Shown: in pieces, positions 1-64,000 of the stretch | How the letters are laid out: the number at the start of each line of letters is the position of its first letter | Position numbering within the stretch: position 1 is the stretch's first letter | Sequence record: NC_047979.1 | DNA length: 64,000 nucleotides | DNA from: Escherichia phage Gostya9 | Direction: 5' to 3' (one strand) | Program-made: the position numbers and the translations under genes | Notes under the pieces: generated by a model | Told to the model about the DNA's origin: nothing | Seen by the model: the letters and a program-made list of their open reading frames with translations, nothing else | Database searches by the model: none

Positions 1-408
1 AATACAGTAACGTCTATTATTTTCCAGTTTAAGTCAAGGTGACTTAGTGGTTATGCCCTGCGGTATACTGGGGACTCGGTTAGGTTAGGGTCATGACTTC
101 CTACCTTTTTGCTGCTACTCAACAGGAGTTATCGCGAATTACCTGTGCTATTGTGCACCATTAGTGGCATCTCTCATGCCAGCATTTCCCACTTTGTGGA
201 TAGTTTGAAAAACTACTCCGATATGGAGGGAGAACTTCACTATCCTAGAATACCTTCTAAAGTTCTTCTTTAGCCTGGACATAGTTAAATCGTAATAAAA
301 CTATTCAGCAGACTGGTTGGTTAGCCTGGAACCAACTACCGCGTGGTTTAGGCAGTGCGCAACTAACCTCGGAAGCTTTTACGTTAAAAGCACCAGTTAT
401 CCAGTTCT

Positions 409-480
409 TACCGATCGTAGGATTCGAACCTACATCTTCCACCAGTTACGGCTTGATAATACCGTTTATACTAGATCGGC
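409..480 (-). tRNA. tRNA-like element (possibly degenerate tRNA or pseudo-tRNA); anticodon not assignable
   Basis: Minus-strand sequence GCCGATC...GTAGG-TTCGAAT-CCTAC-GATCGGT-A gives a canonical T-arm (5-bp stem, TTCGAAT loop) and a 7-bp acceptor stem with G1-U71 and discriminator A. The 40 nt between them do not fold into standard D and anticodon arms by hand (only an ACGG/CCGT 4-bp stem with a 10-nt loop). It lies directly downstream of an early-type promoter at 557-585. Confidence 0.4.
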
Positions 481-556
481 AGTGTTACTACATAAGTGAT
501 TTCCACACCCCACTATTTATAACTTAGAGAAGAATTACTCTCTAATTTATGAATAT

Positions 557-585
557 ATTATACAGAATTTATAAGCATTTAGCAA
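557..585 (-). promoter_or_regulatory. sigma70-type early promoter (TTGCTA-N17-TATAAT) directed toward the tRNA-like element
   Basis: Minus-strand reading gives TTGCTA, a 17-bp spacer, TATAAT, then the conserved box ATATTCATAAATT. Confidence 0.5.
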
Positions 586-1036
586 ATGAATTTTTAGAAA
601 ACTCGCTAGCAATCAAGGCGGCTGTTTTACCATCATAACGCCCTGGAAATTCTGCCTTAATAGTTTTCATTAAGAGAGCTTTGGTAATGCCTGGGTTTAG
701 TTTAACTAATTCTGCAAAGTATTTACGAATTTCAGTATCAGATAACTGAGGAGGCAGATACTCCTGCAACCACTTATTTAGAATGTATTCATACTGAGCG
801 GACTGCAAGCTATAACTATCAAGATCTTGACCATGAAGTTTAGCTTTCATTTGGTTAATGCTTTTTAGTTGAGCTTTGAGATAAGACACAAATTGTTCAG
901 AAGTGATGAAATCTTTATCAATACGCTGAAGATCCCCGATTATGGTCTGGTAGCTTTTAGCGACTTCTTTATCAGAACCATTAAACTTAGAATCCTGCAA
1001 AGCTCTACGCAAAACAGCTAAAATATTCTCTTCCAT
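569..1036 (-). CDS. hypothetical protein (155 aa)
   Basis: ORF with ATG start at 1036 whose ATG overlaps the TAA of the upstream small ORF (TAATG). No recognisable motif. Confidence 0.6.
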   Translation of the reverse strand: MEENILAVLRRALQDSKFNGSDKEVAKSYQTIIGDLQRIDKDFITSEQFVSYLKAQLKSINQMKAKLHGQDLDSYSLQSAQYEYILNKWLQEYLPPQLSDTEIRKYFAELVKLNPGITKALLMKTIKAEFPGRYDGKTAALIASEFSKNSFAKCL

Positions 1037-1206
1037 TATTTCATCCCCAATGCTTGGTTGAAAGATTGTTCTGTCATAACTGCTGAGACTTTGGCGAAAT
1101 CAAACTTTTTAGGGTTCGTAGTGATCTCAGCAACGTTGGAAGTTTTAACAGTTTTCGTAGTACGAATACCGCGAGTGTTAACACCAATGACGACCAAGTT
1201 TTTCAT
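1036..1206 (-). CDS. small hypothetical protein (56 aa, below the 60-aa ORF-track threshold)
   Basis: ATG at 1206-1204 preceded by GAGAGGAAG RBS and the promoter at 1238-1266. Translates MKNLVVIGVNTRGIRTTKTVKTSNVAEITTNPKKFDFAKVSAVMTEQSFNQALGMK. Its stop overlaps the next ATG. Confidence 0.45.
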   Translation of the reverse strand: MKNLVVIGVNTRGIRTTKTVKTSNVAEITTNPKKFDFAKVSAVMTEQSFNQALGMK

Positions 1207-1237
1207 ATTTCGCTTCCTCTCATTAATTTATGAAAGT

Positions 1238-1266
1238 ATTATACAGAAGTTTAAGTATTTAAGCAA
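1238..1266 (-). promoter_or_regulatory. sigma70-type early promoter (TTGCTT-N17-TATAAT)
   Basis: Minus strand TTGCTT, 17-bp spacer, TATAAT, followed by the CATAAATT box and an RBS. Confidence 0.5.
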
Positions 1267-1281
1267 ATAAATTTTTAAGTT

Positions 1282-1731
1282 TTAAGTTTTAGTGACAGCA
1301 GGCTTATAAAATGTATGCCCCTTAATCTTAGTTGTTTTCTTAAACTTCTTTGTCCAGTACGGTTTATCTTTACCACTATGGAAGTATAAGGCTCCATGTG
1401 TAGGATCTTGTGGTAAATCAACGTAGTATATCACTCTAGCTAAATTCTTGGCGGTTTGCCAAGCCTCATCGGTTTTATCAACTTTTGGTCTCTTAGATAC
1501 CCAAGAGAACTGGTTAGACTGATATACTACTTTACAGTAGGAATCTGGGAATTTACCGGAGTTTACACGGTTTTTAGTAACATGTGCAATCGCCGTCATT
1601 CCCTTTATGCCCTCACCACGACTTTCGAAATAGATATTTTTAGCAATGCAATCTATTTCTTTTGCATCGTGCGATGCCTGACTACTAAAGCTGAAGGTAA
1701 GGGCAGCTACTAAAAGCAAAGCTGCCTTCAT
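1282..1731 (-). CDS. secreted cell-wall hydrolase, SleB-like (Hydrolase_2 family) with N-terminal signal peptide
   Basis: MKAALLLVAALTFSFSSQAS signal-like N-terminus, then NIYFESRGE...AIAHVTKNR..YCKVVYQ..QFSW motifs typical of SleB/CwlJ-type hydrolases. ATG at 1731 has a GGAG RBS; the track start at 1749 is 6 codons upstream. Confidence 0.6.
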   Translation of the reverse strand: MKAALLLVAALTFSFSSQASHDAKEIDCIAKNIYFESRGEGIKGMTAIAHVTKNRVNSGKFPDSYCKVVYQSNQFSWVSKRPKVDKTDEAWQTAKNLARVIYYVDLPQDPTHGALYFHSGKDKPYWTKKFKKTTKIKGHTFYKPAVTKT

Positions 1732-1736
1732 TCTTT

Positions 1737-2054
1737 TTACTCCTGCCAATCGTATTCAATACGATTGGGGTTTTCTTTGTATCCCAAGTCAAGCAAATCA
1801 TTACGCATAGTTTGCTTAGCTACGGGATTCGAGGTTACTAGTACCACTTTCTTTGGTCTCTGCCCAAATTCTAAGAGTAAACGAAGAATTTGATAACCTT
1901 CCATACCATCTACAGCCAAATCGTTGTCGAAATAAACAAAATGGCCAGTGGTATCAGTCTTATTCAGAAACTCAACAGCGGCTTCTGGGGTTCGAATGAT
2001 AATGTCCATTCCGTGAAGATTACGCACATCATCAATCAAAATATGAAAAGTCAT
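1737..2054 (-). CDS. stand-alone receiver (REC)-like domain protein, putative
   Basis: 105 aa with REC-like landmarks: ILIDDV (acidic pair), VYFDNDL (acceptor-Asp position), VVLVTSNP (Thr), then Lys. Motif-level only. RBS GAGG; promoter at 2084-2112. Confidence 0.4.
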   Translation of the reverse strand: MTFHILIDDVRNLHGMDIIIRTPEAAVEFLNKTDTTGHFVYFDNDLAVDGMEGYQILRLLLEFGQRPKKVVLVTSNPVAKQTMRNDLLDLGYKENPNRIEYDWQE

Positions 2055-2083
2055 AATAGCCTCGTTTCACCAATTTAAAATAT

Positions 2084-2112
2084 ATTATACAGAAAACTTA
2101 ATAAATTAGCAA
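2084..2112 (-). promoter_or_regulatory. sigma70-type early promoter (TTGCTA-N17-TATAAT)
   Basis: Minus strand TTGCTA, 17-bp spacer, TATAAT, about 30 nt upstream of the ATG at 2054. Confidence 0.5.
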
Positions 2113-2495
2113 ATACATTTTTAAATTGTGAAACTAGTAAACCGATAAACAGCCTAGGGGCGCCACAGGCCATATCTTATGAGCCATGTACCTTTGATCT
2201 AGGGTTTGAATCATCAACGAATACTTTGCATCTTTTAGCTTTAGAAGTTTAGAAGTTTGAGTTCTTTAAACTTTTCAGCTTTCATACTTAAATGTTGATC
2301 TTTGAAGTTGTGTCGGTAATATCAACGACGCTTTGTTTTTACGTGTCAGATTAAATGTCTGATGTAATAAACATAATCTCCAATAGATTATACTTTATAG
2401 TATGGTCAGCGGTCTTATTTAACCTCGTATTTCAACCGCTGCTGCGAGGTAAGATGCTTGGGCTTTCGTCTACCGATTTACTAGCTTTTAAATTA

Positions 2496-3134
2496 TTACT
2501 CTACTTCAATGAAAGTAGAGGCATTGGACTCAGACAGAACAAAGTCAACATTAGTTGCAAAGTCCTGGTATTCTTCGTCGTGCTGCTTGATCAGCTTTTC
2601 CAGCTCCAGCGGATCAATCAAGAATGGGGTATTCTTGAGTTCCAACAGGTTGAGCTGCATTTTAACTTCATCTTCGGAAGTTTTCTTATCGCGGGTAGCC
2701 ATGCTATCCTGCAAACGCTCATATTTAGCATCAAACTGTGCTTTCTGCGTATTAAACTTAACCGTAGCGGCATGGAACTGCTTACGCATATTAGCCAGCA
2801 ACTGAGCTTTAAGTTCCATAGAACGTTTAGCTTCAATTGCTTCTGCAACAGTCATTTTACGAGAACCAATCTCAACGATTGTTTCCGCATTGCTCTTAAT
2901 CAATGCTGCTTTGATACGATCACGTTGGGACAGCATATCTAGTAGGGATTGGAAATCTGTCTTAATACGATTAGACAGATCTTCTACTTCGATTGCGGCA
3001 CCAACTACAACCTGGTTTTTATCCTTACCTTCACCAACAGCGATCAGAAGCTGTTGTTCAGTAGCTTTACGGATTTTAGCTTCCAGAGATTTGATGGTTG
3101 CCAGAGCACGAGTTTTAGAGATACGAGTGGTCAC
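2496..3134 (-). CDS. hypothetical protein (212 aa), probable GTG start
   Basis: Long ORF with AAGGAAG RBS 7 nt upstream of GTG at 3134 and no in-frame ATG nearby. Charged, coiled-coil-like composition. Confidence 0.5.
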   Translation of the reverse strand: MTTRISKTRALATIKSLEAKIRKATEQQLLIAVGEGKDKNQVVVGAAIEVEDLSNRIKTDFQSLLDMLSQRDRIKAALIKSNAETIVEIGSRKMTVAEAIEAKRSMELKAQLLANMRKQFHAATVKFNTQKAQFDAKYERLQDSMATRDKKTSEDEVKMQLNLLELKNTPFLIDPLELEKLIKQHDEEYQDFATNVDFVLSESNASTFIEVE

Positions 3135-3186
3135 TGTTTCTTCCTTACATGAAGTTTAAGGTTTGAATTTGTTTAAAGTTGGTCTA

Positions 3187-3369
3187 TTACAGACCCATTG
3201 CCAGTAAGGTACGCAGAACAGTATCTTTACTATTATCAATTTTAGGATTAGCACGATTTAGCAGATCAAAGATTTTCTGGACACCTGATTGACGTTCAGC
3301 CATACGACGGATACCCAGATTACGAGTAGCTTTCTTACCATTTTTACGAACATTTTTAGATACTGGCAT
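3187..3369 (-). CDS. small basic hypothetical protein (60 aa)
   Basis: ATG-initiated ORF immediately downstream of the promoter at 3411-3439; Lys/Arg-rich. Confidence 0.45.
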   Translation of the reverse strand: MPVSKNVRKNGKKATRNLGIRRMAERQSGVQKIFDLLNRANPKIDNSKDTVLRTLLAMGL

Positions 3370-3410
3370 ATTTGTTTTCCTTTTATTGTTTTCTCAAATT
3401 TATGAAATAT

Positions 3411-3439
3411 ATTATACAGAATTTTGGAGCCGGAAGCAA
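3411..3439 (-). promoter_or_regulatory. sigma70-type early promoter (TTGCTT-N17-TATAAT)
   Basis: Minus strand TTGCTT, 17-bp spacer, TATAAT, CATAAATTT box. Confidence 0.5.
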
Positions 3440-3440
3440 A

Positions 3441-4142
3441 TCAAATTTTCATTTTTTCGATCATAGCTGCAACACAATAGCTCTCAACTAAGGCATCGAA
3501 TGCTGGGTCGTGCTTAACCGGATATATCCCGTAACGAATGGTGTCCATCTTCTCCATTTTAGCTATTGCCCAGCTAATACCTTCGGTCTCTAGAGCCTTA
3601 TAACTGTATCCAGCTTGCATCCAGAGATTACGAAGGGATCGAACATTACCCAAATTCCAGAATTTCCACGGAACTATTTCTTCATTGGTTCCAGCATGGA
3701 AAGTGTTTGCAGAGTAGATAGTCATATCAAACTCTGGGCCATTGCCATAATACAAAGCATTTTCGCCTAGAGCCAATTCCATAATGTTTTTAGCCATAGA
3801 ATAAGCTGCATAGTTAGAGCCGAGCTTATTAGTACAGTGATGTTTACCATCTTGAAAAGCAATCAGCTTTGGATTACGCTCGTTCATAGCTTCCATAATG
3901 TGGAAAGCAGACGGACTATTTTTAGCTTGATCCATCCAGAATGCTAGAGTAGATGCTGTAACTTTGGCACCAGAATTAAGCTGATCCTGCACATCCAAAG
4001 TAACAAACACTAGATCAGGGTCTTTATCAATTCCGTGCATAGCCACAAAAGCGAAAGAAGGCATTACGATATGAGTAGTACCACAATCTCCCGGAGTTCC
4101 TAGAGATTCAATATCTAACATACCAAATGGTTTTACTTTCAT
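3441..4142 (-). CDS. putative 3'-5' exonuclease (DEDD / DnaQ-like fold)
   Basis: N-terminal FGMLDIESLG resembles DEDD exonuclease motif I (D-x-E); 233 aa. Motif-level inference only. Confidence 0.45.
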   Translation of the reverse strand: MKVKPFGMLDIESLGTPGDCGTTHIVMPSFAFVAMHGIDKDPDLVFVTLDVQDQLNSGAKVTASTLAFWMDQAKNSPSAFHIMEAMNERNPKLIAFQDGKHHCTNKLGSNYAAYSMAKNIMELALGENALYYGNGPEFDMTIYSANTFHAGTNEEIVPWKFWNLGNVRSLRNLWMQAGYSYKALETEGISWAIAKMEKMDTIRYGIYPVKHDPAFDALVESYCVAAMIEKMKI

Positions 4143-4170
4143 AACTTATCCTTTATTGTGTAGAAAACTA

Positions 4171-4407
4171 TTAAAGAGCTGTCTCTTTAATAGACTCCCA
4201 CTTCTTGGGGTCTTTAAAACCAGGAAGCATATCTTCACTAACATCCCAGTTTTCTTCCGTAGAAAAGTCTGGCCATTCATTCCAACTATCTTCCAGCTCT
4301 TCATACCAGGTATCCATTACCTCATGACTAGAAAGTCGTGTATAATCTCTAGCGGATTTATGAGTGCTAGCACGGTTAAAATCATTCTTTGCTACAAAAT
4401 TACGCAT
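4171..4407 (-). CDS. small acidic Trp-rich hypothetical protein (78 aa)
   Basis: ATG at 4407 with GGAG RBS; strongly acidic (EELEDSWNEWPDFSTEENWDVSED). Confidence 0.5.
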   Translation of the reverse strand: MRNFVAKNDFNRASTHKSARDYTRLSSHEVMDTWYEELEDSWNEWPDFSTEENWDVSEDMLPGFKDPKKWESIKETAL

Positions 4408-4415
4408 AGTTTCTC

Positions 4416-4442
4416 CAAAAATATGAGGGGCTTTCGCCCCTC
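4416..4442 (-). terminator. rho-independent terminator
   Basis: Hairpin GAGGGGC-TTTC-GCCCCTC followed on the minus strand by a U-rich tract. Confidence 0.5.
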
Positions 4443-4449
4443 TTATCTA

Positions 4450-4965
4450 TTACTTCGCTTTACGTTTACGAGCTGGTTTAGCGGATTTACGAGCAGAATC
4501 ACCCGTAAATTTAATACCCACACCATAGCATAGAGCACGAACGTTATCTTTGCTATATTCTACGCCGAAGATATTTGGCTTAACAGAACCAAACTGGCCA
4601 CGAGTATCACGCAGTACATCTGCCGTTGGTTTACGCTTCTGGTTAACTGCTTTCTCATAGTCTTTCATGGCCATGCCATTACGAGGGAACAACTCAGCTC
4701 CAGCATTGAAACTCAGTGTTACTGGAACAGATTTGTGACCGTAACCCTGTACATAGGTTACGAGGCGGACTACAGAACGAGTAGCATTCTTAGCCTTCGG
4801 CTTTTGACGAATCGGAGCCGGACGATTCAGTGCCTGTGCAGCTTGAGCATCAGTAGGATGCTTGCGCAGGTGGCGTTCCAGACGAGCTTTGCGGTTAGCC
4901 TCAGTCTGTGGGAAAGTTTTAACTGCCGGAGCTGCTTGAGTTTTTGCGTTTTTCTGCTTAGCCAT
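4450..4965 (-). CDS. basic hypothetical protein (171 aa)
   Basis: ATG start 39 nt downstream of the promoter at 5004-5032; Lys/Arg-rich N- and C-termini. Confidence 0.55.
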   Translation of the reverse strand: MAKQKNAKTQAAPAVKTFPQTEANRKARLERHLRKHPTDAQAAQALNRPAPIRQKPKAKNATRSVVRLVTYVQGYGHKSVPVTLSFNAGAELFPRNGMAMKDYEKAVNQKRKPTADVLRDTRGQFGSVKPNIFGVEYSKDNVRALCYGVGIKFTGDSARKSAKPARKRKAK

Positions 4966-5003
4966 TATTTGTTTTCCTTTTTGTTTATCAATTTATGAAG
5001 TAT

Positions 5004-5032
5004 ATTATACGAGAATTTGAAGCGTTTAGCAA
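5004..5032 (-). promoter_or_regulatory. sigma70-type early promoter (TTGCTA-N17-TATAAT)
   Basis: Minus strand TTGCTA, 17-bp spacer, TATAAT, CATAAATTGATA box. Confidence 0.5.
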
Positions 5033-5048
5033 ATGAATTTTTTAAAAA

Positions 5049-5327
5049 TTATCTGCCAACCATCTTAGCTTGTTCGGCATCTGAGACATATTGATACGCT
5101 CCTTTATTATACGCTGGAGCAGTACACATTTTCTTACGCTCAATCTCTTCTTGAGCTTTTCTTTCGCGTTCAGCTAATTCTTCATCCAGATAAACTAAAC
5201 GTTGTTCTGGAGGAGGTGGAAGACGTGTTTCTGGCTCCCCAATATTAGCCTTTCTTATTTGACGAGGTGATTGTACACGTTTTCTCAACGGTTTAAATCC
5301 TAATGAATTTGAGTTATAAATTCGCAT
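5049..5327 (-). CDS. hypothetical protein (92 aa)
   Basis: ATG with strong GAGGAGG RBS; promoter at 5355-5383. Confidence 0.55.
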   Translation of the reverse strand: MRIYNSNSLGFKPLRKRVQSPRQIRKANIGEPETRLPPPPEQRLVYLDEELAERERKAQEEIERKKMCTAPAYNKGAYQYVSDAEQAKMVGR

Positions 5328-5354
5328 AAAGCCCTCCTCACTTTCAATACGAAT

Positions 5355-5383
5355 ATTATACTAAATTAGAGGGCTTTAAGCAA
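5355..5383 (-). promoter_or_regulatory. sigma70-type early promoter (TTGCTT-N17-TATAAT)
   Basis: Minus strand TTGCTT, 17-bp spacer, TATAAT. Confidence 0.5.
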
Positions 5384-5403
5384 CTGAATTTTTAAATTAT
5401 TTA

Positions 5404-5880
5404 TTACATCTCCGCAAGTTCTTGCTCAGTAATAACTGTGTTACACAGTGCATCTACAGCTTCATTACCACTAATACCAGAATGTCCTTTAACCTTAATA
5501 AAGGTAGGATTAGTATTATGAAAGTTGATATACTGCTGTGTTAATTTAAATGCTTCCTGCCACAGCTCTAGGTTAAGAGGAACTTCACCATCTGCTTTCT
5601 TCCAGCCTTTCCTTTGCCAAGAGAACATCCAGCTTTCCATGCCATTTTTGCAATAAGCAGAGTCAGTATAGATAACACTTGGTCTATTATCCTTTTTAAC
5701 GGACCAACGTAGAGCTTCTACAATAGCCGTGAGTTCCATCTCATTATTTGTAGTTTTAGGATTATAACCAGATTTAGAGCCTAAACGATCGTCATTATCA
5801 TCATAGACAATAAAACCCCAAGCACCCGGGCCAGGGTTGGACTTACAAGCACCATCTGTGTAAATGTGGAAAACCGACAT
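5404..5880 (-). CDS. rnh: ribonuclease H
   Basis: N-terminal IYTDGACKSNPGPGAWG is the hallmark RNase HI motif; 158 aa. Confidence 0.85.
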   Translation of the reverse strand: MSVFHIYTDGACKSNPGPGAWGFIVYDDNDDRLGSKSGYNPKTTNNEMELTAIVEALRWSVKKDNRPSVIYTDSAYCKNGMESWMFSWQRKGWKKADGEVPLNLELWQEAFKLTQQYINFHNTNPTFIKVKGHSGISGNEAVDALCNTVITEQELAEM

Positions 5881-5882
5881 TA

Positions 5883-6392
5883 TTATTCCCCTTCGTAGGT
5901 ATCTTCAGGCCAATGTGATGGTTCACTATCTGCTGGTTTATACATTCTAGGTAGTGCTAATAGTGAGAGAAAAGCTGGCTCACTAAAGTAGTGAGTATAT
6001 TCTTTAAACTCTGAGAACCACTCAGTTACCTCTTGAATATCCTCTTCACAAGGTGAGAGAGTTTCTATGGAACAGGTTGCACCCCTCTTAGGTTTGGTTT
6101 TATAATAGTCATCTAGTACTCTTTGAACCTTCTGTGCTGTTTCCTCAGCAGTTAAAGATTCATCACACTCTATACTATCTATCTCCTCTGCTAGATAGTC
6201 CGGCCATTCCTCTCCCTGACCTACTCCATCATAACGAATGACTGGCTGGCAGTCCTCATCACTATTTAGTGCATGTAGTTCCATATAATGGAACGTTTGG
6301 GCTATTACATCTAGCAGCAACTTTAGTTGCTCTTTTGAGGCTGTCCCTTCTTTGTACTTAATATAGGCATTAGCTACTTTTGGATTAATCAT
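5883..6392 (-). CDS. acidic hypothetical protein (169 aa)
   Basis: ATG-initiated ORF downstream of the promoter at 6427-6455; very Asp/Glu-rich. Confidence 0.55.
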   Translation of the reverse strand: MINPKVANAYIKYKEGTASKEQLKLLLDVIAQTFHYMELHALNSDEDCQPVIRYDGVGQGEEWPDYLAEEIDSIECDESLTAEETAQKVQRVLDDYYKTKPKRGATCSIETLSPCEEDIQEVTEWFSEFKEYTHYFSEPAFLSLLALPRMYKPADSEPSHWPEDTYEGE

Positions 6393-6426
6393 ATTCGTAT
6401 TTATCCTTTGTTTATTAATTGAGTAT

Positions 6427-6455
6427 ATTATATTTAAATTTCACTAAATAAGCAA
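6427..6455 (-). promoter_or_regulatory. sigma70-type early promoter (TTGCTT-N17-TATAAT)
   Basis: Minus strand TTGCTT, 17-bp spacer, TATAAT. Confidence 0.45.
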
Positions 6456-6493
6456 ATGAAATTTAAGTATAATAGCCCCGAAGGCTATTTAAA

Positions 6494-7267
6494 TTATACA
6501 AACTCATACGCCGGGAACTTAGGTGAACGAACTCTATTACCTATAGTCGCTGTGGAACACCCCAATGCTCTAGCTGCTGCACTCATACTAACGTATTCCA
6601 CACCATCCACACGTACTGCCTTAAAGTGAGTAGGAATGGGTGTCTTTCCCTCTCTAATACTTTCTTGGTACTGCTTAGAAGCCTGAGACATCTTGCTCAG
6701 AGCCTCTTCAGTGTGCTTCTTCCCATAAAAGGAGTTATTCTCACCTGTTCGATCCCTACAACTATTACAGTACTCCCCATTAGTGTTATTAAGGGCTAGT
6801 AGGGAACCACAATCAATACATGTTTTTGAGCGAGTAGATACTCCTCCCTTCCAGTTATAGTTTAGCTCGCCTGGTCTACTCCACCGGGCTTTTCTTTCTT
6901 CTTTAGATAAGGACGCTATATGCTTTCTAACACTCTCACTAATTCTCTTAATAATCTCCTCTCTTCGAGGATTATTTGTGAGATTATCCCCGCCACCGTA
7001 GCTACCTATGTTGAACTCTGCTCCCAGCTCCTTAGCCCACTCTTCTTCTAGTAAGAACTGCTGATCTACTTCTTCAGTAGTATCTAAGATGTCAAATACA
7101 AAGTCTTGCTTTCCGGTTTTATCATAAGCTCTCTGTAGAAAAGCGTTATGGTGGTTCCCCTTACTTAGTGAGTAAAAATGTTTACGCTTTCTAGCCTCAA
7201 TATCCTTAGTCGATCCAACGTACTGTCTTCCCGTAGATAGCTGAGTTATACTATAGATGTAAATCAT
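6494..7267 (-). CDS. GIY-YIG homing endonuclease
   Basis: N-terminal IYIYSI...GRQYVGST...R..KH matches the GIY-YIG catalytic module; C-terminal region has repeated NUMOD-like Cys-containing DNA-binding segments. Free-standing gene upstream of thyA. Confidence 0.75.
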   Translation of the reverse strand: MIYIYSITQLSTGRQYVGSTKDIEARKRKHFYSLSKGNHHNAFLQRAYDKTGKQDFVFDILDTTEEVDQQFLLEEEWAKELGAEFNIGSYGGGDNLTNNPRREEIIKRISESVRKHIASLSKEERKARWSRPGELNYNWKGGVSTRSKTCIDCGSLLALNNTNGEYCNSCRDRTGENNSFYGKKHTEEALSKMSQASKQYQESIREGKTPIPTHFKAVRVDGVEYVSMSAAARALGCSTATIGNRVRSPKFPAYEFV

Positions 7268-8097
7268 GCTGCCATTTTACCAGTTAATTTAGGGTGATGT
7301 TTATATTCTTCCAGGATAAAGTCTTTGGGTGTTAGGGCCAGAAGATCTTCTAAGGAAGAGAAGTTTGGCAGTACTAGTCTAGGTAGCTCCAGGGGTTCTC
7401 TAGTTACTTGCTCCTTTACTTGGTCTAGGTGATTTAAGTAAATATGAGTGTCCACAAGATGTCCTGTTACTGACCCAGGTTTCTTTCCTGTGAGTGCAGC
7501 TAAAATATGACAGAGTAAGGCATAGCTAGCTATATTAAATGGTAATCCTAGAAATACATCACAACTAACCTGGTACCATGTTAAGTGTAGGTGTCCATCT
7601 CTTTGGTTTACAGAGAACATTACGTGGCAGGGAGAAAGCACAACGTCGTCAAGTTTTGCAGGATTCCATGCTGAGACTACCATTTTTCTATTATGAAAAA
7701 TATCGGATTTGATATCCTCGATTAGTTTCATAATCTGGTCTGTACCGAAGAAGTCTCTCCAGTTTTTCCCATAAATATATCCCAGATAACCTTCAGTGTA
7801 GCCTTTTTCGACCCCTTGTTTTTCATAATTAGGATGCCAGATAGTACGCTTCTCTCCTCTAGTCCCATGAGTATACTCTTCTAGATCATACAAGTTAGTA
7901 GATCCTGAGAGGAACCACAACAACTCCCCTACCACGGATTTCCACGCTAGTGCTTTTGTTGTTACTGCTGGAAACCCTTTAGTAAGGTCAAAAGAGACAA
8001 TATTATTTAGGGAAGAGATAGTACCTACACCTGTCCGGTCAGACACGTGGGTTCCCTCAGATAAAACTTTATTAATTAAATCAATATACTGTTTCAT
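7264..8097 (-). CDS. thyA: thymidylate synthase
   Basis: PCHVMF...YQVSCDVFLGLPFNIASYALL matches the ThyA active-site region (catalytic Cys in PCH). Confidence 0.9.
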   Translation of the reverse strand: MKQYIDLINKVLSEGTHVSDRTGVGTISSLNNIVSFDLTKGFPAVTTKALAWKSVVGELLWFLSGSTNLYDLEEYTHGTRGEKRTIWHPNYEKQGVEKGYTEGYLGYIYGKNWRDFFGTDQIMKLIEDIKSDIFHNRKMVVSAWNPAKLDDVVLSPCHVMFSVNQRDGHLHLTWYQVSCDVFLGLPFNIASYALLCHILAALTGKKPGSVTGHLVDTHIYLNHLDQVKEQVTREPLELPRLVLPNFSSLEDLLALTPKDFILEEYKHHPKLTGKMAA

Positions 8098-8630
8098 TAA
8101 TAAGTAACCAATTCCTGTACAAATCGCAGGCTGTTATCACTGTTTGCGCCAACTGCATAGACTAATCTAGTGGATTCATAGTTATAATCCAGTATCATAC
8201 TATCTAGGTATGTATCTGCCTCTAGCTTCTGTTCGCTAAAGATTGTAGATACAAAAGCACTTTCTATATGCCCATGTTGGTACATTTCTAGAAGAAGATT
8301 AGCTCCGCCTAGAACTACTGTTTGCTGATCTTTTAGAAAAGTAGGTAATGTATCACCTATCATTGATATGGGAGTGTAAATATCATGTGTAATATCGTCT
8401 GGCAGTGGACGATCAGCACGAATAAATAGGTCAGAAGTTCCAATCATACGTTCCCTAACGGCGTATGGAAGAGCTAAATAAGTACCTGCCCCAATAATAA
8501 TATTATCAGGATTTAGTACATCTAATTGTGAATAAAAAGCATCTAGTTCTTCTTTAAAAGAACCCCAGGGAAGCTTACCTCGGAGGCCGAACTCCCCATT
8601 CGGCCCAACTGCATACATTGCACTAATCAT
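8097..8630 (-). CDS. frd: dihydrofolate reductase
   Basis: MISAMYAVGPNGEFGLRGKLPW N-terminus typical of DHFR; 177 aa; start overlaps the thyA stop. Confidence 0.8.
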   Translation of the reverse strand: MISAMYAVGPNGEFGLRGKLPWGSFKEELDAFYSQLDVLNPDNIIIGAGTYLALPYAVRERMIGTSDLFIRADRPLPDDITHDIYTPISMIGDTLPTFLKDQQTVVLGGANLLLEMYQHGHIESAFVSTIFSEQKLEADTYLDSMILDYNYESTRLVYAVGANSDNSLRFVQELVTY

Positions 8631-9772
8631 AGGAAATCTCCAAATTCATTGCCCAGATCTTTTAGAGTATCAGTAGAAGTCTCAGTTACCTGACCTACAC
8701 GATAGGCTGCACCAATCTGGATTTCTTGTGGAGCAGGCTGTAGAGAAGTAGTATCCAACCAGTTCATGATCCACGGAATAGGGTTTTTAGTGATTACTGG
8801 TAAGTGACTAGGCCATTCTACGCCAATGTGCATAAACGCGTTACGTCCCACAAAGTACAGGTACTCTTCTAGCAGTTCTGCATTCAGACCAATCAGACTG
8901 CGACCTTTGAAAATGAAATGACCCCATTCAATTTCAGTTTTCAGAGTTTTCAGGAGCTGTGCTGGTGCTTTAGCCACTGCCTCATCTACCAGATCTTTGT
9001 CAAACTGCTGGAACATAATCTGGATGATTGTTTTAGACATCTGGGTGTGCAGAGCTTCATCTTTAGCGATCAATTGCAGATTTTTAGCGATACCTTGCAG
9101 AATATCGTTCTCTGCTAACGCAAAGGTGCACGCAAAGGATGCGTAGAATTGCATTGCTTCCAGACCGTAGATTGCAAAATAAGCATCTAACAGTTTAGCC
9201 TGAGTTTCACGCTTAACTTCAGGGAACTCAGTTTCTGGGTACGTATTGTCACCACGATGATCACGTACTGCGATGAAATACTGACCTAACTGGTACAGTT
9301 CATCGAACAGCTCAACAGAATCTGCGATACGTGCAAATGCTTCTTGGTTTTTAGTTACAGAATCAATAAATTCTGCCGGATCAGTCAGCACATTACGAAT
9401 AATGTTACTATAAGCACGGCTATGCAGGTCTTCAAAGTAGCTCCACTGCTTGAGCATACCTTCTAGTTCTGGACGGCTTACCAGCGGCATAATAGCTGCT
9501 TCAGGCGCTCGACTGATAAAGGAATCAGTTTGAGTCTGCCATGCTAAGTTCAGGAGTGTGATTTCCTGAATTTCACGTGGGAGATTGGGCCATTGTTTCT
9601 TATCGGCTTCTAAACTGATTTCTGTCTCAGTCCAAAATTGCGAGCGTTGCAGAAGTGCCAGACGCTCTAATTCTGGGTGTGCTACGCGTACATAATCTGC
9701 GATACCTAGAGAATCGCCCAGGAAAAGATCAGCGTTAGTATGATCCCAATTCAGGTTTAGTAAAGTAGTCAT
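8627..9772 (-). CDS. nrdB: ribonucleotide reductase (class Ia) small subunit
   Basis: 381 aa ferritin-like R2 protein with conserved iron-ligand and tyrosyl-radical region; promoter at 9804-9832. Confidence 0.85.
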   Translation of the reverse strand: MTTLLNLNWDHTNADLFLGDSLGIADYVRVAHPELERLALLQRSQFWTETEISLEADKKQWPNLPREIQEITLLNLAWQTQTDSFISRAPEAAIMPLVSRPELEGMLKQWSYFEDLHSRAYSNIIRNVLTDPAEFIDSVTKNQEAFARIADSVELFDELYQLGQYFIAVRDHRGDNTYPETEFPEVKRETQAKLLDAYFAIYGLEAMQFYASFACTFALAENDILQGIAKNLQLIAKDEALHTQMSKTIIQIMFQQFDKDLVDEAVAKAPAQLLKTLKTEIEWGHFIFKGRSLIGLNAELLEEYLYFVGRNAFMHIGVEWPSHLPVITKNPIPWIMNWLDTTSLQPAPQEIQIGAAYRVGQVTETSTDTLKDLGNEFGDFL

Positions 9773-9803
9773 TGATTTTCCTCTTTCTCACTATTTCAGG
9801 AAT

Positions 9804-9832
9804 ATTATAGCAAATCAGATAGCGATTAGCAA
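9804..9832 (-). promoter_or_regulatory. sigma70-type early promoter (TTGCTA-N17-TATAAT)
   Basis: Minus strand TTGCTA, 17-bp spacer, TATAAT, 32 nt upstream of the nrdB ATG. Confidence 0.5.
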
Positions 9833-9848
9833 GTAAAATTTCAAAGAA

Positions 9849-9872
9849 AAAGGAGACCCGAAGATCTCCTTA
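9849..9872 (-). terminator. rho-independent terminator after nrdA
   Basis: Hairpin AAGGAGATC-TTCG-GGTCTCCTT followed on the minus strand by TTTCTTT. Confidence 0.5.
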
Positions 9873-9878
9873 TTTTTA

Positions 9879-12209
9879 TTAGATAGTACAACCACCAGAA
9901 GCACAGCCCGCTGCTTCTTCACCAGCCCCACCACCATTTGCAGTGTTGAAGTTAGCATAATACCAAGTCTTCCAACCATATTTAACAGCAGTCATGAAAT
10001 CACGAACTACTACTGGGCCAGGAATAATTTCATTCTCAAACTTGGTGTAGTCATAGTACATATTCGTACTGATAGACTGACTGAAGAATTTCTGCATAGT
10101 TGCTACCCATTTGATCCATTCAATACGATCCACATCATAAGCCAGTTTATAGCTCATGAGAGTATCCCAATCAGTTGCACCTGGAGCGATTGCAATTACT
10201 TTATTCACTGCACTACCCTTGATAGATACAATCTTACGAGGTGGTTCAATAGAGTTAGTAACCCCCAACAGAACGGAAGAACTTTCTCCAGGCATCTGCG
10301 CAGTCAGAACAGAGTTACGCATACCGTATTTCAGAATATCTGCACGCAGAGATTCCCAATCCATTTCTAGACCTACGGATACCAGCTCATCAACAGTTTT
10401 CTTATACGTGTCGATTACCAGTGTTCCTTTAGATGGTTTAGTACGATTAAACCATTCACACGCACCTTGCTCTTTGGCTAGACGTACAGAGGCTTTATGC
10501 AGGAAGTAAGACAGTTTTTCAGCTTCACGATGAATCCAGTTACGTGCTTCAACGCCTTCATAAGCCAAACCTTCCGCCGCCATTGCACCTGCTGCGTTCA
10601 TCAGACCAATACCAACGTTACGACGTTTCTTAGCTGTATATTCCATAGTTGGGAACGGGTAATCCTGAATTTCAATGATGGTATCAACGAATTTCAGAAG
10701 AATATAGCAAGTTTTTTCCCACTCAGCCAGAGATTCCATGCGTCCAAGTACAACACCACCTAAGTTACACAGAGATACTTCCCCAATATCCTCCGGCTTC
10801 ATTTGATCAAGTTGTTCTTTTGTTTTATACAGCTCTGTAATGTGGTGGAATGGGCGTGTAGGCTGAGTAATTTCAAGGCATAAGTTACTCATACGGATCG
10901 GATCAAGGAAGTTACCGTGACGATTAGATTCCCCGATGTGGTGCGCATACATACGTCCTGTTTCCATTCGGATACGTAGCCAAGTATCTAGGATTTCTTT
11001 TGCAGAGACTTTAGGAGCTGCTGGAACTGTTTTTCCTTCGTGGTCGATCTTTGTAAGAGATGCCACACGTTTCTCCGCTGCCGCATAGATTTCTTCAAAT
11101 TTAGCCTCGTCATCACTATAAAACGCTTCATGAACTTCTGGAGCATAGAAGTATGACATTAGCGTAATATCTTCATTTTTCAGATAACGTTTTAACAAAA
11201 GATTATTAAAGTTCAGAGAATAATCCATCTTATCGATTTTATTCTCGTCTGTAGCACGTTGTTGCTTAACCTGCATCAACTGAATGATTTCAGGGTCAAA
11301 GTAAGGATAGGATACAGTAGCAGAACCACCACGAGTTTGCTGAGTATTAGCCTTTACTGATCGGTCAATGTGTCGATAATATGGCAGTTTTCCGGAATGC
11401 GGGAATGCCCCGTTTCGCACCGGATCAGCAATTGATCGGCTTTCAAGATGATACCCGATTCCCGCTCTGGCTGCAACCATTTTGAAGACGATGTGTTCGG
11501 CTGTGTCGATTGAATCCAATGTGTCAGTGGAATCAACGAGGCAACAACTAGCAAATCCACGGTCACTAGAGCGCAAGCCAACCAATGGCGGCGTAGGAAC
11601 GTTGATCTTGTGGAGTGACATTGCATTGTAGAGATCGATTGCATCTAGAATTGTCCAGTTAGGTTGAGATAGCATCGCCATTGCCATGCCCATATAGGCA
11701 AACTGCGGGGTTTCGTAAATTTCGCCAGTTGCGATATTACGACGGGAATACTTATCAAAGAATTGTTTCAGTCCTCCACTAGTGAAAAGACGGTCGCGAT
11801 CATGGTCGATAACCTGATTCAGAGCCTCAAACTGCTCATCGGTAATCCATGCACTCATGTCTTCCCATGCACCTACACTAACCATATGATCGTGGAAGAA
11901 GCGTAGAGAAGGCGGTTCGAAGGAATCATAAAGGCGTTTACGCATCTGCGCAAGACGTAATTCCTTTGCTGGCACGTCGTATGCTGGGTTATCTTTGATA
12001 AGACTTTCAGCAGCTTTAATTAACGCATCCATCAGAGTATCGGAATCTACAACCCCTTTAGGTAGAGTTTTTTGAGCAGCCATAGTAATGGCTGACCAAC
12101 TTACATCAACTGTTTTGCAACCATACTCTGCCCAACCATTGAGTTTTTCAGGAGCAAAGTCTTCTACAGTACCGTCACGTTTAATTACTTTTTCAATGCG
12201 ATGGCTCAT
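9879..12209 (-). CDS. nrdA: ribonucleotide reductase (class Ia) large subunit
   Basis: About 777 aa with ATP-cone-like N-terminus (MSHRIEKVIKRDGTVEDF) and a class I R1 catalytic core. Start placed at ATG 12209 with AAAGGAAAA RBS; the track ORF extends upstream from a non-ATG codon. Confidence 0.85.
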   Translation of the reverse strand: MSHRIEKVIKRDGTVEDFAPEKLNGWAEYGCKTVDVSWSAITMAAQKTLPKGVVDSDTLMDALIKAAESLIKDNPAYDVPAKELRLAQMRKRLYDSFEPPSLRFFHDHMVSVGAWEDMSAWITDEQFEALNQVIDHDRDRLFTSGGLKQFFDKYSRRNIATGEIYETPQFAYMGMAMAMLSQPNWTILDAIDLYNAMSLHKINVPTPPLVGLRSSDRGFASCCLVDSTDTLDSIDTAEHIVFKMVAARAGIGYHLESRSIADPVRNGAFPHSGKLPYYRHIDRSVKANTQQTRGGSATVSYPYFDPEIIQLMQVKQQRATDENKIDKMDYSLNFNNLLLKRYLKNEDITLMSYFYAPEVHEAFYSDDEAKFEEIYAAAEKRVASLTKIDHEGKTVPAAPKVSAKEILDTWLRIRMETGRMYAHHIGESNRHGNFLDPIRMSNLCLEITQPTRPFHHITELYKTKEQLDQMKPEDIGEVSLCNLGGVVLGRMESLAEWEKTCYILLKFVDTIIEIQDYPFPTMEYTAKKRRNVGIGLMNAAGAMAAEGLAYEGVEARNWIHREAEKLSYFLHKASVRLAKEQGACEWFNRTKPSKGTLVIDTYKKTVDELVSVGLEMDWESLRADILKYGMRNSVLTAQMPGESSSVLLGVTNSIEPPRKIVSIKGSAVNKVIAIAPGATDWDTLMSYKLAYDVDRIEWIKWVATMQKFFSQSISTNMYYDYTKFENEIIPGPVVVRDFMTAVKYGWKTWYYANFNTANGGGAGEEAAGCASGGCTI

Positions 12210-12289
12210 TTGGTTTTCCTTTTTATGGTTATCAGAATTTAGGAAATAGTTTACTTTATTCTCAGTCATTTGGCAAATAAAATTTTCTG

Positions 12290-12330
12290 ATAGAAAAGGC
12301 CCGGGTATTTTCATACCCAGGCCTTCTGTG
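12290..12330 (-). terminator. rho-independent terminator / hairpin between phoH and nrdA
   Basis: Stem GGCCCGGGTAT / ATACCCAGGCC with one mismatch and U-rich flanks. Confidence 0.4.
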
Positions 12331-12353
12331 TTGTCAGTCTAGTTTTTGGCCAC

Positions 12354-12551
12354 TTAAGTTCTCAGCAGAATATCTATTGAGGTACTTAGTTCATTATAAT
12401 TGAAGGGCCGATTTGGATTTGAGGTTACAATTTTCCACGCTAGGGTAGTCTTAGGACTATCTTCCCCTTCCTTACGTGTAATCATATTAGCAGCGCTCAA
12501 TGAGGTATGATGAATTTTAGTTTTTCGGCGTAGATGTACAACGTTTCCCAT
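12354..12551 (-). CDS. small basic hypothetical protein (65 aa), uncertain
   Basis: ATG at 12551 with GGAAGGTG upstream, in the gap between phoH and the nrdA terminator. May be non-coding. Confidence 0.3.
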   Translation of the reverse strand: MGNVVHLRRKTKIHHTSLSAANMITRKEGEDSPKTTLAWKIVTSNPNRPFNYNELSTSIDILLRT

Positions 12552-12552
12552 A

Positions 12553-13305
12553 CTACACCTTCCCCATGTCTTTAAAAATATCGTAGAATGCTTTAGACTC
12601 AGCAGAACGAACGTTATCAATCAATTCGATCATTGAGAATGGGGCATTTTCATACTTCTCATAAACTTCCATAAGAAGTGCTAGACCTGAGTCACCTTTA
12701 ATGTCTTTTTGGGCTATATCTCCACAGATAATTAAACGGCAGTCTTGTCCTACACGAGTTAGGAGACAAACCATTGCCTCAACGGAAATATTCTGAGCTT
12801 CATCGACAATTACATAGGAGTTGTTGAAAGTTCTGCCACGAGCATGTTCTATAGCCAAAAATTTAATTTTCTGACGTTCGACATATCCCTTATAGGCGTG
12901 ATCACCGATGGCCCATTTCATACCATCAGCTATTGGCTCCAACCAAGGCTCTAGCTTTTCTGCTAGATCACCAGGAAGCATACCAAGAGACTTACCTAGA
13001 GGTTCATTAGGACGGACGAGAATCACTTGCTCAATATCTGAGTGAGTGTCTACGAGTTCCTGAGCTGCAAGAACGGACGGGATAAAGGTTTTACCAGTAC
13101 CTGGCTCACCGATACCCACAGTCACTGTGTTGTTCTTGATCATATTGATATATGATTTTTGCTCGCGGTTTTTACCTACTAGGGATTTAGCAACTGGGTT
13201 GACGTAATCATTAGAAAAATCAGCCTGAATTACGTTACTCTCATATTTGTTGCCACGCTTTCTTGAACCATTGCGGTTCTCTCTTTTTTGACGTGCTTTT
13301 CCCAT
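12553..13305 (-). CDS. phoH: PhoH-like ATPase
   Basis: Walker A GEPGTGKTF and PhoH signature segments (VRP..PLG..LPGD..EK..PW). ATG at 13305 with GGAG RBS; the track start at 13314 is a GTG 3 codons upstream. Confidence 0.8.
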   Translation of the reverse strand: MGKARQKRENRNGSRKRGNKYESNVIQADFSNDYVNPVAKSLVGKNREQKSYINMIKNNTVTVGIGEPGTGKTFIPSVLAAQELVDTHSDIEQVILVRPNEPLGKSLGMLPGDLAEKLEPWLEPIADGMKWAIGDHAYKGYVERQKIKFLAIEHARGRTFNNSYVIVDEAQNISVEAMVCLLTRVGQDCRLIICGDIAQKDIKGDSGLALLMEVYEKYENAPFSMIELIDNVRSAESKAFYDIFKDMGKV

Positions 13306-13381
13306 AAATAACACTCCTATAGTGTACTTCGCTTCTAACAGAGGATCAACAAAAAGATCTTGTTTATCAACTTACAAATAT

Positions 13382-13410
13382 ATTATACCAGTATATATAG
13401 TAAAAAGCAA
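13382..13410 (-). promoter_or_regulatory. sigma70-type early promoter for phoH (TTGCTT-N17-TATAAT)
   Basis: Minus strand TTGCTT, 17-bp spacer, TATAAT. Confidence 0.45.
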
Positions 13411-13547
13411 CTACAATTTTAAATAAGCCTATGATATTGCATTTAAATAAAAAATTTGCTTGCTTATAAAGGTAGAAATATGATACTAGATAATCATTTA
13501 TTTATACGCGAAATATTACAGTATTAGATGGCGAAAGAAAAATTTAA

Positions 13548-13576
13548 TTGACATAGTGGGTAATATTTAGTATAAT
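13548..13576 (+). promoter_or_regulatory. consensus sigma70 promoter for nrdD (TTGACA-N17-TATAAT)
   Basis: Exact TTGACA at 13548-13553, 17-bp spacer, TATAAT at 13571-13576; divergent from the phoH promoter. Confidence 0.6.
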
Positions 13577-13709
13577 AAGTGTAAAAATTCTGAGGAGAAA
13601 ACTAACCCACAGTAACTACTGTAAAGAGTAGAACTGTCAGTACAGAAGTTTTAACGGGGTATAGAGGTCCTCGGTACTGTAGCTACAAAATTTATAGAGG
13701 AAATAATTA

Positions 13710-15536
13710 ATGACAGAGAATGAATTAATTGAGAATTGCAAAGGTCTGCTCACTCTAACTGCGGATAAAGACTTACAACATAATAATGCTAATAAGCCTA
13801 GTGAGATGTTCCATACTCAAAGAGACTTATTGGCCGGAGAAATCAACAAGTATTTAGTATCGCAGGAATTACCCAAACATCTATTAGACGCCCATAATCT
13901 AGGTAAGATACACATTCATGATATGGATTACAGAGCGCAGGGGTACACTAACTGTTGCTTAGTAGACCTTGGTGGCATGCTGAAGAATGGTACTAAAATT
14001 GGTAATGCAAATATTGAAACTCCTAAATCCATAACTACTGCATGTGCAATCACTGCCCAGATTATTGCACAAGTATCTGGTGCTCAGTATGGTGGCACCT
14101 CTATTGATCGTATCGACGAGGTTCTAGCCCCGTATGTCAGAAAGTCTTACAATAAACATCTGGGTCGTGGTCTACGTTGGCTCAAGGATGAAAGAAAAGC
14201 TGCCGTGTACGCTACTGAGCTTACTGAAAAAGAGTGTTATGATGCATTCCAAGCTCTAGAGTATGAAACTAATTCATTATTTAACTCTAACGGGCAGACT
14301 CCTTTTGTTACGCTTGGCTTTGGGCTAGGACAGGGGTGGGAGGAAAGGATGATTCAGAAAGCCATCCTCCAAAATCGTATTAAAGGTTTAGGTGCTGCTG
14401 AGTCAACCCCTATCTTCCCTAAACTAGTATTCTCAGTTAAAGAAGGATTAAATAAAAATCCAGGGGATCCTAACTACGATATAAAACAGCTAGCACTTGA
14501 GTGTTCTGCTACTCGTATGTATCCAGACTATTTAAGTTACGAGAAAGTTGTAGCTGTTACTGGTGATTTTAAAGCCCCTATGGGTTGTCGTAGTTTTTTA
14601 TCTGCTATCCCCTCTGGAGAAATTGCAGGGCGTAATAATTTAGGTGTAGTGTCTATCAATCTACCTATGGTTGCTGCTGAGGCAGATGGAGTTTTTGAAG
14701 ATTTCTGGGATATTCTAGACAAATATGTGGATGAGGCTTTTGAAGCGCATGACTTCTTCTTAAACAGACTGAAGAAAGTTAAGGCTAAACAAGCCCCTAT
14801 TCTTTATATGCACGGCGGTTTTGGTGTACGTTTAGATGGGGAAGAATATGTATGGCCTATTTTTGAAGGTAGATCTTCTGTATCTCTTGGGTACATTGGG
14901 GTCTATGAGATGTGTCAAATAATGTTTAGTTTACCACAGACTCATAGGGACTGTATTGAGTTTACAGAGGAAGTTCTCACTCACCTAAAAAATCGTTGCG
15001 AAGTTAAAGCTAACGAGACTAATCTTGGGTTTAGCTTGTATGCAACTCCTAGTGAGTCTCTATGTAATCGCTTTAATAAACTACTGGAACGTAGATTCCC
15101 AGAGTATTCTTGGCTAACAGATAAAGGCTATCTCACTAATAGTCACCATTTGGACGTAAGAGAGAAGGTAGCTCCGGATACTAAATTTGAGTATGAAGCT
15201 CATTTCACCAAAATAGCTAATGGTGGTAATATATCGTTTGTGGAACTACCACAAATGAAAAAGTTCCATAAAGCTCTTGAATACGTAGTAGATAAGGGAT
15301 TAGAATGTAGCCATTATATTGGTGTTAATATACCAATTGATGAGTGCTTCAACTGTGGGTATATGGGTGAATCTGTTGCCTCTGAACGTGGGTTTGTATG
15401 TCCGAGTTGTGGATCTGAAGAAATAGAGGTTACACGTAGGGTTTGTGGGTACCTGGGATCCCCGGGCAGTAGGCCTTTCAATTCTGGGAAACAAAAAGAA
15501 GTGCTTGGTAGAGTAAAACACTTAAATCTTAAGTAA
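13710..15536 (+). CDS. nrdD: anaerobic ribonucleoside-triphosphate reductase (class III)
   Basis: 608 aa; C-terminal CxxC...CxxC zinc site followed by the glycyl-radical motif RVCGYLG. Confidence 0.85.
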   Translation: MTENELIENCKGLLTLTADKDLQHNNANKPSEMFHTQRDLLAGEINKYLVSQELPKHLLDAHNLGKIHIHDMDYRAQGYTNCCLVDLGGMLKNGTKIGNANIETPKSITTACAITAQIIAQVSGAQYGGTSIDRIDEVLAPYVRKSYNKHLGRGLRWLKDERKAAVYATELTEKECYDAFQALEYETNSLFNSNGQTPFVTLGFGLGQGWEERMIQKAILQNRIKGLGAAESTPIFPKLVFSVKEGLNKNPGDPNYDIKQLALECSATRMYPDYLSYEKVVAVTGDFKAPMGCRSFLSAIPSGEIAGRNNLGVVSINLPMVAAEADGVFEDFWDILDKYVDEAFEAHDFFLNRLKKVKAKQAPILYMHGGFGVRLDGEEYVWPIFEGRSSVSLGYIGVYEMCQIMFSLPQTHRDCIEFTEEVLTHLKNRCEVKANETNLGFSLYATPSESLCNRFNKLLERRFPEYSWLTDKGYLTNSHHLDVREKVAPDTKFEYEAHFTKIANGGNISFVELPQMKKFHKALEYVVDKGLECSHYIGVNIPIDECFNCGYMGESVASERGFVCPSCGSEEIEVTRRVCGYLGSPGSRPFNSGKQKEVLGRVKHLNLK

Positions 15537-15542
15537 GCTAAT

Positions 15543-15576
15543 CAGCCAGGTTGCTAGTCGACCTGGCTTTTATTTT
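15543..15576 (+). terminator. rho-independent terminator after nrdD
   Basis: Hairpin AGCCAGGT-TGCTAGTCG-ACCTGGCT followed by TTTTATTTT. Confidence 0.6.
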
Positions 15577-15578
15577 AT

Positions 15579-15607
15579 TTGCTTTCAGCTAAAAATATAT
15601 GTATAAT
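15579..15607 (+). promoter_or_regulatory. sigma70-type early promoter (TTGCTT-N17-TATAAT)
   Basis: TTGCTT, 17-bp spacer, TATAAT, then ATAAATTTGAGGAGG box/RBS before the ATG at 15637. Confidence 0.55.
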
Positions 15608-15636
15608 AGATTTATAAATTTGAGGAGGTAGGAATT

Positions 15637-16017
15637 ATGGCTTTAAAACCGTATATAGTGGAGTCTACGTGTGGTGGTTTCCACCTGGGTGTGGATGATA
15701 TTGCTGAGGCTGTCTTTGCTGCCACAGGTGATTACTCTCATATAGAGGGTGCTGGATACCCCACCGTTATTGGTGATTGGGTGGAAACAAATCTAGATGT
15801 ATCGCCTTATAACCCGTATTGCTTGTTTGATGAAGACAGAGATGAAGTAAAATGTAATCTTGAATTTGTGTATAATAGAGTGTTAAAAGTATACCAACGT
15901 AGTCCCGAGGGATACGAAGATATTACTTGGAGTATTAAACAGTATCTTAAAGATGTATACTCTAGTTTTTCTGACGAAGGCCTAGAAACAGTTGCAGTGG
16001 AGTTTAATAATGACTAA
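15637..16017 (+). CDS. acidic hypothetical protein (126 aa)
   Basis: ATG with GAGGAGG RBS; acidic composition. Confidence 0.6.
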   Translation: MALKPYIVESTCGGFHLGVDDIAEAVFAATGDYSHIEGAGYPTVIGDWVETNLDVSPYNPYCLFDEDRDEVKCNLEFVYNRVLKVYQRSPEGYEDITWSIKQYLKDVYSSFSDEGLETVAVEFNND

Positions 16018-16243
16018 GAATGTGAAACACCTTAAATATCGTTTAATCTATAACGGACGTATGGAAACTGAAGAGCTAGCTCAATTAGCTATTAACTCTA
16101 ATGAGGTTATGGTGCGTGCGCTAGCAATTGAAAAGTTGCGGGCTTCTTATGAAAGTCGTATTATGGAACTAGAGGAGAAACTTTATGGACTTCTCGAAGC
16201 CGAAGCTAGAAGCAATTCAGAGGACAGGCCTACTAAGCAATAG
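16010..16243 (+). CDS. hypothetical protein (77 aa)
   Basis: ATG at 16010 overlaps the upstream stop (TAATGA coupling). Confidence 0.5.
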   Translation: MTKNVKHLKYRLIYNGRMETEELAQLAINSNEVMVRALAIEKLRASYESRIMELEEKLYGLLEAEARSNSEDRPTKQ

Positions 16244-16311
16244 AAGGTATGTATATAGGGAGTAATTTTACCTCAAAACATTATTGAAGGATTTAAGAGA
16301 GGGATTGTACA

Positions 16312-17139
16312 GTGCGTAGATTAATTATTATTAGCGGTGCAGGTTTGAGTGTTGAAAGTGGTGTACGAGCCTTCCGTACTGATACTGCTAGTGGTAAAGC
16401 ATTGTGGGATGATTATGATCTAGAAGAAGTATGTAATATTCATGCCTTTCGTGGTAATTTTTATCATAAAACTCATATGTTTTACAACAAGCGTCGTGAA
16501 GAGTTAGAAACTGTTGAACCCAATCTTGCACACTTGCGTATTGGTGAATGGCATAAGAAATACCAGGGTCAAGTAGTAAACTTGACTACCAACGTTGATG
16601 ACCTTATTGAGCGTGCTGGCGTTCCACATAGTGACATTCTGCACATTCATGGGTATTTAAAAGAGGTTGTTGTAGCTGATAGCTACAATAGTAGCAATAA
16701 ACGAGTTATTGATGTTGGGTATAGCTCTATTGACCCAGAGGATTATAAATGGGTTAAACCTAATGTAGTCTTCTTTGGTGAGCATGCTCCAGCGTACGCA
16801 GAAATGTACAATATTTTTGATGGTATTACCAGTCAAGATATGATTATTGTGGTTGGTTGCTCTAACCAAGTAATTAACTTCTACTGGGAATTATTCCCTG
16901 TTCTTAACCGTACTGCTGCGAAACTTATGGTGGTTAACTACTACGATATTACCCTCGCGGCAGAACCAGGCTATCAAGGTATGACTCGTAGTGAGATGTA
17001 CCAACTGGAAGAACGGGGTATTCCTTACTGGGGTAAAGGTGCGGTAGATGCTTTCAGTGACCCTGATTTTATTGCTCGTGTGGAAGCCCATTTAGAGGGT
17101 AGACCTTATATGCCGGGGAACAAATATGTCCATAGTTAA
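16312..17139 (+). CDS. Sir2-family (sirtuin-like) NAD+-binding protein lacking the zinc-ribbon module; probable GTG start
   Basis: Sirtuin motifs in order: GAGLSVESGVRAFR (GAGxS..SG..FR), TTNVDDL (TQNxD-like), HIHGY (catalytic His), PNVVFFGE, VVGCSNQV. No CxxC...CxxC Zn-binding insert. GTG at 16312 with AGAGAGGG upstream; no in-frame ATG before the GAG motif. Confidence 0.7.
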   Translation: MRRLIIISGAGLSVESGVRAFRTDTASGKALWDDYDLEEVCNIHAFRGNFYHKTHMFYNKRREELETVEPNLAHLRIGEWHKKYQGQVVNLTTNVDDLIERAGVPHSDILHIHGYLKEVVVADSYNSSNKRVIDVGYSSIDPEDYKWVKPNVVFFGEHAPAYAEMYNIFDGITSQDMIIVVGCSNQVINFYWELFPVLNRTAAKLMVVNYYDITLAAEPGYQGMTRSEMYQLEERGIPYWGKGAVDAFSDPDFIARVEAHLEGRPYMPGNKYVHS

Positions 17140-17308
17140 ATCTGTATGTACACATCCCGATGATATATTTGTATGGGCGGATGGTAGTTGGTGTTATCGA
17201 TGTGAGCTATGGGAAATGGACTATAAATCCGATGACTATGGTGTCATATATGTTGATACGGTTGAGTATGATACGTTCTTAGAAAGGAACAAAAATGGAA
17301 ATAAGTAA
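17126..17308 (+). CDS. small Cys-containing hypothetical protein (60 aa)
   Basis: ATG-initiated ORF overlapping the Sir2 stop; four Cys residues. Confidence 0.4.
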   Translation: MSIVKSVCTHPDDIFVWADGSWCYRCELWEMDYKSDDYGVIYVDTVEYDTFLERNKNGNK

Positions 17309-17681
17309 TACTCCAATTATTTTTCTAGACATTGATGGGGTGCTTAATTCGAGCATCTCCCATCACCATGCACCTGATGATGAAAAGGTTTTCTTTGGAA
17401 GTGACTGGGTTTTTAAACCGCTTCTCAAGGTTTTTCAGGACTTTATTCGTCCTTCTCCAATAATGATTGTTGGGGTATCCTCATGGTTCTCTGTCAGGAA
17501 TGAGATGGAGAACGTTCAGATTATGACCGGATTAGGTCTTATCGATCGTTTTCTTGGTATAACGGGTTTTACTGGTGGTGGGCTATCTAGAGGTAATTCT
17601 GTTCTTCACTTCGTTGAAAAGCATAAGCTCAAACATTGGTGCTATGATGTATCAGTATCCAACGGTTATAGTCAACGGTAG
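17295..17681 (+). CDS. HAD-like hydrolase, putative
   Basis: N-terminal IIFLDIDGVLN resembles HAD motif I (DxDG[TV]); the rest is unassigned. A second ORF (17575-17781) overlaps in another frame. Confidence 0.4.
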   Translation: MEISNTPIIFLDIDGVLNSSISHHHAPDDEKVFFGSDWVFKPLLKVFQDFIRPSPIMIVGVSSWFSVRNEMENVQIMTGLGLIDRFLGITGFTGGGLSRGNSVLHFVEKHKLKHWCYDVSVSNGYSQR

Positions 17682-17783
17682 AACTGGAATAAATCTTCAA
17701 GATTTAAGAGCTGTTAGCTATATGCTAGAATTTAGTCCAGATCTTGAAATGTGTAAAGCTCTACAACAATTTAAGGTGTAAAT

Positions 17784-18212
17784 ATGTTCAATAATGTATT
17801 CTCTAAAGAAGCTAACCCAATATTGGTTAATTTTTGGCGTACTCTTCCAGCCAACCTGTACAATGAGGCTATTAATGCTCTGAAAATATGGTGTGAGAAT
17901 AATGAAATCTCCTTTGCTTTTAAGGATGAGATTGAAGAAGCTCCCTGTATTGGTTTAATTGTGCAGGTAGAGGATGGCTTTGAAGAGATTGTCGGCTGGA
18001 AAGAGTTGGATGAAATGGGATTGGTTTTTGCATTAAACTATAAGCTGTTTATGCCTAATAAACACCGTATTGTTGTTAATTATAAAACCAGTGAATCTCC
18101 TGGTTTTCAAGTTAATGAACATTACGGTTGGTCTTACTCACCGGAAGAAGTAAATGATGGTATCCAAAGACTTCGTCGTTTTGGTTATCAAATTCCGGGT
18201 TTAACTGCCTAA
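17784..18212 (+). CDS. hypothetical protein, paralog A of a tandem pair
   Basis: 142 aa; shares conserved blocks with the next gene (SFAFKDEIEEAPCIGL / KELDEMGLVFALNYKLFMP / FGYQIPGL). Confidence 0.6.
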   Translation: MFNNVFSKEANPILVNFWRTLPANLYNEAINALKIWCENNEISFAFKDEIEEAPCIGLIVQVEDGFEEIVGWKELDEMGLVFALNYKLFMPNKHRIVVNYKTSESPGFQVNEHYGWSYSPEEVNDGIQRLRRFGYQIPGLTA

Positions 18213-18221
18213 GGGGGCACA

Positions 18222-18614
18222 ATGGAACAAGTATATTGGCGTCAGATTGATCCTAGTTTGGTGAAGAGTGCGGAGAAGCTGCTACAACGTTGGTTGGGGG
18301 TAAGACAAGCCTCCTTCACTTTTCCGGAGCAGCAAATAGACGATCCCTGTGTTGGTGTTTTCCTATCAGGCTACGCTAGGGAAGTGGAATTGGATTGGAA
18401 TGAATTGTCTGCTATGGGTTTAATTGTTGCACTAGATTTCTCTTTGTTCCATCCAAGTGGTTTGGCAATATGTCGTGTGCCTGATGACGGTTGTTCGCCC
18501 CATCTTTTACAGGTGGAAGATAATATTTGGGAGTACCCTCCAGATATTCTCAAAGAAGCTAAAGAACAATTAAATCGTGTTGGGATTTATGTTCCAGGCC
18601 TGAATGATGAATGA
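18222..18614 (+). CDS. hypothetical protein, paralog B of a tandem pair
   Basis: 130 aa; aligned blocks SFTFPEQQIDDPCVGV / NELSAMGLIVALDFSLFHP / VGIYVPGL mirror the upstream gene. Confidence 0.6.
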   Translation: MEQVYWRQIDPSLVKSAEKLLQRWLGVRQASFTFPEQQIDDPCVGVFLSGYAREVELDWNELSAMGLIVALDFSLFHPSGLAICRVPDDGCSPHLLQVEDNIWEYPPDILKEAKEQLNRVGIYVPGLNDE

Positions 18615-18638
18615 TTTTTATTAGCTGAACTCTGATTA

Positions 18639-18664
18639 CCGAGTCATTTTGGCTCGGTTTTCTC
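18639..18664 (+). terminator. rho-independent terminator
   Basis: Hairpin ACCGAG-TCATTTTGG-CTCGGT followed by TTTTCTC. Confidence 0.5.
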
Positions 18665-18705
18665 TATGCTCAAAGACACTGGTAGCAGCATCCGGAAAAT
18701 TTTAC

Positions 18706-18734
18706 TTGCATGATGCCCAAAATCTTGATATAAT
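18706..18734 (+). promoter_or_regulatory. sigma70-type early promoter (TTGCAT-N17-TATAAT)
   Basis: TTGCAT, 17-bp spacer, TATAAT; followed by about 600 nt with no ORF of 60 aa or more before the next gene. Confidence 0.5.
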
Positions 18735-19331
18735 ATTTATATTGAATTGAGAGACATTAGTAAAAATTGATTTTGCTAATTTTTCTTAGTGAAGCTGACA
18801 AGGGATTTACGGCGAGAGGAATCGATGACCCGTAAATAGCTGCATAAGGTACGTTGCTAGAGCTTTACGAAAAAGTTTTTTCTTGTTTACAATCCGCGAT
18901 ACGGAACAGTTAGGCTGCCCCATTAAGGGTTGTTTTAACTGTTACGTGTTAGTTTTTAAACAACTAATTAATAGAATACTTAGCGATCTGCGTCCCATAG
19001 GAACCCTGGTAAGGCCTCGAAGCAACCTAGTATGAGGTGGTTGTGAAGTGAGATGGGAGGAGTGAAAAACTACCGAGACGTGATTCTGTAAGTTATATTG
19101 CATCTAGTATGAGCTAGTATATGAAGCATTAGGTGAGCAAATCTGGCTTAGCGGCCATCCTCAAGGATTTGTGCGGTATAATGAGGCAGCAGCGCAGCGT
19201 GAAAGTGGAAGTTGCCACCCCACTTCAGTATTTGCAATTAATTTGTTGAGAAATTGACAGTAACAGTTGTTCTATTCTTTCTGAATAGTCCTAAAGAAAA
19301 CTTATTTCATTTCCAACACAGGAGTATTGTT

Positions 19332-22121
19332 GTGTTTTCAATCCTACAAGGTCATGCAGGATTTCATCGCGATTTAGCCACGGGCAATTGGCGAGAAGTT
19401 AAAGCAGAAGATTATCTTTTTGCTAAAAGATTTTCCTCAAAGCATCCTGAAGGTAAACCAGCTTCAATGCCCTTCAAGTTTGATGTAATTGACGAAGTTG
19501 ATCCTCAAACCCTAGTAGAAATGCTCCCTCTTATGAGACGTTTAACGTCTGACCCTCATATCGTTGCGGTACGAGGTCGATGTCTTGCACCTAAAAATAA
19601 TGTGCGGCGTAAGAAGGGCAACTTTAATGTATCTAATCCTAGTAATATTATTGCTATGGACGTGGATGGTATTGTAGATACAGGTGGTTGTAACAAGTTT
19701 GATCTTGTTGGCATGGCTCGACATATTATTAGGATGTTAAATAGTATTAGTGAGGATATGTTTCCTCTTGATGCAGGGTTTATTGCTCATGCATCGTCTT
19801 CGGCTGGGCTAAAACCAGGTATCCGAATGCACTTAATACTAGAATCTAATGTTAAAGTAACTCAGGGTCAAATCAAGTTCTTATTTACATCTATCAACGA
19901 AAGTAGTAGACAAAAGTATGGCTTTGATATTGCCGACTTAGCTTATTACTCTTCCGTACAGCTCCATTATTTTGCAGATCCTCTATTTATTGATGGTATA
20001 GTTGATCCGTTTAAAGCGGAGGGTGCTTCACGTCTGGTATTTGTTAAGGGTTCTAAAGTAAATTTACCTAATAATCTAGTTGACTATGAAACAACTAGAG
20101 GAGAGTTTAAAGAGGAATTCTACTCTTTACTCGATCAAATTAAAGGTAAAAAAGCTGCCTCTGATAAAGTAGAGGAAACTATCAGTGAGCTAGAAGAGGC
20201 TGATGATGGGGTATACTTACGTATTATTCCAAAGCTATATCACCGAGCGTTAGAGGATGGGGTAGATTTTGGTTGGCTAGAAAAAGAAATCCGCCCAGCT
20301 TTATCAGAATATATTGCAACTAAAGATAATAGCCGTAATATTCAAGACTACTTTAACAACGGTCGAAAACAGGCTCTGAAAGCATTTGTTAATAATTCTA
20401 AACGTGATATACCCGATGTTTTAAAAGGTATTCCGCTTAAAAAGCTAGAAACTAATTCACTAGAGACCGACAACTTCTTGAAATTAAATACTGTACCACC
20501 AGAAGGCTATATGACTTTTGTAAAAGCAAGTCTAGGTACAGGTAAAACCACGGCGGTTGTGCGTTGGCTGGATTCAGGAGTTATTAAAGGTAATTTCTTA
20601 GCAGTTACCAACACTAGAGCACTGGTATCTTCAAATGCTAAGAAATTTAGTGCAGGACAATACGATAAGTCTGTAGATATGCTTAATTTTAAGCGTGGTG
20701 CTATTGACCGTATGTCCACAACCATTCACTCTTTGCATAAGTTTAAGAGTTTTATTGGTCAAATTGATGCAATCTTTATAGATGAATGTGATGCAGTAAT
20801 GAATGACCTATTATTCGCCCCGGTTGTTAAGCAACGTCGTGAGTGTATTCAGGTTCTTCGTGATATTCTTGCAACTGCAAAAATCATTATACTATCCGAT
20901 GGTGATATTAGTGCCGAGACGATTGAAGCATATGGTTCTTTGATTGAGTTCGATAAACCAGTTGCATTCTATAATCATCACCGTAAGATGCTGTCAAAAG
21001 CTCATGCTTATGAGTTCCCTGATGAGTCCAGTATTTGGGTTGCACTTCAGACTTCTCTAGAGATGGGTGAGAAATCTATTCTAGTATCTGATTGTGGCCC
21101 TGATGAGCTGAATGAGAAGGGTATGGCACTACGTCGTAATACTGGTGCATTAGTTAAAGAAATCCATTCAAACTCCACTTCAGATGTGGATATTCGACGT
21201 ATTCTGGATTATACAACTAATGAGCTAATTGATCAACAAATTGATTGCTTATTATGTAGTCCATCCGTAACGAGTGGTGTTGACTTTAACTATTTCGATA
21301 ATGTATTTGTTATTACTAGAACCAGTAATCAGGCGCCAAACATGCGTTTTCAAGCAATCAGGCGCGACCGTGGTGCTCAGAATATCTATTATTTTATTGA
21401 TAAATCCACTAGTGGATTCTCTGCGGGTTCTGAACAATATAATATCGATGAAGGTTGGCTGGAGTTAGCACAGCAATTATATGCACGTCGCAGGGAGCTG
21501 GAGTCTAGGAACTATACTAGTACTTTACGTTATTACTTGCTTGATCAGGGTGCAACTATTGATATTTTCAGTGAAAGCTGGGGAACTATTGAAGGTGCTG
21601 GTAAAGAATACACAGAAGAGCGAATCAAAGCTATTCTACATTCAACTCCTGATTATTGTGCTCCACGTCATGCGGATGCGTATGAGGCTAAACTACTTAT
21701 TGTTCGCTATTATCATCTTGAGTCTATTAAAGATGTAACAGTTGAGCATGTTGAACAATATATCAAAGATAAGCCGAATGATCGAGCTGCATTCTTCCAT
21801 AAGATGCACGAGATGTTCTGGGAAGATATTAAGAAGTGTTCAAATGTGACCATTAAACCATTCATAGAAGCTCTGAAAGGTAAGAAGAAAGATTTCTTCC
21901 TTAAAACAGGTCAGAGTGCTAACCCAAAATATGCTAGAATGTATCTTGGTATGATGGGTATTGGTAAAGATATGAACACGGAGAATATCGTAGACTGGTA
22001 TAGAACCTACTGCAAAATCGAATGTATGCCAATTCCTTTCAAATTCATGACAGAAGAAGAGAAAGCTATGGCAGAAGAAGCAATGTCAGAGCTAGGTGCT
22101 AGAAATGACAGTGAAGAATAA
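19332..22121 (+). CDS. putative replication initiation protein: N-terminal AEP-like primase domain fused to a P-loop helicase/ATPase
   Basis: About 929 aa. N-terminal IIAMDVDG (AEP motif-I-like hhhDhD) and a His-containing segment (FIAHASSSAGLKPGIRMHLIL); central Walker A SLGTGKTT and Walker B IFIDECD. Start placed at GTG 19332 with AGGAG RBS; the track ORF begins upstream at a TTG. Confidence 0.55.
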   Translation: MFSILQGHAGFHRDLATGNWREVKAEDYLFAKRFSSKHPEGKPASMPFKFDVIDEVDPQTLVEMLPLMRRLTSDPHIVAVRGRCLAPKNNVRRKKGNFNVSNPSNIIAMDVDGIVDTGGCNKFDLVGMARHIIRMLNSISEDMFPLDAGFIAHASSSAGLKPGIRMHLILESNVKVTQGQIKFLFTSINESSRQKYGFDIADLAYYSSVQLHYFADPLFIDGIVDPFKAEGASRLVFVKGSKVNLPNNLVDYETTRGEFKEEFYSLLDQIKGKKAASDKVEETISELEEADDGVYLRIIPKLYHRALEDGVDFGWLEKEIRPALSEYIATKDNSRNIQDYFNNGRKQALKAFVNNSKRDIPDVLKGIPLKKLETNSLETDNFLKLNTVPPEGYMTFVKASLGTGKTTAVVRWLDSGVIKGNFLAVTNTRALVSSNAKKFSAGQYDKSVDMLNFKRGAIDRMSTTIHSLHKFKSFIGQIDAIFIDECDAVMNDLLFAPVVKQRRECIQVLRDILATAKIIILSDGDISAETIEAYGSLIEFDKPVAFYNHHRKMLSKAHAYEFPDESSIWVALQTSLEMGEKSILVSDCGPDELNEKGMALRRNTGALVKEIHSNSTSDVDIRRILDYTTNELIDQQIDCLLCSPSVTSGVDFNYFDNVFVITRTSNQAPNMRFQAIRRDRGAQNIYYFIDKSTSGFSAGSEQYNIDEGWLELAQQLYARRRELESRNYTSTLRYYLLDQGATIDIFSESWGTIEGAGKEYTEERIKAILHSTPDYCAPRHADAYEAKLLIVRYYHLESIKDVTVEHVEQYIKDKPNDRAAFFHKMHEMFWEDIKKCSNVTIKPFIEALKGKKKDFFLKTGQSANPKYARMYLGMMGIGKDMNTENIVDWYRTYCKIECMPIPFKFMTEEEKAMAEEAMSELGARNDSEE

Positions 22122-22338
22122 AAAATGGGAAACAAGGAAGTTTCCAGTAAAAGAACGTAAAGTTCCCATTTATGATACTTCGGAGAAGCTATGTAGGGTG
22201 GTACCGCACAGATTAGCTGGCATCCCTAACATATCCGAGTGGCTACTTAAACAACGGAGGACTAGCGTATCCCTTCGCATAGGGTTTGAGTTAGATAAAG
22301 TATATGCTGAACTTTCTTCTTTGCTCAAAGAATCATAA
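22105..22338 (+). CDS. small basic hypothetical protein (77 aa)
   Basis: ATG at 22105 overlapping the end of the upstream gene. Confidence 0.4.
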   Translation: MTVKNKKWETRKFPVKERKVPIYDTSEKLCRVVPHRLAGIPNISEWLLKQRRTSVSLRIGFELDKVYAELSSLLKES

Positions 22339-22347
22339 AAAATTTAT

Positions 22348-22376
22348 TTGCATAGTTCAAAAAATTTCTGTATAAT
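22348..22376 (+). promoter_or_regulatory. sigma70-type early promoter (TTGCAT-N17-TATAAT)
   Basis: TTGCAT, 17-bp spacer, TATAAT, then CATAAATTTGAGAGAGGAG box/RBS. Confidence 0.55.
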
Positions 22377-22407
22377 AGATTCATAAATTTGAGAGAGGAG
22401 TTTAAAT

Positions 22408-23112
22408 ATGGCTGGTTCTCGCAGAAAGAAACATATCCATGAAATCCCGGATGAAGTCTTTAAAAAGGTTATAGAGCATCTGGAGAACGGCGGTACTAAG
22501 AAAGCAGCATGTGAAATGCTCGGCGTATCATCCAACCCAACTATGGAAAGGATGATAGAAGAGTGGCAAGATCGCCAAATTCAAGTTGCCGAGATGAAGA
22601 AAAAGAAACGTGGTACACTCATTGAAGGCATCGAGTTAGCTAACGTTATTGAACAGTATTTATCTGGTGATTCTTTTGAAGAGATTGCCGATCGTAATTA
22701 CCGCTCTGTAGCAATGGTTAAATCTGTTCTGGAACGATATGGTGCTCTACTTCGTTTGAACGATATTGTAGATCCATTGAATCCACCAATTATTCCTGAC
22801 GATGCTGTAGCAGAAGAATTTGAGGTAGGTGAGCTTGTTTGGGTTCCTGGATACCAGTGTATCGGTGAAATCAAAAAAGCAATGGATAATCCTGTTGGTT
22901 GTTACCGTGTATGGCTTCTATCAGAAGGCAAACAACAGAACGTTCATTATATGAATTACGAGCTGGCTTCTGTTAAACATCTGGAAAAGCTAGGGGTTGA
23001 CGTAAAATCTCTGGGGTATAAATGGTCTCGGGAAGAAGTTATCACACTGATTAACGAAGCTGTTAAGGCCGCCCTGAAACTTGATAAAGAAAAAGGAAAA
23101 CGCCGTGAGTAA
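22408..23112 (+). CDS. putative HTH DNA-binding protein (234 aa)
   Basis: N-terminal helix-turn-helix-like segment (GGTKKAACEMLGVSSNPTMERM); strong RBS. Confidence 0.5.
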   Translation: MAGSRRKKHIHEIPDEVFKKVIEHLENGGTKKAACEMLGVSSNPTMERMIEEWQDRQIQVAEMKKKKRGTLIEGIELANVIEQYLSGDSFEEIADRNYRSVAMVKSVLERYGALLRLNDIVDPLNPPIIPDDAVAEEFEVGELVWVPGYQCIGEIKKAMDNPVGCYRVWLLSEGKQQNVHYMNYELASVKHLEKLGVDVKSLGYKWSREEVITLINEAVKAALKLDKEKGKRRE

Positions 23113-23356
23113 ACTAACTGATTTACTTAAAGATGGGGAAGTAAAAACACTATATCGTAGAAGCTGGGGTAACGATAATAACGGCTTAGTGTTACTAACT
23201 TTAGATGCTGACTCGGATGTAGCTACTCAACATACCTGGGTAGCGGGCAACTATCCATATAGCGAGGTTGTTTCATTAACAGTATGCGAAGCTGTTGCAG
23301 ACGATTGGGAGATTGCCAGCATTGATGATATGCTCGCTGTTGGCCTAGTGGAGTAA
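23105..23356 (+). CDS. hypothetical protein (83 aa), probable GTG start
   Basis: ORF overlapping the upstream stop; GTG at 23105 preceded by AAGGAAAA. Confidence 0.4.
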   Translation: MSKLTDLLKDGEVKTLYRRSWGNDNNGLVLLTLDADSDVATQHTWVAGNYPYSEVVSLTVCEAVADDWEIASIDDMLAVGLVE

Positions 23357-23373
23357 CTACTTAAAAATTTCAG

Positions 23374-23402
23374 TTGCTTAATCCTACAATTCTTGATATA
23401 AT
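23374..23402 (+). promoter_or_regulatory. sigma70-type early promoter (TTGCTT-N17-TATAAT)
   Basis: TTGCTT, 17-bp spacer, TATAAT. Confidence 0.5.
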
Positions 23403-23459
23403 ATTCTCATAGTTTGAAAGAACTATTCTGTTTAATTCTTAATTAAGGAAATATAAAAT

Positions 23460-23870
23460 ATGACTACTCCAACTCAGTGGACTGATGAACTGTTTGAAAA
23501 AATGTCTTCCGAATACGTTGCTCGTATGGAGCAATTCCCAGAGGATGAACGTCCGAGTGTTAGCATGGAAATTGTTAGTGAAATTGCCCAGGAAAATGGT
23601 GTAACTCCGAACGGTTTTCGTATGAAGCTGACTAAAGCAGGTTTGTATATCAAGAAAGCTGCTGGCTCCGCTTCTAAATCTAGTGCATCTACTGGAGAAA
23701 AAGCTTCCGGTGGTTCTCGTACCTCCAAAGCCCAGGCCCATGCGGATCTTCGTTCAGCATTCTCTGATGCTGGCTTAGCACCAGATTTTCTGGATGATGC
23801 AATTATCGACAAACTGACTGGTAAAGCGGCTGCTCATCTGGCTGAAGCAATCCGAGCTATCACTAAGTAA
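23460..23870 (+). CDS. hypothetical protein with Ser/Ala-rich linker (136 aa), codon-optimised
   Basis: ATG with AAGGAAA RBS; low-complexity central segment (AAGSASKSSASTGEKASGGSRTSKA); codons biased toward ctg/cgt/ggt. Confidence 0.6.
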   Translation: MTTPTQWTDELFEKMSSEYVARMEQFPEDERPSVSMEIVSEIAQENGVTPNGFRMKLTKAGLYIKKAAGSASKSSASTGEKASGGSRTSKAQAHADLRSAFSDAGLAPDFLDDAIIDKLTGKAAAHLAEAIRAITK

Positions 23871-23884
23871 TAGGGAGATTATAC

Positions 23885-24172
23885 ATGAATAAACAAGAAA
23901 TTATCTCCGCATGTGAAGCCCATAATGAGTTCTACCTTCATTATGAGAAACTACGCCAAAAGGGTACTACATACCTTCAGGGTACTATGGATTTTTCTGA
24001 TAAGTACCTAAGTAAACGTTTTGCTCAGGAGCGTATCCGTCAACCAAAAGATGACGAAATTCTAGTGTTTAGTCGCACTAATGACAGCTTCCGTTTCATT
24101 CCTGTTGCGAAAGTTCGTCGCATTACGAGCCTTCAGTCAGAGTTAGATCGTGCTTCTCCAGTAGGCCGATAA
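23885..24172 (+). CDS. hypothetical protein (95 aa)
   Basis: ATG with GGGAG RBS; followed by the terminator at 24184-24206. Confidence 0.55.
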   Translation: MNKQEIISACEAHNEFYLHYEKLRQKGTTYLQGTMDFSDKYLSKRFAQERIRQPKDDEILVFSRTNDSFRFIPVAKVRRITSLQSELDRASPVGR

Positions 24173-24183
24173 GATAGCAATTA

Positions 24184-24206
24184 AGCCCCTATATGGGGCT
24201 TTTTGT
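24184..24206 (+). terminator. rho-independent terminator
   Basis: Hairpin AGCCCC-TATAT-GGGGCT followed by TTTTT. Confidence 0.65.
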
Positions 24207-24223
24207 GTATTTGAGAAACGTAA

Positions 24224-24532
24224 ATGAGCGATCAGGTAAACCAAAACTATGAAGGACACGTTGATGATCAGTCAATCCTTCTATGGGAAAAAGAAGGGGA
24301 ACAAATAAGATTGACAGTATCTGAATTTCGTGGGAATCTATACATGGGAATTAGGTATTGGCTCCAGGATATTACTGGAGAATGGTTTCCAACGAAATCC
24401 GGCTTCTCTTTTCCGTACACTCTAGAAACTACTTCGCAGCTATTCTATGCTTTTACGCAAATCCTTAGTGAATCTGAGGTTCTTGCCGAAGTACAGAAAC
24501 GAGCTGAAGAACTCAAAGCCAAGAATGCCTAG
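24224..24532 (+). CDS. hypothetical protein (102 aa)
   Basis: ATG-initiated ORF flanked by two terminators. Confidence 0.55.
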   Translation: MSDQVNQNYEGHVDDQSILLWEKEGEQIRLTVSEFRGNLYMGIRYWLQDITGEWFPTKSGFSFPYTLETTSQLFYAFTQILSESEVLAEVQKRAEELKAKNA

Positions 24533-24546
24533 TTCTTGGCTTTTTC
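24518..24546 (+). terminator. rho-independent terminator
   Basis: Hairpin GCCAAGAA-TGCCTAG-TTCTTGGC followed by TTTTT. Confidence 0.65.
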
Positions 24547-24559
24547 TTTATAAATGTAT

Positions 24560-24588
24560 TTGCTTTCAACTCAGTTTTGTTATATAAT
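24560..24588 (+). promoter_or_regulatory. sigma70-type early promoter (TTGCTT-N17-TATAAT)
   Basis: TTGCTT, 17-bp spacer, TATAAT, 30 nt upstream of the ligase N-terminal gene. Confidence 0.55.
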
Positions 24589-24619
24589 ATTTATATAAAT
24601 TAATGAGAGATATAAATAA

Positions 24620-25591
24620 ATGACTAATGTAAAAGAATTTATTAAACGCTGTCAAGAAGCATATTATCAGGGCATGTCTTTAATCTCTGATGAGGAGTAT
24701 GATCGCCTGGTAAAACGCTTCCCGTTAGAGGAAGAGATCGGGCCTAAGGGTGATATTCCACACCTATATCGTATGTATTCTTTACAGAAAGTTTATTATA
24801 ATCGTGGAGATAAACCCCCATTTGACCCGTTAGGTCAAGTAGAAACTGATAAGTTAGATGGTTGTGCGATTTCCCTGCTATATATTAACGGTGAATTTGT
24901 TCAAGCACTAACTCGTGGTAATGGTATTCTGGGAAATGATGTCACAAGCAACGTAAGATTGCTGAACATCCCTAAAAAGATTTCCCAAAAAGTACCTACT
25001 CAAATCACTGGTGAAGTTCTAATTACAAAAGAAGTAGAAAATAAACGTAACTTTGCCTCTGGTGCTATTAACCTCAAAGATAGTGATGATTTCATGCAAC
25101 GTATCGGGGAAGGTGGTTTAATCTTCGTTGCATACGGTATCCAGTGTTCTGCTGAATCTGTAGGTATTACAGAAGCGTATTTAAAAGATATGCTTTGGCT
25201 AGAGAATGAGAACTTCTTAACAGTTGTTAATGTGCGTTCCTTCTTTAAATGGATTCCGACGGACGGTAAAGTTGTTCGTATTAATGACAATAACAAATTC
25301 TTCCGTGAAGGTTGGACTAATAAATTTCCTCGTGGGGCATTCGCTATTAAAGAGGATGAAGAAGGCGAGATTACAACTCTTACTAAAGTTGAATGGCAGG
25401 TAGGGGCTTCTGGTAAAGTAACTCCAGTCGGTTATTTTGAACCAGTAATTATTGATGATGCTACAATTGTTAAAGCGACTCTTAATAATGTTGATTATAT
25501 TAACTCTCTCGATCTAGAGATCGGTTGCCAGATTCGAGTGATTCGTGCTGGTGGTGTAATCCCGTGCATAGTAGAGCGAGTTTATGATTAA
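24620..25591 (+). CDS. ligA: NAD-dependent DNA ligase, N-terminal subunit (adenylation + OB-fold domains)
   Basis: 323 aa with the KxDG adenylation motif (DKLDGCAIS) and an OB-fold segment (EWQVGASGKVTPVGYFEPVIIDDATIVKATLNN); ends before the Zn-finger region. Confidence 0.75.
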   Translation: MTNVKEFIKRCQEAYYQGMSLISDEEYDRLVKRFPLEEEIGPKGDIPHLYRMYSLQKVYYNRGDKPPFDPLGQVETDKLDGCAISLLYINGEFVQALTRGNGILGNDVTSNVRLLNIPKKISQKVPTQITGEVLITKEVENKRNFASGAINLKDSDDFMQRIGEGGLIFVAYGIQCSAESVGITEAYLKDMLWLENENFLTVVNVRSFFKWIPTDGKVVRINDNNKFFREGWTNKFPRGAFAIKEDEEGEITTLTKVEWQVGASGKVTPVGYFEPVIIDDATIVKATLNNVDYINSLDLEIGCQIRVIRAGGVIPCIVERVYD

Positions 25592-25641
25592 TACATAACC
25601 CTTTGCTACCCCTCTACCATATCGGAATTATAAAGTGGTTA

Positions 25642-25670
25642 TTGACATTTTCGCCGCTTAGGTATATACT
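25642..25670 (+). promoter_or_regulatory. sigma70 promoter in the ligase inter-subunit gap (TTGACA-N17-TATACT)
   Basis: TTGACA, 17-bp spacer, TATACT. Confidence 0.45.
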
Positions 25671-25734
25671 ATTATCATTCAGTTGAGGGATAGAAAGTTA
25701 TGGCGAGGGTAAGCAAAGTTAGTTAAAATTGTAG

Positions 25735-25763
25735 TTGCTAAATGCTTAAATACTTGCTATAAT
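25735..25763 (+). promoter_or_regulatory. sigma70-type early promoter (TTGCTA-N17-TATAAT, extended -10 TGcTATAAT)
   Basis: TTGCTA, 17-bp spacer, TATAAT, then ATAAATTGATAAGGAAG box/RBS before the ATG at 25794. Confidence 0.55.
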
Positions 25764-25793
25764 ATTTATATAAATTGATAAGGAAGAAATTTG

Positions 25794-26573
25794 ATGAAAA
25801 TCGAAATTCCAACACAATGTCCCTCTTGTGGTTCTAAGCTAGATCTTGTCAACGGACAATTATTCTGTCGTAATAAGTCCAACTGTCCAGCGCAATCAAG
25901 TAAGTTAATTGAGAACTTCTGTACAAAAATGAAGTTAAAGGGCTTTGGCCCGAAAACTATTGAGAAGCTGGAGCTGACGAAGATTTCAGAACTATTTTAC
26001 CTAACCGAAGAAGATTTGGTTAGAGCCGTGGGTAGCAAGGTTGCCGCTAAGTTAATTAGCGAATTAAATACTAAAGTTCGCGGAGACATTGACTTTGGTT
26101 CAGTTCTCGGTTCTTTAGGAATCCCTCTAATTGGAGAGGTTGCAGCAAAGAAATTATCCCAAAATTGCACTAGCTTCCACGATGTGAAGGCTGACGGCAG
26201 GGCTGGAGAAAACTATAAAGCCTGGCTAAATTCCCCACAAGGCAAGGATGTTATCGAATTACCGTGGAAATTCACAACCGGTATTAAAGGTGCTAAAGCT
26301 GAGGTCAGCATTACTGATGGTCTAGTAGCCCAACCAAATGGAATCACGGTGTGTATTACCGGATCTTTGCAAGATTTTGCAAATAGAACGGATGCAACAA
26401 ACTATCTAGAAGGTCTAGGGTATACTGTTAAAAAATCAGTTACCAAAGACGTTAAATACCTCATCTGTGAGGATGAATCTAAGCGTTCTTCCTCATCTTA
26501 TAAGAAAGCCGAAACGAATGGGATAGAAATCCTGTCGATTAAAGAACTATTGGAGAAAAATAATAATGTCTAA
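25794..26573 (+). CDS. ligB: NAD-dependent DNA ligase, C-terminal subunit (Zn-finger, HhH, BRCT-like)
   Basis: Starts with the four-Cys zinc-finger region (CPSCGSKLDLVNGQLFCRN...C) that follows the OB-fold in bacterial LigA, then HhH-like and C-terminal BRCT-like segments; 259 aa. Confidence 0.7.
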   Translation: MKIEIPTQCPSCGSKLDLVNGQLFCRNKSNCPAQSSKLIENFCTKMKLKGFGPKTIEKLELTKISELFYLTEEDLVRAVGSKVAAKLISELNTKVRGDIDFGSVLGSLGIPLIGEVAAKKLSQNCTSFHDVKADGRAGENYKAWLNSPQGKDVIELPWKFTTGIKGAKAEVSITDGLVAQPNGITVCITGSLQDFANRTDATNYLEGLGYTVKKSVTKDVKYLICEDESKRSSSSYKKAETNGIEILSIKELLEKNNNV

Positions 26574-27333
26574 ACTGAACTGGAACGTAGAAGGTGTAAC
26601 CGAGTCTCTGAAAGCAAAAGCCACTGCTCTGGGTGTTGCTGTAATCTCTCAAGAACAAGTAGCTGCTATCGCTGCTGAACTGGCTGCTGAAACTGGCAAA
26701 GACGTTACCGCTCGCTCTGTTGGCTCTAAGCTGCGTAAAGAAGGTTTCGAAGTACAGAAAGCTAACGAAGTACAGAAATCCCCGTGGACTCCTGAGCAGG
26801 AAGCTGAACTGGTTGATTTCCTGAACTCTCATGCTGGTCAGTATACTTATGCTGAAATCGCTGCTGCTGTAGCTGGTGGTCAATTTGGTGCTAAGCAGGT
26901 ACAGGGTAAGATCCTGAGTCTGGAAATGACCGCTTCTGTTAAACCAACTGAAAAAGCTGCTGCTGTTCGTTCCTTCACTCCTGATGAAGAAACTGATTTT
27001 GTTAATCAGGTTGTTGCTGGTGCTACTATTGAAGCTATTGCTGCTCACTTCGGTCGTAATATCAAGCAGATCCGTGGTAAAGCTCTGAGTCTGCTTCGTG
27101 AAGGTCGTATCGCTGCTATGCCGGTACAGGAAACTTCAAGTGCTAAAACTCGTGAAGATCTGCTAGAAGGTCTGGATCTGGCTAACATGACTGTTGCTGA
27201 GATCGCTGAGAAAACTGGTAAGTCTGAGCGCGGTGTTAAATCTATGCTGTCTCGTCGTGGTCTGGTTGCTAAGGACTATGATGGTGCCGCTAAGCGTGCT
27301 AAACTGGATGCAAAAGCTGCGGCTGCTGAATAA
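26566..27333 (+). CDS. abundant DNA-binding protein candidate with three internal repeats
   Basis: 255 aa; strongly host-optimised codons; three related segments (AAIAAELAAETGK..., YAEIAAAVAGGQFGAKQVQGKILSL, ATIEAIAAHFGRNIKQIRGKALSL) resembling HTH units. Position before helicase/primase/polymerase would fit a D5-like protein. Confidence 0.5.
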   Translation: MSKLNWNVEGVTESLKAKATALGVAVISQEQVAAIAAELAAETGKDVTARSVGSKLRKEGFEVQKANEVQKSPWTPEQEAELVDFLNSHAGQYTYAEIAAAVAGGQFGAKQVQGKILSLEMTASVKPTEKAAAVRSFTPDEETDFVNQVVAGATIEAIAAHFGRNIKQIRGKALSLLREGRIAAMPVQETSSAKTREDLLEGLDLANMTVAEIAEKTGKSERGVKSMLSRRGLVAKDYDGAAKRAKLDAKAAAAE

Positions 27334-27352
27334 TCTGGTAAATTAAACCTAA

Positions 27353-27382
27353 GGGGTGGGGGCTATGCCTCTACCCCTTTTT
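27353..27382 (+). terminator. rho-independent terminator
   Basis: GC-rich hairpin GGGGTGGGGGC / GCCTCTACCCC (with G-U pairs) followed by TTTTT. Confidence 0.55.
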
Positions 27383-27415
27383 GCATTTAGAAGGCACGAA
27401 AGCGTGCAAAGGAGA

Positions 27416-28888
27416 ATGACCTTGTTTAACGTGCAAGCTGTAGTGTTGAAGATGCTTCTAGCTTCCGAACAGAAGCAAATAGCATTGGAAACATTCTCAA
27501 AACTGCATAAAGATCATTTTAATGACGCTTTCTCCTCAATTTACCAAGCCGTCCAGAATTATTATAAAAAATATAACACAATGCCGTCCATTGACGCACT
27601 GATGCTTGAGGCTAATAGGAACGCCCGCCTTTCTCAAGCTCTAGTCGTTTTAGCTAACACTCAAATTCCAGAAGTTAGCATGGAACAGGCACTTGAAGTC
27701 CTAGAGGCCGAGTATACACAGGATTTATTCCTGAAGCTTCTAGAAACAGACGTGCTTCAAGATTTAACAATGCTGGATCAGGGAGAAATTCTTAACCGAG
27801 TTGCCTCCCTTCACTTAAAATTAGAAGAGAAAGTAACGAATACTGGAAAAGTATTCAACGCAGATAACATGCGTATTTTCCAGAGAGAAGAAGATACCAA
27901 ACTGAACTTAATCGCTCTTGGTATTTGTAATGAGTTCGACGCTCAAATTGGTTTAGCTCGCACAGAAACGTTACTGCTTGGTGGTTGGCGTGGTACTGGT
28001 AAATCCATTATCTGTTCAAACATACAGGTTCAGCAATATTTGAATGGAGATATTGCTCCATACTTCTCAATTGAGATGAAAGAACATGAAGTATTTAGAC
28101 GTAATCTAGCTATGTTAGCTGGTGTATCAGCACTAGCAATGCGTAATAATACTCTAGAAGGTGCAGCTCTGTTGAGATTAGCCAGAACTAGAGCTAGGAT
28201 GTTTAACGGTGGTGAAGAGCTTTTCGATAACTTCGTTAAACAGTACACAATGGCTAAGATGAGTGATTTCTACGATATGGAAAGTAAGCTAATAGAAGGA
28301 TATGAGCTACATACTCCTATGATTATTGTTTATGATCCTGAGCTGTCTATTACAACAGTTGACGTAGAATTAAATAAATTAGTTGCTAGATATGGGGATA
28401 AAGTTACAGTAGCTTTACTAGACTATATTAACCAAACCCGACTTCCAGACTCTAAAACCATTGATATGTATGACTGGAAAGAACAGATGGTTGTTAGCTC
28501 GTCTTTCAAATCTATCTGCCAGAAACATAACGTGGCTGGTGTAGCTCCTTACCAGATCGATCAAGATGGTAGAACACGTATGTCGAAGGGGATTCTTGAT
28601 TCCGCAGACATGGCTGCTAATCTTAATGCTGCAAAAGCTGATAATGGTCAAGGTGCTATTATGTTTGACTTCGTTAAGACTCGGTCTTCTGATAGCGTGA
28701 AGTTTATGCCTAAAATGAACTGGGAAACCCTGCGGATGGATAACACTACCAACCTAGCAATGGAAGATATATCTCAAATGGAAGCTGAGTTCGTTATCCC
28801 TATTGAGAAGGATAAGCCGACTCAATCTAAACGTGCTAAGAAAGACAAAGCTGAAAATTCAACAGGTGAACAGGCCAGCGATATATGA
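27416..28888 (+). CDS. DnaB-like replicative DNA helicase
   Basis: About 490 aa with RecA-like P-loop (LLGGWRGTGKSIIC). ATG at 27416 with AAAGGAGA RBS, downstream of the terminator; the track ORF begins upstream inside the hairpin. Confidence 0.6.
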   Translation: MTLFNVQAVVLKMLLASEQKQIALETFSKLHKDHFNDAFSSIYQAVQNYYKKYNTMPSIDALMLEANRNARLSQALVVLANTQIPEVSMEQALEVLEAEYTQDLFLKLLETDVLQDLTMLDQGEILNRVASLHLKLEEKVTNTGKVFNADNMRIFQREEDTKLNLIALGICNEFDAQIGLARTETLLLGGWRGTGKSIICSNIQVQQYLNGDIAPYFSIEMKEHEVFRRNLAMLAGVSALAMRNNTLEGAALLRLARTRARMFNGGEELFDNFVKQYTMAKMSDFYDMESKLIEGYELHTPMIIVYDPELSITTVDVELNKLVARYGDKVTVALLDYINQTRLPDSKTIDMYDWKEQMVVSSSFKSICQKHNVAGVAPYQIDQDGRTRMSKGILDSADMAANLNAAKADNGQGAIMFDFVKTRSSDSVKFMPKMNWETLRMDNTTNLAMEDISQMEAEFVIPIEKDKPTQSKRAKKDKAENSTGEQASDI

Positions 28889-29418
28889 TAACACAGGAAA
28901 GGCTAAAAGAGTTATTTGATTACTCCCCAGTTTCTGGGGAGTTTACTAGAAAAGTATCTAGAGGTAATCAGAAAGCTGGTAGTATAATAACCAGAAAAGA
29001 CTCTAACGGTTATATAATTATTGGTATAGATGGCAAGGATTACAAAGCCCATCGGATGGCTTTTCTATTTATGGAAAATACATTGCCGGAAAAAGTAGAC
29101 CATGTAAACAGAATACCTTTTGATAATAGGTGGTGTAATCTAAGAGACGCCACAGCTCAGGAAAATAGTAGAAATAAAACCGCATGTAGTAAGTCTGGAT
29201 ATTTGGGAGTTGCTTGGGATATCGAAAAACAAAGATGGAGAGTTCAAGTAAGAGACTCTAATAGCACTCTTAAAAATGGTGGCAGATTTAAGTATGAAGA
29301 GCTAGAGCTAGCTGTAAATTCAGCAAATATATTAAGGACTAAGTTACATGGAGAACGTGCTGTTATAGAAATTTTTGATACATCTAATTATCCTTCACTG
29401 GAGGAGTTAAATTCATGA
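28885..29418 (+). CDS. HNH homing endonuclease
   Basis: HVNRIPFDNRWCNLRDATAQENSRN matches the HNH catalytic motif (H...N...N). 177 aa, inserted between helicase and primase with overlapping start/stop codons. Confidence 0.7.
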   Translation: MITQERLKELFDYSPVSGEFTRKVSRGNQKAGSIITRKDSNGYIIIGIDGKDYKAHRMAFLFMENTLPEKVDHVNRIPFDNRWCNLRDATAQENSRNKTACSKSGYLGVAWDIEKQRWRVQVRDSNSTLKNGGRFKYEELELAVNSANILRTKLHGERAVIEIFDTSNYPSLEELNS

Positions 29419-30305
29419 GTCGAATAACAGAATTACTTGATCTTAAGGGAATTGAGTATAAAGATACTGGTGGAGATATTTTAATCTGTTGTCTAAATCC
29501 AGATCATGATGATAAACACCCAAGTTTGCGTATTGACCCTGAAACAGGTATTATGCACTGCTTGAGTTGTGGCTTCGGTAAAGGTATACCGAGCATTTAC
29601 CATTATTTTAATGAGACTCAGTACCGACAGTCCCCAAGACTATCCCAAGTACGTAAAAAGATTTCAGAGATTAGAAATGGATCTACAAATCTTGCAATCC
29701 CAGAATCTGCTTTTCTTTTTGAAGGTGATTTCCGAGGTATCAGTTCTAAGACCTTAAAGAAATATTTTGCTTTCCAACACCAAGAGGACTGGGAGGGCAG
29801 AATTGTATTCCCAATCACAGATGCTGTTGGACGCAATATCCTATTTTTGGGTCGTTCTATAAACAGTTCTGCCCCTCCTAAATACTTAGTAAAACCAAAA
29901 CAAGTTTCACCACCAATTTTCCCTGTACGATATAATACTCCAGTTCTTATTCTAGTTGAAGGCATCTTTGATATGCTGAAGCTAGAGGATAATGGTATAG
30001 ACTATGCTTCCTGCTGTTTTGGTACACATCAGTTTACTTCCGATAACATTGCAGATAAGTTCAGTCCTTATATTATTGCCGGTGTAAAAGTTGTTGTTAT
30101 CTTACTAGATAATGATGCTTCTGGTAATAAAGCTGCCCAGTCTCTAGCGAAGTTAATTCGTACAAAAACGCGTTTAACACCTGTAGTTGCTAACTTTCTT
30201 CTGCCTGAAGGTAAAGACCCTGGTGACTTAAATAAAGAAGAAGTCGATACGTTAGCAAAACGTATTGAAATTTTAGTTGCTGAATCGCTTAAAGATTTGG
30301 TATAA
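29415..30305 (+). CDS. DNA primase (DnaG-type: CHC2 zinc finger + TOPRIM)
   Basis: CLNPDHDDKHPSLRIDPETGIMHCLSCGFGKG (CHC2 Zn-binding) and VLILVEGIFDMLKLEDNG (TOPRIM acidic motif); GGAGG RBS. Confidence 0.75.
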   Translation: MSRITELLDLKGIEYKDTGGDILICCLNPDHDDKHPSLRIDPETGIMHCLSCGFGKGIPSIYHYFNETQYRQSPRLSQVRKKISEIRNGSTNLAIPESAFLFEGDFRGISSKTLKKYFAFQHQEDWEGRIVFPITDAVGRNILFLGRSINSSAPPKYLVKPKQVSPPIFPVRYNTPVLILVEGIFDMLKLEDNGIDYASCCFGTHQFTSDNIADKFSPYIIAGVKVVVILLDNDASGNKAAQSLAKLIRTKTRLTPVVANFLLPEGKDPGDLNKEEVDTLAKRIEILVAESLKDLV

Positions 30306-30367
30306 TATATTGGTAAGTTAGAGAAGAAACACTGAAGTTATACTTACTTACCAAGAGGAGATTAAAT

Positions 30368-33300
30368 TTGAAAATTGCAGTAGTTGATAAAGCTCTAAAC
30401 AACACTCGTTATGATAAACATTTCCAGCTATACGGCGAGGAAGTTGATGTATTCCATATGTGTAACGAGAAGTTATCCGGTCGTTTGCTCAAAAAGCATA
30501 TTACTATCGGGACCCCGGAAAACCCATTTGACCCGAATGATTATGATTTTGTTATACTGGTAGGTGCCGAACCTTTCCTGTACTTTGCGGGTAAGAAAGG
30601 TATTGGTGATTATACTGGTAAACGTGTAGAGTATAATGGATATGCTAACTGGATTGCTAGTATCAGCCCAGCCCAGTTACACTTTAAACCTGAAATGAAA
30701 CCAGTTTTTGATGCAACAGTAGAGAGTATCCACGATATTATCAATGGTCGTGAGAAGATTGCAAAAGCTGGTGATTACCGTCCTATTACTGACCCTGATG
30801 AGGCAGAAGAATATATCAAGATGGTGTATAATATGGTTATCGGACCTGTCGCATTCGACTCCGAAACCTCAGCACTATACTGTCGAGATGGTTATCTGCT
30901 TGGTGTTTCTATTTCTCACCAAGAGTATCAGGGTGTATATATCGATTCTGATTGTCTCACAGAGGTTGCAGTATATTATCTCCAGAAAATTCTGGATAGT
31001 GAAAACCACATTATTGTTTTTCACAACTTGAAGTTTGATATGCACTTTTATAAGTACCATCTGGGACTTACTTTTGATAAAGCACATAAAGAACGCAGGC
31101 TCCATGATACCATGTTGCAGCACTATGTTCTAGATGAACGTCGTGGTACTCATGGCTTGAAATCTCTAGCAATGAAGTATACCGATATGGGTGACTATGA
31201 CTTCGAACTAGATAAGTTCAAAGATGATTACTGCAAAGCACATAAAATCAAGAAAGAAGATTTCACCTATGATCTGATTCCGTTTGATATTATGTGGCCA
31301 TATGCATGTCTTACTCACGATTCCCAAGTTCGGATGGCTTCAGGGAATTGGAAGACTATTGGGGAACTTGTTCGCACCAAATCTACAGAAGCTGTAGTAT
31401 CATTCAACGAGTCAACTGGGCAATTTGAGAACAAACCGATTACTGGATGGTATAAAAATGAACATAAATCCAAGCAATGGAAGAAGTTAATAGTTAAATC
31501 TCAGCAAAGAAACTCTAAGGGTACTATTAATGGGCCAGTATTTACACCAGATCATAGGGTATTAACTCAGAATGGATACATAGAAGTCCAAGATATTATT
31601 CCAGGACAGGATAAAATCCTAACTGAAGAACTTGCTTTACCATCTGATAGTAAGCAAGTATTAATGGCATCCCTATTTGGGGATGGTGCTCTGGTATCTA
31701 GAAATAATTGGGGCGCGGGTCTACAACTGACACAGTCAGAAGCGCATAAAGAGTATCTAGATTTTAAGGCAGCCTCTCAAGTAGAAACACCAACTCTTAG
31801 TTCCTCTACAAAAGGAGATAAAAAAGCATATACGTATAGTTTCCCCTATACCTCGGAGTATTCTGACTTATTCTCTACCTTAGAGGTACGAGATAATACT
31901 ACAAAATATAAGTTAAAAATTACTAAGAAAAATCTAGAAGGGTTAGATGAAAAAGCACTAGCTATTTGGTATCAAGATGATGGTAACCTGCCACAAGGAA
32001 ACGCACGCATTTGGTCTAGAACAGTTGCTGATTGTAAAGAAGAGCAGCAAAATTTCATAGAATGGTGTAAAAATCTAGGCATTACAGCACGCTACCATAA
32101 CGATGGAGAAAATAACCAGTTCTTTGTATTAGATAATGAAGAACTATTCCCTTTGATTGCTCCATATATGCATAGCTCTATGGCTTACAAGGTGCCAGAA
32201 AGATTCAAGCACTTAGTAGGAACAGGAACTTGGGATTTTTCAACATCTAAGTACTACTATGCAGAAGTGTATGGGGTTGAGGATTGGGTAGTTCCAGCCT
32301 CTAGAAGAGGTTACTCTACCAGTTGGTGTATAGATGTAAAAGATAACCATAACTTTGTAACTAAAGTTGGTGTAGTTCACAACTGTAAAGATACAGATGC
32401 TACCATACGTTTGCACAACTTCTTCTTACCAAAAATTGAGAAGAATGAAAAACTTTGCAGTCTATATTACGATGTTCTAATGCCTGGTTGTGTATTCCTA
32501 CAGCGTGTCGAAGATCGTGGTGTACCTATCTCTATTGATCGTTTGAAAGAAGCTCAGTATCAATTGACTCATAATTTGAATAAAGCCCGTGAGAAACTGT
32601 ATACTTATCCAGAAGTTAAACAGCTAGAACAAGATCAGAATGAAGCATTTAACCCGAACTCTGTTAAGCAGCTGCGTGTTCTTCTGTTCGATTATGTTGG
32701 TTTGACTCCAACTGGTAAGTTAACGGATACTGGTGCAGATTCTACGGATGCAGAAGCTCTGAATGAACTGGCTACGCAGCATCCAATTGCTAAAACTCTA
32801 CTAGAGATTCGTAAGCTGACTAAGCTGATCTCTACTTATGTTGAGAAGATTCTTCTGAGTATTGATGCAGATGGTTGCATTCGTACTGGTTTCCATGAAC
32901 ATATGACTACTTCTGGTCGTCTGAGTTCTTCTGGTAAACTGAACCTGCAACAGCTACCTCGTGATGAATCTATCATTAAGGGTTGTGTAGTTGCACCACC
33001 TGGATACCGTGTAATCGCATGGGACTTAACAACTGCGGAAGTTTATTATGCTGCTGTTCTATCTGGTGATAGAAATATGCAACAAGTATTTATCAACATG
33101 AGAAATGAACCCGATAAATACCCTGACTTCCACTCTAACATCGCCCACATGGTATTTAAATTGCAATGTGAACCTCGTGATGTTAAAAAGTTATTCCCAG
33201 CTCTGCGTCAAGCAGCTAAGGCAATTACCTTTGGTATTTTGTACGGTTCTGGCCCGGCTAAAGTAGCACATTCTGTTAACGAAGCATTGCTAGAACAAGC

Positions 33301-34012
33301 AGCCAAAACTGGGGAACCATTTGTTGAATGTACTGTTGCAGATGCTAAAGAGTACATTGAGACTTACTTTGGTCAATTCCCACAGCTTAAGCGTTGGATT
33401 GATAAGTGCCACGATCAAATCAAGAATCATGGGTTTATCTATAGTCACTTTGGTCGTAAACGTCGTCTACATAATATCCACTCTGAAGACCGTGGCGTTC
33501 AGGGTGAAGAAATTCGTTCTGGGTTTAACGCAATCATTCAGTCTGCTTCTTCTGATAGTCTCCTTTTAGGTGCTGTAGATGCAGATAATGAGATCATTTC
33601 TCTTGGCCTAGAACAAGAGATGAAGATTGTTATGCTGGTTCATGACTCCGTAGTTGCTATTGTTCGTGAAGACTTGATTGATCAATACAATGAAATTCTG
33701 ATTCGTAATATTCAGAAAGACCGTGGTATCAGTATTCCTGGCTGTCCGATTGGTATTGATTCAGATTCTGAAGCTGGAGGTTCTCGTGACTATTCTTGTG
33801 GTAAGATGAAGAAACAGCACCCATCAATCGCTTGTATTGATGATGACGAATATACTCGTTACGTTAAAGAAATGCTTCTTGATTCTGAATTCGAGTATAA
33901 GAAATTAGCTGCAATGGATAAAGAGCATCCAGATCATAGCAAATACAAGGATGATAAGTTTATTGCTGTATGTAAGGATCTGGATAACGTGAAAAGGGTT
34001 CTCGGTGCTTAA
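30368..34012 (+). CDS. DNA polymerase (family A, T5 D7-9-like) interrupted by an in-frame intein
   Basis: 1214-aa ORF starting at TTG 30368 with AAGAGGAG RBS. Removing the 359-aa insert leaves 855 aa, the T5 polymerase size as I recall it. C-terminal region carries Pol I palm-like motifs (KAITFGILYGSG; HDSVV). Confidence 0.85.
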   Translation: MKIAVVDKALNNTRYDKHFQLYGEEVDVFHMCNEKLSGRLLKKHITIGTPENPFDPNDYDFVILVGAEPFLYFAGKKGIGDYTGKRVEYNGYANWIASISPAQLHFKPEMKPVFDATVESIHDIINGREKIAKAGDYRPITDPDEAEEYIKMVYNMVIGPVAFDSETSALYCRDGYLLGVSISHQEYQGVYIDSDCLTEVAVYYLQKILDSENHIIVFHNLKFDMHFYKYHLGLTFDKAHKERRLHDTMLQHYVLDERRGTHGLKSLAMKYTDMGDYDFELDKFKDDYCKAHKIKKEDFTYDLIPFDIMWPYACLTHDSQVRMASGNWKTIGELVRTKSTEAVVSFNESTGQFENKPITGWYKNEHKSKQWKKLIVKSQQRNSKGTINGPVFTPDHRVLTQNGYIEVQDIIPGQDKILTEELALPSDSKQVLMASLFGDGALVSRNNWGAGLQLTQSEAHKEYLDFKAASQVETPTLSSSTKGDKKAYTYSFPYTSEYSDLFSTLEVRDNTTKYKLKITKKNLEGLDEKALAIWYQDDGNLPQGNARIWSRTVADCKEEQQNFIEWCKNLGITARYHNDGENNQFFVLDNEELFPLIAPYMHSSMAYKVPERFKHLVGTGTWDFSTSKYYYAEVYGVEDWVVPASRRGYSTSWCIDVKDNHNFVTKVGVVHNCKDTDATIRLHNFFLPKIEKNEKLCSLYYDVLMPGCVFLQRVEDRGVPISIDRLKEAQYQLTHNLNKAREKLYTYPEVKQLEQDQNEAFNPNSVKQLRVLLFDYVGLTPTGKLTDTGADSTDAEALNELATQHPIAKTLLEIRKLTKLISTYVEKILLSIDADGCIRTGFHEHMTTSGRLSSSGKLNLQQLPRDESIIKGCVVAPPGYRVIAWDLTTAEVYYAAVLSGDRNMQQVFINMRNEPDKYPDFHSNIAHMVFKLQCEPRDVKKLFPALRQAAKAITFGILYGSGPAKVAHSVNEALLEQAAKTGEPFVECTVADAKEYIETYFGQFPQLKRWIDKCHDQIKNHGFIYSHFGRKRRLHNIHSEDRGVQGEEIRSGFNAIIQSASSDSLLLGAVDADNEIISLGLEQEMKIVMLVHDSVVAIVREDLIDQYNEILIRNIQKDRGISIPGCPIGIDSDSEAGGSRDYSCGKMKKQHPSIACIDDDEYTRYVKEMLLDSEFEYKKLAAMDKEHPDHSKYKDDKFIAVCKDLDNVKRVLGA
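31307..32383 (+). mobile_element. intein with LAGLIDADG homing-endonuclease domain inside the DNA polymerase
   Basis: Begins with Cys (CLTHDSQVRMASGNW, block A), TPDH (block B TxxH), two LAGLIDADG-like motifs (LMASLFGDGAL and IWYQDDGNL), ends VVHN followed by extein +1 Cys (CKDTD). Confidence 0.75.
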
Positions 34013-34502
34013 TTTCAAATTGCCCGTCTATGCGTTACGGGCGTTTGTATCAATTGAGCAAGAAGGTGATTATTCCGTAATTACAACAAGATATAATAAA
34101 TATGTGCTAGATAACAGGAAGTTGCCTGGCACGTTTTCTCAACGTAGGCTTATTCTATTTGAGAAACGGAAAGAATTACCATATAAGCTCTATCCTATTA
34201 GAGGTAGAATATCAATGTTGTCTCAATTAGTTGGGTCAAAGCGTAACCAATTTATAGATTCTGATGGAAATCTTATTAATTGGAAGAAAACAACGTTCTA
34301 CGATGTTGTCACCTCTAAAGTTTTGCATTCAGCTAGAATTTACAATGGAAAATACCAATGCTACGTGGCTAAAGTCCCTTATCCATTTGTATTATCCTAT
34401 GTTCCAGCTTATATAAGCTATATTCTGGTAAATAATAGCCCTGTTATTTATCAAGTCCATCAAGAGGAGCCTGAAATTCCTAGACTTAGAATAAAATTAT
34501 GA
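34005..34502 (+). CDS. hypothetical protein (up to 165 aa; start uncertain)
   Basis: ORF overlapping the polymerase stop and the D10 start; first in-frame ATG is internal (about 34215); a GTG/TTG start is possible. Confidence 0.4.
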   Translation: MLNFKLPVYALRAFVSIEQEGDYSVITTRYNKYVLDNRKLPGTFSQRRLILFEKRKELPYKLYPIRGRISMLSQLVGSKRNQFIDSDGNLINWKKTTFYDVVTSKVLHSARIYNGKYQCYVAKVPYPFVLSYVPAYISYILVNNSPVIYQVHQEEPEIPRLRIKL

Positions 34503-35851
34503 AGGTTGTTATATCTAATAAAGCCTATTTCAAGCCCGATGATGAACTTTGGGATTATTGTAGTAAGCAAACCACTTACCACATAGAGACAATGACTAGT
34601 AAATACCCTATTATGTATAAGAATAGTGGTGTTGTTGCCAAAGAGATTAAGTGGATTCCTATTACGCGTCTGGATTTACTAGATGCTAAAGGAATAAAAT
34701 ACGAATTAGTTGATAAACGCACGTTAGCTCCGGTAGATATACCAAAACCGTCGTTTAAACTGCGTGAAGAAGATCAGCTTCCAATATACGAAGAGTGCGA
34801 TGATACCTGCATTATTAATGGTAAGCCTGGATTTGGTAAAACTATCCTAGCACTTGCACTTGCGTATAAATTTGGCCAGAAAACTTTGGTAATCTGTACG
34901 AATACATCCATTCGTGAAATGTGGGCGGCGGAAGTTCGTAAATGGTTTGGGTTTGAACCGGGCATCATAGGTTCTGGGAAATACAATATCGATCCACCAA
35001 TTGTAGTCAGTAATATTCAAACAGTGAATAAGCATGCGAATAATCTTTCTAAAGTATTCGGTACTGTTATAGTTGATGAAGTTCACCATTGTGTAGCTAC
35101 AACTTTCACTAACTTCCTAGAAATATCATGTGCTCGCTATAAAATTGGACTATCCGGCACACTAAAACGTAAGGATGGCTTGCAAGTTATGTTCAAAGAT
35201 TTCTTTGGATATAAAATCTTTAGTCCTCCAGTTAATAATACTGTTGCTCCTACAATCCACAGGTACTCCGTACCAGTTGAATTGTCTGGAAACCAAAACG
35301 TACCGTGGGCATTACGTGCTAACGATGTGTATAACCATCCTGAATATCGAGGGGCTATTATAAACCTAGCACATTTATATGTGAATATGGGGCATAAAGT
35401 ACTCATTGTAAGTGATAGAACAGAGTTAATCCAAACAGTACTAGAAGCTCTTACGCAGCGGGGTGTCACAACCTATGAAATTATAGGGGCAACCCACTTA
35501 GATGACCGATTAAAAATTCAGGAAGATATAGCAAAAGGTGGGCCTTGTGTACTTGCAGCAGCTCAAAGTATCTTCTCTGAAGGTATTTCCCTTAATGAGC
35601 TATCTTGTTTAATAATGGGAAGCCTCATTAATAATGAATCTCTCATTGAACAGCTTGCAGGCCGTGTTCAACGTATTGTCGATGGTAAACTCGACCCTAT
35701 TGTTGTAGATCTAATTATGAAAGGTGGCACTGGACTAAGACAGGCTTCTGGACGTATGGCAGTATACCGTAACAATGGGTGGAAAACTATTACTATGACT
35801 CCTGAGAAAGCAGTTCAATTAGCCAAAATTGCATTTGGCAACAGCTCATAA
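34499..35851 (+). CDS. D10: SF2 DNA helicase (T5 D10-like)
   Basis: Walker A GKPGFGKT and DExH box VIVDEVHH; 450 aa. Confidence 0.75.
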   Translation: MKVVISNKAYFKPDDELWDYCSKQTTYHIETMTSKYPIMYKNSGVVAKEIKWIPITRLDLLDAKGIKYELVDKRTLAPVDIPKPSFKLREEDQLPIYEECDDTCIINGKPGFGKTILALALAYKFGQKTLVICTNTSIREMWAAEVRKWFGFEPGIIGSGKYNIDPPIVVSNIQTVNKHANNLSKVFGTVIVDEVHHCVATTFTNFLEISCARYKIGLSGTLKRKDGLQVMFKDFFGYKIFSPPVNNTVAPTIHRYSVPVELSGNQNVPWALRANDVYNHPEYRGAIINLAHLYVNMGHKVLIVSDRTELIQTVLEALTQRGVTTYEIIGATHLDDRLKIQEDIAKGGPCVLAAAQSIFSEGISLNELSCLIMGSLINNESLIEQLAGRVQRIVDGKLDPIVVDLIMKGGTGLRQASGRMAVYRNNGWKTITMTPEKAVQLAKIAFGNSS

Positions 35852-35863
35852 ATGATGTATAAT
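35835..35863 (+). promoter_or_regulatory. sigma70-type promoter (TTGGCA-N17-TATAAT)
   Basis: TTGGCA, 17-bp spacer, TATAAT, then CATAAATTTGAGAGAG box; no convincing ORF follows for about 200 nt. Confidence 0.45.
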
Positions 35864-35934
35864 ATATACATAAATTTGAGAGAGAAAGTTTCGGATTGAT
35901 AAGAAAGTCCGAAGCAGAAAAATAAAAATTTTAG

Positions 35935-35964
35935 TTGCTAAATTCTCTTGAAATCTAGTATAAT
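35935..35964 (+). promoter_or_regulatory. sigma70-type promoter (TTGCTA-N18-TATAAT)
   Basis: TTGCTA, 18-bp spacer, TATAAT, then CATAAATTCGAGGAG box. Confidence 0.45.
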
Positions 35965-36071
35965 ATATACATAAATTCGAGGAGAAAACAAAAATTAAAT
36001 TCTTCGATTATGAAAGGCTATATTTACTAGCTAGAGGAAATTCCGACCTAATTATTAAGCTATTCAAAAGA

Positions 36072-36356
36072 ATGCTTACAGAGCCTGATGCTCACCAATT
36101 ATTGGTCGGTTCCTCATTCATTTTGAATGAATCAACAATAGTTGATAATCCAAATAAATTGTCTAATAGACAACTGGCAGAATATCTAGGAATTTTAAGT
36201 CTACGAAATTATGCCGAATACAAGTTTACAAACGATCCTAGTTTGGACATACAATATGTTCCAGTATGGATACCACGTTTAGTAATCGACACTAACCCAC
36301 TAATCGCAATTAACAAATCGAAATTAATCTTTAAAGAGGAAATAAAATATGGCTAA
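36072..36356 (+). CDS. hypothetical protein (94 aa), uncertain
   Basis: ATG-initiated ORF without a clear RBS; its stop overlaps the start of the next gene. Confidence 0.3.
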   Translation: MLTEPDAHQLLVGSSFILNESTIVDNPNKLSNRQLAEYLGILSLRNYAEYKFTNDPSLDIQYVPVWIPRLVIDTNPLIAINKSKLIFKEEIKYG

Positions 36357-37122
36357 GTCTTGGGGCGAAACTACTGGCGGTTCTAACGATAAAATCGAAT
36401 TCCTGAAGTTCAATAACGGTATCACTCGTGTTCGTATCGTTTCTGGTGTTCTTCCACGTTATGTTTATTGGCTGACTAATAAAGAAGGTGGCGTAGCTCC
36501 TTTCGAATGTCTCCGTTTTAACCGTGACAAAGAGAGCTTTGTTCGTGGTAAAGCTGATCCGGTTCATGAGATGGGCTTCTTTGAGAAAGAGCTGGATAAA
36601 GATGGTAATCGCGTTCCACTGAAACCGAAGAAAAACTATATCGCTTTTGTTATCGACCGTTCTGATAACAAACTGAAAGTAATGGAAGTCAAAGCTACTA
36701 TTCTGAAAGGCATCCAGTCTATCATGAAACAGTTGAATCTGGCAACTCCGTTTGATATTGATATTTCTATCGAGAAAAAAGGCAAAGGTTTCGATACTGA
36801 GTATGATGTACAGCAGATTGCTGCTATGCAGTTCCAGATTAAGCTACAAGATCCTAACAGTGCAGAATCTAAGCAATATGCTGCAGATGTAGATCTGATT
36901 GGTGAAGCTATGTGTGATGAAGATGGCGACATCATTAAGTTCGAGAAAGTTCCTTCTCTGGAACAAACCTATCCGGTTCCTACCTATGAAGAGCAGAAAG
37001 AAGCAATTCAAGCCTTCATGGAAGGTCGTGAGAATAAAGATGATGATGCCAAGTCTGGTAATAGCAATGCTGGTTCCCAGAAAGGTATTGACCAAGAAGC
37101 TGCAAGCGATCTGGACGACTAA
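36349..37122 (+). CDS. putative ssDNA-binding protein (acidic C-terminal tail), D11-position gene
   Basis: 257 aa; strong RBS AAAGAGGAAAT; host-optimised codons; acidic C-terminus ending ...EAASDLDD as in phage SSBs. Function inferred, not demonstrated. Confidence 0.45.
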   Translation: MAKSWGETTGGSNDKIEFLKFNNGITRVRIVSGVLPRYVYWLTNKEGGVAPFECLRFNRDKESFVRGKADPVHEMGFFEKELDKDGNRVPLKPKKNYIAFVIDRSDNKLKVMEVKATILKGIQSIMKQLNLATPFDIDISIEKKGKGFDTEYDVQQIAAMQFQIKLQDPNSAESKQYAADVDLIGEAMCDEDGDIIKFEKVPSLEQTYPVPTYEEQKEAIQAFMEGRENKDDDAKSGNSNAGSQKGIDQEAASDLDD

Positions 37123-37128
37123 TAAATA

Positions 37129-37153
37129 GAGGGGCTTCGGCCCCTTTCTTTTT
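37129..37153 (+). terminator. rho-independent terminator
   Basis: Hairpin GAGGGGC-TTCG-GCCCC followed by TTTCTTTTT. Confidence 0.65.
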
Positions 37154-37158
37154 AACTT

Positions 37159-38136
37159 ATGAGAATATTATTTAGTGCTGATCATCATATTAAGCTGGGC
37201 CAAGATAAGATACCCAAAGAATGGCAGAAGCGTCGCTTCCTGATGCTAGGGGAACGGTTAAATGATATATTCCATAATCATAACTGTGATCTTCATATTA
37301 TTGGTGGTGATTTATTTGATCATTCCGACCCGTCGTCGGAAGAAGTAGAACTTCTAGAAAAATTTATGTCTAGGCTAGATCATATAGGAATGGTATTTAC
37401 AGGTAATCATGAATTAATAACTAAAACCATTTCATGTCTATACCATTATGCGGGAGTTATTAATAAAGTAACTAGTGGAAAGTGGGAAGTAATTACCAAA
37501 CCATATCGTTCCCCTGAATTTGATATTGTTCCGTATGATGAGATTCATAAACCCAAGTGGAAACCTGCTGAATCAAAACTATGTTTCACGCATGTTCGTG
37601 GCGAAATCCCTCCACATGTAAAACCAGAAATTGATCTAACTAAGTACAACTGTTATGATACTGTAATTGCTGGCGATCTACATTCTTATACTAATAGCCA
37701 GACTATCGGATCTACCAGACTTCTCTACCCAGGGTCTCCATTAACTACATCGTTCCATAGAGAACGCACAAAAGGTACGAATGGTTGCTTTATCATTGAT
37801 ACCGACACATTAAAAGTAGAATGGATTGAACTAGGTGATTTACCACAACTGATTCGTAAAACAATCGGAGCTGGTGAAGAAATGGAACCTAGTGATTATG
37901 ATCGTGTAGTCTACGAAGTTACTGGTGACGTTGTTCAATTAAAGTCTATCAAAGACTCTGATTTATTAGATAAGAAGATTAACCATCGAGTTACTAAAGA
38001 CGCTAAGTTAAATCTTGTTGATCTTGATATGTTAGGTGAACTTGAACTTTACTTCCGTGAAGTTGAGAAGCTACCTCAAGGCGACATTGATAGAATCTTG
38101 GCTAGAGCTGCGAAATATGTCAAAGATTACAATTAA
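37159..38136 (+). CDS. D12: SbcD/Mre11-like nuclease (T5 D12-like)
   Basis: Calcineurin-like phosphoesterase motifs: SADHHI (D-x-H), GGDLFDH (GD), FTGNHE (GNHE). Confidence 0.8.
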   Translation: MRILFSADHHIKLGQDKIPKEWQKRRFLMLGERLNDIFHNHNCDLHIIGGDLFDHSDPSSEEVELLEKFMSRLDHIGMVFTGNHELITKTISCLYHYAGVINKVTSGKWEVITKPYRSPEFDIVPYDEIHKPKWKPAESKLCFTHVRGEIPPHVKPEIDLTKYNCYDTVIAGDLHSYTNSQTIGSTRLLYPGSPLTTSFHRERTKGTNGCFIIDTDTLKVEWIELGDLPQLIRKTIGAGEEMEPSDYDRVVYEVTGDVVQLKSIKDSDLLDKKINHRVTKDAKLNLVDLDMLGELELYFREVEKLPQGDIDRILARAAKYVKDYN

Positions 38137-39955
38137 GACACTAAAATTTAGTAACGTTATGTCTTACGGTAAGGACATCGTAATTCATTTCGATAAGAAT
38201 CCAGTTACTCAACTAATTGGCGGCAATGGGCTAGGGAAATCCACTATCGCCACTGTTATAGAAGAGCTATTCTATAATAAAAATTCTCGCGGTATCAAGA
38301 AGGATGCATTGTTCTCTTGGAATGCCCCTAAGAAAGAATACGATATGCACGCTTATTTCTCGAAAGATGATGATGAGTATGAGCTGCATAAAGTTGTCAA
38401 GTCAACTGCTAAGGTTACACTCATTAAGAATGGGGAAGATATTAGTGGACATACGGCAACCCAAACATATAAGATGATTGAGGAGATTATGGGTGGTGAC
38501 TTTCAAACATTCACCAAACTGATTTATCAATCAGTGGGTTCCAACCTAGACTTTCTAAAAGCAACGGATGCAACACGTAAAGCGTTTCTTGTTAATTTGT
38601 TCAATCAAGAGCAATACAAAGAAATGTCGGAAACTATTAAGGCTGACCGTAAAGAAATAGCAAATACCTTAAATAATTTGCAGGGCCAAATGGCTGTAAT
38701 TACGAAAATCCTTAATGGAAAAAATAATCTAGGAACTTTGCAGGAACCTGTAGAAGTACCGGAGTTTAATGAAGAGCCATTAGCACAAGAACTTACTGAA
38801 TCGAAAATTAAGGCGGCATTAGCCAAGTCTCAAGAGGCTAATATTACTAAGTTGCGTAATTTGGACAAAGCTGTACAAGTTGCCGAACAATCTTTCGAAC
38901 CTTTCAAAAATTTGCCCGCGCCCACCGACCAAAATGAAGAGATCTCAAGTGTTACGCGTGACCTAACGATTGTGACCTCACGTGCGAGCGAAGTTAAGAA
39001 ACGTTATCAGAAGTTCAAGCAAGAGGCTTCAAATACTGAATGCCCTACTTGCGGTACTCATCTGGATACAACTGCTGCTCAAAAAGCAATGGATATGGCT
39101 AGAACAGAATATGATCCTCTGTTCAAAGAGAAGCAGTCTCTTGAAGCTAAGCTAGAACAGTTGAAGAAAGAACAACTTGAGTACGTTGCGTATACTAGAG
39201 CAAAAGATGCTTTGGATAAAGCAGTGGCAGCTAGAGACGAGTTCAAAAATTCAATGAGTGATGCTTCTTTTGAAGAACTCAATGTGCAAATCCTACAGGT
39301 GCAAATCCGACAATTAGAACAGGAAATCGCTGATGGCCGCTCTAAAGTTGCGATTGCCAAAGAGCATAATGCAAATGTCGAATTAGCTAATGCAAAATAT
39401 AAAGCGAAACTAGAACAGATTGAGAAAGCTGAAGCAGAAATGACTGAGATTACTTCCAAACTTGATGGAGTAGCCGAAGCTGTAGCTGATCTTGATATTC
39501 TAATTGCTGCTTTGAAAAATCTGGTAGGATATAAACTAGAGCATAGTGTGAAAGTATTTGAAGAACTAATTAATAAATACCTTTCCATTATGACTGGTGG
39601 TAAATTCGCACTTGGATTTGAGCTTGATGAAACGAAATTACAAGTAGTAATCTTCAATGATGGAAACCGTACCAGTATGGAGAACTGCTCTACTGGTCAG
39701 CAAAGTCGAATTAATCTAGCAACCCTGCTAGCTATTCGGATGCTGTTAACATCTATTAGTAAAGTTAATATTAATCTTCTATTCCTTGATGAGGTAATTA
39801 GCTTTATTGATACGAAAGGACTTGATACTCTCGTTGAACTATTAAATGAGGAAGAAAGTCTAAATTCTATCATTGTTTCTCACGGGCATACGCATCCATT
39901 GGCTCATAAGATTACTGTCAAGAAAGATGCAGAAGGATTTTCCTACTTAGAATAA
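38117..39955 (+). CDS. D13: SbcC/Rad50-like ATPase (T5 D13-like)
   Basis: N-terminal Walker A GGNGLGKST, long coiled-coil with a central CPTCGT zinc-hook-like CxxC, C-terminal signature/Walker B region (LLFLDEVISFID). ATG at 38117 overlaps the D12 end. Confidence 0.8.
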   Translation: MSKITIKTLKFSNVMSYGKDIVIHFDKNPVTQLIGGNGLGKSTIATVIEELFYNKNSRGIKKDALFSWNAPKKEYDMHAYFSKDDDEYELHKVVKSTAKVTLIKNGEDISGHTATQTYKMIEEIMGGDFQTFTKLIYQSVGSNLDFLKATDATRKAFLVNLFNQEQYKEMSETIKADRKEIANTLNNLQGQMAVITKILNGKNNLGTLQEPVEVPEFNEEPLAQELTESKIKAALAKSQEANITKLRNLDKAVQVAEQSFEPFKNLPAPTDQNEEISSVTRDLTIVTSRASEVKKRYQKFKQEASNTECPTCGTHLDTTAAQKAMDMARTEYDPLFKEKQSLEAKLEQLKKEQLEYVAYTRAKDALDKAVAARDEFKNSMSDASFEELNVQILQVQIRQLEQEIADGRSKVAIAKEHNANVELANAKYKAKLEQIEKAEAEMTEITSKLDGVAEAVADLDILIAALKNLVGYKLEHSVKVFEELINKYLSIMTGGKFALGFELDETKLQVVIFNDGNRTSMENCSTGQQSRINLATLLAIRMLLTSISKVNINLLFLDEVISFIDTKGLDTLVELLNEEESLNSIIVSHGHTHPLAHKITVKKDAEGFSYLE

Positions 39956-39958
39956 AAC

Positions 39959-40441
39959 ATGGCCGTAGATAGTAGAGAGAAAGGCAAACGTGGTGAATAT
40001 CAGGTAAGAGATATTCTACGTGAGCGTACTGGTCTTGAGTGGGAACGTGTTCCAGGCTCTGGTGCTTTTGGCCAGAGCCACGGACTGAAAGGTGACATTT
40101 ACCTTCCCCCACAAAGTGGACATATTAGTAAATACTGCTTCGAAGTTAAGTGGTATAAAGACGACGCATTATCAAGTAATTTATTTAATGTTGGTGAATC
40201 CACTCTAGAGAAGTGGTGGCAGCAGTGCTCACGTGAAGGTGAGCAGATGAACTCCAAACCTGCATTAATATTCAAAAAAGACAGAGGACAGTGGTTAATA
40301 GCTTTGGATAGCTCAGACCCGATGGTTGACAACTTAATGAGTCGTACCCATATGGTGTTAAATAAGAAAGATATGGAAATTGTAATAGGGTTGTTTGAAC
40401 CGTGGCTACATCATGCATCTGTTGAGGACTTAATTAAATAA
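39959..40441 (+). CDS. PD-(D/E)xK nuclease, Hjc-like Holliday-junction resolvase candidate (D14-position)
   Basis: GKRGEYQVRDILRERTGLEWERVPGSG ... GDIYL ... CFEVKW reproduces the Hjc-type layout (Gly-rich N-term, SG, catalytic D ... E-x-K). Confidence 0.5.
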   Translation: MAVDSREKGKRGEYQVRDILRERTGLEWERVPGSGAFGQSHGLKGDIYLPPQSGHISKYCFEVKWYKDDALSSNLFNVGESTLEKWWQQCSREGEQMNSKPALIFKKDRGQWLIALDSSDPMVDNLMSRTHMVLNKKDMEIVIGLFEPWLHHASVEDLIK

Positions 40442-41316
40442 TGAGTAAATCCTGGGGAAAATTTATTGAAGAAGAGGAAGCTGAAATGGCTTCCCGTCGC
40501 AACCTAATGATTGTCGATGGAACTAACTTAGGCTTTCGCTTCAAACATAATAATAGTAAGAAACCATTTGCCTCAAGTTATGTTTCCACTATTCAGTCTC
40601 TGGCAAAGTCTTATTCTGCTAGAACTACAATAGTTTTAGGGGATAAGGGGAAATCTGTATTTCGTCTAGAACATCTACCAGAGTATAAAGGTAATCGTGA
40701 TGAAAAGTACGCACAACGTACGGAAGAGGAGAAAGCATTAGATGAGCAGTTCTTTGAGTATTTGAAAGATGCTTTCGAGTTGTGTGAAACTACATTCCCA
40801 ACTTTTACCATTCGTGGCGTAGAAGCAGATGATATGGCAGCTTATATTGTTAAACTCATCGGGCATTTATATGATCACGTTTGGTTGATTTCTACTGACG
40901 GTGACTGGGATACCTTATTAACTGATAAAGTTTCTCGTTTCTCTTTCACAACACGTCGTGAATACCACCTTCGTGATATGTATGAGCACCATAATGTTGA
41001 CGATGTAGAGCAGTTTATCTCTCTAAAAGCAATTATGGGTGATCTAGGGGATAATATTCGTGGTGTTGAAGGTATTGGGGCAAAACGCGGGTATAACATT
41101 ATTCGTGAATTCGGTAACGTTCTGGATATTATTGATCAGCTTCCACTGCCTGGAAAACAGAAATATATACAGAATTTAAATGCTTCGGAAGAATTGCTCT
41201 ATCGAAACTTAATTCTGGTTGATTTACCAACCTACTGTGTAGACGCTATTGCTGCTGTAGGTCAAGACGTATTAGATAAGTTTACAAAAGATATTTTGGA
41301 GATTGCAGAACAATGA
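40441..41316 (+). CDS. D15: flap endonuclease / 5'-3' exonuclease (T5 D15-like)
   Basis: N-terminal LMIVDGTNLGFRFKH and downstream acidic clusters typical of the FEN/5'-nuclease family; 291 aa. Confidence 0.85.
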   Translation: MSKSWGKFIEEEEAEMASRRNLMIVDGTNLGFRFKHNNSKKPFASSYVSTIQSLAKSYSARTTIVLGDKGKSVFRLEHLPEYKGNRDEKYAQRTEEEKALDEQFFEYLKDAFELCETTFPTFTIRGVEADDMAAYIVKLIGHLYDHVWLISTDGDWDTLLTDKVSRFSFTTRREYHLRDMYEHHNVDDVEQFISLKAIMGDLGDNIRGVEGIGAKRGYNIIREFGNVLDIIDQLPLPGKQKYIQNLNASEELLYRNLILVDLPTYCVDAIAAVGQDVLDKFTKDILEIAEQ

Positions 41317-41759
41317 TTAAAATTAAGTTAACTCATCCAGATTGTATGCCTAAGATTGGTTCCGAAGATGCCGCAGGTATGGATCTGCGAGCATTCTTTG
41401 GTACTAACCCTGCAGCGGATTTACGTGCTATTGCACCAGGCAAATCCCTAATGATTGACACCGGTGTCGCGGTAGAAATTCCGCGAGGTTGGTTCGGTTT
41501 GGTGGTTCCGCGTAGTTCTTTAGGAAAGCGCCATTTGATGATCGCAAACACCGCAGGAGTGATCGACTCAGACTATCGTGGTACTATTAAGATGAACCTT
41601 TATAACTACGGTTCTGAAATTCAAACTCTGGAGAATTTTGAAAGACTTTGCCAACTAGTGGTACTACCACATTACTCAACTCATAACTTTAAAATCGTTG
41701 ACGAACTAGGGGAGACTAATCGTGGGGAAGGCGGATTTGGAAGTTCAGGAAGTAAATAA
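41313..41759 (+). CDS. dut: dUTP pyrophosphatase
   Basis: dUTPase motifs AGMDLRA, RSSLG, GVIDSDYRG and C-terminal RGEGGFGSSG. Confidence 0.85.
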   Translation: MIKIKLTHPDCMPKIGSEDAAGMDLRAFFGTNPAADLRAIAPGKSLMIDTGVAVEIPRGWFGLVVPRSSLGKRHLMIANTAGVIDSDYRGTIKMNLYNYGSEIQTLENFERLCQLVVLPHYSTHNFKIVDELGETNRGEGGFGSSGSK

Positions 41760-41775
41760 TTTTACTGATCCTAAT

Positions 41776-41985
41776 ATGGTAGGTATTGATACTAATGTGT
41801 CAACTTATCAGACTAAAACTACTGAACCAGAAACATTTATACTAAAAACAGACAAAGAAGGTAATGTTACTTTCTGGGATCCTGAAGGTTTTGTAGAGCT
41901 TTGTACTAATACAGATAATGAGCAGTTAAAATTACTACTAACTATTTATAATCTTGGTATTATAGAAGGTTGTAGAAGAGAATAA
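41776..41985 (+). CDS. small hypothetical protein (69 aa), uncertain start
   Basis: In-frame ATG at 41776 (a GTG at 41722 is also possible); ends just before the bidirectional terminator. Confidence 0.35.
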   Translation: MVGIDTNVSTYQTKTTEPETFILKTDKEGNVTFWDPEGFVELCTNTDNEQLKLLLTIYNLGIIEGCRRE

Positions 41986-41987
41986 TA

Positions 41988-42022
41988 GAAAACCCCAGTG
42001 GACAAAATCCACTGGGGTTTTA
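41988..42022. terminator. bidirectional rho-independent terminator at the early/late convergence point
   Basis: Perfect 9-bp stem CCCCAGTGG / CCACTGGGG with 7-nt loop, flanked by GAAAA upstream and TTTTA downstream. Confidence 0.75.
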
Positions 42023-42042
42023 TTGTACTTAGCATCATAAAA

Positions 42043-42240
42043 CTATGCTAAGTTCTCTATATTAACAAGTTTATTTACAAAGGCTTTAAGTTCTTCAGCG
42101 AAGTTACCGCGACCACCCAAACCGTTACCGATCCAGGAACCAATTAAACCACCGATCGCACCACCGATACCAGCCGCACCAGCTTCACCGCCGAAACCGT
42201 CGCCACCGAGATTAGTAGGTAAAAGAGTCGTGTCAGACAT
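42043..42240 (-). CDS. small glycine-zipper protein (about 65 aa; a longer 106-aa form from ATG 42363 is possible)
   Basis: ATG at 42240 with GGAG RBS 8 nt upstream. MSDTTLLPTNLGGDGFGGEAGAAGIGGAIGGLIGSWIGNGLGGRGNF carries repeated GxxxG motifs; last minus-strand gene before the convergent terminator. Confidence 0.45.
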   Translation of the reverse strand: MSDTTLLPTNLGGDGFGGEAGAAGIGGAIGGLIGSWIGNGLGGRGNFAEELKAFVNKLVNIENLA

Positions 42241-42275
42241 AGGAAAATCTCCATATATGGATTTGTTAAGCGGAT

Positions 42276-42291
42276 GTAACCAACTGGTTAC
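42276..42291. promoter_or_regulatory. perfect 7-2-7 inverted repeat GTAACCA-AC-TGGTTAC, candidate operator
   Basis: Lies about 40 nt upstream of the small-gene ATG; a second 10-bp palindrome CCATATATGG (42251-42260) abuts the RBS. Confidence 0.35.
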
Positions 42292-42461
42292 GCTGGTAAG
42301 TATACTCGTTAACATATTATTTACCATGATATGCGTGTAAATAAATTGTAAATAGTTTGGCATTGGTACTCTTATAATGCAATGGACGTCACGACTTGAA
42401 CAAAATGAGGAAGCTATGTTTAAACGCGGTGCGGTCGCAGGTAAGGTGAGAAAGTAACAAC

Positions 42462-42486
42462 TAAAAAAGGAGCCAAACGGCTCCTT
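42462..42486 (-). terminator. rho-independent terminator after the tail-fibre gene
   Basis: Hairpin GGAGCC-GTTT-GGCTCC followed on the minus strand by TTTTTT. Confidence 0.6.
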
Positions 42487-42497
42487 AATTATTGTGG

Positions 42498-45167
42498 TTA
42501 TGGCAGATCGTTGTTAACCACATTGCCCTTCAACGCAGCTATCTCCGCTTTCAAACTATCAATTTCTGCTTTGAGCGCTTGAGTGGCACCCATCAAGTCC
42601 ATAATAATAGGGTTAGTATCAATTGAAGGTCTGTCTCGGGTCTTCTGTGAAACAATTTTCTTCTCGACTTCACGACGAATAAATTTATGTTCAATGCGTT
42701 GTTCTTTGATTTGTTCTGTAATACCAGTCTCGGGGTCGGTATGATCTACAGTAACCTCTACAGGTACATCCTCATATATATCCTTATAAACATCCTCGTA
42801 TACATCCTCATAAATCTCTTCATTGTGCTTCACATATTGTGGGGTGACTTTCTCCGATTCTTCTGCAATAATACCAAATCTTATTCTTTCTTGTTCATCG
42901 TCCTTATAAATAAAAGTGACCATGCGTTGTGCCATGATGCGGTTTAAAGCATCAATAGGATTACCGTCATTGATCTCCTTTTTATATGCTAAGCCCGATG
43001 TTCCTTGCAGTGCAAGGGTTCCGGCAGCACTCGGAAGTCTAATCCAATGCTCAGGCGAACCTGCTACGGTATATGTTTGAAATCCATAGCTCCCTACAGT
43101 TTCGCTAAACCCCACACGGTTTCGAATAACTCCATTTGCTGCTAAGTTACAAACATAAGACGCTGCACCATTGGATTTAAACGTTGCAGCGTCGGTTCCT
43201 GCGTCCCCGCCACCCGCTGTAATTCGCCCGGTAATATTGGTAGAGAACGCAATTGCAATCCCAGTACCCGCACCCCCAATGGCTAACGGAGTAGAATGAT
43301 ACGAGCCATCCTCATTGTAGTAGTAGAATGCGTAGCCCCCGCTGATAGCAAGCCCTGATCGCCATCTTACAGTAGATGGACTGGAAGGTCCGGTATAAGC
43401 TGTGTAAGCCGAACCCGGTCCCGTCGCTCTAATTAATACGCTGTCTTGACTATAACCCCCAGTTGTCCTGAGCTGACCAACTTCCCCAAATGAACTAGTC
43501 TTGTGAGCTGGTAGCGTGACTGTTTTAGCTGAAGCGCTGTAGTTAAAGACAACATTAGTGTTACCAGTATCGTTCTCCTGGAGTCGTATGTTACCGCCAT
43601 CCATAACCATAACATAGCCAGTTACATCATCTGGGGCGCCAACTTCTTCAAATTTAATTGCTGGGTTAACACTCTTGATTAAAAGAGGATTACCAGCGTT
43701 CGCCCCAAATTCTGCATTAAGGTTAAACTTCTGCTTTTTGGTAAAAGTATTTTCAGCATCAAGTTTAGCTAGGCTGGAGGGGTCCAGTGAATCCGCATAC
43801 CCTTTCGCGCGGTTAGCTTCCTCTGTTGCTAGGGTGGCTTTCTGCCCTGCGGTTGCAGCGCTGCCTGCGGCTGCTGTAGCTTGTTCCACCGCTTCGGTTG
43901 CACTAGCACCAGCTTGAGCTGCAGAAGCTGCGGCAGCGTCTTTTAGCGGGGTTATTGTATTAATTGCTTCCGTCTTAGCGGTGTTGACCGCAGCAACACC
44001 CGATGTTTTAACTGTATTAACTTCTTCGACTGCGTCGGCTTTAGCTATTGCGACTTCAGTCAACGCGGAGTCTTTAATTGCTTGAGTATCTGTTTTTAAC
44101 TGAGTAACGTCAGCTTTAAGCTGGGTAACTGTAGTTACAGCAGCACTAGCTGTGCTAGCAGATCCCGCCGCGTCAGCTTGTGCTTGGCTAGCAGCGTCTT
44201 CACTAGCTTTTGCGTTAGTTTCTGAAGTTTTTGCAGCAGTTTCTGAGTTTTTTGCTGATTCAGCATCAGCAGCAGCTTGTGTAGCGAATATTTCTGCCTC
44301 ATCCCTAAATCCTTTAGAGTCAGAAGCAGCACTAGCACTATTAGCAGCATTAATCTCAGAAGTTTTAGCCGCAGAAGCAGATGCAGCAGCATTAGTTTCT
44401 GAGATGTTTGCTGCGGAGGCCGCGGCAGCTGCAGTAGTTTCGCTAGCGTTTGCATTAGTTTCTGAAGTTTTAGCTGCCAGTTCACTAGCCTTTGCATTGG
44501 TTTCTGAAGTTTTAGCTGCGGTTTCACTATTAGCAGCCGCAGTAGCAGAAGAAGCAGACTGAGTTGCAGATTGCTGAGAAGATGCTGCAGAGATTTCCGC
44601 TTCATTTTCAGAGTCCTTAGCATTTAGCTCTGACTGCTTAGCATTAGTTTCTGATGTTTTAGCTGCTGAAGCAGAAGCAGCCGCAGCAGTTTTACTACTA
44701 TTAGCGTTGGTCTCAGAAGTTCTAGCTGCGGTTTCACTAGCTTTTGCGTTAGTTTCTGAAGTTTTAGCTGCGGTTTCACTAGCTTTTGCGTTAGTTTCTG
44801 AAGTTTTAGCTGCGATTTCACTAGCTTTTGCATTAGTTTCTGAAGTTTTAGCAGCGGTTTTACTATTGGCAGAAGCAGTAGCAGAAGAAGCAGACTGAGC
44901 TGCGGATTGCTGAGAAGATGCCGCAGAAATTTCTGCGGCATCTTCCGAATCTTTAGCATTTAGCTCTGACTGTTTTGCATTAATTTCAGATTGCTTAGCT
45001 GCTGCAGCAGATGCTCTAGAAGACCCTATTGCAGAGGTTAGCTCTCCTGCAGTAATAGAGCTAATTGTGTTTCCCAGAACTACGGTATACTTAGGGTATT
45101 TACTTGCAGTTATACTATTCTGGTCCATAGTGACCATTTGTTGTAGAATTATTTTAGTTATAGCCAT
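42498..45167 (-). CDS. ltf: L-shaped tail fibre protein (pb1-like) with tandem repeats and C-terminal intramolecular chaperone domain
   Basis: 889 aa; central Ala/Ser/Thr-rich tandem repeats (TSETNAKASE x several, plus two about 70-aa duplicated blocks); C-terminal segment (GLAYKKEINDGNPIDALNRIMAQRMVTFIYKDDEQERIRFGIIAEE ... coiled coil) resembles S74-type self-cleaving chaperone domains. ATG overlaps the upstream stop. Confidence 0.7.
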   Translation of the reverse strand: MAITKIILQQMVTMDQNSITASKYPKYTVVLGNTISSITAGELTSAIGSSRASAAAAKQSEINAKQSELNAKDSEDAAEISAASSQQSAAQSASSATASANSKTAAKTSETNAKASEIAAKTSETNAKASETAAKTSETNAKASETAARTSETNANSSKTAAAASASAAKTSETNAKQSELNAKDSENEAEISAASSQQSATQSASSATAAANSETAAKTSETNAKASELAAKTSETNANASETTAAAAASAANISETNAAASASAAKTSEINAANSASAASDSKGFRDEAEIFATQAAADAESAKNSETAAKTSETNAKASEDAASQAQADAAGSASTASAAVTTVTQLKADVTQLKTDTQAIKDSALTEVAIAKADAVEEVNTVKTSGVAAVNTAKTEAINTITPLKDAAAASAAQAGASATEAVEQATAAAGSAATAGQKATLATEEANRAKGYADSLDPSSLAKLDAENTFTKKQKFNLNAEFGANAGNPLLIKSVNPAIKFEEVGAPDDVTGYVMVMDGGNIRLQENDTGNTNVVFNYSASAKTVTLPAHKTSSFGEVGQLRTTGGYSQDSVLIRATGPGSAYTAYTGPSSPSTVRWRSGLAISGGYAFYYYNEDGSYHSTPLAIGGAGTGIAIAFSTNITGRITAGGGDAGTDAATFKSNGAASYVCNLAANGVIRNRVGFSETVGSYGFQTYTVAGSPEHWIRLPSAAGTLALQGTSGLAYKKEINDGNPIDALNRIMAQRMVTFIYKDDEQERIRFGIIAEESEKVTPQYVKHNEEIYEDVYEDVYKDIYEDVPVEVTVDHTDPETGITEQIKEQRIEHKFIRREVEKKIVSQKTRDRPSIDTNPIIMDLMGATQALKAEIDSLKAEIAALKGNVVNNDLP
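44140..44960. repeat. tandem direct repeats (about 39-42-nt units and larger duplicated blocks) inside the tail-fibre gene
   Basis: Near-identical units such as GCGGTTTCACTAGCTTTTGCGTTAGTTTCTGAAGTTTTAGCT recur at 44721, 44761 and 44801, encoding the TSETNAKASE repeats; these also generate spurious poly-Leu/poly-Ala ORFs in other frames. Confidence 0.7.
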
Positions 45168-45589
45168 TATTGAGTCACCCCATCGCTAATATAAATTTTG
45201 CCTTCCATAATACGGAAAGAACTAGCAGCATTACCAACAGCTGTTCTAGTAATAATTACATCATAGTACCCAGCTAATCTCTGTCTGGGGTTATATCTAT
45301 CTCTTTCTTTGGATGCTTTGGAAGCAATAGTAGCTACAGCACTAACAGGTAGACTTATAGAGGCTACCCCCTGTGCAGCATCAACAATAGATGTAGTAAA
45401 AGATGCTAAAGTTTCAGCCCCATCTTCAAAGCTACTTTTAATACTTCCTCTAAGAGAAAAGCCAGTAAGGTCTACTGGTGTAGATGTAGGGGGATAAACA
45501 CTATCATCTACATCCATAAATTGCATAAGTAAACCATAAGGTACGTTCTCATCTACTACTAAATCAATAACTCTATTTTCTGTACTCAT
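45167..45589 (-). CDS. tail collar-like protein (p132-position, 140 aa)
   Basis: Size and position immediately upstream of the tail fibre match the T5 collar protein as I recall it; no diagnostic motif. Confidence 0.45.
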
Positions 45590-45593
45590 TATT

Positions 45594-47678
45594 TTACCTT
45601 ATATGGATATACCCGTTTTGCAGGTCTATCTTCATTTTGTAAGATCCCTCTGGGTTAGAGGATAGTGCTGCTGCACGATCATATATAATATTTACACCTA
45701 TTTGTGATAAGAAAGCATTATTAGCAACAATTTTACTAGCAGTTACCGTACCATTAACTATCATATCACCATGTAAAACCATTGCAGGGCTAGCCCATGC
45801 TGAACCATTCCACTGCCTAGTAAACGCTGTTCCAGGTGCATCACTTTTATACTCAGTCAATACATCATACTTAACAGGGCCACTACCGAAGTTAGATGTA
45901 AAAAACGAATTGGCTTGAGAATCATTCCATGCCGTTAAATTAGTAATAGCAACGGAGTACATACCGGGACCACGTTGTCCATTAGCACCTGGACTACCAT
46001 TGGCCCCTGGCCTACCATCAACCCCTTCTGTACCACTCCATTGAACTACATCTGACCAACTGGTTCCAGATACTAACTGATTAGTAACAGGGTCTAAAGT
46101 ACCAGTAGAACAATAAATATTCTGAGTATTAGATGTTCTATTCGGTGGAGTTTTAGACCAACCTGAAGGTGGGTATGCAGGACTTGTTGGTTTAGCAGGC
46201 AATGAAGTACCTAGAATATAGATAAATACTGTCTGCTTACCTTGTATACCTGTTGCTATATCGATGTCACCGTTAGGTGTACCAATTACAACCCCACTAG
46301 AGATTCTTAACGTATCCCCATCATAACGAATGTACTGTGTAGCATTACCAATGTCCAGTTTTGGTTTAGCAGTAGCGTTATCCATGCCCATCCAAATGCC
46401 GGATTTTGTGTCTCCCCAAGTTTTGCCTTGAGTATAGATTGCTGGGTTGTCTTGACCAGTTAAGTTAGTCATTACAAAGTTCGCAGCATTAATGGTTTTA
46501 GTTATTACACTTCCATCAACGTTAACTATCTTTTTAATAGGGTCAAAAGATATTGGTGCTTTTCCTTCTGCATCTAGAAGACCTATATTAATAGCACCGG
46601 TGGCAGCATCTATTAAGAAGGTTTGTTTCCAGGTCGATCCATCTTTAATTTTACCCTTAATGTGCGCGTAATTTACTTCGATACCAGTTTCATTAACAAA
46701 ACTATTATCTAGTGGAGTACTCTCATTTAATATAAATGTCTGTACTGCGGAATCAGTAACATCTTGGGCATCTGGTCCCCAGGCAATAGATGACACTTTA
46801 AATTTATGTTCTACTTTCCACGGGAATGAGATAATTGTTGCAGCTTGAGCAGCACCAACGTTAATCTTTTGAGCTTTAGTCCAACCACTACGTGCGAACT
46901 CTGCTGAGTCTATATAAGAAACAACAAACTCTCTAACGTTAGCACCAGCACCACGTTCCCAGTCCCATTCTACTCTAACATCATATCGTTCCTTACCATC
47001 TGCAATTCGTGCAGCTTTAAACACGATATTAACAGGAGCTGTAGGAGGCACAAAGTTATATTTAACTTCAAAGACGGTAGGATACTCAAAATACCCTGAG
47101 GAATCAACTGTTACCCCGTCAGGTAGGGTTACTTGTCCTGAGATCCTTACTTTATAGAATCCAATAGGTACTCCACCAAACATAATAGTTGGCATCAAAG
47201 CACCCACGTAATATTTAATCCAAGGACTATCTGCACTAGAATTATCTTTTAACTCTATAGTACAATAATCGGCCTCCCCGGTAGTATCTATATAAACTAT
47301 TGGAGAACCAACACCAACGTCCACCGGTTCTGACTCGCATCGAGCACCCGTGATTCTAGGTGCTGATTTCATTCTAAAAGTTTGTTTGTCAGATAAATTA
47401 ATACCTATCTGAGCATTAAGTAGTTCAGAGTCTATTATAGAATCATAAAATGCACCCTGAACTTCATAAGTTGTCGTAGGTTTTAAGTTATTAATAGTTA
47501 CAGAGAATGTATCAACACCAGTAAAATCCCTACGAGTGATGTTGTTACCTTCTTTAAGCCAGAAGGATCTACCAATAACGTCGTAATCCGAGTAAATGGA
47601 GTGCTGGATATACGCTAAGGTATATCCAGTCAGTACGCTATTTAAGACCATCTTGGCTGGTGCATTATTTGAAATCAT
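45594..47678 (-). CDS. baseplate/tail tip protein (pb4-like) with Ig/FN3-like beta-rich repeats
   Basis: About 694 aa, beta-rich Gly/Thr/Ser composition. ATG at 47678 overlaps the upstream stop (TAATG); the track ORF starts 5 codons upstream at a GTG. Confidence 0.5.
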
Positions 47679-50527
47679 TAAATGGATGCCCACTCCACAG
47701 ACTGTTCTCCATCATCTCCTTCAGCTCTAATACGAAAATACAATTTTCTATTTATACCTAGAGCACCGCTGTTCTGGAGAGCAAAGTCTGCCTTATTATA
47801 TATTAATAAATAGTCATAAGTATACTGATTTTCAATACGTACACTTCTTAACATCCTATTTTGCGAATCGTGTATTTCAAGTGTATAAAATATACTATCT
47901 ATTATATCTTCTTCAGGTATTCTATCCCAAGCTAGTTTCACATCTGGGCCAACAAACTCAGTTACATCTCCAGAAGCAGTATTAGTTACCCTAAAATTAG
48001 ATACTACACTAAGGTTTTTAGCAGAATTAAGTTCTATAGACAGAGTCACCGGGGAACTTCTTCTACCATTAATATCTACTGCCCTTATCTCAAATATAGC
48101 CAGACCTGCTGGTTCCCCAATTATCTCTTGGATCATACGTTCGTTAGGATTATTCTCTAACTGTTGTACTATGTAAGGTTCAGCATGACCGGAATGCACG
48201 ATAGAGTAATAAACTACGTTATTAGTTAAGCTTGGAAGCCAGGATAATTCACCATTTTTTCCTATAGAACCAACTAAACCACCAGGTGTAGGAGTATACT
48301 TAAAATCTCTAGGTGGAAGGACATTGTTACTAATATCTGGTATATCATTACCACTATTATCTACTTGATCAGAGTTGATGAATACATCTTCTCCATACTC
48401 CTGTAGAGTAACATTTATCTTACCTTCTCTAGAGTTTTCCACTTCGTCTACTAGGAAGTACTTCCTATCCCACCCATAACGGCCATATGTGAATGCAATA
48501 GCATCGTTAGGTTCAATACCAATGAATTGATACGGCAATGAGAAAGAAAGTGTTCTTGAGTATCTGGATTTCTTAAGTTCTCTATCAGCAAAACTTCTTG
48601 CAGTATAGTAATTAGTAATATTAGCAAAAGATAGTTGTAATTTTTTATCTAGGTTCTTGTCCTGTTCCTTATACTGGGAGTTATAGAATGTAATGGAATT
48701 AGTTTTCCAGCTAAGGGCTGGATCTACGATAGATGCTTGAACTGAGTTGAATTTATTTCTACCAGTAGTATCTGATAGCTCCAAATCACCGTAAGTATCT
48801 AGAAAATTAATCTCTAACGGAGTATTAGAGTATTTTTCTACAGTAACCCTGTACTGGCCAGATAAGTTGTTAATAGCCCCACCAAAGGATTCTAATATAC
48901 CTTGAACGTTTTTAAATACTGATTCAGAAGTGTCTAGTATGGTGTTTAGTTGAACTATTTGACGATGCTCGGAGTAAGAATCTTCCCAACCAACGTAGCG
49001 CCAGTAGGGTTGCCAGCCAACTTGGTAAGATTCATCAATTATATCTAGAATCTTAGCTTCGGCGATTACCTGCTGCAGCGGGAACTGATCAATGGTGATA
49101 TTAGCCCCGTAACGTTCGGAAGTCAAATAATCCATTAACTGCCAGATACCGTTTAAGCTAGTTTTGTTGGCCACTACAGAACCGTCAGAATGGTAGACTT
49201 TTACTTTTTTACCTTGAATTTCAGCACTAACTTCAGGAATATCAGTTCTGTTTTCATTAATAGTAAAACGCACTACGGCATAAGCGGTATCTAGTAGCTT
49301 ATATCTGGCGTCCCAGTACTCCGGTCCATTGCCATTCATATTCTGAAGGTAGAACCCACGTTCTCTAGCTATATCTACTAGTACTTCAGAAGCCGTTTGA
49401 TTAGACTTTCCGTGGTAAGTCCAAATCCTTATATCACCATTTCCATCATTATACCTATACTCTTGACCATGAACGGATGGACTACTAGAGGAAATTCCAG
49501 ATGCTATCCTCTGCATGGTATCTCCTACTATTTTTTTAGTACCGAAGCAGGTTCTAGCGGAGCTATCATTATCGTCTACACAAATCATAGGGTTATCACC
49601 AAAGGAGAAATCAAGAAAACCATCAATCTCTCCCTCAGCAAAGGCGTATACGACATAAACTATGTTGGGATTGTGTAGTTCTGTATCAGCAAAAATAGGT
49701 ATCCCCGGTATTTTCTGTACACCATAAACTACTGGTATATATTTAGCAGCAAGGTTAAAATCTATATCTACTTCCTTAGTAACAGTTTCATAGTATTTTT
49801 TAAGGCTGTAGCTTCTAGATAAACCAAATAATTTTTTCTTTGATTTTAGCTTGTATCTTTCTTCCTGTACTTGGTACTTTGCCAGTATAGATATACTTTT
49901 ATTAGCATGAAAGAACCCATAGTCTTCTTGGTACTCAGGTCTTTTAGCACCGTTAGATGGTACTAGCTGTCCAGCTACAACTTCAAGCCCCCTATGAGAA
50001 GCATCATCAGTATATCTGCCATTAACCCTATCAAAGTCATAGAATTGGTTAGAACAATTCCAGGTAATTGTAGAAGTTCCTACTCCAGAGGTACTAATGT
50101 TATCTTTAATGCCTCCTCCAGTAATCCTTCCCCTAAAGTACAGTAAAGGACCATTTGTATCTGGGTCTACTGGCAGAATAGAACCATCTTCAGTAATAAT
50201 TGCTTGATGAATTGATACGGTTCTATCTAAGAAGGACACGCCATTTTGTACTAGTTTTAGCACTTCATCCTGTGCTGTGCCAGTAATGGTAAAAGATAGA
50301 CTTCCAATAGATAAATCTCTGTTTTGTTTGTGTGGGCTAATAGACTTAACTTTACCCGCTTGGTATAGGATGCCATTATATATTACATCTCTAAAATAAT
50401 CAGTTAAATAAATAAAAGCAGTACTAGTACCAGTAGAGCCAGGTAACTCTAGAGAAATTAGACTAGCAGTTTTTATTCTGCTATTATTTTTTAAGTAGTT
50501 TCTAGCACTATCTAGTATTTTTTTCAT
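47678..50527 (-). CDS. baseplate hub protein (pb3-like)
   Basis: 949 aa, which matches the T5 pb3 length as I recall it; sits between Dit and pb4-like genes; start overlaps the Dit stop. Confidence 0.6.
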   Translation of the reverse strand: MKKILDSARNYLKNNSRIKTASLISLELPGSTGTSTAFIYLTDYFRDVIYNGILYQAGKVKSISPHKQNRDLSIGSLSFTITGTAQDEVLKLVQNGVSFLDRTVSIHQAIITEDGSILPVDPDTNGPLLYFRGRITGGGIKDNISTSGVGTSTITWNCSNQFYDFDRVNGRYTDDASHRGLEVVAGQLVPSNGAKRPEYQEDYGFFHANKSISILAKYQVQEERYKLKSKKKLFGLSRSYSLKKYYETVTKEVDIDFNLAAKYIPVVYGVQKIPGIPIFADTELHNPNIVYVVYAFAEGEIDGFLDFSFGDNPMICVDDNDSSARTCFGTKKIVGDTMQRIASGISSSSPSVHGQEYRYNDGNGDIRIWTYHGKSNQTASEVLVDIARERGFYLQNMNGNGPEYWDARYKLLDTAYAVVRFTINENRTDIPEVSAEIQGKKVKVYHSDGSVVANKTSLNGIWQLMDYLTSERYGANITIDQFPLQQVIAEAKILDIIDESYQVGWQPYWRYVGWEDSYSEHRQIVQLNTILDTSESVFKNVQGILESFGGAINNLSGQYRVTVEKYSNTPLEINFLDTYGDLELSDTTGRNKFNSVQASIVDPALSWKTNSITFYNSQYKEQDKNLDKKLQLSFANITNYYTARSFADRELKKSRYSRTLSFSLPYQFIGIEPNDAIAFTYGRYGWDRKYFLVDEVENSREGKINVTLQEYGEDVFINSDQVDNSGNDIPDISNNVLPPRDFKYTPTPGGLVGSIGKNGELSWLPSLTNNVVYYSIVHSGHAEPYIVQQLENNPNERMIQEIIGEPAGLAIFEIRAVDINGRRSSPVTLSIELNSAKNLSVVSNFRVTNTASGDVTEFVGPDVKLAWDRIPEEDIIDSIFYTLEIHDSQNRMLRSVRIENQYTYDYLLIYNKADFALQNSGALGINRKLYFRIRAEGDDGEQSVEWASI

Positions 50528-51138
50528 AAACTTTCCCGTAAATTTAATGAGATGCCGGAATATGTTCCGTTATTATTTAATGTAGATCCGAAAGCATCAC
50601 CATTCATGAGTTTTGTTCTAAACAGTATCCCATTAAATACTGGTTTTTCAGCTCCAGTGGTGGTTATAAATAGGTCAGGGTATACGTTAATAGACCATGA
50701 ATTGCCAGATCTATTAAATGATGTTATTTTATAAACTTTTGGGTGATTGGATAATTTAAATAAATCACCTGGTTTAGGGATACCAGTAAGAACACCTCCT
50801 GTATTCATAGTAATATTGGAACCTCTTTGTCCTGCTGGTATATTTACTAAGTTAGTATTGCCCCTAACCCTAAAAGCTTCATACTGAGGTAATATAACAT
50901 CTATATAGCCACCGGTCCTTTTGTACTCTAGAATAAAAGCATCTAGAACACTATATTCATCTGGAAATAATTCTGGATAAGAAATATTTATACCCCAGTA
51001 TTGAGCAGATACCTTAACTTCGTTAACTTTACCATTTGGTAACTCATCACGAATTACTGGGTCATTATCAATCAGGTTAACACTTTCGAATCCTAAGCCT
51101 GAAAGTTCTGGATTCGTGTATGGGTCTGGTAATCTCAT
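50524..51138 (-). CDS. distal tail protein (Dit, pb9-like)
   Basis: 204 aa immediately downstream of the tape-measure gene, the conserved Dit position in siphovirus-like tail modules; AGAGGAG RBS. Confidence 0.6.
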   Translation of the reverse strand: MRLPDPYTNPELSGLGFESVNLIDNDPVIRDELPNGKVNEVKVSAQYWGINISYPELFPDEYSVLDAFILEYKRTGGYIDVILPQYEAFRVRGNTNLVNIPAGQRGSNITMNTGGVLTGIPKPGDLFKLSNHPKVYKITSFNRSGNSWSINVYPDLFITTTGAEKPVFNGILFRTKLMNGDAFGSTLNNNGTYSGISLNLRESL

Positions 51139-51165
51139 AGTTAATTTCTCCTCTTTAATAACAAT

Positions 51166-51194
51166 ATTATAATAGTATTAGAAAATTTTATCAA
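51166..51194 (-). promoter_or_regulatory. sigma70-type promoter (TTGATA-N17-TATAAT) within the late tail operon
   Basis: Minus strand TTGATA, 17-bp spacer, TATAAT, 28 nt upstream of the Dit ATG. Confidence 0.45.
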
Positions 51195-51210
51195 GAAATT
51201 TTTATTTTTC

Positions 51211-51240
51211 CATAAAGAAAAGGAGGACTCAAAGTCCTCC
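51211..51240 (-). terminator. rho-independent terminator/attenuator after the tape-measure gene
   Basis: Hairpin GGAGGAC-TTTGA-GTCCTCC followed on the minus strand by TTTTCTTT. Confidence 0.5.
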
Positions 51241-51247
51241 TCCAGTT

Positions 51248-54200
51248 TTAAGAATTTCCTAGTGTTTTTAGGCTAGCACCATTCTCATTCAGAGCTAATT
51301 CTACTGCATCCCTCAGAGCACCGCTATTACTAGAGGCGAACTCTCTAAAACTAGCAGCATCCATAGCACTAATATTCAGGATGATAGGTCTTCCTGAAGC
51401 TGAATTAGAGGAATTTTTTAACTCATCATTAGGTGTAGCTTTCATAGGAACCATAGGAGTAATTACTTCTGTACCGTGTTCTCCCATCTGGTAGCTAACC
51501 CCTGGGTACATATTACCACCTTCGGCACGCGGCACAAATGAGTTGGCATTACCAATACCTTTCTCACCCCGTACATAAGATAGTTCTCCAGCATTAGCAG
51601 ACATAGATACATCAATGCTCTTCTGACGCTCTCCAAGAGTTAAATAACTAGTGGTATTTGCTCCAGAATCCACAGAGGGCATAGAGGATGCATTAGAAGC
51701 AGCGGCTAAGGATAGTGCGCCTGCAGCAGCCGCAGTGGCCATCATCGTTAACCCTAATGGTAAGAACGGTTGGGTAGCTGCAGCGTTCATCATAGCTACG
51801 GCTGTAGATATGATTATTTGCTTTTTAGCTTCTCGCTGCTGTATCTTAGTCTTTTCTGCCTCCAACTTCTTGATTTTAGCTTTAGATTCCTCAGATTTAC
51901 CATCACGCTTCTGTTCTGCTGCAATAGCCTGGTCTATTGCACTTATTTGCTGGTTAGCAGAATATGCCATCATCTGTCCCACCATCTGCATACCTGCAGA
52001 TATGGTTGTTATGCTATCCAAGCTATCTTGTGCATTAGCCACCACTGCTAAGGAGAAATTACCTATGCTGTTAGCCAATGCTGTAGAAGCAGAATCCACT
52101 TCTGACATCTTAGCTATAGCCTGATCATACATAGACATTCTATTCTCAAAATCAGCAAACTCTTTATCAGCACCAGATAATCCATTGGTAGGAGTGAATG
52201 TACCCCCTAGTGAGGATACGACTGATTTGTACGTTTGATCCTCTCTTTGCTTTTTAAGCTGTTCTAGGGCCGCTGAAGTTTTATAAATCTCATTACGATA
52301 CCTGATCTCTTCCTCGGTATTGCCCTTAGATAGTTCCAGCTGTTGCTGCAGAATGGATAGTCTTTCCGTAAGAATTTGGGATTGGCCAGTAACATTTCTC
52401 TGTGTTTGGCTAACCTCTAATGCATCCATGAGGGCTGATACATGTGAGGCAGTTGCCTGATTTTCTGCTTCCCATAGCTCTCTACTTATTTGTGCCTGAG
52501 CGCGCCTTGACTGTTCTACCTTAGCTTGACCATCCGCTTGTTTAGAGTATAATTCCGTTTTTTCCTGCTCTAACTGCAGCTCTAGTCTTAACTGCTCCAA
52601 ACGATACTGAGTACTCGTCATAGTGCGGTCATTAAGAAGAGCTATTTCTCTATCAATACCAAGAATCTTATCTGTGTAATCCTTGACCTTCTTCTGAGCT
52701 TCCATTCCCTGGTTAGTGAGTTTAATTTTCTCCAGCTGAATTTTTTCAATTTCTCTCTCAACAGCTTTGTTCCCCTGGTTTGTTTGAAGAACACGGCGTA
52801 AAGCAGCTTCTTGCTCTTCTAACTGTTGGAGTTCTAAACGCCTACCAGCTTCCTGTGCCTTTTCTTTATCCTTAGTTTGATTATATACATCAGCTATCTT
52901 CTGTTGAACTGCTAACTGATTTTTAGTTTCATTACCAGTTAGTTTAACGTACTCAGATAGAGCCTGGGATGCAGTTTTCATTTCAGACAGGGTGTTATAA
53001 CCCAGGTTAAGGTTTTTAACGTACTCATCTGCACTTTTACCAGTACCTTGAGATAGTGATTCTATATTTTTTATAGCATCTGCTAGTGTAGCACTAGTTT
53101 TAGCGGCGGTATCTGTACTCTGAGCAACGTTCTGTATATCATTAGCTAGGTCACTAGCAGTTTTCTTAGTTTGATTATATGCTTTCTGTTGTTCAGTTAG
53201 TCCTTTTAGTACTGTAGAGTTAAAGTCATATACAGCACCAGGATCAGTAGTATCCCTATGTAGATTAATCTGTTTCTGGAACTCTGGGTTAGCTTTTGCA
53301 GCAGCCGCACCCGCAGCTTGATAGGCTGACTTCCAAGCATTAAGGTTTTCAGTAGAATCCTCTACTTCCTTATCTAGTCTGGCTACTTGTAGACCCATAG
53401 CCGCTGTTTCTTCTACAAACTTTTTATTAGCTTCGGAAGAACCTATGCGCATCCCTCCTACTTCAAATCCCCCAGCAGCTAACCCAACGGGCATTCCCTC
53501 GCCCACCAACCTAATAGCGGCGGCAGTACTAGCGTCTGCTTGCTCCATTCGTTTATCGAACTCAGATTTTAGCTTATTACGCTTATCCAGGGATTCCCTA
53601 TACATATCTAGAGCTTTATTATACCCCTCTTCAGAGGCAGATAGACTTAAAGCAACAGCACCAACGTTGGTAGGATCTATCTGTCTATTAGTTTTTTCTT
53701 GAGCTCTAGCTGCTTCAGCAGATACAGAAGCCTGAGAAGTATAAAATACTGTGTTGATAGCATCAATTACTGGTCCTAAGTACTTAGCAGCAGCTTGTTG
53801 TATTGTTCTTAGTGCAGCATCTGCGTTAGCAGCAAACTGCTCCCACGGAGTAGCACGTAAAACTTCATCTAAGTAACCAAAACGTTTAGTAGACTCTGCT
53901 ATAACAGCATTAGCATACGCTTGCTGTTTCTGGAAAGTAGTGAGACTATTAATATTATAAGTTATACCCGTGTTAGCAGCATTTAGCTGTTTAACATAGT
54001 CAGCATATGCGTCATTAAGACGAATAGTAACACCAAGTTCATCCAGAAGTTCGATTTCCTGTTTTGATACACCCTTAATTACACGGTTAAGTGCATCAGT
54101 CATATCAACACCAAGAACAGCAGCAGCACGACGGGCTACTAGACCAAATTTATTAAGTTGCTCGGCATCAAATCCGTATGCAGAAGCAGAGGATGCTTGT

Positions 54201-54955
54201 CTCATAGCTTCTTCAAAGGAAATAGCGTACCCGGCTGCTTCTTGTAGTGATCTAGCAAGAGACTGAACAGGAGTACCTGTCTGAGTACCCACTATAACAC
54301 CAAATTCTTCTAGACGATTTAGCTGGTCACCTAGTTTAAGTTGTTCGAGTGCAGATTGCAGAACGAAGATGTTAGAAGCAATAGCAGCGTACAGAAGAGG
54401 TAAACCACCACCAACTTTAGCCATTGCCGCAAAGTTACGAGTAGCTCCGCGTGCTGAACCAGAAGTATTACCAATAGCTCTAGAAGCTCTACCAGCGGCA
54501 CCAGCAGTATCATTAAAACCTCTAGCTGTACCGCCTAAAACTCTATTGGTGTCGTACAATCTATCTTGAACTTTCTCTGTTGCAGCTGCAACATCATTAC
54601 CCATTGCTTTAACAGACCTAGATACTCCATCAAATCCAGCCTCTAGTTTGTCTGCTACTTCAATCATTGCAATAGATAGATCATCCAGCTTAGCACCTAT
54701 ACTATCAATAGATTTAGTGATACCAGCCATACCCCTACTAGCTTGCATTTTAGTAAGACTTTTCGCTGCTCTGTCTGCCGCCCTCTCAATGGAGTATAGA
54801 GTTTTGGGCATTTTACCTAACTGTTCATTTGTCAGTTCGGAAGCAGCAGCAGCATTTTCTAATGCATCAGATACGTTTTCGATAGACTTTGCAGTACGGG
54901 TTGCCCCCTTCTGTTTAACGTCTATTAGTAATTCTCGTATTAGCTTATCAGTCAT
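51248..54955 (-). CDS. tail tape measure protein (pb2-like)
   Basis: 1235 aa, largest late ORF; Ala/Gln/Glu-rich coiled-coil body with Gly-rich hydrophobic segments near the C-terminus, the usual TMP architecture. Confidence 0.8.
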   Translation of the reverse strand: MTDKLIRELLIDVKQKGATRTAKSIENVSDALENAAAASELTNEQLGKMPKTLYSIERAADRAAKSLTKMQASRGMAGITKSIDSIGAKLDDLSIAMIEVADKLEAGFDGVSRSVKAMGNDVAAATEKVQDRLYDTNRVLGGTARGFNDTAGAAGRASRAIGNTSGSARGATRNFAAMAKVGGGLPLLYAAIASNIFVLQSALEQLKLGDQLNRLEEFGVIVGTQTGTPVQSLARSLQEAAGYAISFEEAMRQASSASAYGFDAEQLNKFGLVARRAAAVLGVDMTDALNRVIKGVSKQEIELLDELGVTIRLNDAYADYVKQLNAANTGITYNINSLTTFQKQQAYANAVIAESTKRFGYLDEVLRATPWEQFAANADAALRTIQQAAAKYLGPVIDAINTVFYTSQASVSAEAARAQEKTNRQIDPTNVGAVALSLSASEEGYNKALDMYRESLDKRNKLKSEFDKRMEQADASTAAAIRLVGEGMPVGLAAGGFEVGGMRIGSSEANKKFVEETAAMGLQVARLDKEVEDSTENLNAWKSAYQAAGAAAAKANPEFQKQINLHRDTTDPGAVYDFNSTVLKGLTEQQKAYNQTKKTASDLANDIQNVAQSTDTAAKTSATLADAIKNIESLSQGTGKSADEYVKNLNLGYNTLSEMKTASQALSEYVKLTGNETKNQLAVQQKIADVYNQTKDKEKAQEAGRRLELQQLEEQEAALRRVLQTNQGNKAVEREIEKIQLEKIKLTNQGMEAQKKVKDYTDKILGIDREIALLNDRTMTSTQYRLEQLRLELQLEQEKTELYSKQADGQAKVEQSRRAQAQISRELWEAENQATASHVSALMDALEVSQTQRNVTGQSQILTERLSILQQQLELSKGNTEEEIRYRNEIYKTSAALEQLKKQREDQTYKSVVSSLGGTFTPTNGLSGADKEFADFENRMSMYDQAIAKMSEVDSASTALANSIGNFSLAVVANAQDSLDSITTISAGMQMVGQMMAYSANQQISAIDQAIAAEQKRDGKSEESKAKIKKLEAEKTKIQQREAKKQIIISTAVAMMNAAATQPFLPLGLTMMATAAAAGALSLAAASNASSMPSVDSGANTTSYLTLGERQKSIDVSMSANAGELSYVRGEKGIGNANSFVPRAEGGNMYPGVSYQMGEHGTEVITPMVPMKATPNDELKNSSNSASGRPIILNISAMDAASFREFASSNSGALRDAVELALNENGASLKTLGNS

Positions 54956-54970
54956 AATTTATTTTTCCCA

Positions 54971-55003
54971 ATAAAAAAGGCTCTGGGCAAATCACCCAGA
55001 GCC
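54971..55003 (-). terminator. rho-independent terminator
   Basis: Hairpin GGCTCTGGG-TGATTTG-CCCAGAGCC followed on the minus strand by TTTTTTAT. Confidence 0.55.
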
Positions 55004-55038
55004 AAGCCTCATCGTGGAACGCCCATTGGAGGAAACTT

Positions 55039-55530
55039 TTACCGTGCTCGAGATTTGGCATGTGGCTTAACGTTAGGTATTCTACCGTTTTGCGGTTTAT
55101 GCTTCTCAGCACGTTTACGTGCAGCGTCTACAGCTTTAGCATCAAATATATTGATAATGTGTAGAACAAATTCTTTTTCTATAGGATCGGTAATCCCATA
55201 AATATCGAATAAGACACCTAAAGCAGCTTTGTCTTTGCCTATAAATATAGGAAAGTCACCCGGTATGAAACAGTCAACTAGACTGTTATAGATATTCATA
55301 CTAATAGCTACAATAGGTGGAAAGTCTTCAAGTTCAACAGGCATAGCCTTAGGATCAGGTTCTATACCCATTGACTCACAAAGTATTAAGTATTGTTGTT
55401 TAGTCATTTTAGATGCTGAGCTTTTAATACACTTATCTGCAAAATCAGCAACAGCATCTAGTAGTTCTTTACGCTTTTGAGCTACGAAAAGTGTCGAGGT
55501 GGAACACTGTCTGGTTGATCCAAGAATCAA
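55039..55530 (-). CDS. tail assembly chaperone, downstream ORF (T-like; possibly expressed as a frameshift fusion)
   Basis: Directly upstream of the tape-measure gene; overlaps the preceding ORF by about 60 nt in the +1 frame; the track start is a TTG, and the first in-frame ATG (55407) lacks an RBS. Confidence 0.45.
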   Translation of the reverse strand: MILGSTRQCSTSTLFVAQKRKELLDAVADFADKCIKSSASKMTKQQYLILCESMGIEPDPKAMPVELEDFPPIVAISMNIYNSLVDCFIPGDFPIFIGKDKAALGVLFDIYGITDPIEKEFVLHIINIFDAKAVDAARKRAEKHKPQNGRIPNVKPHAKSRAR

Positions 55531-55873
55531 ACGCAGCAGAGTTCTGCATAAGCATTACAGCATTATCACGACTAAATGGAACTTCAGTAGTAGGATCAGC
55601 ATCTGTTTCAATCAGCATCAGCTTTTCAACGTCGCCTACAGTCAAACCAGTCCAACCTTTAATTGCAGCATCAACGAAAGCTTCAATAAACTTATCGTCA
55701 TCCTGTACTTGAATTAGGGTACCATTAACCCATTCATCGCGTTTGGCAGAAGAGATAACACGTTTAGAAGTAGCACGAGACATATAATTAAGCTCTAGCT
55801 TAAAGTTTGGCATACCTGGGTATGAAAGAGTAATAGTACGGGTATCAAGAGTAATATCTTTTAAGTTAATCAT
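55469..55873 (-). CDS. tail assembly chaperone, upstream ORF (G-like)
   Basis: 134 aa between the tail tube region and the tape-measure gene; ATG overlaps the upstream stop. Confidence 0.5.
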   Translation of the reverse strand: MINLKDITLDTRTITLSYPGMPNFKLELNYMSRATSKRVISSAKRDEWVNGTLIQVQDDDKFIEAFVDAAIKGWTGLTVGDVEKLMLIETDADPTTEVPFSRDNAVMLMQNSAAFDSWINQTVFHLDTFRSSKA

Positions 55874-56769
55874 TATTTTCTTTCTCCAAAGAAGTTTATT
55901 TCTACAGGGTCTGAATCAGCAGTAGGGATTACATCATACTCTACCTGATACAAATCTGAGAAGTTTAGGCGTTTTGAAATACGTGCTAAAGGGAATGTTA
56001 TAGAAACATATTTATTTTTAATAATTAGTGGAGTTCTTGTTTCAGGATCTAGATTCAAGAACTTATCTCCTACCAATCTCTTAACATAATAGAAAGCTAG
56101 CGTTGCGGAAGCATTCATCTCATTGACATAAGCTCGTTTATTAGTATAAACTTTGTTTATATCAAATATACTTCTATCCTCTCTCCAAGAACATTGTTGC
56201 TGGAAGGACATAGATGCTGAAACTAATGCAGGCAATGGTGCGCTATTGGTATACACAGCCGGAGGACTATATGGGAGTACCTCACCTTGTGTAATTGTAT
56301 ATCCATCACGGAAAGTAGATACTTCAGAGAATTTTCCAGACTCAATACCAACATTTAGAATCGGTATACTCTTATCTAGAGAAAAGTCAACTGTTGATAC
56401 ATAACAGTTTTCAAAATAAATACAGCTATTATTATGATTAATAATATACATATTGAACATAATAGGTTCAATATTGGGAGTATTTCTTGGCAAAAATAAA
56501 GAATTTCCCTCACGCGTGAATCCCATCCAGTCAAAGAAATTAGACTCAATAAGCGTAGTACTGAAATTTATTGCCAATGAAATAGATGAAGGATCTTGAG
56601 CATTAATAATAGAGTCTGCATAGTTAGTACGATTATGGATAGTACGCCTAAGGGTTTTAAACTCCTGAAAAGACGTACTAGCATCATAGTTAGAGAGGGC
56701 ATCGAAATGATACCCTCTACCGTCATACTCAATAACTATTTTAGACTCTCGCATGAGAGAATAAAACAT
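55873..56769 (-). CDS. tail protein (298 aa), function unassigned
   Basis: ATG-initiated ORF immediately downstream of the major tail tube gene. Confidence 0.45.
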   Translation of the reverse strand: MFYSLMRESKIVIEYDGRGYHFDALSNYDASTSFQEFKTLRRTIHNRTNYADSIINAQDPSSISLAINFSTTLIESNFFDWMGFTREGNSLFLPRNTPNIEPIMFNMYIINHNNSCIYFENCYVSTVDFSLDKSIPILNVGIESGKFSEVSTFRDGYTITQGEVLPYSPPAVYTNSAPLPALVSASMSFQQQCSWREDRSIFDINKVYTNKRAYVNEMNASATLAFYYVKRLVGDKFLNLDPETRTPLIIKNKYVSITFPLARISKRLNFSDLYQVEYDVIPTADSDPVEINFFGERK

Positions 56770-56773
56770 TTAA

Positions 56774-58168
56774 TTAACCACCTGCTGTTACAGTAATCTG
56801 CTTAGTGCCTTTAACTCCAGAACCATCTTTAGCAGTAGCTTCTATGGTTACTACACCAGTTTTACTAGCATCTGCTGTTAACAGTCCTGCTGCACTGATA
56901 GTAGCTGCGTCACCAGCAGTGATAGCCCAAGTAACTTCCTTATTCTGTGCAGAAGAAGGAGTAACTTCAACACTCATTTGGAGAGTAGCCGAGTTGTTTA
57001 CTGTAGTAACATCACCAGCAGATTTAACAGTAATTGCGGTTACAGCATCAGTAGACCCATCACCATTAACAATCAAGTTATTAATAGTTGTTTTAGTATA
57101 CTTGTTAGAAAATCCAAGATAACCTTCGTCACCAGTATCCAAATCTGTAGGAATAGCCTTAAATTCCACTGAGGTACCAAGTACATCATCAGTTTCAATA
57201 GTAGGAATATTAACGTGCGCCTGTTTAGCTACTAGAATAGCTGCAGGACGTTCTTCGTCATATTCACCACCAAGTACCAGAGCGATTTCGAAGCGGTTAA
57301 CTACTTTCAGAGTTTTGATAAGATCTTTATACAGTTCCATAGAACCAAGAGATTTATCATTCAGATAAGCAGTTAATGAACCCGTTAACTCAAACGCACC
57401 AGTAAATGAACCGATAGGAATATTTACACGGGACATAATATTTGGGGTTAGATATGTGATGTTGTTATTAACGGTAAAAGTACCACCAGTAATAGGTATG
57501 TCATATGCCTTACCAGAATCCATATCCTTAATTTTCAGGATAGTTAACTTGTTCTTAATGTAAGAACTCTGAATAGTCATATAAGTTTCATCATCAATAC
57601 CTAGCGCATCTGGATCAAATGGTTGCTCATCCAGTGGGATTAGCTGATTACCATTACCAGACCAAGTTACACGACCAATATCTTCAATATCAACGTTAAC
57701 TTCTGCCTGGTTGATCTGGCAAGAGTCAATGTAACTCCACGCATTGTCAGTCAGAATGTAAATATGCAGCATAGCCAGTTCGTGATATGCGTTATCTTTG
57801 AAGTTAACCATGAAGTTAGTAGCATTATTATGTGCTCCAGTATCTCCATCAAGGTCAATAGCTTTACCACTAGAAAGTGCATGCCATAACATATAGTCAG
57901 GAACAATTTGTTTACCAGTAGTTGTATCCTCGTATGGTAGGATATAGGTGGAAAAGCTCCACTCAGCCGCGTTCAAGGAATCGTTAAAACGTTTAGAACC
58001 ACGAGTAGGACGCGGACCAGCTTCGTTAACAGTAATATCTGTTGAGTTACTGTCCTGACCCCAAGAAATATCATCCTGAACTAGAATCTCTTGCGTGTTG
58101 GTCGTATCATGACCAGTCTTAACCGTAGACACGAAGATTCGAGTATTACGTAATAGTTGTAAAGACAT
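56774..58168 (-). CDS. major tail tube protein (pb6-like) with C-terminal Ig-like domain
   Basis: 464 aa, which matches the T5 pb6 length as I recall it; C-terminal Big_2-like segment (VTAITVKSAGDVTTV...TWAITAGDAATISAAGLLTA...VTIEATAKDGSG). Confidence 0.7.
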   Translation of the reverse strand: MSLQLLRNTRIFVSTVKTGHDTTNTQEILVQDDISWGQDSNSTDITVNEAGPRPTRGSKRFNDSLNAAEWSFSTYILPYEDTTTGKQIVPDYMLWHALSSGKAIDLDGDTGAHNNATNFMVNFKDNAYHELAMLHIYILTDNAWSYIDSCQINQAEVNVDIEDIGRVTWSGNGNQLIPLDEQPFDPDALGIDDETYMTIQSSYIKNKLTILKIKDMDSGKAYDIPITGGTFTVNNNITYLTPNIMSRVNIPIGSFTGAFELTGSLTAYLNDKSLGSMELYKDLIKTLKVVNRFEIALVLGGEYDEERPAAILVAKQAHVNIPTIETDDVLGTSVEFKAIPTDLDTGDEGYLGFSNKYTKTTINNLIVNGDGSTDAVTAITVKSAGDVTTVNNSATLQMSVEVTPSSAQNKEVTWAITAGDAATISAAGLLTADASKTGVVTIEATAKDGSGVKGTKQITVTAGG

Positions 58169-58194
58169 TTAATTATTTTCTCCTAATCTGTAAC

Positions 58195-58680
58195 TTATCT
58201 GCGAAGTGACCTACGTGGAGGCTGATACCTCACTGTTACATTTATTTCTGCTAAACCATATGGGGCCAGTAGACCCTCATCTGTACTAACTGATGTAATG
58301 CTCATATCAGTCGCCTCACATGGGACGGTCGATCCATTAGGTTTACTAACAGTATATTCTAAATTTCCACCTGTGTCAATAACGGTTTTTATATCCGCCA
58401 CGAGTTTTTCAAGCTGCTCTTGAATGTCTGTTTTCTCTTTATCATAGACCAGAATTGGAAGTTCTAAAAACATCCACTGTTGACCTGAAGGAAGATACTG
58501 CCCAGTTTCAGTTCCGATATGAACTGCAACATAAGGAAACTCTCGTATCTCCTCAAACTTATAAGTTTGACGTGAGACGTTTCCATACAAGTTATTAAAA
58601 TATTCATCTGGTTGAGAGCCATCCATTTGTGTAGCTATTCGGTCAACCAGAGCTTGTGCTATACTTGTTCTGTGATCCAT
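58195..58680 (-). CDS. tail completion/terminator-like protein (161 aa), by position
   Basis: Small ORF between the head-completion genes and the tail tube gene. Confidence 0.35.
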   Translation of the reverse strand: MDHRTSIAQALVDRIATQMDGSQPDEYFNNLYGNVSRQTYKFEEIREFPYVAVHIGTETGQYLPSGQQWMFLELPILVYDKEKTDIQEQLEKLVADIKTVIDTGGNLEYTVSKPNGSTVPCEATDMSITSVSTDEGLLAPYGLAEINVTVRYQPPRRSLRR

Positions 58681-58683
58681 TTA

Positions 58684-59451
58684 TTAGGTCCCTTGATTAA
58701 CCTTAATTTTGTATCTGGAGTGAATTAAGTCTCTTGCAGCTTTAGCTATCGCCTCTCCAATTAGTCTTTGAGGGTTTCTAGCACCAGGGTAGGGTCGTAA
58801 TGATAATCTTCGATATGTAGATACTGCAGGATTAAATACTGAATATGGACGTACCATATAATTATATGTAACATTTAATTCAGGAGCACCTTTGCTAGTC
58901 CCAGCATCTCTAAGCATAACATCTTTAACTTTTAGAGAATTTGCAAAACGACCTGTTCTAAATTTAAGTGGAGCTCCTGCTTTTTTCATATCCTTTATTA
59001 AGTATTCTTTGGCAACCAACTCCAGAATAACCTTCATATTACTATTTGATACAAAACGACCAGAAGCCCCTGTTACTGCACCTGAGTATCCATCCTCAAC
59101 ATCACTAGGGTCCCCAAAGTTTACCTCTACTCTACCAGTAGAGCGTTTTTTACCTACAGAAGATTTCTTACCGGCGGTTGCTTGAATAAGGCTTTCTAAG
59201 GCCCCTAGATCTCCAGTTAGGTCTAAGCTAGAAGAAACTGCTTTTAGAATAGAGGCTGTCCTAACACTAAGGAGATCCTGAGATACCGGTTTTGAGAATT
59301 TAAAAGATACTTGAGCAACAGTACCATCTCTAGTAGGATCCTTTAATCCTGTTTCAACAGAATATACAACAGTATTCTTATTGTTCTCGGAACGCCCAAC
59401 ATTATCTAGCTGCTCTTTAATAATTCGTGTAGCTAAATCAGAAAGAGACAT
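58684..59451 (-). CDS. head-tail joining structural protein (255 aa), by position
   Basis: ATG-initiated ORF in the connector region. Confidence 0.35.
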   Translation of the reverse strand: MSLSDLATRIIKEQLDNVGRSENNKNTVVYSVETGLKDPTRDGTVAQVSFKFSKPVSQDLLSVRTASILKAVSSSLDLTGDLGALESLIQATAGKKSSVGKKRSTGRVEVNFGDPSDVEDGYSGAVTGASGRFVSNSNMKVILELVAKEYLIKDMKKAGAPLKFRTGRFANSLKVKDVMLRDAGTSKGAPELNVTYNYMVRPYSVFNPAVSTYRRLSLRPYPGARNPQRLIGEAIAKAARDLIHSRYKIKVNQGT

Positions 59452-59963
59452 TATACTCTCCTGTAAACTTCAATAATAGTACGAATATGCTCTGGAATAC
59501 CAGACTTAGTATTATTAAAAGTAACTGTTTCACCCCCAATAGTCTTGGCTTGACGATAATCTTGTTTATGCCAGTGATCTACTAATAGACATGCTGCAAG
59601 TTTGAGATCTTCAGGGATTGGGTTAAATCCACCTTGTGTGTACTCTACATCCATATAACCTTCTGGGGGATTAAATTTAAGAAGTATAACCCCATCAGAG
59701 TATAATCTGTATTGCTCGGGGTCTATCTCCTTATCATTAATAGTCATTTTGGTTACTGAAGTAGCTGAGGGAGAACTTAAAAAGTATTTTTTACGAGTAG
59801 GTTTTGTATTGATTAACTGGTCTACCGCGTCAGCATCATCCATACCTAAAAGGCTAGTAATCAGCGCATTGGCAGCAGTAATCATCATCTCTACTCCAGA
59901 TTCTAGTTCAGGTCGTTTTAAACCACCGTATAATCTATAGTCTTCAGCTGTGATGATTTGCAT
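59451..59963 (-). CDS. head completion/adaptor-like protein (170 aa), by position
   Basis: First gene downstream of the major capsid gene. Confidence 0.35.
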   Translation of the reverse strand: MQIITAEDYRLYGGLKRPELESGVEMMITAANALITSLLGMDDADAVDQLINTKPTRKKYFLSSPSATSVTKMTINDKEIDPEQYRLYSDGVILLKFNPPEGYMDVEYTQGGFNPIPEDLKLAACLLVDHWHKQDYRQAKTIGGETVTFNNTKSGIPEHIRTIIEVYRRV

Positions 59964-59974
59964 TTATTTTTCCT

Positions 59975-60006
59975 AATAATAAAAAAGGAGAGCCGAAGCT
60001 CTCCTT
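59975..60006 (-). terminator. rho-independent terminator/attenuator after the major capsid gene
   Basis: Hairpin GGAGAGC-TTCG-GCTCTCC followed on the minus strand by TTTTTTATTATT. Confidence 0.6.
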
Positions 60007-60025
60007 ATCGGCTGAAAAGCCTGTA

Positions 60026-61402
60026 TTAAGATGCAGCGTAAGCACCGGATACAACGCCGTTCTCGAAGTAACGTTGCAGGTTAACACGCTGAGTAACGTA
60101 GTATGCGTCACGCTGTTTGCCAGCTTGGCGCTCACGTTCAACAGTAACAGCACGCTGACGTGGCATCACGAAGTTATCTTTATAAACAATAACCGCGAAC
60201 TCTTTACCAGCTGCTTTAGCTGGGAAGTACTCAGAAACTACAACCGGCAGACCATAAATACGACCAACCTGACCCTGCAGTTTAACAGCATCATTACCAA
60301 CCTGAGCAACATCCTGCCATTCTTCGTCTTCCAGCAGATCGTAGTAAGCATCCATAGATACAATCAGTACCAGTTTGGACAGTTTCAGACCATGACGGCC
60401 CAGCTTACGACGCAGTTTAGAGATAGTTTTAGCAGTTACCAGAACAGAACCATCAGCTTTAGCTTCGGTAGTAACTTTAGCACTATCTTCACTAGCAAGA
60501 GTCAGCAGACCTTTCGGCTTACCGGAACCATCACCAGTCATGAAGGCTTCTTCAATAGAAACAGCGTGTGCTTCAATTAGACGCTTACGAAGCAGTGGCA
60601 GCAGGGAGAAGATTGCATCTTCTTCAGTTTCATCAGTAATGAAGGATTTAGCAGCCAGTTTGTAAGTACTGAAGTGGATTTCTGTAAGAGCGCCTGTAAC
60701 TTCGCTACCAGTAGTATTGTCACTACCATAAGCAGAAGCAGCAACCCAAGTAGCTCTACCAGCATCCGGTTCAACCAACATAGTAAGAATCTTACTGGAC
60801 ATCGGCAGTTCTTCGAACAGTGCGCCAACTACCAGCTCTTTCTGCAGGTCACGGATAATACGCTGAGAGAAAATAGTTTCATAGCTTTCACTAGAAACTT
60901 CTACAGAAGAGGACTGATTCACTGCTTTCAGGTGTTTTTGACCGTGTTCGGTTTCAAATACGCCTTTTTCCATTACATAGGACAACAGAACCAGTTTTTC
61001 TACTTCGTCTTCAAAGTTTTCCTGAGTACCATACAGTGCTTTAGCAACACTATTACCAACGAAGGAACGACCTTCACGAGCTGTTAGCAGGGATTTAATT
61101 TCGTCCTGAAGACCAACAATAGTTTCCTGTTGTTTTTCTACAGTTTGTGCAAACAGTTCTGCACTCTTCTTAGATTTTTCATCCAGGGACTTAACCAGTT
61201 CCAGAGCTTGTTCCAGTTTCTGACGATCTTCGCCAACTGCTTTAGAAACCAGGGCATTCATACGAGCCAGTTCTTTTTCTTCCTGCTCTTTACGCATACG
61301 TTCAGCTTCCTGAGCTTTCTGAGCAGCGGTCAGACCTTCCAGAGATTTAGCCAGATCACCCAGACCAAGTTCTTCTTTCAGCTTATTAATATCAATAGTC
61401 AT
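60026..61402 (-). CDS. major capsid protein precursor (pb8-like, HK97 fold with N-terminal scaffolding domain)
   Basis: 458 aa, which matches the T5 pb8 precursor length as I recall it; N-terminal about 150 aa coiled-coil (KLKEELGLGDL...QEEKELARM...), host-optimised codons. Confidence 0.8.
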   Translation of the reverse strand: MTIDINKLKEELGLGDLAKSLEGLTAAQKAQEAERMRKEQEEKELARMNALVSKAVGEDRQKLEQALELVKSLDEKSKKSAELFAQTVEKQQETIVGLQDEIKSLLTAREGRSFVGNSVAKALYGTQENFEDEVEKLVLLSYVMEKGVFETEHGQKHLKAVNQSSSVEVSSESYETIFSQRIIRDLQKELVVGALFEELPMSSKILTMLVEPDAGRATWVAASAYGSDNTTGSEVTGALTEIHFSTYKLAAKSFITDETEEDAIFSLLPLLRKRLIEAHAVSIEEAFMTGDGSGKPKGLLTLASEDSAKVTTEAKADGSVLVTAKTISKLRRKLGRHGLKLSKLVLIVSMDAYYDLLEDEEWQDVAQVGNDAVKLQGQVGRIYGLPVVVSEYFPAKAAGKEFAVIVYKDNFVMPRQRAVTVERERQAGKQRDAYYVTQRVNLQRYFENGVVSGAYAAS

Positions 61403-61419
61403 TTTTAAATAATTCTCCG

Positions 61420-62052
61420 TTATTCTTTAACGTAGCCTAAAGCTATCGCAAGTTTTTCTAGTTCAGAAAGATTACGTTCTTGAGCTGGGACAGCTTTAGA
61501 ACTTATTGCAGTAAAAGATTTACGCCATTCAGTATAATCATGACCATTCATACTCTTAGCGAGATTGAATGTTGAGTCCTGATTACAAGGTACAGAAACT
61601 ACCGAAACTTCGTATAGTTCTAAATCTTTAATAATAAATATATCAGTAGCTTCATCCCATTCTGCATCTAGGCAGCGGAATCCGATACTAAAAGTTTTCA
61701 GTACACCGTTTTTAATTAGTGAAAAGATAGCTGGGTCAGAACTTTCATAGATCTCACATTCAATTTCGAGACCCATTTCAGTAGGGTTAAGATCAATACA
61801 CTTACCGATTGGACGACGATGATCGTGTCCGAAAAGAATAATCGGGTTTTTCATGTAGTTAGTAAGTGCATTAGACGTTTTCCACGCAGAAGCAGGAATT
61901 ACATCACCAGCGCGATCTTTACTAATTGTATTAGCGAATCCACGGATTTTTACAACGCCCTCTTTGGATTCGCTATCAATAGATTTAATATAAGCATCTA
62001 AATGAACGGGTGCTGATTTTAACTTGTTATAGTCAATAGCAGCTTGTGTCAT
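61420..62052 (-). CDS. prohead maturation protease (pb11-like, HK97-type)
   Basis: 210 aa immediately upstream of the capsid gene; the ILFGHDHRRPIGK segment resembles HK97-family protease catalytic regions. Confidence 0.65.
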   Translation of the reverse strand: MTQAAIDYNKLKSAPVHLDAYIKSIDSESKEGVVKIRGFANTISKDRAGDVIPASAWKTSNALTNYMKNPIILFGHDHRRPIGKCIDLNPTEMGLEIECEIYESSDPAIFSLIKNGVLKTFSIGFRCLDAEWDEATDIFIIKDLELYEVSVVSVPCNQDSTFNLAKSMNGHDYTEWRKSFTAISSKAVPAQERNLSELEKLAIALGYVKE

Positions 62053-62055
62053 TTA

Positions 62056-62793
62056 TTAGTCTCCAGGAACAACAGGATTAACTGTCACAGCACATATAGT
62101 AGAGTCCTTGCTTACTTGCTTACTATCTGTTACAGTTACTTTATAAGAGCCGGCATCCTCAGCTGCTGCTGCAGGCTTAGTATAGGTAGCTTCTGAAGCA
62201 TCCGGAATAGGAGAACCATCTTTAGTCCATGCATAAGTATATGGACCAGTACCACCAGTTGCAGTAACAGAAAGTGTTAATGCTGCTCCCTCTTCGACTG
62301 ACATGCTAGCAGCTAAATCTGTAGAAAGAGTTAATGGTGGAATAACTGTAGTCACACACTCAACAGACGTTATACTAGCTTGTTTACTATCAGTAACTAC
62401 TACTTTATAAGTACCAGCGTCTTCCGCAGCTGCTGTAGCTTTAGTAAAGTTAGGTCCTGATGCTTCTAGAGGAGAACCATCCTTAGTCCAAGCATACGTA
62501 TATGGAGCTGTACCGCCACTAACTGTTACGCTTAGATTAATTGCCTCTCCAGTATCAACTTCCAAAGTGCTATCTAGATCCTTAGTAAAAGCCAGAGGAG
62601 GAAATGCTTTATCATAAGCCTCTACAAATTTCTTCCATACTTTACGGTTAGTATGCGCAGATGAAAGTCCTAGTTCTCTACGCAGAAAAGCATAGCTAGG
62701 AACATATTCATGCGCAGCGACCGTAGCAAAGAAGATATGAGATTCTGGCAGGTTTTCACCAAAAATGGTCTTTAGACCATTATAATCAATCAT
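62056..62793 (-). CDS. capsid decoration-like protein with two tandem Ig-like domains
   Basis: Two near-identical about 50-aa repeats (SVTVSGGTAPYTYAWTKDGSP... and SVTATGGTGPYTYAWTKDGSP...); sits between portal and protease. Confidence 0.5.
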   Translation of the reverse strand: MIDYNGLKTIFGENLPESHIFFATVAAHEYVPSYAFLRRELGLSSAHTNRKVWKKFVEAYDKAFPPLAFTKDLDSTLEVDTGEAINLSVTVSGGTAPYTYAWTKDGSPLEASGPNFTKATAAAEDAGTYKVVVTDSKQASITSVECVTTVIPPLTLSTDLAASMSVEEGAALTLSVTATGGTGPYTYAWTKDGSPIPDASEATYTKPAAAAEDAGSYKVTVTDSKQVSKDSTICAVTVNPVVPGD

Positions 62794-64000
62794 TCTTTAT
62801 CTCCCTCGGTGGAACCTTGAGGTCTACCACCTTCTTGACCAGATACACCTGTTGCAGAACCAGCAACGTTAGCAGGAATACGAATCCTATTCATCTGCTC
62901 ATCATCTAAAGGTTCAAGGTTCAGCTCTAAACGAGCTTCGTTACCAGTCATAATACCATTATTAACCAATGAGGTTAAATGTTTAGCCTCAGCTTCTTTA
63001 TCTGGTGTTAATGCAGCTACCTCCTTAGTATTAGGGGTAATCCTATAACCAAAAAAGAAAGTAAGAGAACTAGTCAGTTTGTTCAGCATAGGAATGATAG
63101 TCATATAATAGAACAATTCGATGTTTGGTCGAATATTCGCATTATTACCACCATCAATCAGTACTTGCGGAACACCAAAGGCTAGACAGATAGATTTATT
63201 AAATCCTGCGATGTCTTCCTTAAAGTCTAGATCTTTAAAAGAGGATATTTGGGAGTACGGTTTAGCTTTCATACCACCATCTAGAATCAGGACAGAAGAC
63301 TGACCCGTACTAGGATTATAATCGAGTTGTAATTCTTCTTGTTTACGCTCACGCAATTTCTTGTTCAGGATTTCATCCGTTTCAAGAATAAGACCAATCA
63401 CGGTTCCGTTATCTAGGAACTTCTCTTTAAAGTTAAGCATTTTAGAACGCTTCTCAAGAGAATCAATAACAGTAGCAACACGAGATTGTCCAGAAATTTG
63501 AGAATTTGTGCCACACACGTAACTGTTATCCTTTATAAAGATAATCTCATCTACGCGATAGTTTATCTGATTATTAAATATAAATTTTTTGATAAACTTA
63601 TTGGCATCTGCCTCGACCTGCATAAGAGCGGCCGGGACGTGGTAAAGCGATGTGCCATCCCAATAGATGTATGCACAACCCTCAAAAAGTAGGTCAGTGA
63701 CTACAAGTCTACGGAATGTGCTTATATCCATGAATGGATTAGGTCGTACATTTAAGAGAGTGTCTAGAGTCTTTGTTTTGACGCCATTAGCGTACGTAAC
63801 AATATTATATTTATCTCCGACAGTATAAGAACACTCCGCCGCACTATCTATAACCATATTGGCAGTTCGATTGAGAATCTCAATCTTGCTATAGGCTTGT
63901 CCAGTGGTAAAAGGCTTACGGTTAGTGCGATGACTAACTGGTTCCATGTCTCTTATAATACGTTGACCCGGATTTAGCTTTTCAGTAATCCAGCTTTTAA
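62790..64000 (-). CDS. portal protein (pb7-like), 5' end probably beyond the window
   Basis: At least 385 aa from ATG 63947; the reading frame stays open for the remaining 53 nt to the window edge, so the true start may lie just outside. Confidence 0.6.
   Translation of the reverse strand, partial: KSWITEKLNPGQRIIRDMEPVSHRTNRKPFTTGQAYSKIEILNRTANMVIDSAAECSYTVGDKYNIVTYANGVKTKTLDTLLNVRPNPFMDISTFRRLVVTDLLFEGCAYIYWDGTSLYHVPAALMQVEADANKFIKKFIFNNQINYRVDEIIFIKDNSYVCGTNSQISGQSRVATVIDSLEKRSKMLNFKEKFLDNGTVIGLILETDEILNKKLRERKQEELQLDYNPSTGQSSVLILDGGMKAKPYSQISSFKDLDFKEDIAGFNKSICLAFGVPQVLIDGGNNANIRPNIELFYYMTIIPMLNKLTSSLTFFFGYRITPNTKEVAALTPDKEAEAKHLTSLVNNGIMTGNEARLELNLEPLDDEQMNRIRIPANVAGSATGVSGQEGGRPQGSTEGDKE

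What the first reader, a model, noticed from the sequence alone, without database searches (positions are those of the whole stretch)
1282..2054. Secreted SleB-like cell-wall hydrolase paired with a stand-alone receiver-domain protein
A signal-peptide-bearing SleB/CwlJ-family hydrolase is co-transcribed with a 105-aa protein carrying receiver-domain landmarks (DD, D, T, K) and no output domain. A Sec-exported muralytic enzyme in the early region may act in infection or superinfection rather than lysis, and a phage REC-only protein could act as a phosphate sink or decoy for host two-component signalling.
Basis: partly seen in the sequence, partly recalled or inferred. Interest (0 to 1): 0.45.

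Follow-up and report, generated by a model that had tools for sequence, protein, structure and literature searches.

The report
T5 SleB-like lysin plus cREC gene
These are two already-catalogued early genes of a T5-like coliphage, an exported SleB-type cell-wall hydrolase and a small divergent receiver-fold (cREC) protein, that share one short transcript but do not look like a functional pair or a decoy for host two-component signalling.

Summary
On the minus strand, 2054..1737 encodes a 105-aa protein and 1731..1282 a 149-aa protein. They are 5 nt apart, with an AGGAG that abuts the upstream stop codon. The window is a Tequintavirus (about 96.5% DNA identity to DT57C), and the genes are T5.084 and T5.083.

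T5.083 is a Pfam Hydrolase_2/SleB catalytic domain (E 2e-25; predicted fold matches SleB 4F55/4FET). It has a conserved Sec-type signal peptide, an invariant catalytic Glu and two invariant Cys.

- There is no PF00072 hit.
- The receiver lysine is not conserved.
- Helices alpha1 and alpha5 are missing.
- It carries extra invariant residues (R11, D17, R21, D45, N76).

cREC proteins are widespread stand-alone phage proteins, predicted only computationally to be cyclic-phosphate phosphoesterases.

The adjacency is lineage-specific synteny. It is kept in Markadamsvirinae, separated in phage My1, SleB-only in Klebsiella phage KPN4, and absent from 28 of 29 other cREC locus groups.

The two-component decoy reading is not supported. 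Both genes are already annotated, so interest is low to moderate. Neither function has been tested experimentally.

The parts
1737..2054 (-). T5.084 homologue: 105-aa stand-alone cREC (divergent receiver-fold) protein, stop codon included
1282..1731 (-). T5.083 homologue: 149-aa exported SleB-type (Hydrolase_2) peptidoglycan hydrolase, stop codon included. The mechanical ORF start at TTG 1749 is probably not used.
   Evidence: PF07486 at E 2e-25. Sequence match to SleB 4F55/4FET at E 3e-8, with FESRGE aligned to GESRGE. Foldseek TM 0.71-0.80 to SleB. Homologues start MKAALLL.
1675..1731 (-). Predicted Sec signal peptide of the hydrolase (residues 1-19, MKAALLLVAALTFSFSSQA|S)
   Evidence: A positive n-region, an 11-residue hydrophobic core and small residues at -3/-1. 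Sequence-divergent homologues keep the same architecture (SHA|T, AYA|T, VQA|Q, VSA|S, AKA|N). This is a heuristic; SignalP was not run.
1740..1744 (-). Shine-Dalgarno AGGAG for the hydrolase, directly abutting the cREC stop codon (TAA 1739..1737)
   Evidence: Read directly from the sequence. There is an 8-nt spacer to ATG 1731.
1746..1768 (-). 10-bp hairpin inside the last codons of the cREC ORF, immediately 5' of the hydrolase SD
   Evidence: Inverted repeat. MFE -12.5 kcal/mol against -3.7 +/- 2.2 for synonymous recodings (fraction at least as stable 0.0005). A hairpin is present in the AAS21 and SelmaRatti tails, whose sequences differ from the window's, and is absent in My1, where no hydrolase follows.
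2084..2112 (-). Sigma-70 early promoter (TTGCTA-17 nt-TATAAT) driving the two-gene unit
   Evidence: Consensus scan, 10 of 12 matches. A promoter is annotated at the equivalent place in T5 AY543070.
1238..1266 (-). Next promoter (TTGCTT-17 nt-TATAAT), equivalent to T5 P-D/E 33. It marks the downstream boundary of the unit and serves the T5.082 homologue.
   Evidence: Read from the sequence. Annotated as 'promoter P-D/E 33' in T5. The scan did not list it because the -35 hexamer matches only 3 of 6.

Best explanation
This is a bicistronic early transcription unit of a T5-like phage. It carries two accessory genes that work in different cell compartments and are probably functionally independent.

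(1) T5.083 is made as a precursor with a cleavable Sec signal peptide and exported to the periplasm. There its SleB-type catalytic domain (catalytic Glu in FESRGE, probably stabilised by a Cys28-Cys66 disulfide) cleaves peptidoglycan glycan strands as a lytic transglycosylase. It most likely acts as an auxiliary muralytic activity supporting lysis, alongside the canonical T5 holin and L-Ala-D-Glu endopeptidase.

(2) T5.084 is a cytoplasmic, minimal receiver-fold protein of the cREC family. Its acidic pocket (D8, D9, D43-x-D45, T74, N76, plus R11, D17 and R21 on the loop that replaces alpha1) most likely binds Mg2+ and hydrolyses a phosphoester on a nucleotide-derived molecule or an RNA end. 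The chemistry would run through an aspartyl-phosphate, as in HAD phosphatases with their DxD motif. This would serve phage-host conflict rather than accepting phosphate from host kinases.

The hydrolase is translationally coupled to cREC: the SD abuts the cREC stop codon and a conserved hairpin lies just upstream.

Shown here: the identities, the folds, the conserved residues, the operon layout and the phylogenetic distribution. Inferred: export, the disulfide, the enzymatic activities, the substrates and the role in lysis.
For: Identity and context:
- The region is 96.5% identical to DT57C and homologous in 441 T5-like records. It is annotated as T5.083 and T5.084.

Hydrolase:
- PF07486 and a sequence match to SleB structures with the catalytic motif aligned.
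- Model pLDDT 91.8, with the only significant PDB fold hits being SleB.
- E36, C28 and C66 are invariant in 37 diverse homologues, and signal-peptide-like N-termini are kept despite sequence turnover.
- A signal-peptide SleB-like protein in phage CB7 was reported toxic on expression in E. coli, and a homologue in phage CR3 has been implicated in lysis (PMC7344957).

cREC:
- PF20274 and a receiver fold.
- Family-wide invariants are D8, D9, R11, D17, R21, D43, D45, G53 and N76, without the receiver Lys.
- The family holds more than 4,600 90%-identity clusters, and nearly all listed members are about 100 aa and stand-alone.
- Contexts are phage early or accessory regions next to methylases, antirestriction, Tad3 and AbiEii-like genes.

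Operon.

Independence of the two genes:
- In My1 they are separated by five genes.
- The KPN4 locus has the hydrolase without a cREC gene.
- 28 of 29 non-T5 cREC locus groups have no SleB-like ORF within about 5 kb.
Against: - No experiment exists for either protein in the searchable literature.
- The cREC enzymatic function is a purely computational proposal (PMC7824862). The NAD+/RNA-ligase associations that motivated it were not seen among the stand-alone relatives sampled here.
- An active muralytic enzyme exported early should be harmful unless it is restrained, and no restraint mechanism was identified.
- No holin-like gene is adjacent.
- The adjacency is strictly kept across Markadamsvirinae, and the junction hairpin looks selected. 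One unrelated phage contig (L056) also has a SleB-like gene next to a truncated cREC gene. Some functional link therefore cannot be excluded.
Confidence: 0.6

Rival explanations
1. The REC-only protein is a phosphate sink or decoy that intercepts phosphoryl groups from host histidine kinases and so rewires host two-component signalling during infection.
Against: Pfam reports no Response_reg hit at E <= 1. The position equivalent to CheY K109 is N95 and is not conserved, and K93 is present in only 19% of the family. The model has no alpha1, which I recall as the kinase DHp-docking helix (not checked here), and no alpha5. Extra invariant residues (R11, D17, R21, D45, N76) point to a remodelled active site. 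The family's describers report that it never occurs with histidine kinases (PMC7824862). Homologues occur in phages of very different hosts, which argues against a specific kinase partner.
Confidence: 0.05
2. The two genes form a functional module. For example, cREC processes a phosphorylated envelope or nucleotide metabolite tied to wall turnover, or cREC translation gates the dose and timing of the exported hydrolase.
For: Adjacency is kept in the sampled Markadamsvirinae loci that carry cREC; a homing endonuclease gene is inserted between the two genes in Ace, and the gap is also larger in L022. The SD abuts the stop codon, and the junction hairpin is more stable than synonymous recodings (fraction 0.0005). 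A hairpin is also present in the AAS21 and SelmaRatti tails and is lost in My1, where the genes are apart. One unrelated contig (L056) has a SleB-like gene beside a cREC remnant.
Against: The predicted compartments differ (periplasm against cytoplasm). In My1 the genes are separated by five genes. Sugarlandvirus KPN4 keeps the hydrolase at this locus with no cREC. 28 of 29 other cREC locus groups lack any SleB-like ORF nearby. More than 1,200 phage records carry SleB-like genes against about 490 with cREC. The L056 SleB-like protein has no signal peptide and its cREC lacks the N-terminal half. One such co-occurrence among about 30 loci is near my rough chance expectation (not computed).
Confidence: 0.12
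3. The hydrolase is not a cleaved secreted enzyme but a SAR-type (signal-anchor-release) endolysin, or a periplasmic factor with an early non-lytic role such as wall remodelling or superinfection exclusion.
For: The N-terminal segment is Ala/Ser-rich (AALLLVAALTFSFSSQAS), loosely like SAR domains. The gene is transcribed from an early promoter, far from the holin-endolysin cassette. From my own knowledge, T5 already has a dedicated endolysin, and it makes an early lipoprotein (Llp) for receptor blocking, which shows that T5 does deploy early periplasmic factors.
Against: The uncharged hydrophobic core is only 11-15 residues, short for a membrane span, and is followed by a conserved small-x-small cleavage motif in divergent homologues. 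There is no Cys in the N-terminal segment of the kind that, as I recall, some SAR lysins use. Homologous signal-peptide SleB-like proteins in Vequintavirinae are linked to lysis and sit next to a holin candidate. There is no evidence for any exclusion function.
Confidence: 0.15

Closest known systems
Bacillus spore cortex-lytic enzyme SleB, catalytic domain (PDB 4F55, 4FET; Pfam PF07486 Hydrolase_2)
   Same: The catalytic domain has the same fold (Foldseek TM 0.71-0.80, 28-31% identity). The ExRGE motif with the catalytic Glu is aligned. Both are exported proteins.
   Different: T5.083 has no N-terminal peptidoglycan-binding domain. It scores far below the SleB equivalog cutoff (TIGR02869, 50 bits against 236.5). 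It has two invariant Cys that are absent from the aligned Bacillus SleB sequences. Its host wall has no muramic delta-lactam, so the substrate specificity must differ.
Signal-peptide SleB-like 'cell wall hydrolases' of Gram-negative phages, such as Pectobacterium phage CB7 gp83 and Cronobacter phage CR3_087 (Vequintavirinae)
   Same: These are single-domain Hydrolase_2 proteins with a signal peptide in phages of Enterobacterales. They are found alongside other muralytic enzymes. CB7 gp83 was toxic when expressed in E. coli, and CR3_087 has been implicated in lysis (PMC7344957). Vequintavirinae-type hits are about 40% identical.
   Different: In CB7 the gene overlaps a candidate class II holin. 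In T5-like phages there is no adjacent membrane protein, and the neighbour is cREC instead.
cREC (cyclic-phosphate processing receiver) family, PF20274, defined by Iyer et al. 2021 (PMC7824862)
   Same: The Pfam match is above the gathering score. The receiver fold, the conserved aspartates, the absence of any histidine kinase and the phage setting all agree. NCBI already names T5-like orthologues 'cyclic-phosphate processing receiver domain-containing protein'.
   Different: The defining paper stressed linkage to NAD+/ADP-ribose-processing enzymes, WYL domains and RNA ligases. Neither the T5 locus nor 29 sampled stand-alone relatives show those neighbours. The nearest RNA-related gene is an Rv2179c-like 3'-5' exoribonuclease 1.4 kb upstream.
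Canonical two-component receiver domains (CheY, Spo0F; PF00072)
   Same: It has the same flavodoxin-like (beta-alpha) fold. The acidic residues after beta1 and beta3 and the Thr after beta4 sit at equivalent positions.
   Different: It has no conserved Lys after beta5, no alpha1 and no alpha5. It has an additional Asp at D+2, plus conserved Arg/Asp/Arg on the beta1-beta2 loop and Asn after beta4. It has no kinase partner and gives no PF00072 hit.

Membership tests
Pfam PF07486 Hydrolase_2 (SleB/CwlJ catalytic domain) | Sequence match above the curated gathering score over the whole domain | tested here: met
   89.7 bits against a cutoff of 27, covering profile positions 1-100 of 100.
Pfam PF07486 Hydrolase_2 (SleB/CwlJ catalytic domain) | Catalytic glutamate in the E-x-R-G-E motif | tested here: met
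   FESRGE aligns to GESRGE of SleB 4F55/4FET. E36 is invariant in 37 homologues. That this Glu is the catalytic residue is from my recollection of the SleB structure papers.
Pfam PF07486 Hydrolase_2 (SleB/CwlJ catalytic domain) | SleB catalytic-domain fold | tested here: met
   Model pLDDT 91.8. The only PDB hits with E < 1e-3 are SleB 4F55/4FET, with TM 0.71-0.80 normalised to the target.
Spore cortex-lytic enzyme SleB proper (TIGR02869 equivalog) | Full-length architecture with an N-terminal peptidoglycan-binding domain and a score above the equivalog cutoff | tested here: not met
   50.3 bits against a cutoff of 236.5. Only the C-terminal catalytic part (profile 79-201) matches. It is therefore SleB-like, not an SleB orthologue.
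Spore cortex-lytic enzyme SleB proper (TIGR02869 equivalog) | Lytic transglycosylase activity dependent on muramic delta-lactam | not testable with these tools
   Needs an enzyme assay on sacculi and muropeptide analysis.
Sec/SPase I secreted proteins | Tripartite signal peptide: positive n-region, 7-15 residue hydrophobic core, small residues at -3/-1 | tested here: met
   K2; AALLLVAALTF; S-Q-A|S. The same architecture recurs with different residues in divergent homologues, and none of the listed T5-like homologues has a lipobox. This is a heuristic only; SignalP was not available.
SAR endolysins | Uncleaved, weakly hydrophobic N-terminal transmembrane segment of about 18-20 residues that is released from the membrane | tested here: inconclusive
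   The uncharged run is 15 residues with an 11-residue core, followed by a cleavage-type motif. This favours a cleaved signal peptide, but release against cleavage can only be settled experimentally.
cREC (PF20274) | Sequence match above the gathering score | tested here: met
   55.5 bits against a cutoff of 27. All homologues listed carry PF20274.
cREC (PF20274) | Receiver fold with the catalytic aspartates retained | tested here: met
cREC (PF20274) | No association with histidine kinases; linkage to NAD+/ADPR-processing, cyclic-nucleotide-sensing or RNA-repair genes | tested here: inconclusive
   No kinase appears in any of about 30 contexts. The expected NAD+/RNA-ligase partners are absent too, and the neighbours are heterogeneous.
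cREC (PF20274) | Hydrolysis of cyclic phosphate (cADPR or 2',3'-cyclic ends) | not testable with these tools
   This is a prediction only (PMC7824862). No experimental paper was found.
Canonical two-component receiver (PF00072 Response_reg) | Profile match to PF00072 | tested here: not met
   Pfam reports no hit at E <= 1. hhalign of the family profile against CheY gives a probability of only 29%.
Canonical two-component receiver (PF00072 Response_reg) | Conserved Lys after beta5 (CheY K109) | tested here: not met
   The equivalent position is N95, a variable column. K93 is Lys in only 19% of representatives.
Canonical two-component receiver (PF00072 Response_reg) | Five-helix (beta-alpha)5 topology including alpha1 (kinase docking) and alpha5 | tested here: not met
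   The model has strands at 4-7, 18-20, 39-42, 69-72 and 100-102 and only three helices (23-32, 53-62, 77-90). Residues 8-17 form a loop. The kinase-docking role of alpha1 is from my own knowledge.
Canonical two-component receiver (PF00072 Response_reg) | Phosphotransfer from a cognate histidine kinase | not testable with these tools
   Needs in vitro phosphotransfer profiling.

The most novel reading that the evidence does not exclude
T5.084 could be a working example, in a classical model phage, of a receiver fold converted into a small HAD-like (DxD) phosphohydrolase. It would either destroy a cyclic-phosphate or nucleotide-derived immune signal, or heal 2',3'-cyclic-phosphate RNA ends left by host anticodon nucleases. 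That would make it a new class of anti-defence enzyme, represented by thousands of stand-alone phage proteins. Its translation would additionally gate, through a conserved junction hairpin, the dose of a periplasmic lytic transglycosylase.
Probability: 0.2. Interest if true: 0.6.

Novelty: already known. Interest (0 to 1): 0.25.

Why it matters
Both genes are long-annotated parts of the T5 early region. T5.083 is annotated as 'putative cell wall hydrolase SleB'. T5.084 now gets the automatic name 'cyclic-phosphate processing receiver domain-containing protein'. Nothing new is found at the level of what they are.

Two questions remain open. First, why does a phage with a complete holin-endolysin cassette also export a second, SleB-type muralytic enzyme from an early promoter? 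Second, what do cREC proteins do? They form a very large family (more than 4,600 90%-identity clusters in this search) of about 100-aa phage proteins with no experimental characterisation. T5 and DT57C are genetically tractable, so T5.084 is a convenient entry point for testing the cREC prediction.

The practical correction for annotators is that this protein should not be treated as a two-component response regulator or decoy.

Tried and rejected
- Canonical receiver membership was rejected: there is no PF00072 hit, and the Lys, alpha1 and alpha5 are missing.
- PDB sequence search with the cREC profile found nothing meaningful (best E 1.2).
- Defence-system (PADLOC) and NCBIfam profiles gave no hit for cREC.
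- I looked for a conserved partner of stand-alone cREC genes in two ways. All-vs-all clustering of ORFs from 30 locus groups found no family shared beyond one phage clade. A Pfam scan of 147 neighbour ORFs found no family in more than 3 members.
- I looked for SleB next to cREC outside T5-like phages. Only L056 has it, with a truncated cREC and a SleB-like protein without a signal peptide. I treat this as near my rough chance expectation.
- Literature searches for T5.083, PF20274, 'cyclic-phosphate processing' and cREC with anti-defence terms returned only the defining paper or false hits.
- The search for related loci with the broad alignment A2 failed because it had no sufficiently conserved stretch. 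The afdb50 fold library was unavailable.
- The 'intein' annotation of the SelmaRatti cREC gene was examined. The N-terminal 170 residues look like an in-frame HNH homing endonuclease, not a typical intein. I did not pursue this.

Full report
**What is there**

The window is a T5-like siphovirus (Demerecviridae, Tequintavirus). Bases 1000-4200 are 96.5% identical to Escherichia phage DT57C, and homologous sequence occurs in 441 phage records, almost all T5-like phages of Salmonella and Escherichia. The two ORFs of the finding lie on the minus strand. They correspond to T5.084 (2054..1737, 105 aa) and T5.083 (149 aa) in the DT57C and T5 records.

The mechanical ORF list starts the second gene at TTG 1749. 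Several facts make ATG 1731 the real start:
- The listed T5-like homologues begin MKAALLL.
- DT57C annotates a 450-nt gene.
- An AGGAG at 1744..1740 lies 8 nt upstream of ATG 1731 (sequence).

With that start, the cREC stop codon (TAA, 1739..1737) and the hydrolase ATG are 5 nt apart, and the Shine-Dalgarno directly abuts the stop codon.

**Transcription unit**

A near-consensus sigma-70 promoter (TTGCTA, 17 nt, TATAAT) lies at 2112..2084, about 30 nt upstream of the cREC start. A second promoter-like sequence (TTGCTT, 17 nt, TATAAT) lies at 1266..1238, just past the hydrolase stop codon (read). The T5 reference record AY543070 independently annotates promoters at both equivalent places. The downstream one is named P-D/E 33. 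The two genes therefore form a short bicistronic early unit, and co-transcription as claimed is well supported.

**The hydrolase**

- Pfam gives PF07486 Hydrolase_2 over the entire profile (E 2.2e-25). PHROGs places it in an 'endolysin' family.
- It matches the solved catalytic domains of Bacillus cereus and B. anthracis SleB by sequence (E 3e-8). FESRGE aligns to the GESRGE motif that, as I recall from the SleB structure papers, carries the catalytic Glu.
- An AlphaFold model built on 37 homologues (pLDDT 91.8) finds SleB 4F55/4FET as its only significant PDB matches (TM 0.71-0.80).
- It is not an orthologue of spore SleB. Only the catalytic part matches, and the score is far below the TIGR02869 cutoff.

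The first 19 residues (MKAALLLVAALTFSFSSQA|S) have a basic n-region, an 11-residue hydrophobic core and small residues at -3/-1. Across about 70 homologues, down to 33% identity, the N-terminal sequence turns over but this architecture persists (SHA|T, AYA|T, VQA|Q, VSA|S, AKA|N and so on). Two cysteines (C28, C66) are invariant, while the aligned Bacillus SleB sequences lack them. I infer Sec export, cleavage by signal peptidase I and a periplasmic disulfide. SignalP could not be run, and the Cys-Cys distance could not be measured.

SleB-like domains occur in 1,277 phage records, mostly phages of Gram-negative hosts. In Vequintavirinae, a signal-peptide SleB-like protein (CB7_83) was reported toxic on expression in E. 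coli, it overlaps a candidate holin, and a homologue in phage CR3 has been implicated in lysis (PMC7344957). For T5-like phages the literature only notes a second 'endolysin' ORF far from the holin and asks which one is used (PMC11180984 and PMC3326045).

**The receiver-like protein**

The details differ from a signalling receiver, however:
- The model has five strands but only three helices. Residues 8-17, where alpha1 should be, form a loop, and there is no alpha5.
- In 140 representatives from an exhaustive search (214 clusters at E <= 1e-3, nearly all stand-alone proteins of about 100 aa), the conserved positions are D8, D9, R11, D17, R21, D43, H/N44, D45, L46, G47, G53, P67, T/S74, N76, P77, G91 and Y92.
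- Profile alignment to CheY equates D43 with D57, T74 with T87, and the receiver lysine K109 with N95, a variable column.

The family was defined computationally by Iyer et al. 2021. They state that it never occurs with histidine kinases, and they propose a phosphoesterase acting on cADPR or 2',3'-cyclic phosphates (PMC7824862). I found no experimental follow-up.

My mechanistic inference is as follows. The D43-x-D45 pair after beta3 resembles the DxD motif of HAD phosphatases, which as I recall share aspartyl-phosphate/Mg2+ chemistry with receivers. The Arg/Asp/Arg loop that replaces alpha1 could bind a phosphorylated small molecule or an RNA end. This fits hydrolysis of a phosphoester better than phosphotransfer from a kinase. 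From my own knowledge, kinases dock on alpha1, which is missing here.

**Are the two genes a pair?**

Within Markadamsvirinae the order cREC-hydrolase is kept. This holds in 25 IMG/VR loci and in DT57C, IrisVonRoten, SelmaRatti and Pantoea phage AAS21. In Ace a homing endonuclease gene is inserted between the two genes, and the gap is also larger in L022.

Outside that subfamily the linkage dissolves:
- In Pectobacterium phage My1 the two genes are about 2.8 kb and five genes apart (P0306).
- Klebsiella phage KPN4 (Sugarlandvirus) has the hydrolase at this locus directly after the upstream 'metallopeptidase' gene, with no cREC.
- Vibrio schizoT4 phages have cREC without the hydrolase.
- Of 29 other cREC locus groups from viral and genome collections, 28 have no SleB-like ORF within about 5 kb.
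- The exception, L056, has a SleB-like protein without a signal peptide next to a cREC that lacks its N-terminal half.

No other partner recurs either. Clustering neighbour ORFs finds nothing shared beyond one phage clade. A Pfam scan of 147 neighbour ORFs gives a heterogeneous mix typical of phage accessory regions: DNA methylases in 3, Rv2179c-like exoribonuclease in 2, and single cases of Tad3, AbiEii-like and other genes.

I conclude that the pair is lineage-specific synteny of two independent accessory genes that work in different compartments.

**One qualification**

The last codons of the cREC ORF form a 10-bp hairpin (1746-1768) ending 1 nt from the hydrolase SD. It is far more stable than synonymous recodings of the same peptide (fraction at least as stable 0.0005). 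A hairpin is also present in the AAS21 tail (0.03) and the SelmaRatti tail (0.11), although their sequences differ from the window's. It is absent in My1, where no hydrolase follows. This suggests that hydrolase translation is deliberately coupled to, or limited by, cREC translation. That is an expression-level link, not evidence of a shared biochemical function.

**Verdict**

- The identification of both families is correct and already present in public annotation. NCBI names several orthologues 'cyclic-phosphate processing receiver domain-containing protein'.
- The proposal that the REC protein is a decoy or phosphate sink for host two-component systems is not supported.
- The role of the exported hydrolase (auxiliary lysis enzyme against an early non-lytic role) remains undecided. 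I favour auxiliary lysis, by analogy with related signal-peptide SleB-like phage proteins.
- Novelty is low. The residual interest is that T5.084 offers a tractable model for the uncharacterised cREC family.

Noticed in passing
window 2055-2495 (minus strand), especially about 2140-2212: The 441-nt gene-free spacer between the T5.085 homologue and cREC folds much better than shuffles (z = -4.9). It contains a nested hairpin of about 55 nt (outer CCUAGG/CCUAGG stem, inner stem around UCAUAAGAUAU). The hairpin is conserved in AAS21 and My1 with compensatory changes: CUCAGG/CCUGAG in My1 and GAG/CUC for GGC/GCC in AAS21. There is no Rfam hit. In My1 the same spacer precedes the SleB-like gene instead of cREC.
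   Followed up: partly
window 1746-1768: A perfect 10-bp hairpin lies inside the 3' end of the cREC ORF, next to the hydrolase ribosome-binding site. It is more stable than synonymous recodings (fraction at least as stable 0.0005). It may be a translational-coupling or dosage element.
   Followed up: partly
window 3441-4142 (minus strand): The gene widely annotated as 'putative metallopeptidase' (T5.087 homologue) matches Pfam PF16473, the Rv2179c-like 3'-5' exoribonuclease domain (E 1.6e-7, above the cutoff). It starts with a DEDD-like DIES motif, so the peptidase name looks wrong. The same family appears near cREC in 2 of the 29 sampled non-T5 locus groups.
   Followed up: partly
window 408-481 (minus strand): A tRNA-like gene is called here (ARAGORN: tRNA-Ser, anticodon ACT; Rfam tRNA, 39 bits). 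By offset it falls in the region annotated in DT57C and T5 as 'RNAX, stable RNA with unknown functions', not as a tRNA.
   Followed up: no
L029 2485-3306 (SelmaRatti); L028 3323-3847 (Ace): Homing endonuclease genes cluster at this locus. Ace has one inserted between cREC and the hydrolase. SelmaRatti has another after the hydrolase, and its cREC gene is annotated 'intein-containing', but the N-terminal 170 residues look like an in-frame HNH endonuclease rather than a typical intein.
   Followed up: partly
L056 4483-5228: On an unrelated 28-kb viral contig, a SleB-like gene without a signal peptide lies immediately upstream of a cREC ORF that lacks the N-terminal DD half. This is the only co-occurrence found outside Demerecviridae.
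   Followed up: partly
L045 5004-5643; L046 4824-8480: One viral contig carries two tandem cREC paralogues. A 467-kb contig has a cREC domain at the N-terminus of a 1,218-aa ORF with no other recognisable Pfam domain.
   Followed up: no
window 4171-4407 and L033 3739-3885: A DUF7230 protein, a DEDD-type exonuclease and cREC co-occur within a few kb both in the window and on a distant 92-kb phage contig (L033), which also carries an ArdA-like antirestriction gene. This could be a loosely conserved accessory neighbourhood or chance.
   Followed up: no

What the first reader, a model, noticed from the sequence alone, without database searches (positions are those of the whole stretch)
6494..29418. 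Two free-standing homing endonuclease genes wedged between essential genes
A GIY-YIG endonuclease (6494-7267) sits immediately upstream of thyA, and an HNH endonuclease (28885-29418) is inserted between the helicase and primase with overlapping start/stop codons. Together with the polymerase intein this gives three selfish nuclease elements in 64 kb, likely drivers of mosaicism between co-infecting relatives.
Basis: partly seen in the sequence, partly recalled or inferred. Interest (0 to 1): 0.4.

Follow-up and report, generated by a model that had tools for sequence, protein, structure and literature searches.

The report
Two free-standing homing endonucleases, T5-like phage
Two selfish DNA-cutting genes do sit between core genes of this T5-like phage; this kind of element is already known, but one is a stand-alone relative of the classic T4 intron nuclease I-TevI that travels with its own unusual thymidylate synthase gene.

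Summary
Both ORFs exist at the stated coordinates, and profile searches support both folds. ORF 6494-7267 lies on the minus strand, so it is transcriptionally downstream of thyA, not upstream. It is a full-length I-TevI homologue with every catalytic and zinc-finger residue conserved. About 1.5% of T5-like genomes carry it, always fused to a divergent 277-aa thyA allele. That thyA+nuclease cassette is 97-99% identical between phages whose neighbouring frd gene is only 80-86% identical. All seven relatives examined lie inside or beside thyA genes. I therefore predict that it cuts the ordinary T5-type thyA at the Gln-Arg codons (CAACG). The linked allele has Val there.

ORF 28885-29418 is T5 hegJ, an I-HmuI-like HNH domain plus an AP2 domain. 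It is an exact 530-bp insert, present in about 14% of T5-like phages. Every carrier has 8-21 almost entirely synonymous changes in the first ~95 nt of primase, which is nearly invariant in non-carriers. This marks the likely target and immunity region.

With the polymerase intein, the window holds three selfish nuclease elements. The kind is known; the targets are predictions.

The parts
6494..7267 (-). Free-standing GIY-YIG homing endonuclease, a full-length I-TevI homologue (257 aa): catalytic domain, Zn-finger linker, NUMOD3 helix and helix-turn-helix DNA-binding domain.
   Evidence: All I-TevI residues Y6, Y17, R27, H31, H40, E75, N90 and C151/C153/C164/C167 are conserved. dN/dS 0.06-0.18. 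No intron RNA around it.
7264..8097 (-). 277-aa thymidylate synthase allele that travels with the endonuclease. It is about 55% aa and 55-70% nt identical to the T5-type 279-aa allele and reads WYQVS where canonical TS reads YQRS.
   Evidence: All 10 metagenome contigs with this exact protein carry the intact endonuclease downstream.
7525..7572 (-). Stretch of thyA homologous to the I-TevI/I-BmoI homing site (Gln-Arg codons through LPFNIAS). Here it reads CAG GTT AGT..., so the CAACG cleavage motif found in T5-type thyA and T4 td is absent. Predicted immunity determinant.
   Evidence: Motif requirements come from PMC12774661 and PMC3664794. That this confers immunity is inference.
8095..8150 (-). 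56-nt block at the 3' end of frd (including the thyA ATG), essentially invariant (at most one mismatch) in all three thyA allele classes. Upstream homology arm and recombination junction of the cassette.
6393..6493 (-). Downstream arm: hairpin AAATAGCC(C)TTCGGGGCTATT plus promoter-like TTGCTT-N17-TATAAT. Homology with endonuclease-less phages resumes directly after the stop codon.
   Evidence: T5 annotates a promoter at the equivalent place.
28885..29418 (+). Free-standing HNH homing endonuclease, orthologue of T5 hegJ (T5.120, P-TflX): I-HmuI-like HNH module plus C-terminal AP2 DNA-binding domain. It is an exact 530-bp insert between helicase and primase.
   Evidence: dN/dS 0.05-0.3.
29415..29510 (+). 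First ~96 nt of primase. This is a haplotype that co-varies with the HNH allele: 8-21 almost entirely synonymous changes against a nearly invariant endonuclease-less consensus. Predicted target and immunity region.
27356..28888 (+). DnaB-like replicative helicase (T5 D6). Its 3' end shows no divergence hotspot.
29415..30305 (+). DNA primase (T5 pri), the flanking host gene.
31307..32383 (+). Intein (359 aa, Cys1 ... His-Asn / Cys+1) with a LAGLIDADG_2 endonuclease domain inside DNA polymerase. This is the third selfish nuclease element.

Best explanation
Both ORFs are free-standing homing endonuclease genes that spread between co-infecting T5-like phages by 'intronless homing'. The nuclease breaks the allele of a phage that lacks the gene, and repair from the carrier genome copies in the nuclease gene together with adjoining DNA that is itself uncuttable.

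(1) GIY-YIG element.
SHOWN:
- It is a full-length I-TevI-family enzyme with an intact active site.
- It is physically fused to a divergent thyA allele.
- The thyA+nuclease unit (window ~6494-8150) is 97-99% identical in phages whose flanking frd is 80-86% identical.
- The unit's ends fall exactly at an invariant 56-nt block in frd and at the stop codon.
- Relatives are invariably inside thyA group I introns or next to thyA.
INFERRED:
- It binds and cuts the ordinary T5-type thyA in the active-site coding region, at or near CAA|CGC (Gln-Arg of YQRS), as I-TevI and I-BmoI do.
- Its own thyA is immune because that clade has Val (GTT) in place of Arg.
- Because the two thyA alleles are only ~60% identical, repair must start in the conserved arms. 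The whole thyA gene is therefore replaced along with the nuclease.

(2) HNH element (hegJ).
SHOWN:
- It is an exact 530-bp insert with ATGA overlaps at both ends.
- It is present in ~14% of T5-like phages and absent from more distant Demerecviridae.
- It combines an I-HmuI-like fold with an AP2 domain.
- A cluster of synonymous substitutions in primase nt 1-95 is confined to carriers and co-varies with the HNH allele.
INFERRED:
- It nicks or cuts the invariant sequence at the start of primase in phages that lack it.
- The silent changes protect carriers and are co-converted with the gene.
For: GIY-YIG:
- Domain and residue conservation.
- Only 6 near-identical copies among T5-like records; the next best match is I-TevI at 35% over the full length.
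- Mosaic profile and sharp boundaries.
- Cassette 97-99% identical versus frd 80-86% in 14 other thyA-277 carriers, 13 with the endonuclease intact.
- 10 of 10 contigs with this exact thyA carry the nuclease.
- A degenerate copy in phage SP3, deleted between 8-bp repeats.
- All seven relatives examined are thyA-associated. Four lie in split thyA genes whose exon 1 ends right after CAG CGT; a group I intron RNA hit was obtained for two of them. Three are free-standing.
- In a rough 9-sequence neighbour-joining tree without support values, free-standing and intron-borne forms are interleaved.
- T5-type thyA carries the cognate I-TevI motif CAACG at the same spacing as T4 td, whereas the window allele reads CAGGT.
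- The fifth-position G is indispensable for I-TevI and I-BmoI (PMC12774661; PMC3664794).

HNH:
- for fold and domains.
- Occupancy.
- First 96 nt of primase: 14.9% divergence between carriers and non-carriers versus 5.5% in the rest of the gene. Non-carriers differ from each other by 1.3% there versus 5.0% elsewhere. Poisson P is 7e-5 to 5e-2 per genome, and almost all changes are synonymous.

Both genes are under purifying selection. The general mechanism is described in PMC2988022 and PMC10448857.
Against: - No cleavage or cross data exist for either protein; both targets are predictions.
- The window thyA still has a CNNNG (CCAGG) one nucleotide upstream of the homologous position.
- Two other free-standing relatives sit beside thyA alleles that keep the Arg codon. 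Loss of Arg is therefore not a general immunity rule.
- The Arg-less TS clade also includes My1 and DU_PP_V, which have no endonuclease, so the substitution may predate the association.
- A third thyA allele class occupies the same slot without any nuclease. Allele swapping there therefore does not require one.
- The invariance of primase nt 1-96 in non-carriers could reflect a translational-coupling constraint that changes once an ORF is inserted.
Confidence: 0.75

Rival explanations
1. The endonucleases are passengers or dead relics. The mosaic pattern is produced by ordinary homologous recombination at the conserved arms, not by nuclease-initiated gene conversion.
For: The thyA slot holds three allele classes between identical arms, and two of them have no nuclease. 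The neighbouring ORF169 slot is also variable without any nuclease.
Against: - All catalytic residues are intact, and dN/dS is 0.05-0.3 in both genes.
- 10 of 10 contigs with the exact window-type thyA keep the intact endonuclease ORF. Only SP3 shows decay.
- The synonymous cluster next to hegJ is hard to produce by neutral recombination alone.
Confidence: 0.12
2. The GIY-YIG enzyme is an active homing endonuclease, but its target is not the thyA active-site region. The target could be the thyA 3' end, the hairpin/promoter spacer, or the third (30%-identity) thyA allele.
For: - Free-standing endonucleases often cut hundreds of bases from their own gene (PMC2988022).
- The enzyme is only 35-48% identical to intron-borne relatives.
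- Free-standing relatives sit beside thyA alleles that retain CAACGC or CAAAG.
- The third allele class also has an in-phase CNNNG, CAGAG.
Against: - Every examined relative is tied to thyA. The intron-borne ones interrupt thyA exactly after the Gln-Arg codons.
- The T5-type allele carries the exact I-TevI motif and spacing.
- The downstream spacer is identical in carriers and non-carriers, so it cannot discriminate between them.
Confidence: 0.3
3. One or both proteins have been domesticated for a phage function. hegJ might serve as a replication-associated nickase between helicase and primase. The GIY-YIG protein might act as a repressor or as a weapon against competing phages, rather than as a purely selfish element.
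For: - Both are translationally coupled to core genes.
- I-TevI itself doubles as a transcriptional autorepressor (my own background knowledge; PMC12774661, states only that some homing endonucleases act as transcriptional repressors).
- T5 virion DNA carries site-specific nicks (annotation).
- Both genes are under purifying selection.
Against: - About 85% of T5-like phages, including BF23, lack hegJ, and about 98% lack the GIY-YIG gene. Neither can therefore be needed for replication.
- Distant Demerecviridae have helicase and primase directly abutting.
Confidence: 0.08

Closest known systems
I-TevI (phage T4 td group I intron endonuclease) and its isoschizomer I-BmoI (Bacillus mojavensis thyA intron)
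   Same: - Same full domain order: GIY-YIG, Zn finger, NUMOD3, helix-turn-helix.
- All catalytic and zinc ligands conserved.
- 35% identity over the whole length.
- Same associated gene, thymidylate synthase.
   Different: - Not intron-encoded. No intron RNA is detectable, and the ORF is fused to the 3' end of an uninterrupted thyA.
- Immunity of the home allele cannot come from intron interruption, so it must come from sequence differences in thyA.
- Target and cleavage chemistry are untested.
T4 Seg endonucleases (SegF/gene 56, SegG/gene 32) and the concept of intronless homing and marker exclusion
   Same: A free-standing GIY-YIG gene between conserved genes. It is promoter-less, read through from the upstream gene, and associated with localised replacement of the neighbouring gene (PMC2988022).
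   Different: Seg proteins are distant from I-TevI in their DNA-binding parts. Here the whole neighbouring gene (a ~55% identical xenologue) is swapped as a unit, rather than a short co-conversion tract.
F-CphI (cyanophage S-PM2) and 'collaborative homing'; T4 mobE trans-homing
   Same: A free-standing endonuclease predicted to cut at a site that is an intron insertion site in relatives. Free-standing and intron-borne forms of one lineage coexist (PMC2988022, PMC6083498).
   Different: F-CphI belongs to a different nuclease family and targets psbA. In the present case the free-standing and intron-borne enzymes are clear homologues and the gene is thyA. No intron lacking an endonuclease was found in the T5-like set.
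T5 hegJ (T5.120, 'putative H-N-H endonuclease P-TflX'), relative of the T5 F-TflI/II/IV HNH endonucleases
   Same: Orthologue: 97.6% nt identity, same position and same ATGA overlaps.
   Different: None of substance. It is the same gene in another phage, and its activity is unproven even in T5.
I-HmuI / I-BasI (Bacillus phage SPO1/Bastille DNA polymerase intron HNH nicking endonucleases)
   Different: Free-standing, and it carries an AP2 domain in place of I-HmuI's C-terminal helix-turn-helix. Whether it nicks or makes a double-strand cut is unknown.

Membership tests
GIY-YIG homing endonucleases of the I-TevI type | N-terminal GIY-YIG catalytic domain with Tyr6, Tyr17, Arg27, His31/40, Glu75 and Asn90 | tested here: met
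   Pfam PF01541 1.6e-8. PDB 1MK0 8e-9. All residues conserved in the alignment with I-TevI.
GIY-YIG homing endonucleases of the I-TevI type | Linker with a four-Cys zinc finger, a NUMOD3 minor-groove helix and a C-terminal helix-turn-helix DNA-binding domain | tested here: met
   NUMOD3 5.6e-8. I-TevI_DNA-bd 26.9 bits (cut-off 27) and I-TevI_ZnF 20.7 bits are both just below the curated cut-off. PDB 1I3J 4.9e-10 over aa 126-251. C151/C153/C164/C167 equivalents are present.
GIY-YIG homing endonucleases of the I-TevI type | Encoded inside a self-splicing group I intron | tested here: not met
   No Rfam hit at E<=1 in window 5800-8700, thyA is uninterrupted and the ORF start overlaps the thyA stop. 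It is therefore a free-standing (F-type) relative, not an I-type enzyme.
Homing endonuclease genes in general | Sporadic presence among close relatives at a fixed site | tested here: met
   GIY-YIG: 6 of roughly 440 T5-like records. hegJ: about 60 of 438, an exact 530-bp insert.
Homing endonuclease genes in general | The element plus adjoining DNA is more conserved than, or discordant with, the flanking backbone (co-conversion) | tested here: met
   thyA+GIY 97-99% versus frd 80-86%. The primase nt 1-96 haplotype tracks the HNH allele.
Homing endonuclease genes in general | Site-specific cleavage of the empty allele, immunity of the occupied allele, and super-Mendelian inheritance | not testable with these tools
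   Needs enzyme assays and phage crosses. Only sequence-based predictions are given.
HNH (His-Me finger) homing endonucleases, HNH_3 + AP2 architecture | Beta-beta-alpha-metal HNH motif with a conserved His and Asn residues | tested here: met
HNH (His-Me finger) homing endonucleases, HNH_3 + AP2 architecture | C-terminal AP2 DNA-binding domain | tested here: met
T5 hegJ orthologue group | Same position between D6 helicase and primase, with high identity to T5.120 | tested here: met
   97.6% nt identity to T5 69614-70147, with the same overlaps.

The most novel reading that the evidence does not exclude
The GIY-YIG gene and its thyA form a natural 'cleave-and-rescue' cassette. An I-TevI/I-BmoI-type nuclease, whose cleavage depends on the G of the supposedly unchangeable Arg166 codon of thymidylate synthase, is welded to a rare TS lineage that works without that arginine: Val or Pro at 166, and Lys at 127. 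Only 5 of the 120 nearest cluster representatives lack the Arg. This would mean two things. First, a catalytic residue thought to lock the host gene to the parasite has been evolutionarily bypassed. Second, that bypass is what lets the nuclease live outside an intron. In a rough neighbour-joining tree of nine sequences (no support values), intron-borne and free-standing forms are interleaved, which suggests repeated switches between the two on the same target gene.
Probability: 0.3. Interest if true: 0.65.

Novelty: new member of a known kind. Interest (0 to 1): 0.4.

Why it matters
The finding as stated is ordinary. T5-like phages are known to differ mainly by homing endonuclease genes (PMC10644984). 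hegJ has been annotated in T5 for two decades, and the GIY-YIG ORF is already labelled 'homing endonuclease' in SelmaRatti and SP01.

What this work adds is a set of testable predictions:
- The classic td/I-TevI system has free-standing cousins in T5-like phages that stay tied to thymidylate synthase.
- A specific target and immunity determinant can be proposed for each element: the Gln-Arg codons of thyA, and nt 1-95 of primase.
- The linked thymidylate synthase belongs to a small clade lacking the phosphate-binding Arg166. This raises both an enzymological question and a question about host-parasite escape.

SelmaRatti (Bas34), T5 and BF23 are laboratory phages, so the crosses are straightforward.

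Tried and rejected
- phmmer of both nucleases against all window ORFs found no paralogues.
- I first suspected that ORF169 (5883-6392) belonged to the GIY-YIG cassette. I rejected this: it occurs in endonuclease-less Kenya-K38 and is absent from endonuclease-positive SP01 and Kenya-K36.
- I first read the blastn result as showing that only the 3' part of thyA diverges from T5. The alignment shows the whole gene is a different allele.
- I considered that Arg-to-Val arose as an escape mutation after the nuclease arrived. This is weakened by My1 and DU_PP_V, which have Pro there and no nuclease.
- I tested whether all free-standing relatives sit beside Arg-less thyA. They do not: L086 and L087 keep Arg, although L087 has the unusual LGSGYN in place of LGLPFN.
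- Rfam at the gathering threshold found no introns in the related split thyA genes. The E-value mode found them in L084 and L090. The window shows nothing even at E<=1.
- Literature searches found no paper describing this thyA-linked endonuclease or a hegJ target.
- One paper search failed because a search term was too short.


Full report
OBSERVATION

The window is a T5-like (Tequintavirus) genome segment, collinear with T5 40.9-105 kb. Both ORFs exist exactly as stated.

ORF 6494-7267 is on the minus strand. Its ATG overlaps the thyA stop (ATGA), so it lies downstream of thyA in the frd-thyA transcription unit rather than upstream. ORF 28885-29418 overlaps the helicase stop and the primase start by ATGA on each side.

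Profile searches support both folds:
- GIY-YIG + NUMOD3 + I-TevI DNA-binding domain for the first ORF, and HNH_3 for the second.
- PHROG homing-endonuclease families at 1.5e-34 and 4.3e-57.

The polymerase intein (359 aa, window 31307-32383, LAGLIDADG_2) is also real. Relative to T5, the window lacks hegH, hegI and T5.141. It shares hegJ and gains the GIY-YIG gene, ORF169 and the intein. I saw no further nuclease element. That rests on phmmer with the two endonucleases against all window ORFs, the whole-window comparison with T5, and inspection by eye of ORFs in T5-nonhomologous segments. It does not rest on a profile scan of every ORF.

THE GIY-YIG ELEMENT

The protein is a full-length homologue of I-TevI, the endonuclease of the T4 td (thymidylate synthase) intron.
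- It is 35% identical over residues 4-251.
- It matches both solved I-TevI domains (1MK0 and 1I3J).
- It conserves Y6, Y17, R27, H31, H40, E75, N90 and the four zinc-finger cysteines.

Near-identical copies (~98% aa) occur in only six phage records: SP01 (two records), SP1a, SelmaRatti and Kenya-K36/K42. Roughly 440 T5-like records exist.

Aligning the rnh-to-frd region from eight phages shows that thyA comes in two alleles.
- A 279-aa T5-type allele.
- A 277-aa allele carried by every endonuclease-positive phage.

The two are only ~55% (aa) and 55-70% (nt) identical across the whole gene. The change-over is razor sharp. Upstream, a 56-nt block at the end of frd is essentially invariant (at most one mismatch) in all phages. 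Downstream, homology resumes directly after the stop codon, at a hairpin and a promoter.

The thyA+endonuclease unit is 97-99% identical in 14 other genomes or contigs carrying this thyA allele (13 with the endonuclease intact), whereas their frd is only 80-86% identical to the window's. The window's frd is T5-like (95-100%). The cassette therefore sits in different backbones, which is direct evidence of recent horizontal movement.

All 10 metagenome contigs encoding exactly this thyA protein carry the intact endonuclease. Phage SP3 keeps the thyA allele but has lost most of the nuclease through a deletion between 8-bp repeats. That is the expected decay stage of a homing element. dN/dS is 0.06-0.18 for the nuclease and ~0.10 for thyA.

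WHAT IT PROBABLY CUTS

I looked up the genomic context of seven relatives at 39-60% identity. All are tied to thymidylate synthase.
- Four lie inside split thyA genes whose first exon ends just after CAG CGT (the Gln-Arg of YQRS). Rfam group I intron hits support the intron in L090 (51.7 bits) and L084 (47.2 bits).
- Three are free-standing beside intact thyA. One of them (60% identical, locus L082) has the same overlapping arrangement and the same YQVS thyA.

In a rough neighbour-joining tree of nine sequences, without support values, free-standing and intron-borne forms are interleaved.

I-TevI needs CNNNG (cognate CAACG) and I-BmoI needs NNNNG. The fifth-position G has proved irreplaceable (PMC12774661), and G-2 is critical for I-BmoI (PMC3664794). 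That G is the middle base of the Arg codon.

The sequences at this site are as follows:
- T5-type thyA: CAA CGC TCT GTG GAT TGT TTC CTC GGT TTA CCT TTC AAT ATT.
- T4 td homing site: CAA CGC TCA GTA GAT GTT TTC TTG GGT CTA CCG TTT AAT ATT.
- Window allele: CAG GTT AGT TGT...

The T5-type allele is thus almost the same as the T4 td homing site, while the window allele lacks the motif.

My best reading is that the enzyme cuts ordinary T5-type thyA at the Gln-Arg codons and that its own allele is immune. Because the alleles are too different to recombine internally, repair replaces the entire gene together with the nuclease. This is inference, and there are caveats.
- A CCAGG lies one nucleotide upstream in the window allele.
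- Two other free-standing relatives neighbour thyA alleles that keep Arg.
- The Arg-less clade includes My1 and DU_PP_V (Pro at that position), which have no nuclease.
- A third thyA allele class (30% identity) occupies the same slot without a nuclease.

THE HNH ELEMENT

It is the orthologue of T5 hegJ (T5.120, 'putative H-N-H endonuclease P-TflX'), with 97.6% nt identity.

Of 438 T5-like records, about 60 carry an insert at this site. In the rest, the helicase stop directly overlaps the primase start. In IMG/VR loci, 10 of 34 tequintavirus-level loci (primase at least 95% identical) have an insert of exactly 530 bp, with HNH alleles 64-99% identical. The more distant Demerecviridae have none.

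The first 96 nt of primase are nearly invariant in non-carriers: 1.3% pairwise divergence versus 5.0% in the rest of the gene. Every carrier has 8-21 substitutions there. All are synonymous in seven of the ten carriers, and the other three have 1-2 amino-acid changes. Positions 51, 63, 66 and 69 are changed in almost all carriers, and different sets accompany different HNH alleles. Divergence between carriers and non-carriers is 14.9% in that stretch versus 5.5% in the rest of the gene. The helicase side shows nothing comparable.

This is the classic signature of a target site with immunity polymorphisms that are co-converted with the nuclease gene. Given the resemblance to I-HmuI, the break may be a nick (PMC3017599). 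That remains untested.

COMPARISON AND VERDICT

Both elements fit the established picture of free-standing homing endonucleases and intronless homing (PMC2988022). They also fit the picture of nuclease genes sitting at boundaries of exchange between phages (PMC10448857). Differences in homing endonuclease content are already recognised as the main source of variation among T5-like genomes (PMC10644984). The finding as written is therefore correct but ordinary.

The less ordinary part is that the I-TevI lineage exists outside introns in T5-like phages while staying tied to thymidylate synthase. Here it is coupled to a rare TS clade lacking Arg166 and Arg127. Only 5 of the 120 nearest cluster representatives lack the Arg, and the clade is under purifying selection. 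Whether that TS is active, and whether the missing arginine is what confers immunity, can be tested directly with available laboratory phages.

Noticed in passing
window 7264-8097 (-); also L082 3171-4004, L011 2001-2834, L012 2001-2834: The 277-aa thymidylate synthase clade lacks the dUMP-phosphate-binding Arg166 (Val in the window, L082 and P0133; Pro in My1 and DU_PP_V) and has Lys in place of Arg127. It is nevertheless under purifying selection (dN/dS ~0.1). Only 5 of the 120 nearest cluster representatives lack the Arg.
   Followed up: partly
L066, L067, L071, L072, L077-L080 at ~4528-5370: A third allele class occupies the same thyA slot between the same invariant arms. It is a 278-aa TS-like protein only ~30% identical to the T5 or window alleles (FQRSND...LLGQVFNMVQCY), and no endonuclease accompanies it.
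   Followed up: partly
window 5883-6392 (-): ORF169 has no Pfam or PHROG match. The slot between thyA/endonuclease and rnh holds ORF169, a 93-aa ORF, a 66-aa ORF or nothing in different T5-like phages, independently of the endonuclease.
   Followed up: partly
window 9773-9878, ~22100 and ~54955-54970: Relative to T5, the window lacks hegH (between nrdB and nrdA), hegI (after the origin-binding protein gene) and T5.141 'endonuclease' (next to the tape-measure gene). Endonuclease content differs at at least six sites between the two phages.
   Followed up: yes
L007 (Salmonella phage SP3) 1563-1819: SP3 keeps the 277-aa thyA, but its GIY-YIG gene is deleted between two 8-bp direct repeats (CAGTACGT). 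Only about the last 42 codons remain.
   Followed up: yes
window 31307-32383 (+): A LAGLIDADG intein sits in DNA polymerase (Cys1, His-Asn/Cys+1). Its DNA is found in only 6 phage records: smaug, Kenya-K36/K42/K44 and SelmaRatti.
   Followed up: partly
L087 1557-2465: A thyA next to another free-standing I-TevI-like gene keeps CAA CGC but reads LGSGYN instead of the highly conserved LGLPFN. This is exactly where the T4 td intron inserts and where I-TevI binds, so it may be a second route to immunity.
   Followed up: no
L084 7012-7368: A permuted tmRNA (Rfam RF04321, 82 bits) lies in a phage contig that also carries a T5 A2-like gene and an intron-split thyA.
   Followed up: no
L083 11-250; L094/L095 1460-1867; L101 1459-1971: Further mobile elements occur around the nrd-frd genes of relatives: a group I intron hit beside an HNH_3/NUMOD4 gene (L083), and an extra HNH_3 ORF between nrdB and frd (L094, L095, L101).
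   Followed up: no
relatives seen (VSe12, SHSML-45, Shivani; slur09, SP15, DaisyDussoix): Some T5-like phages have a second HNH gene just upstream of the helicase, where the first ~22 helicase codons differ. Others have a ~387-bp insert, apparently the extra ORF annotated 'hypothetical protein' in those records; its exact position within the helicase-to-polymerase stretch was not determined.
   Followed up: no
window 13947-14675: Part of nrdD is only 68% identical to T5, while the flanks are 87-96% identical. This is another local mosaic patch with no nuclease gene seen next to it.
   Followed up: no
window 409-480 (-): A tRNA gene (Rfam RF00005, 39 bits) lies at the left end of the window, corresponding to the T5 tRNA region.
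   Followed up: no

What the first reader, a model, noticed from the sequence alone, without database searches (positions are those of the whole stretch)
13548..15536. Class III anaerobic RNR without an adjacent activase, behind a consensus promoter and palindromic leader
nrdD carries the glycyl-radical motif but no NrdG-like radical-SAM (CxxxCxxC) protein is encoded next to it, implying reliance on host NrdG or a gene elsewhere. Its perfect TTGACA-N17-TATAAT promoter is followed by a leader of about 130 nt with the palindrome ACAGTA-AC-TACTGT and a CTGT...ACAG element, which may confer anaerobic or damage-responsive control.
Basis: partly seen in the sequence, partly recalled or inferred. Interest (0 to 1): 0.4.

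Follow-up and report, generated by a model that had tools for sequence, protein, structure and literature searches.

The report
T5-like phage nrdD, endonuclease-relic leader
This is the ordinary anaerobic ribonucleotide reductase gene of a T5-like phage, already known to lack its own activating enzyme, and its "palindromic leader" is the decaying tail end of a deleted selfish endonuclease gene, not a regulatory element.

Summary
The window is a T5-like phage (Tequintavirus), about 97-98% identical to DT57C.

**Confirmed**
- nrdD at 13710-15536 is an intact class III RNR with the RVCGY glycyl-radical motif.
- The TTGACA-N17-TATAAT promoter at 13548-13576 is real and is the only 12/12 match in the window.
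- A strong terminator follows nrdD.
- No NrdG exists in the 64 kb window or in the complete DT57C genome.

The lack of nrdG is a family trait already in the literature (Dwivedi 2013). nrdD is under very strong purifying selection (dN/dS about 0.013). Its radical domain is more host-like than T4's, so activation by pre-existing host NrdG is the best inference.

**Not supported**
- The regulatory reading of the leader fails. In 27 related records the same promoter drives a 287-aa T5orf172/CapR-type homing-endonuclease gene whose 3' end overlaps the nrdD start.
- Window 13600-13723 is the remnant of that gene after a deletion of about 740 bp. It is 81% identical to the intact gene, carries stop codons and indels, and diverges at the synonymous rate.
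- The palindromes are mutated codons, are absent from relatives, occur at chance level, and match no NrdR, FNR or LexA site and no Rfam family.

Verdict: ordinary and largely already known, with low interest.

The parts
13548..13576 (+). Sigma-70 consensus promoter (-35 TTGACA 13548-13553, 17-nt spacer, -10 TATAAT 13571-13576). In relatives it is the promoter of the T5orf172 homing-endonuclease gene plus nrdD.
   Evidence: The promoter scan gives 12/12 and it is the only perfect match in the window. The same promoter lies upstream of the endonuclease ORF in SHSML-45, HildyBeyeler and phA11. Activity is not shown experimentally.
13592..13597 (+). Orphan Shine-Dalgarno sequence (GAGGAG) of the deleted endonuclease gene. 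No start codon follows it.
   Evidence: It aligns to the GGAGAAGTGGAATG ribosome-binding site and start codon of the intact ORF in L004. No ORF of at least 20 aa starts here.
13600..13723 (+). Pseudogene relic of the 3' end of a T5orf172/CapR-type homing-endonuclease gene. It forms most of the nrdD 5' leader and contains both 'palindromes' (13609-13622 and 13634-13645).
   Evidence: It is 81% identical to the last ~115 nt of the 287-aa ORF of SHSML-45, with a 9-nt deletion and a 3-nt insertion. Its translation shows stop codons but keeps ...KFIEEIINDRE*.
13697..13700 (+). nrdD Shine-Dalgarno sequence (GAGG, 9 nt before the ATG). It is conserved in all relatives of this allele.
   Evidence: Read from the sequence. 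The last ~25 nt of the leader are the best-conserved part in alignment A1.
13710..15536 (+). nrdD, the class III (anaerobic) ribonucleoside-triphosphate reductase catalytic subunit. It is 608 aa and has no ATP-cone.
   Evidence: Pfam NRDD 3.2e-157 and Gly_radical. It matches solved NrdD structures, 9d3x at 5.9e-183 and T4 1h78 at 2.2e-177. dN/dS is about 0.013.
15345..15452 (+). C-terminal zinc ribbon (CFNC...CPSC) and glycyl-radical motif RVCGY (15438-15452).
   Evidence: Motif positions are and the alignment to E. coli, T4 and T5 NrdD is.
15544..15578 (+). Intrinsic terminator (10-bp stem with 6 GC pairs, then a T-run) 8 nt after the nrdD stop codon. It makes nrdD a monocistronic unit.
   Evidence: Terminator scan. 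T5 carries an annotated terminator at the equivalent position.
13500..15182 (+). Mosaic cassette holding the promoter, the endonuclease relic and the 5' ~80% of nrdD. It is non-homologous or only ~68% identical to phage T5, while the flanks are 87-96% identical.
   Evidence: blastn of the window against the T5 locus. NrdD is only 62% identical to T5 NrdD at the protein level.

Best explanation
The region is the anaerobic ribonucleotide reductase transcription unit of a T5-like phage: a consensus early-type promoter, a leader of about 126 nt, nrdD, and an intrinsic terminator.

**Origin of the promoter and leader.** They did not evolve as nrdD control elements. They belong to a mobile cassette in which the promoter drives a free-standing T5orf172 (GIY-YIG superfamily) homing-endonuclease gene with CapR/DUF4379 zinc-finger DNA-binding repeats. 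The stop codon of that gene overlaps the nrdD start. In this lineage (the window, DT57C and DT571/2) a deletion of about 740 bp removed the endonuclease start codon and almost the whole ORF. That fused the promoter and an orphan ribosome-binding site to the last ~110 nt of the gene. This remnant now drifts at the neutral rate and happens to contain short palindromes. Only its last ~25 nt, which carry the nrdD ribosome-binding site, remain constrained.

**How NrdD is activated.** NrdD is intact and strongly conserved. The phage encodes no radical-SAM activase. The glycyl radical is therefore most likely installed by host (E. coli or Salmonella) NrdG already present in anaerobically growing cells.

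**Shown:** the gene identities, the promoter match, the homology and decay of the relic, the absence of NrdG, and purifying selection.

**Inferred:** promoter use in vivo, the polarity of the change (a deletion here rather than an insertion elsewhere), and activation by host NrdG.
For: **Identity of the phage and gene**
- The window is a Tequintavirus, 97-98% identical to DT57C.
- NrdD identity and catalytic motifs are confirmed.
- The promoter is 12/12 and unique in the window, and a terminator follows nrdD.

**The endonuclease relic**
- In SHSML-45, S124, SP01, SP3 and H8 the phoH-nrdD spacer is about 1140 bp rather than 395 bp.
- That spacer holds an ORF starting at the same promoter and ribosome-binding site and ending 14 nt into nrdD.
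- Its Pfam domains are DUF4379 (3 stretches), CapR, and T5orf172/MUG113.
- The window leader aligns to the ORF's 3' end. ACAGTAACTACTGT corresponds to CATAACTACTTT (codons for H-N-Y-F). CTGTCAGTACAG corresponds to TTGCCAGTACAA.
- The remnant has stop codons and frameshifting indels.
- It differs at 19 of 102 aligned positions, a Jukes-Cantor distance of about 0.21. The nrdD dS against the same phage is 0.22.
- HildyBeyeler, phA11 and the Kenya phages carry a smaller deletion of about 666 bp in the same gene.
- 27 records carry the full gene.
- T5orf172 endonuclease genes with CapR domains cluster at nrd genes and are unstable (PMC10448857).

**No phage activase**
- The only CxxxCxxC in any stop-free frame of the window is a 69-aa chance frame.
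- tblastn with E. coli and T4 NrdG gives best E-values of 1.1 in the window and 2.2 in DT57C.
- A 6-seed NrdG HMM finds the T4 control at 8e-78. Its best hits are E = 3.8 in the window and 0.25 in DT57C.
- The complete DT57C annotation lists no nrdG.

**Function and likely host dependence**
- dN/dS is 0.013-0.014 in five comparisons.
- The C-terminal radical domain is 59.5% identical to E. coli NrdD, against 47% for T4, which has its own NrdG.
- More distant NrdD relatives have nrdG immediately downstream.
Against: - No transcription data exist for this allele.
- The remainder of this phage's genome (about 45 kb outside the window) was assessed only through DT57C.
- The difference in C-terminal similarity rests on 74 residues and is only suggestive.
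- The immediate flanks of the relic are much less diverged (nrdD 5' 450 nt: 6 differences). The relic's 19% divergence could therefore reflect an old allele plus flank homogenisation, or selection, rather than simple drift.
- Only three near-identical copies of this leader exist. Conservation or covariation within the deletion allele cannot be tested.
Confidence: 0.8

Rival explanations
1. One reading: the leader palindromes are operators or RNA hairpins that give anaerobic (FNR, NrdR) or DNA-damage (LexA) control of nrdD.
For: The palindromes exist at 13609-13622 and 13634-13645. TACTGT/ACAGTA occurs 4 times in 13500-13720. The relic is more diverged than its immediate flanks.
Against: - 41% of shuffles have an equal or better inverted repeat, and 16% of shuffles have some hexamer occurring at least 4 times.
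- The fold z-score is -1.21, and Rfam finds nothing even at E <= 1.
- The best LexA match has 7 of 20 mismatches, with no CTGT-N8-ACAG. FNR matches are at chance level. The only NrdR-like match (12/16, 13388-13403) lies in the phoH promoter, has no partner box and varies among relatives.
- The homologous sequence in relatives is coding and non-palindromic.
- T5 itself has an unrelated leader of about 35 nt.
Confidence: 0.05
2. The polarity is reversed: the short leader is ancestral, and the endonuclease gene inserted into it in the relatives.
For: Homing endonuclease genes spread by insertion. T5 itself has no endonuclease gene upstream of nrdD.
Against: - An insertion would not make the pre-existing leader homologous to ~110 nt of the endonuclease's own coding 3' end, which encodes part of the T5orf172 domain.
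- The window keeps the endonuclease ribosome-binding site without a start codon.
- There is a second, smaller deletion form (HildyBeyeler and phA11), and the NR01 allele shares the same C-terminal coding end.
Confidence: 0.07
3. The phage does encode an activase, either a divergent or non-canonical one or one in the part of the genome outside the window.
For: About 45 kb of this phage's genome is not in the window. DT57C has a 107-aa protein (T5.055, 24184-24504) with a CICSCWMC motif next to a GrcA-like gene.
Against: - The complete DT57C genome has no NrdG hit by tblastn or HMM.
- T5.055 has no Pfam match and is too short for a radical-SAM core.
- The literature reports many phages, including the T5 group, with nrdD but no nrdG.
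Confidence: 0.05
4. Without an activase, nrdD is a non-functional passenger gene.
For: No phage activase was found. The gene sits in a mosaic, endonuclease-associated cassette.
Against: dN/dS is about 0.013 across dS values up to 0.69. All catalytic, zinc and glycyl-radical motifs are intact. The gene has its own strong promoter, ribosome-binding site and terminator.
Confidence: 0.03

Closest known systems
Phage T5 nrdD locus (T5.099; NC_005859) and other Tequintavirus/Epseptimavirus nrdD loci
   Same: The genomic position is the same: nrdD is divergent from phoH-nrdA-nrdB. T5 also has a TTGACA-17-TATAAT-type promoter, a terminator after nrdD and no nrdG.
   Different: T5 NrdD is 574 aa and only 62% identical. 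Its promoter and ~35-nt leader are unrelated in sequence. The window carries the minority endonuclease-associated allele with the endonuclease deleted.
T5orf172/CapR-domain free-standing homing-endonuclease genes (ICP1 and other phages; Barth et al. 2023, PMC10448857)
   Same: The intact relatives' ORF has zinc-finger DNA-binding repeats plus a C-terminal T5orf172 nuclease domain. It sits at the boundary of an nrd gene and of a recombination tract, and its presence at the locus is unstable.
   Different: In the window only a relic of about 120 nt with stop codons remains. Homing activity of the T5-like protein has not been tested.
Phage T4 nrdD-(mobC)-nrdG and the E. coli nrdDG operon
   Same: NrdD is homologous (about 51-53% identity), with the same glycyl-radical and zinc-ribbon motifs. 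T4 NrdD also lacks the ATP-cone and also has endonuclease genes at the locus.
   Different: T4 and E. coli encode NrdG next to nrdD, and the window does not. The E. coli nrdD promoter has FNR and NrdR boxes (sequence seen; box identities from my own knowledge). The window has none.

Membership tests
Class III RNR catalytic subunit (NrdD) | Full-length match to the NRDD family and to solved NrdD structures | tested here: met
   Pfam PF13597 at 3.2e-157 over profile positions 2-562 of 562. PDB 9d3x at 5.9e-183 and T4 1h78 at 2.2e-177.
Class III RNR catalytic subunit (NrdD) | C-terminal glycyl-radical motif RVxGY, preceded by a 4-Cys zinc ribbon, plus the active-site Cys motifs | tested here: met
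   RVCGY at aa 577, CFNC at 546, CPSC at 564, NCCL at 81 and MGCRS at 291. These align with E. coli, T4 and T5 NrdD.
Class III RNR system (NrdD plus NrdG operon) | A radical-SAM activase NrdG (CxxxCxxC) encoded next to nrdD or elsewhere in the same genome | tested here: not met
   The motif scan found nothing relevant. tblastn gave E > 1. The NrdG HMM found the T4 control at 8e-78, with best E of 3.8 in the window and 0.25 in DT57C. The DT57C annotation lists no nrdG.
NrdR / FNR / LexA regulated promoters | Tandem NrdR boxes, TTGAT-N4-ATCAA, or CTGT-N8-ACAG near the promoter | tested here: not met
   Consensus scans of 13315-13760 gave nothing better than chance within the leader. One unpaired 12/16 NrdR-like site lies in the phoH promoter and is not conserved. 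Consensus strings were used, not curated matrices.
Cis-regulatory RNA / riboswitch leader | A match to a known RNA family, or a stable and conserved structure | tested here: not met
   Rfam found nothing at gathering scores or at E <= 1. The fold z-score is -1.21. Covariation cannot be tested because there are only three ~99% identical copies.
T5orf172 (GIY-YIG superfamily) homing endonuclease gene | An intact ORF with DNA-binding repeats and a T5orf172 nuclease domain | tested here: not met
   The window keeps only sequence homologous to the last ~38 codons, with stop codons and indels. The intact ORF of relatives has the domains. The window copy is therefore a relic, not a member.

The most novel reading that the evidence does not exclude
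The ~110-nt endonuclease relic may have been exapted in the DT57C/DT571-2/window lineage as a new nrdD leader element. Its mutation-created hairpins or repeated TACTGT/ACAGTA hexamers could modulate transcript stability or translation, or bind a protein. That would also explain why the relic is far more diverged than its immediate flanks.
Probability: 0.05. Interest if true: 0.35.

Novelty: already known. Interest (0 to 1): 0.15.

Why it matters
There is little here that is new.

That T5-group phages carry nrdD with nrdAB but no nrdG was already reported in 2013. Dependence on host NrdG is the default assumption.

The useful outcomes are corrective:
- The apparent regulatory leader is a decaying piece of a homing-endonuclease gene.
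- The perfect promoter belongs historically to that mobile cassette.
- The nrdD 5' region is a recombination hotspot, with at least four alleles in Tequintaviruses.

This locus is a clean small example of the gain, decay and loss cycle of a homing-endonuclease gene at an nrd gene. It also warns against reading short palindromes in phage leaders as operators.

The one open biological point is whether host NrdG (and PflA for the phage's GrcA-like protein) really matures the phage's glycyl-radical proteins. That is testable, but it is not surprising.

Tried and rejected
**Regulatory-motif scans of 13315-13760**
- LexA, FNR and CRP matches are at chance level.
- A 12/15 ArcA-like match at 13538-13552 overlaps the A/T-rich upstream block and the -35 hexamer typical of T5 early promoters. 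It lacks the key G of the second repeat. The consensus string came from my own memory. Rejected.
- A 12/16 NrdR-like site at 13388-13403 shares TATATATAG with the E. coli nrdD NrdR box. It has no partner box and varies among T5, HildyBeyeler and SHSML-45. Rejected.

**Other sequence features**
- A 9-bp perfect inverted repeat flanks the -35 hexamer (13511-13519 and 13560-13568). It is not conserved in SHSML-45 and is at chance level. Rejected.
- A leader peptide: there is no ORF of at least 20 aa on the + strand in the leader.
- Rfam found nothing at gathering or relaxed thresholds.

**Possible hidden activase**
- The CxxxCxxC frame at 31570-31776(-) is a 69-aa stop-free frame with no start context. 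I judged it chance.
- T5.055 of DT57C (CICSCWMC, 107 aa) has no Pfam family and is too short. I did not accept it as an activase.

**Literature and unused tools**
- Searches for T5 nrdD/nrdG and for T4/E. coli NrdG cross-activation found nothing usable beyond Dwivedi 2013.
- I did not use the large protein-database searches, structure prediction or covariance models. The leader has no diverged non-coding homologues to model.
Full report
**What the window is.** A megablast of 13300-16300 hits 441 phage records, essentially all T5-like phages of Escherichia and Salmonella. The best are DT57C and DT571/2 at about 98%. The window aligns collinearly to DT57C positions 31086-94213 at 94-98% identity. 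The local gene order is nrdB, nrdA, T5.097, phoH on the minus strand, then nrdD, two small ORFs, Sir2 and the D1 helicase on the plus strand. This matches the DT57C and T5 annotation.

**Checking the observation.**
- The ORF 13710-15536 encodes a 608-aa protein. It matches Pfam NRDD at 3.2e-157 over the whole profile and Gly_radical at 7.8e-14.
- It also matches solved NrdD structures at E-values down to 1e-183.
- RVCGY is at aa 577-581 (nt 15438-15452). The CFNC...CPSC zinc ribbon and the NCCL and MGCRS active-site motifs are present.
- TTGACA-N17-TATAAT at 13548-13576 is a 12/12 match and the only perfect one in 64 kb. With up to 1 mismatch there are 6 sites against 0.77 expected.
- A 10-bp-stem terminator with a T-run follows the stop codon at 15544-15578. 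T5 has one annotated at the same place.
- They are not unusual. 41% of dinucleotide-preserving shuffles of the 126-nt leader contain an inverted repeat of at least 6 bp with a loop of at most 12 nt. 16% of shuffles of 13500-13720 have some hexamer occurring at least 4 times, which is how often TACTGT/ACAGTA occurs.
- The leader's RNA fold z-score is -1.21. Rfam finds nothing at gathering scores or at E <= 1.

**No activase.**
- Six-frame scanning of the window finds a single CxxxCxxC in a stop-free frame of at least 50 aa. It is a 69-aa frame at 31570-31776(-) that looks like chance.
- tblastn with E. coli and T4 NrdG gives best E-values of 1.1 in the window and 2.2 in DT57C. The E. coli sequence was verified against NC_000913.
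- A profile HMM built from six NrdGs (33-92% identical) recovers the T4 control at 8e-78. It gives nothing better than E = 3.8 in the window or 0.25 in the complete DT57C genome.
- The full DT57C annotation lists no nrdG.
- More distant NrdD relatives, at 34-54% identity, do have nrdG directly downstream in five of eight loci. Two of these five appear to be enterobacterial nrdDG itself.
- The trait is already published. Dwivedi et al. 2013 state that many phages contain only nrdD together with nrdAB. [quoted passage not shown]

**Is nrdD functional without an activase?** Among phages carrying this allele, dN/dS is 0.013-0.014 at dS values from 0.15 to 0.69. The gene is therefore strongly constrained. 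The C-terminal 74 residues, which hold the zinc ribbon and radical loop where the activase must act, are 59.5% identical to E. coli NrdD. T5 NrdD scores 61% over the same region. T4 NrdD, which has its own NrdG, scores only 47%, even though T4 is the more similar overall (58% against 53%). This is suggestive, not proof, that the phage enzyme is kept compatible with host NrdG. DT57C also encodes a GrcA-like glycyl-radical protein (Pfam Gly_radical 3.4e-18, RVSGY motif), again with no activase. Reliance on host activases looks like a family habit.

**What the leader really is.**
- Only 49 phage records match 13520-13760 at all. Only DT57C and DT571/2 match it end to end.
- In SHSML-45, Shivani, S124, SP01, SP3 and H8 the phoH-nrdD spacer is about 1140 bp rather than 395 bp.
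- There the same promoter (TTGACATAGTGGATAATGTTTAGTATAAT) and ribosome-binding site are followed by ATG and a 287-aa ORF. That ORF ends 14 nt inside nrdD.
- The ORF has DUF4379 treble-clef zinc fingers (3 stretches), a CapR homology domain and a C-terminal T5orf172/MUG113 domain. This is the architecture of the T5orf172 homing-endonuclease genes described at nrd and other essential genes in ICP1-like and other phages (PMC10448857).
- Window 13600-13709 aligns to the last ~115 nt of this ORF at 81% identity, with a 3-nt insertion and a 9-nt deletion.
- ACAGTAACTACTGT is the mutated form of CATAACTACTTT (codons for H-N-Y-F). CTGTCAGTACAG is the mutated form of TTGCCAGTACAA (C-Q-Y-K).
- Translated, the window reads PQ\*LL\*RVELSVQKF\*RG...KFIEEIINDRE\*, against AHNYFKEQNCQYKDFDGATEFF...KFIEEIINDRE\* in the intact gene.
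- Upstream, the window keeps the endonuclease ribosome-binding site (GAGGAG, 13592-13597) but not its start codon.
- The leader is therefore a deletion relic. About 740 bp were lost between the ribosome-binding site and the last ~38 codons.
- HildyBeyeler, phA11 and the Kenya phages show a second, smaller deletion of about 666 bp in the same gene. NR01 carries a different 223-aa allele with the same C-terminal end.
- The relic differs from SHSML-45 at 19 of 102 aligned positions, a Jukes-Cantor distance of about 0.21. That equals the synonymous divergence of nrdD against the same phage (dS 0.22) and fits unconstrained drift.
- The best-conserved part is the last ~25 nt, which carry the nrdD Shine-Dalgarno sequence (GAGG, 13697-13700).

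**Mosaic context.**
- Against T5 itself the window is 95.8% identical up to 13499. Identity then collapses, to 68% in 13947-14675 and no match elsewhere. It resumes at 87% from 15183, inside nrdD.
- T5 NrdD is 574 aa and only 62% identical. T5 has its own TTGACA-17-TATAAT promoter and a leader of about 35 nt, unrelated in sequence.
- About 390 of 426 T5-like records share only the phoH-proximal 185 bp with the endonuclease-bearing allele.
- So the promoter, the endonuclease or its relic, and the 5' ~80% of nrdD form a minority cassette. Its edges look like a gene-conversion tract. This interpretation is inferred. It is consistent with the finding that nuclease genes occupy boundaries of genetic exchange.

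**Regulatory motifs.** I scanned 13315-13760 with consensus strings.
- There is no LexA box. The best match has 7 of 20 mismatches, and there is no CTGT-N8-ACAG.
- FNR and CRP matches are at chance level.
- A 12/16 NrdR-like site at 13388-13403 lies in the phoH promoter spacer. It has no partner box and varies among T5, HildyBeyeler and SHSML-45.
- An ArcA-like 12/15 match overlaps the A/T-rich upstream block and the -35 hexamer. It is explained by typical T5 promoter composition.
- None of these touches the leader palindromes.

**Mechanism (best estimate).** Host RNA polymerase with sigma-70 starts transcription at about 13583. The transcript carries a functionless endonuclease relic, is translated from the GAGG ribosome-binding site at 13697, and ends at the terminator at 15544-15578. 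NrdD is then matured by pre-existing host NrdG, SAM and flavodoxin in anaerobically growing cells. It supplies dNTPs when the phage class Ia NrdAB cannot work. Transcription start, in vivo promoter use and host activation are inferred, not shown.

**Verdict.** The descriptive observation is correct. The no-activase point is true but already known for the family. The regulatory-leader interpretation is not supported. The locus is an ordinary T5-like nrdD unit with a homing-endonuclease pseudogene relic as its leader.

Noticed in passing
window 6494-7267 (-): A 257-aa GIY-YIG / I-TevI-like free-standing homing endonuclease (Pfam GIY-YIG, NUMOD3 and the I-TevI DNA-binding and zinc-finger domains). 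It lies directly downstream of thymidylate synthase (7264-8097). Together with ORF 5883-6392, it is absent from DT57C.
   Followed up: partly
window 28885-29418 (+): A 177-aa HNH_3 endonuclease gene inserted between the replicative helicase and primase genes. It is absent from DT57C.
   Followed up: partly
window ~31331-32383 (+), inside DNA polymerase 30368-34012: The DNA polymerase is 1214 aa, against an 855-aa CDS in DT57C. It carries an intein of about 350 aa with a LAGLIDADG_2 endonuclease domain (CLTHDS...VVHN|C). The insertion is missing at DT57C 59942-59948.
   Followed up: partly
window 13500-15182 versus L024 (T5): Two very different nrdD alleles circulate in otherwise ~90-96% identical T5-like genomes. 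The proteins are 608 and 574 aa and 62% identical. The sharp breakpoints lie at 13499/13500 and about 15183.
   Followed up: yes
window 13382-13410 (-) and 13450-13490 (+): The phoH promoter on the minus strand is TTGCTT-17-TGgTATAAT with an extended -10. A second T5-style promoter-like element on the plus strand (AAAAAATTTGCTTGCTT...TATGATACT) lies upstream of the consensus promoter. Both are conserved in T5 and HildyBeyeler. nrdD may therefore have tandem promoters. Neither was picked up as such by the simple scan.
   Followed up: partly
L018 (DT57C) 24577-24945 (-) and 24184-24504 (-), outside the window: T5-like phages also encode a GrcA/YfiD-like glycyl-radical protein (Pfam Gly_radical 3.4e-18, RVSGY motif). 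Next to it is a small protein of unknown function (T5.055) with a CICSCWMC motif and no Pfam match. No activase accompanies either glycyl-radical protein.
   Followed up: partly
window 16312-17139 (+): An intact 275-aa Sir2-family gene (Pfam SIR2 6.8e-26). DT57C has only a 'defective' 273-nt remnant here. T5 has a gene of comparable length, an 819-nt CDS.
   Followed up: no
window 17784-18212 and 18222-18614 (+): Two tandem paralogous genes, each with two DUF7415 repeats (T5.106 and T5.107 homologues).
   Followed up: no
window 409-480 (-): The only Rfam hit above threshold in the window is one tRNA gene, at the edge of the T5 tRNA region.
   Followed up: no
L021 (T4) 2879-3511: In T4 an HNH homing endonuclease (mobC) sits between nrdD and nrdG, and nrdD carries the I-TevII intron. 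This is another case of endonuclease genes clustering at class III RNR genes.
   Followed up: no
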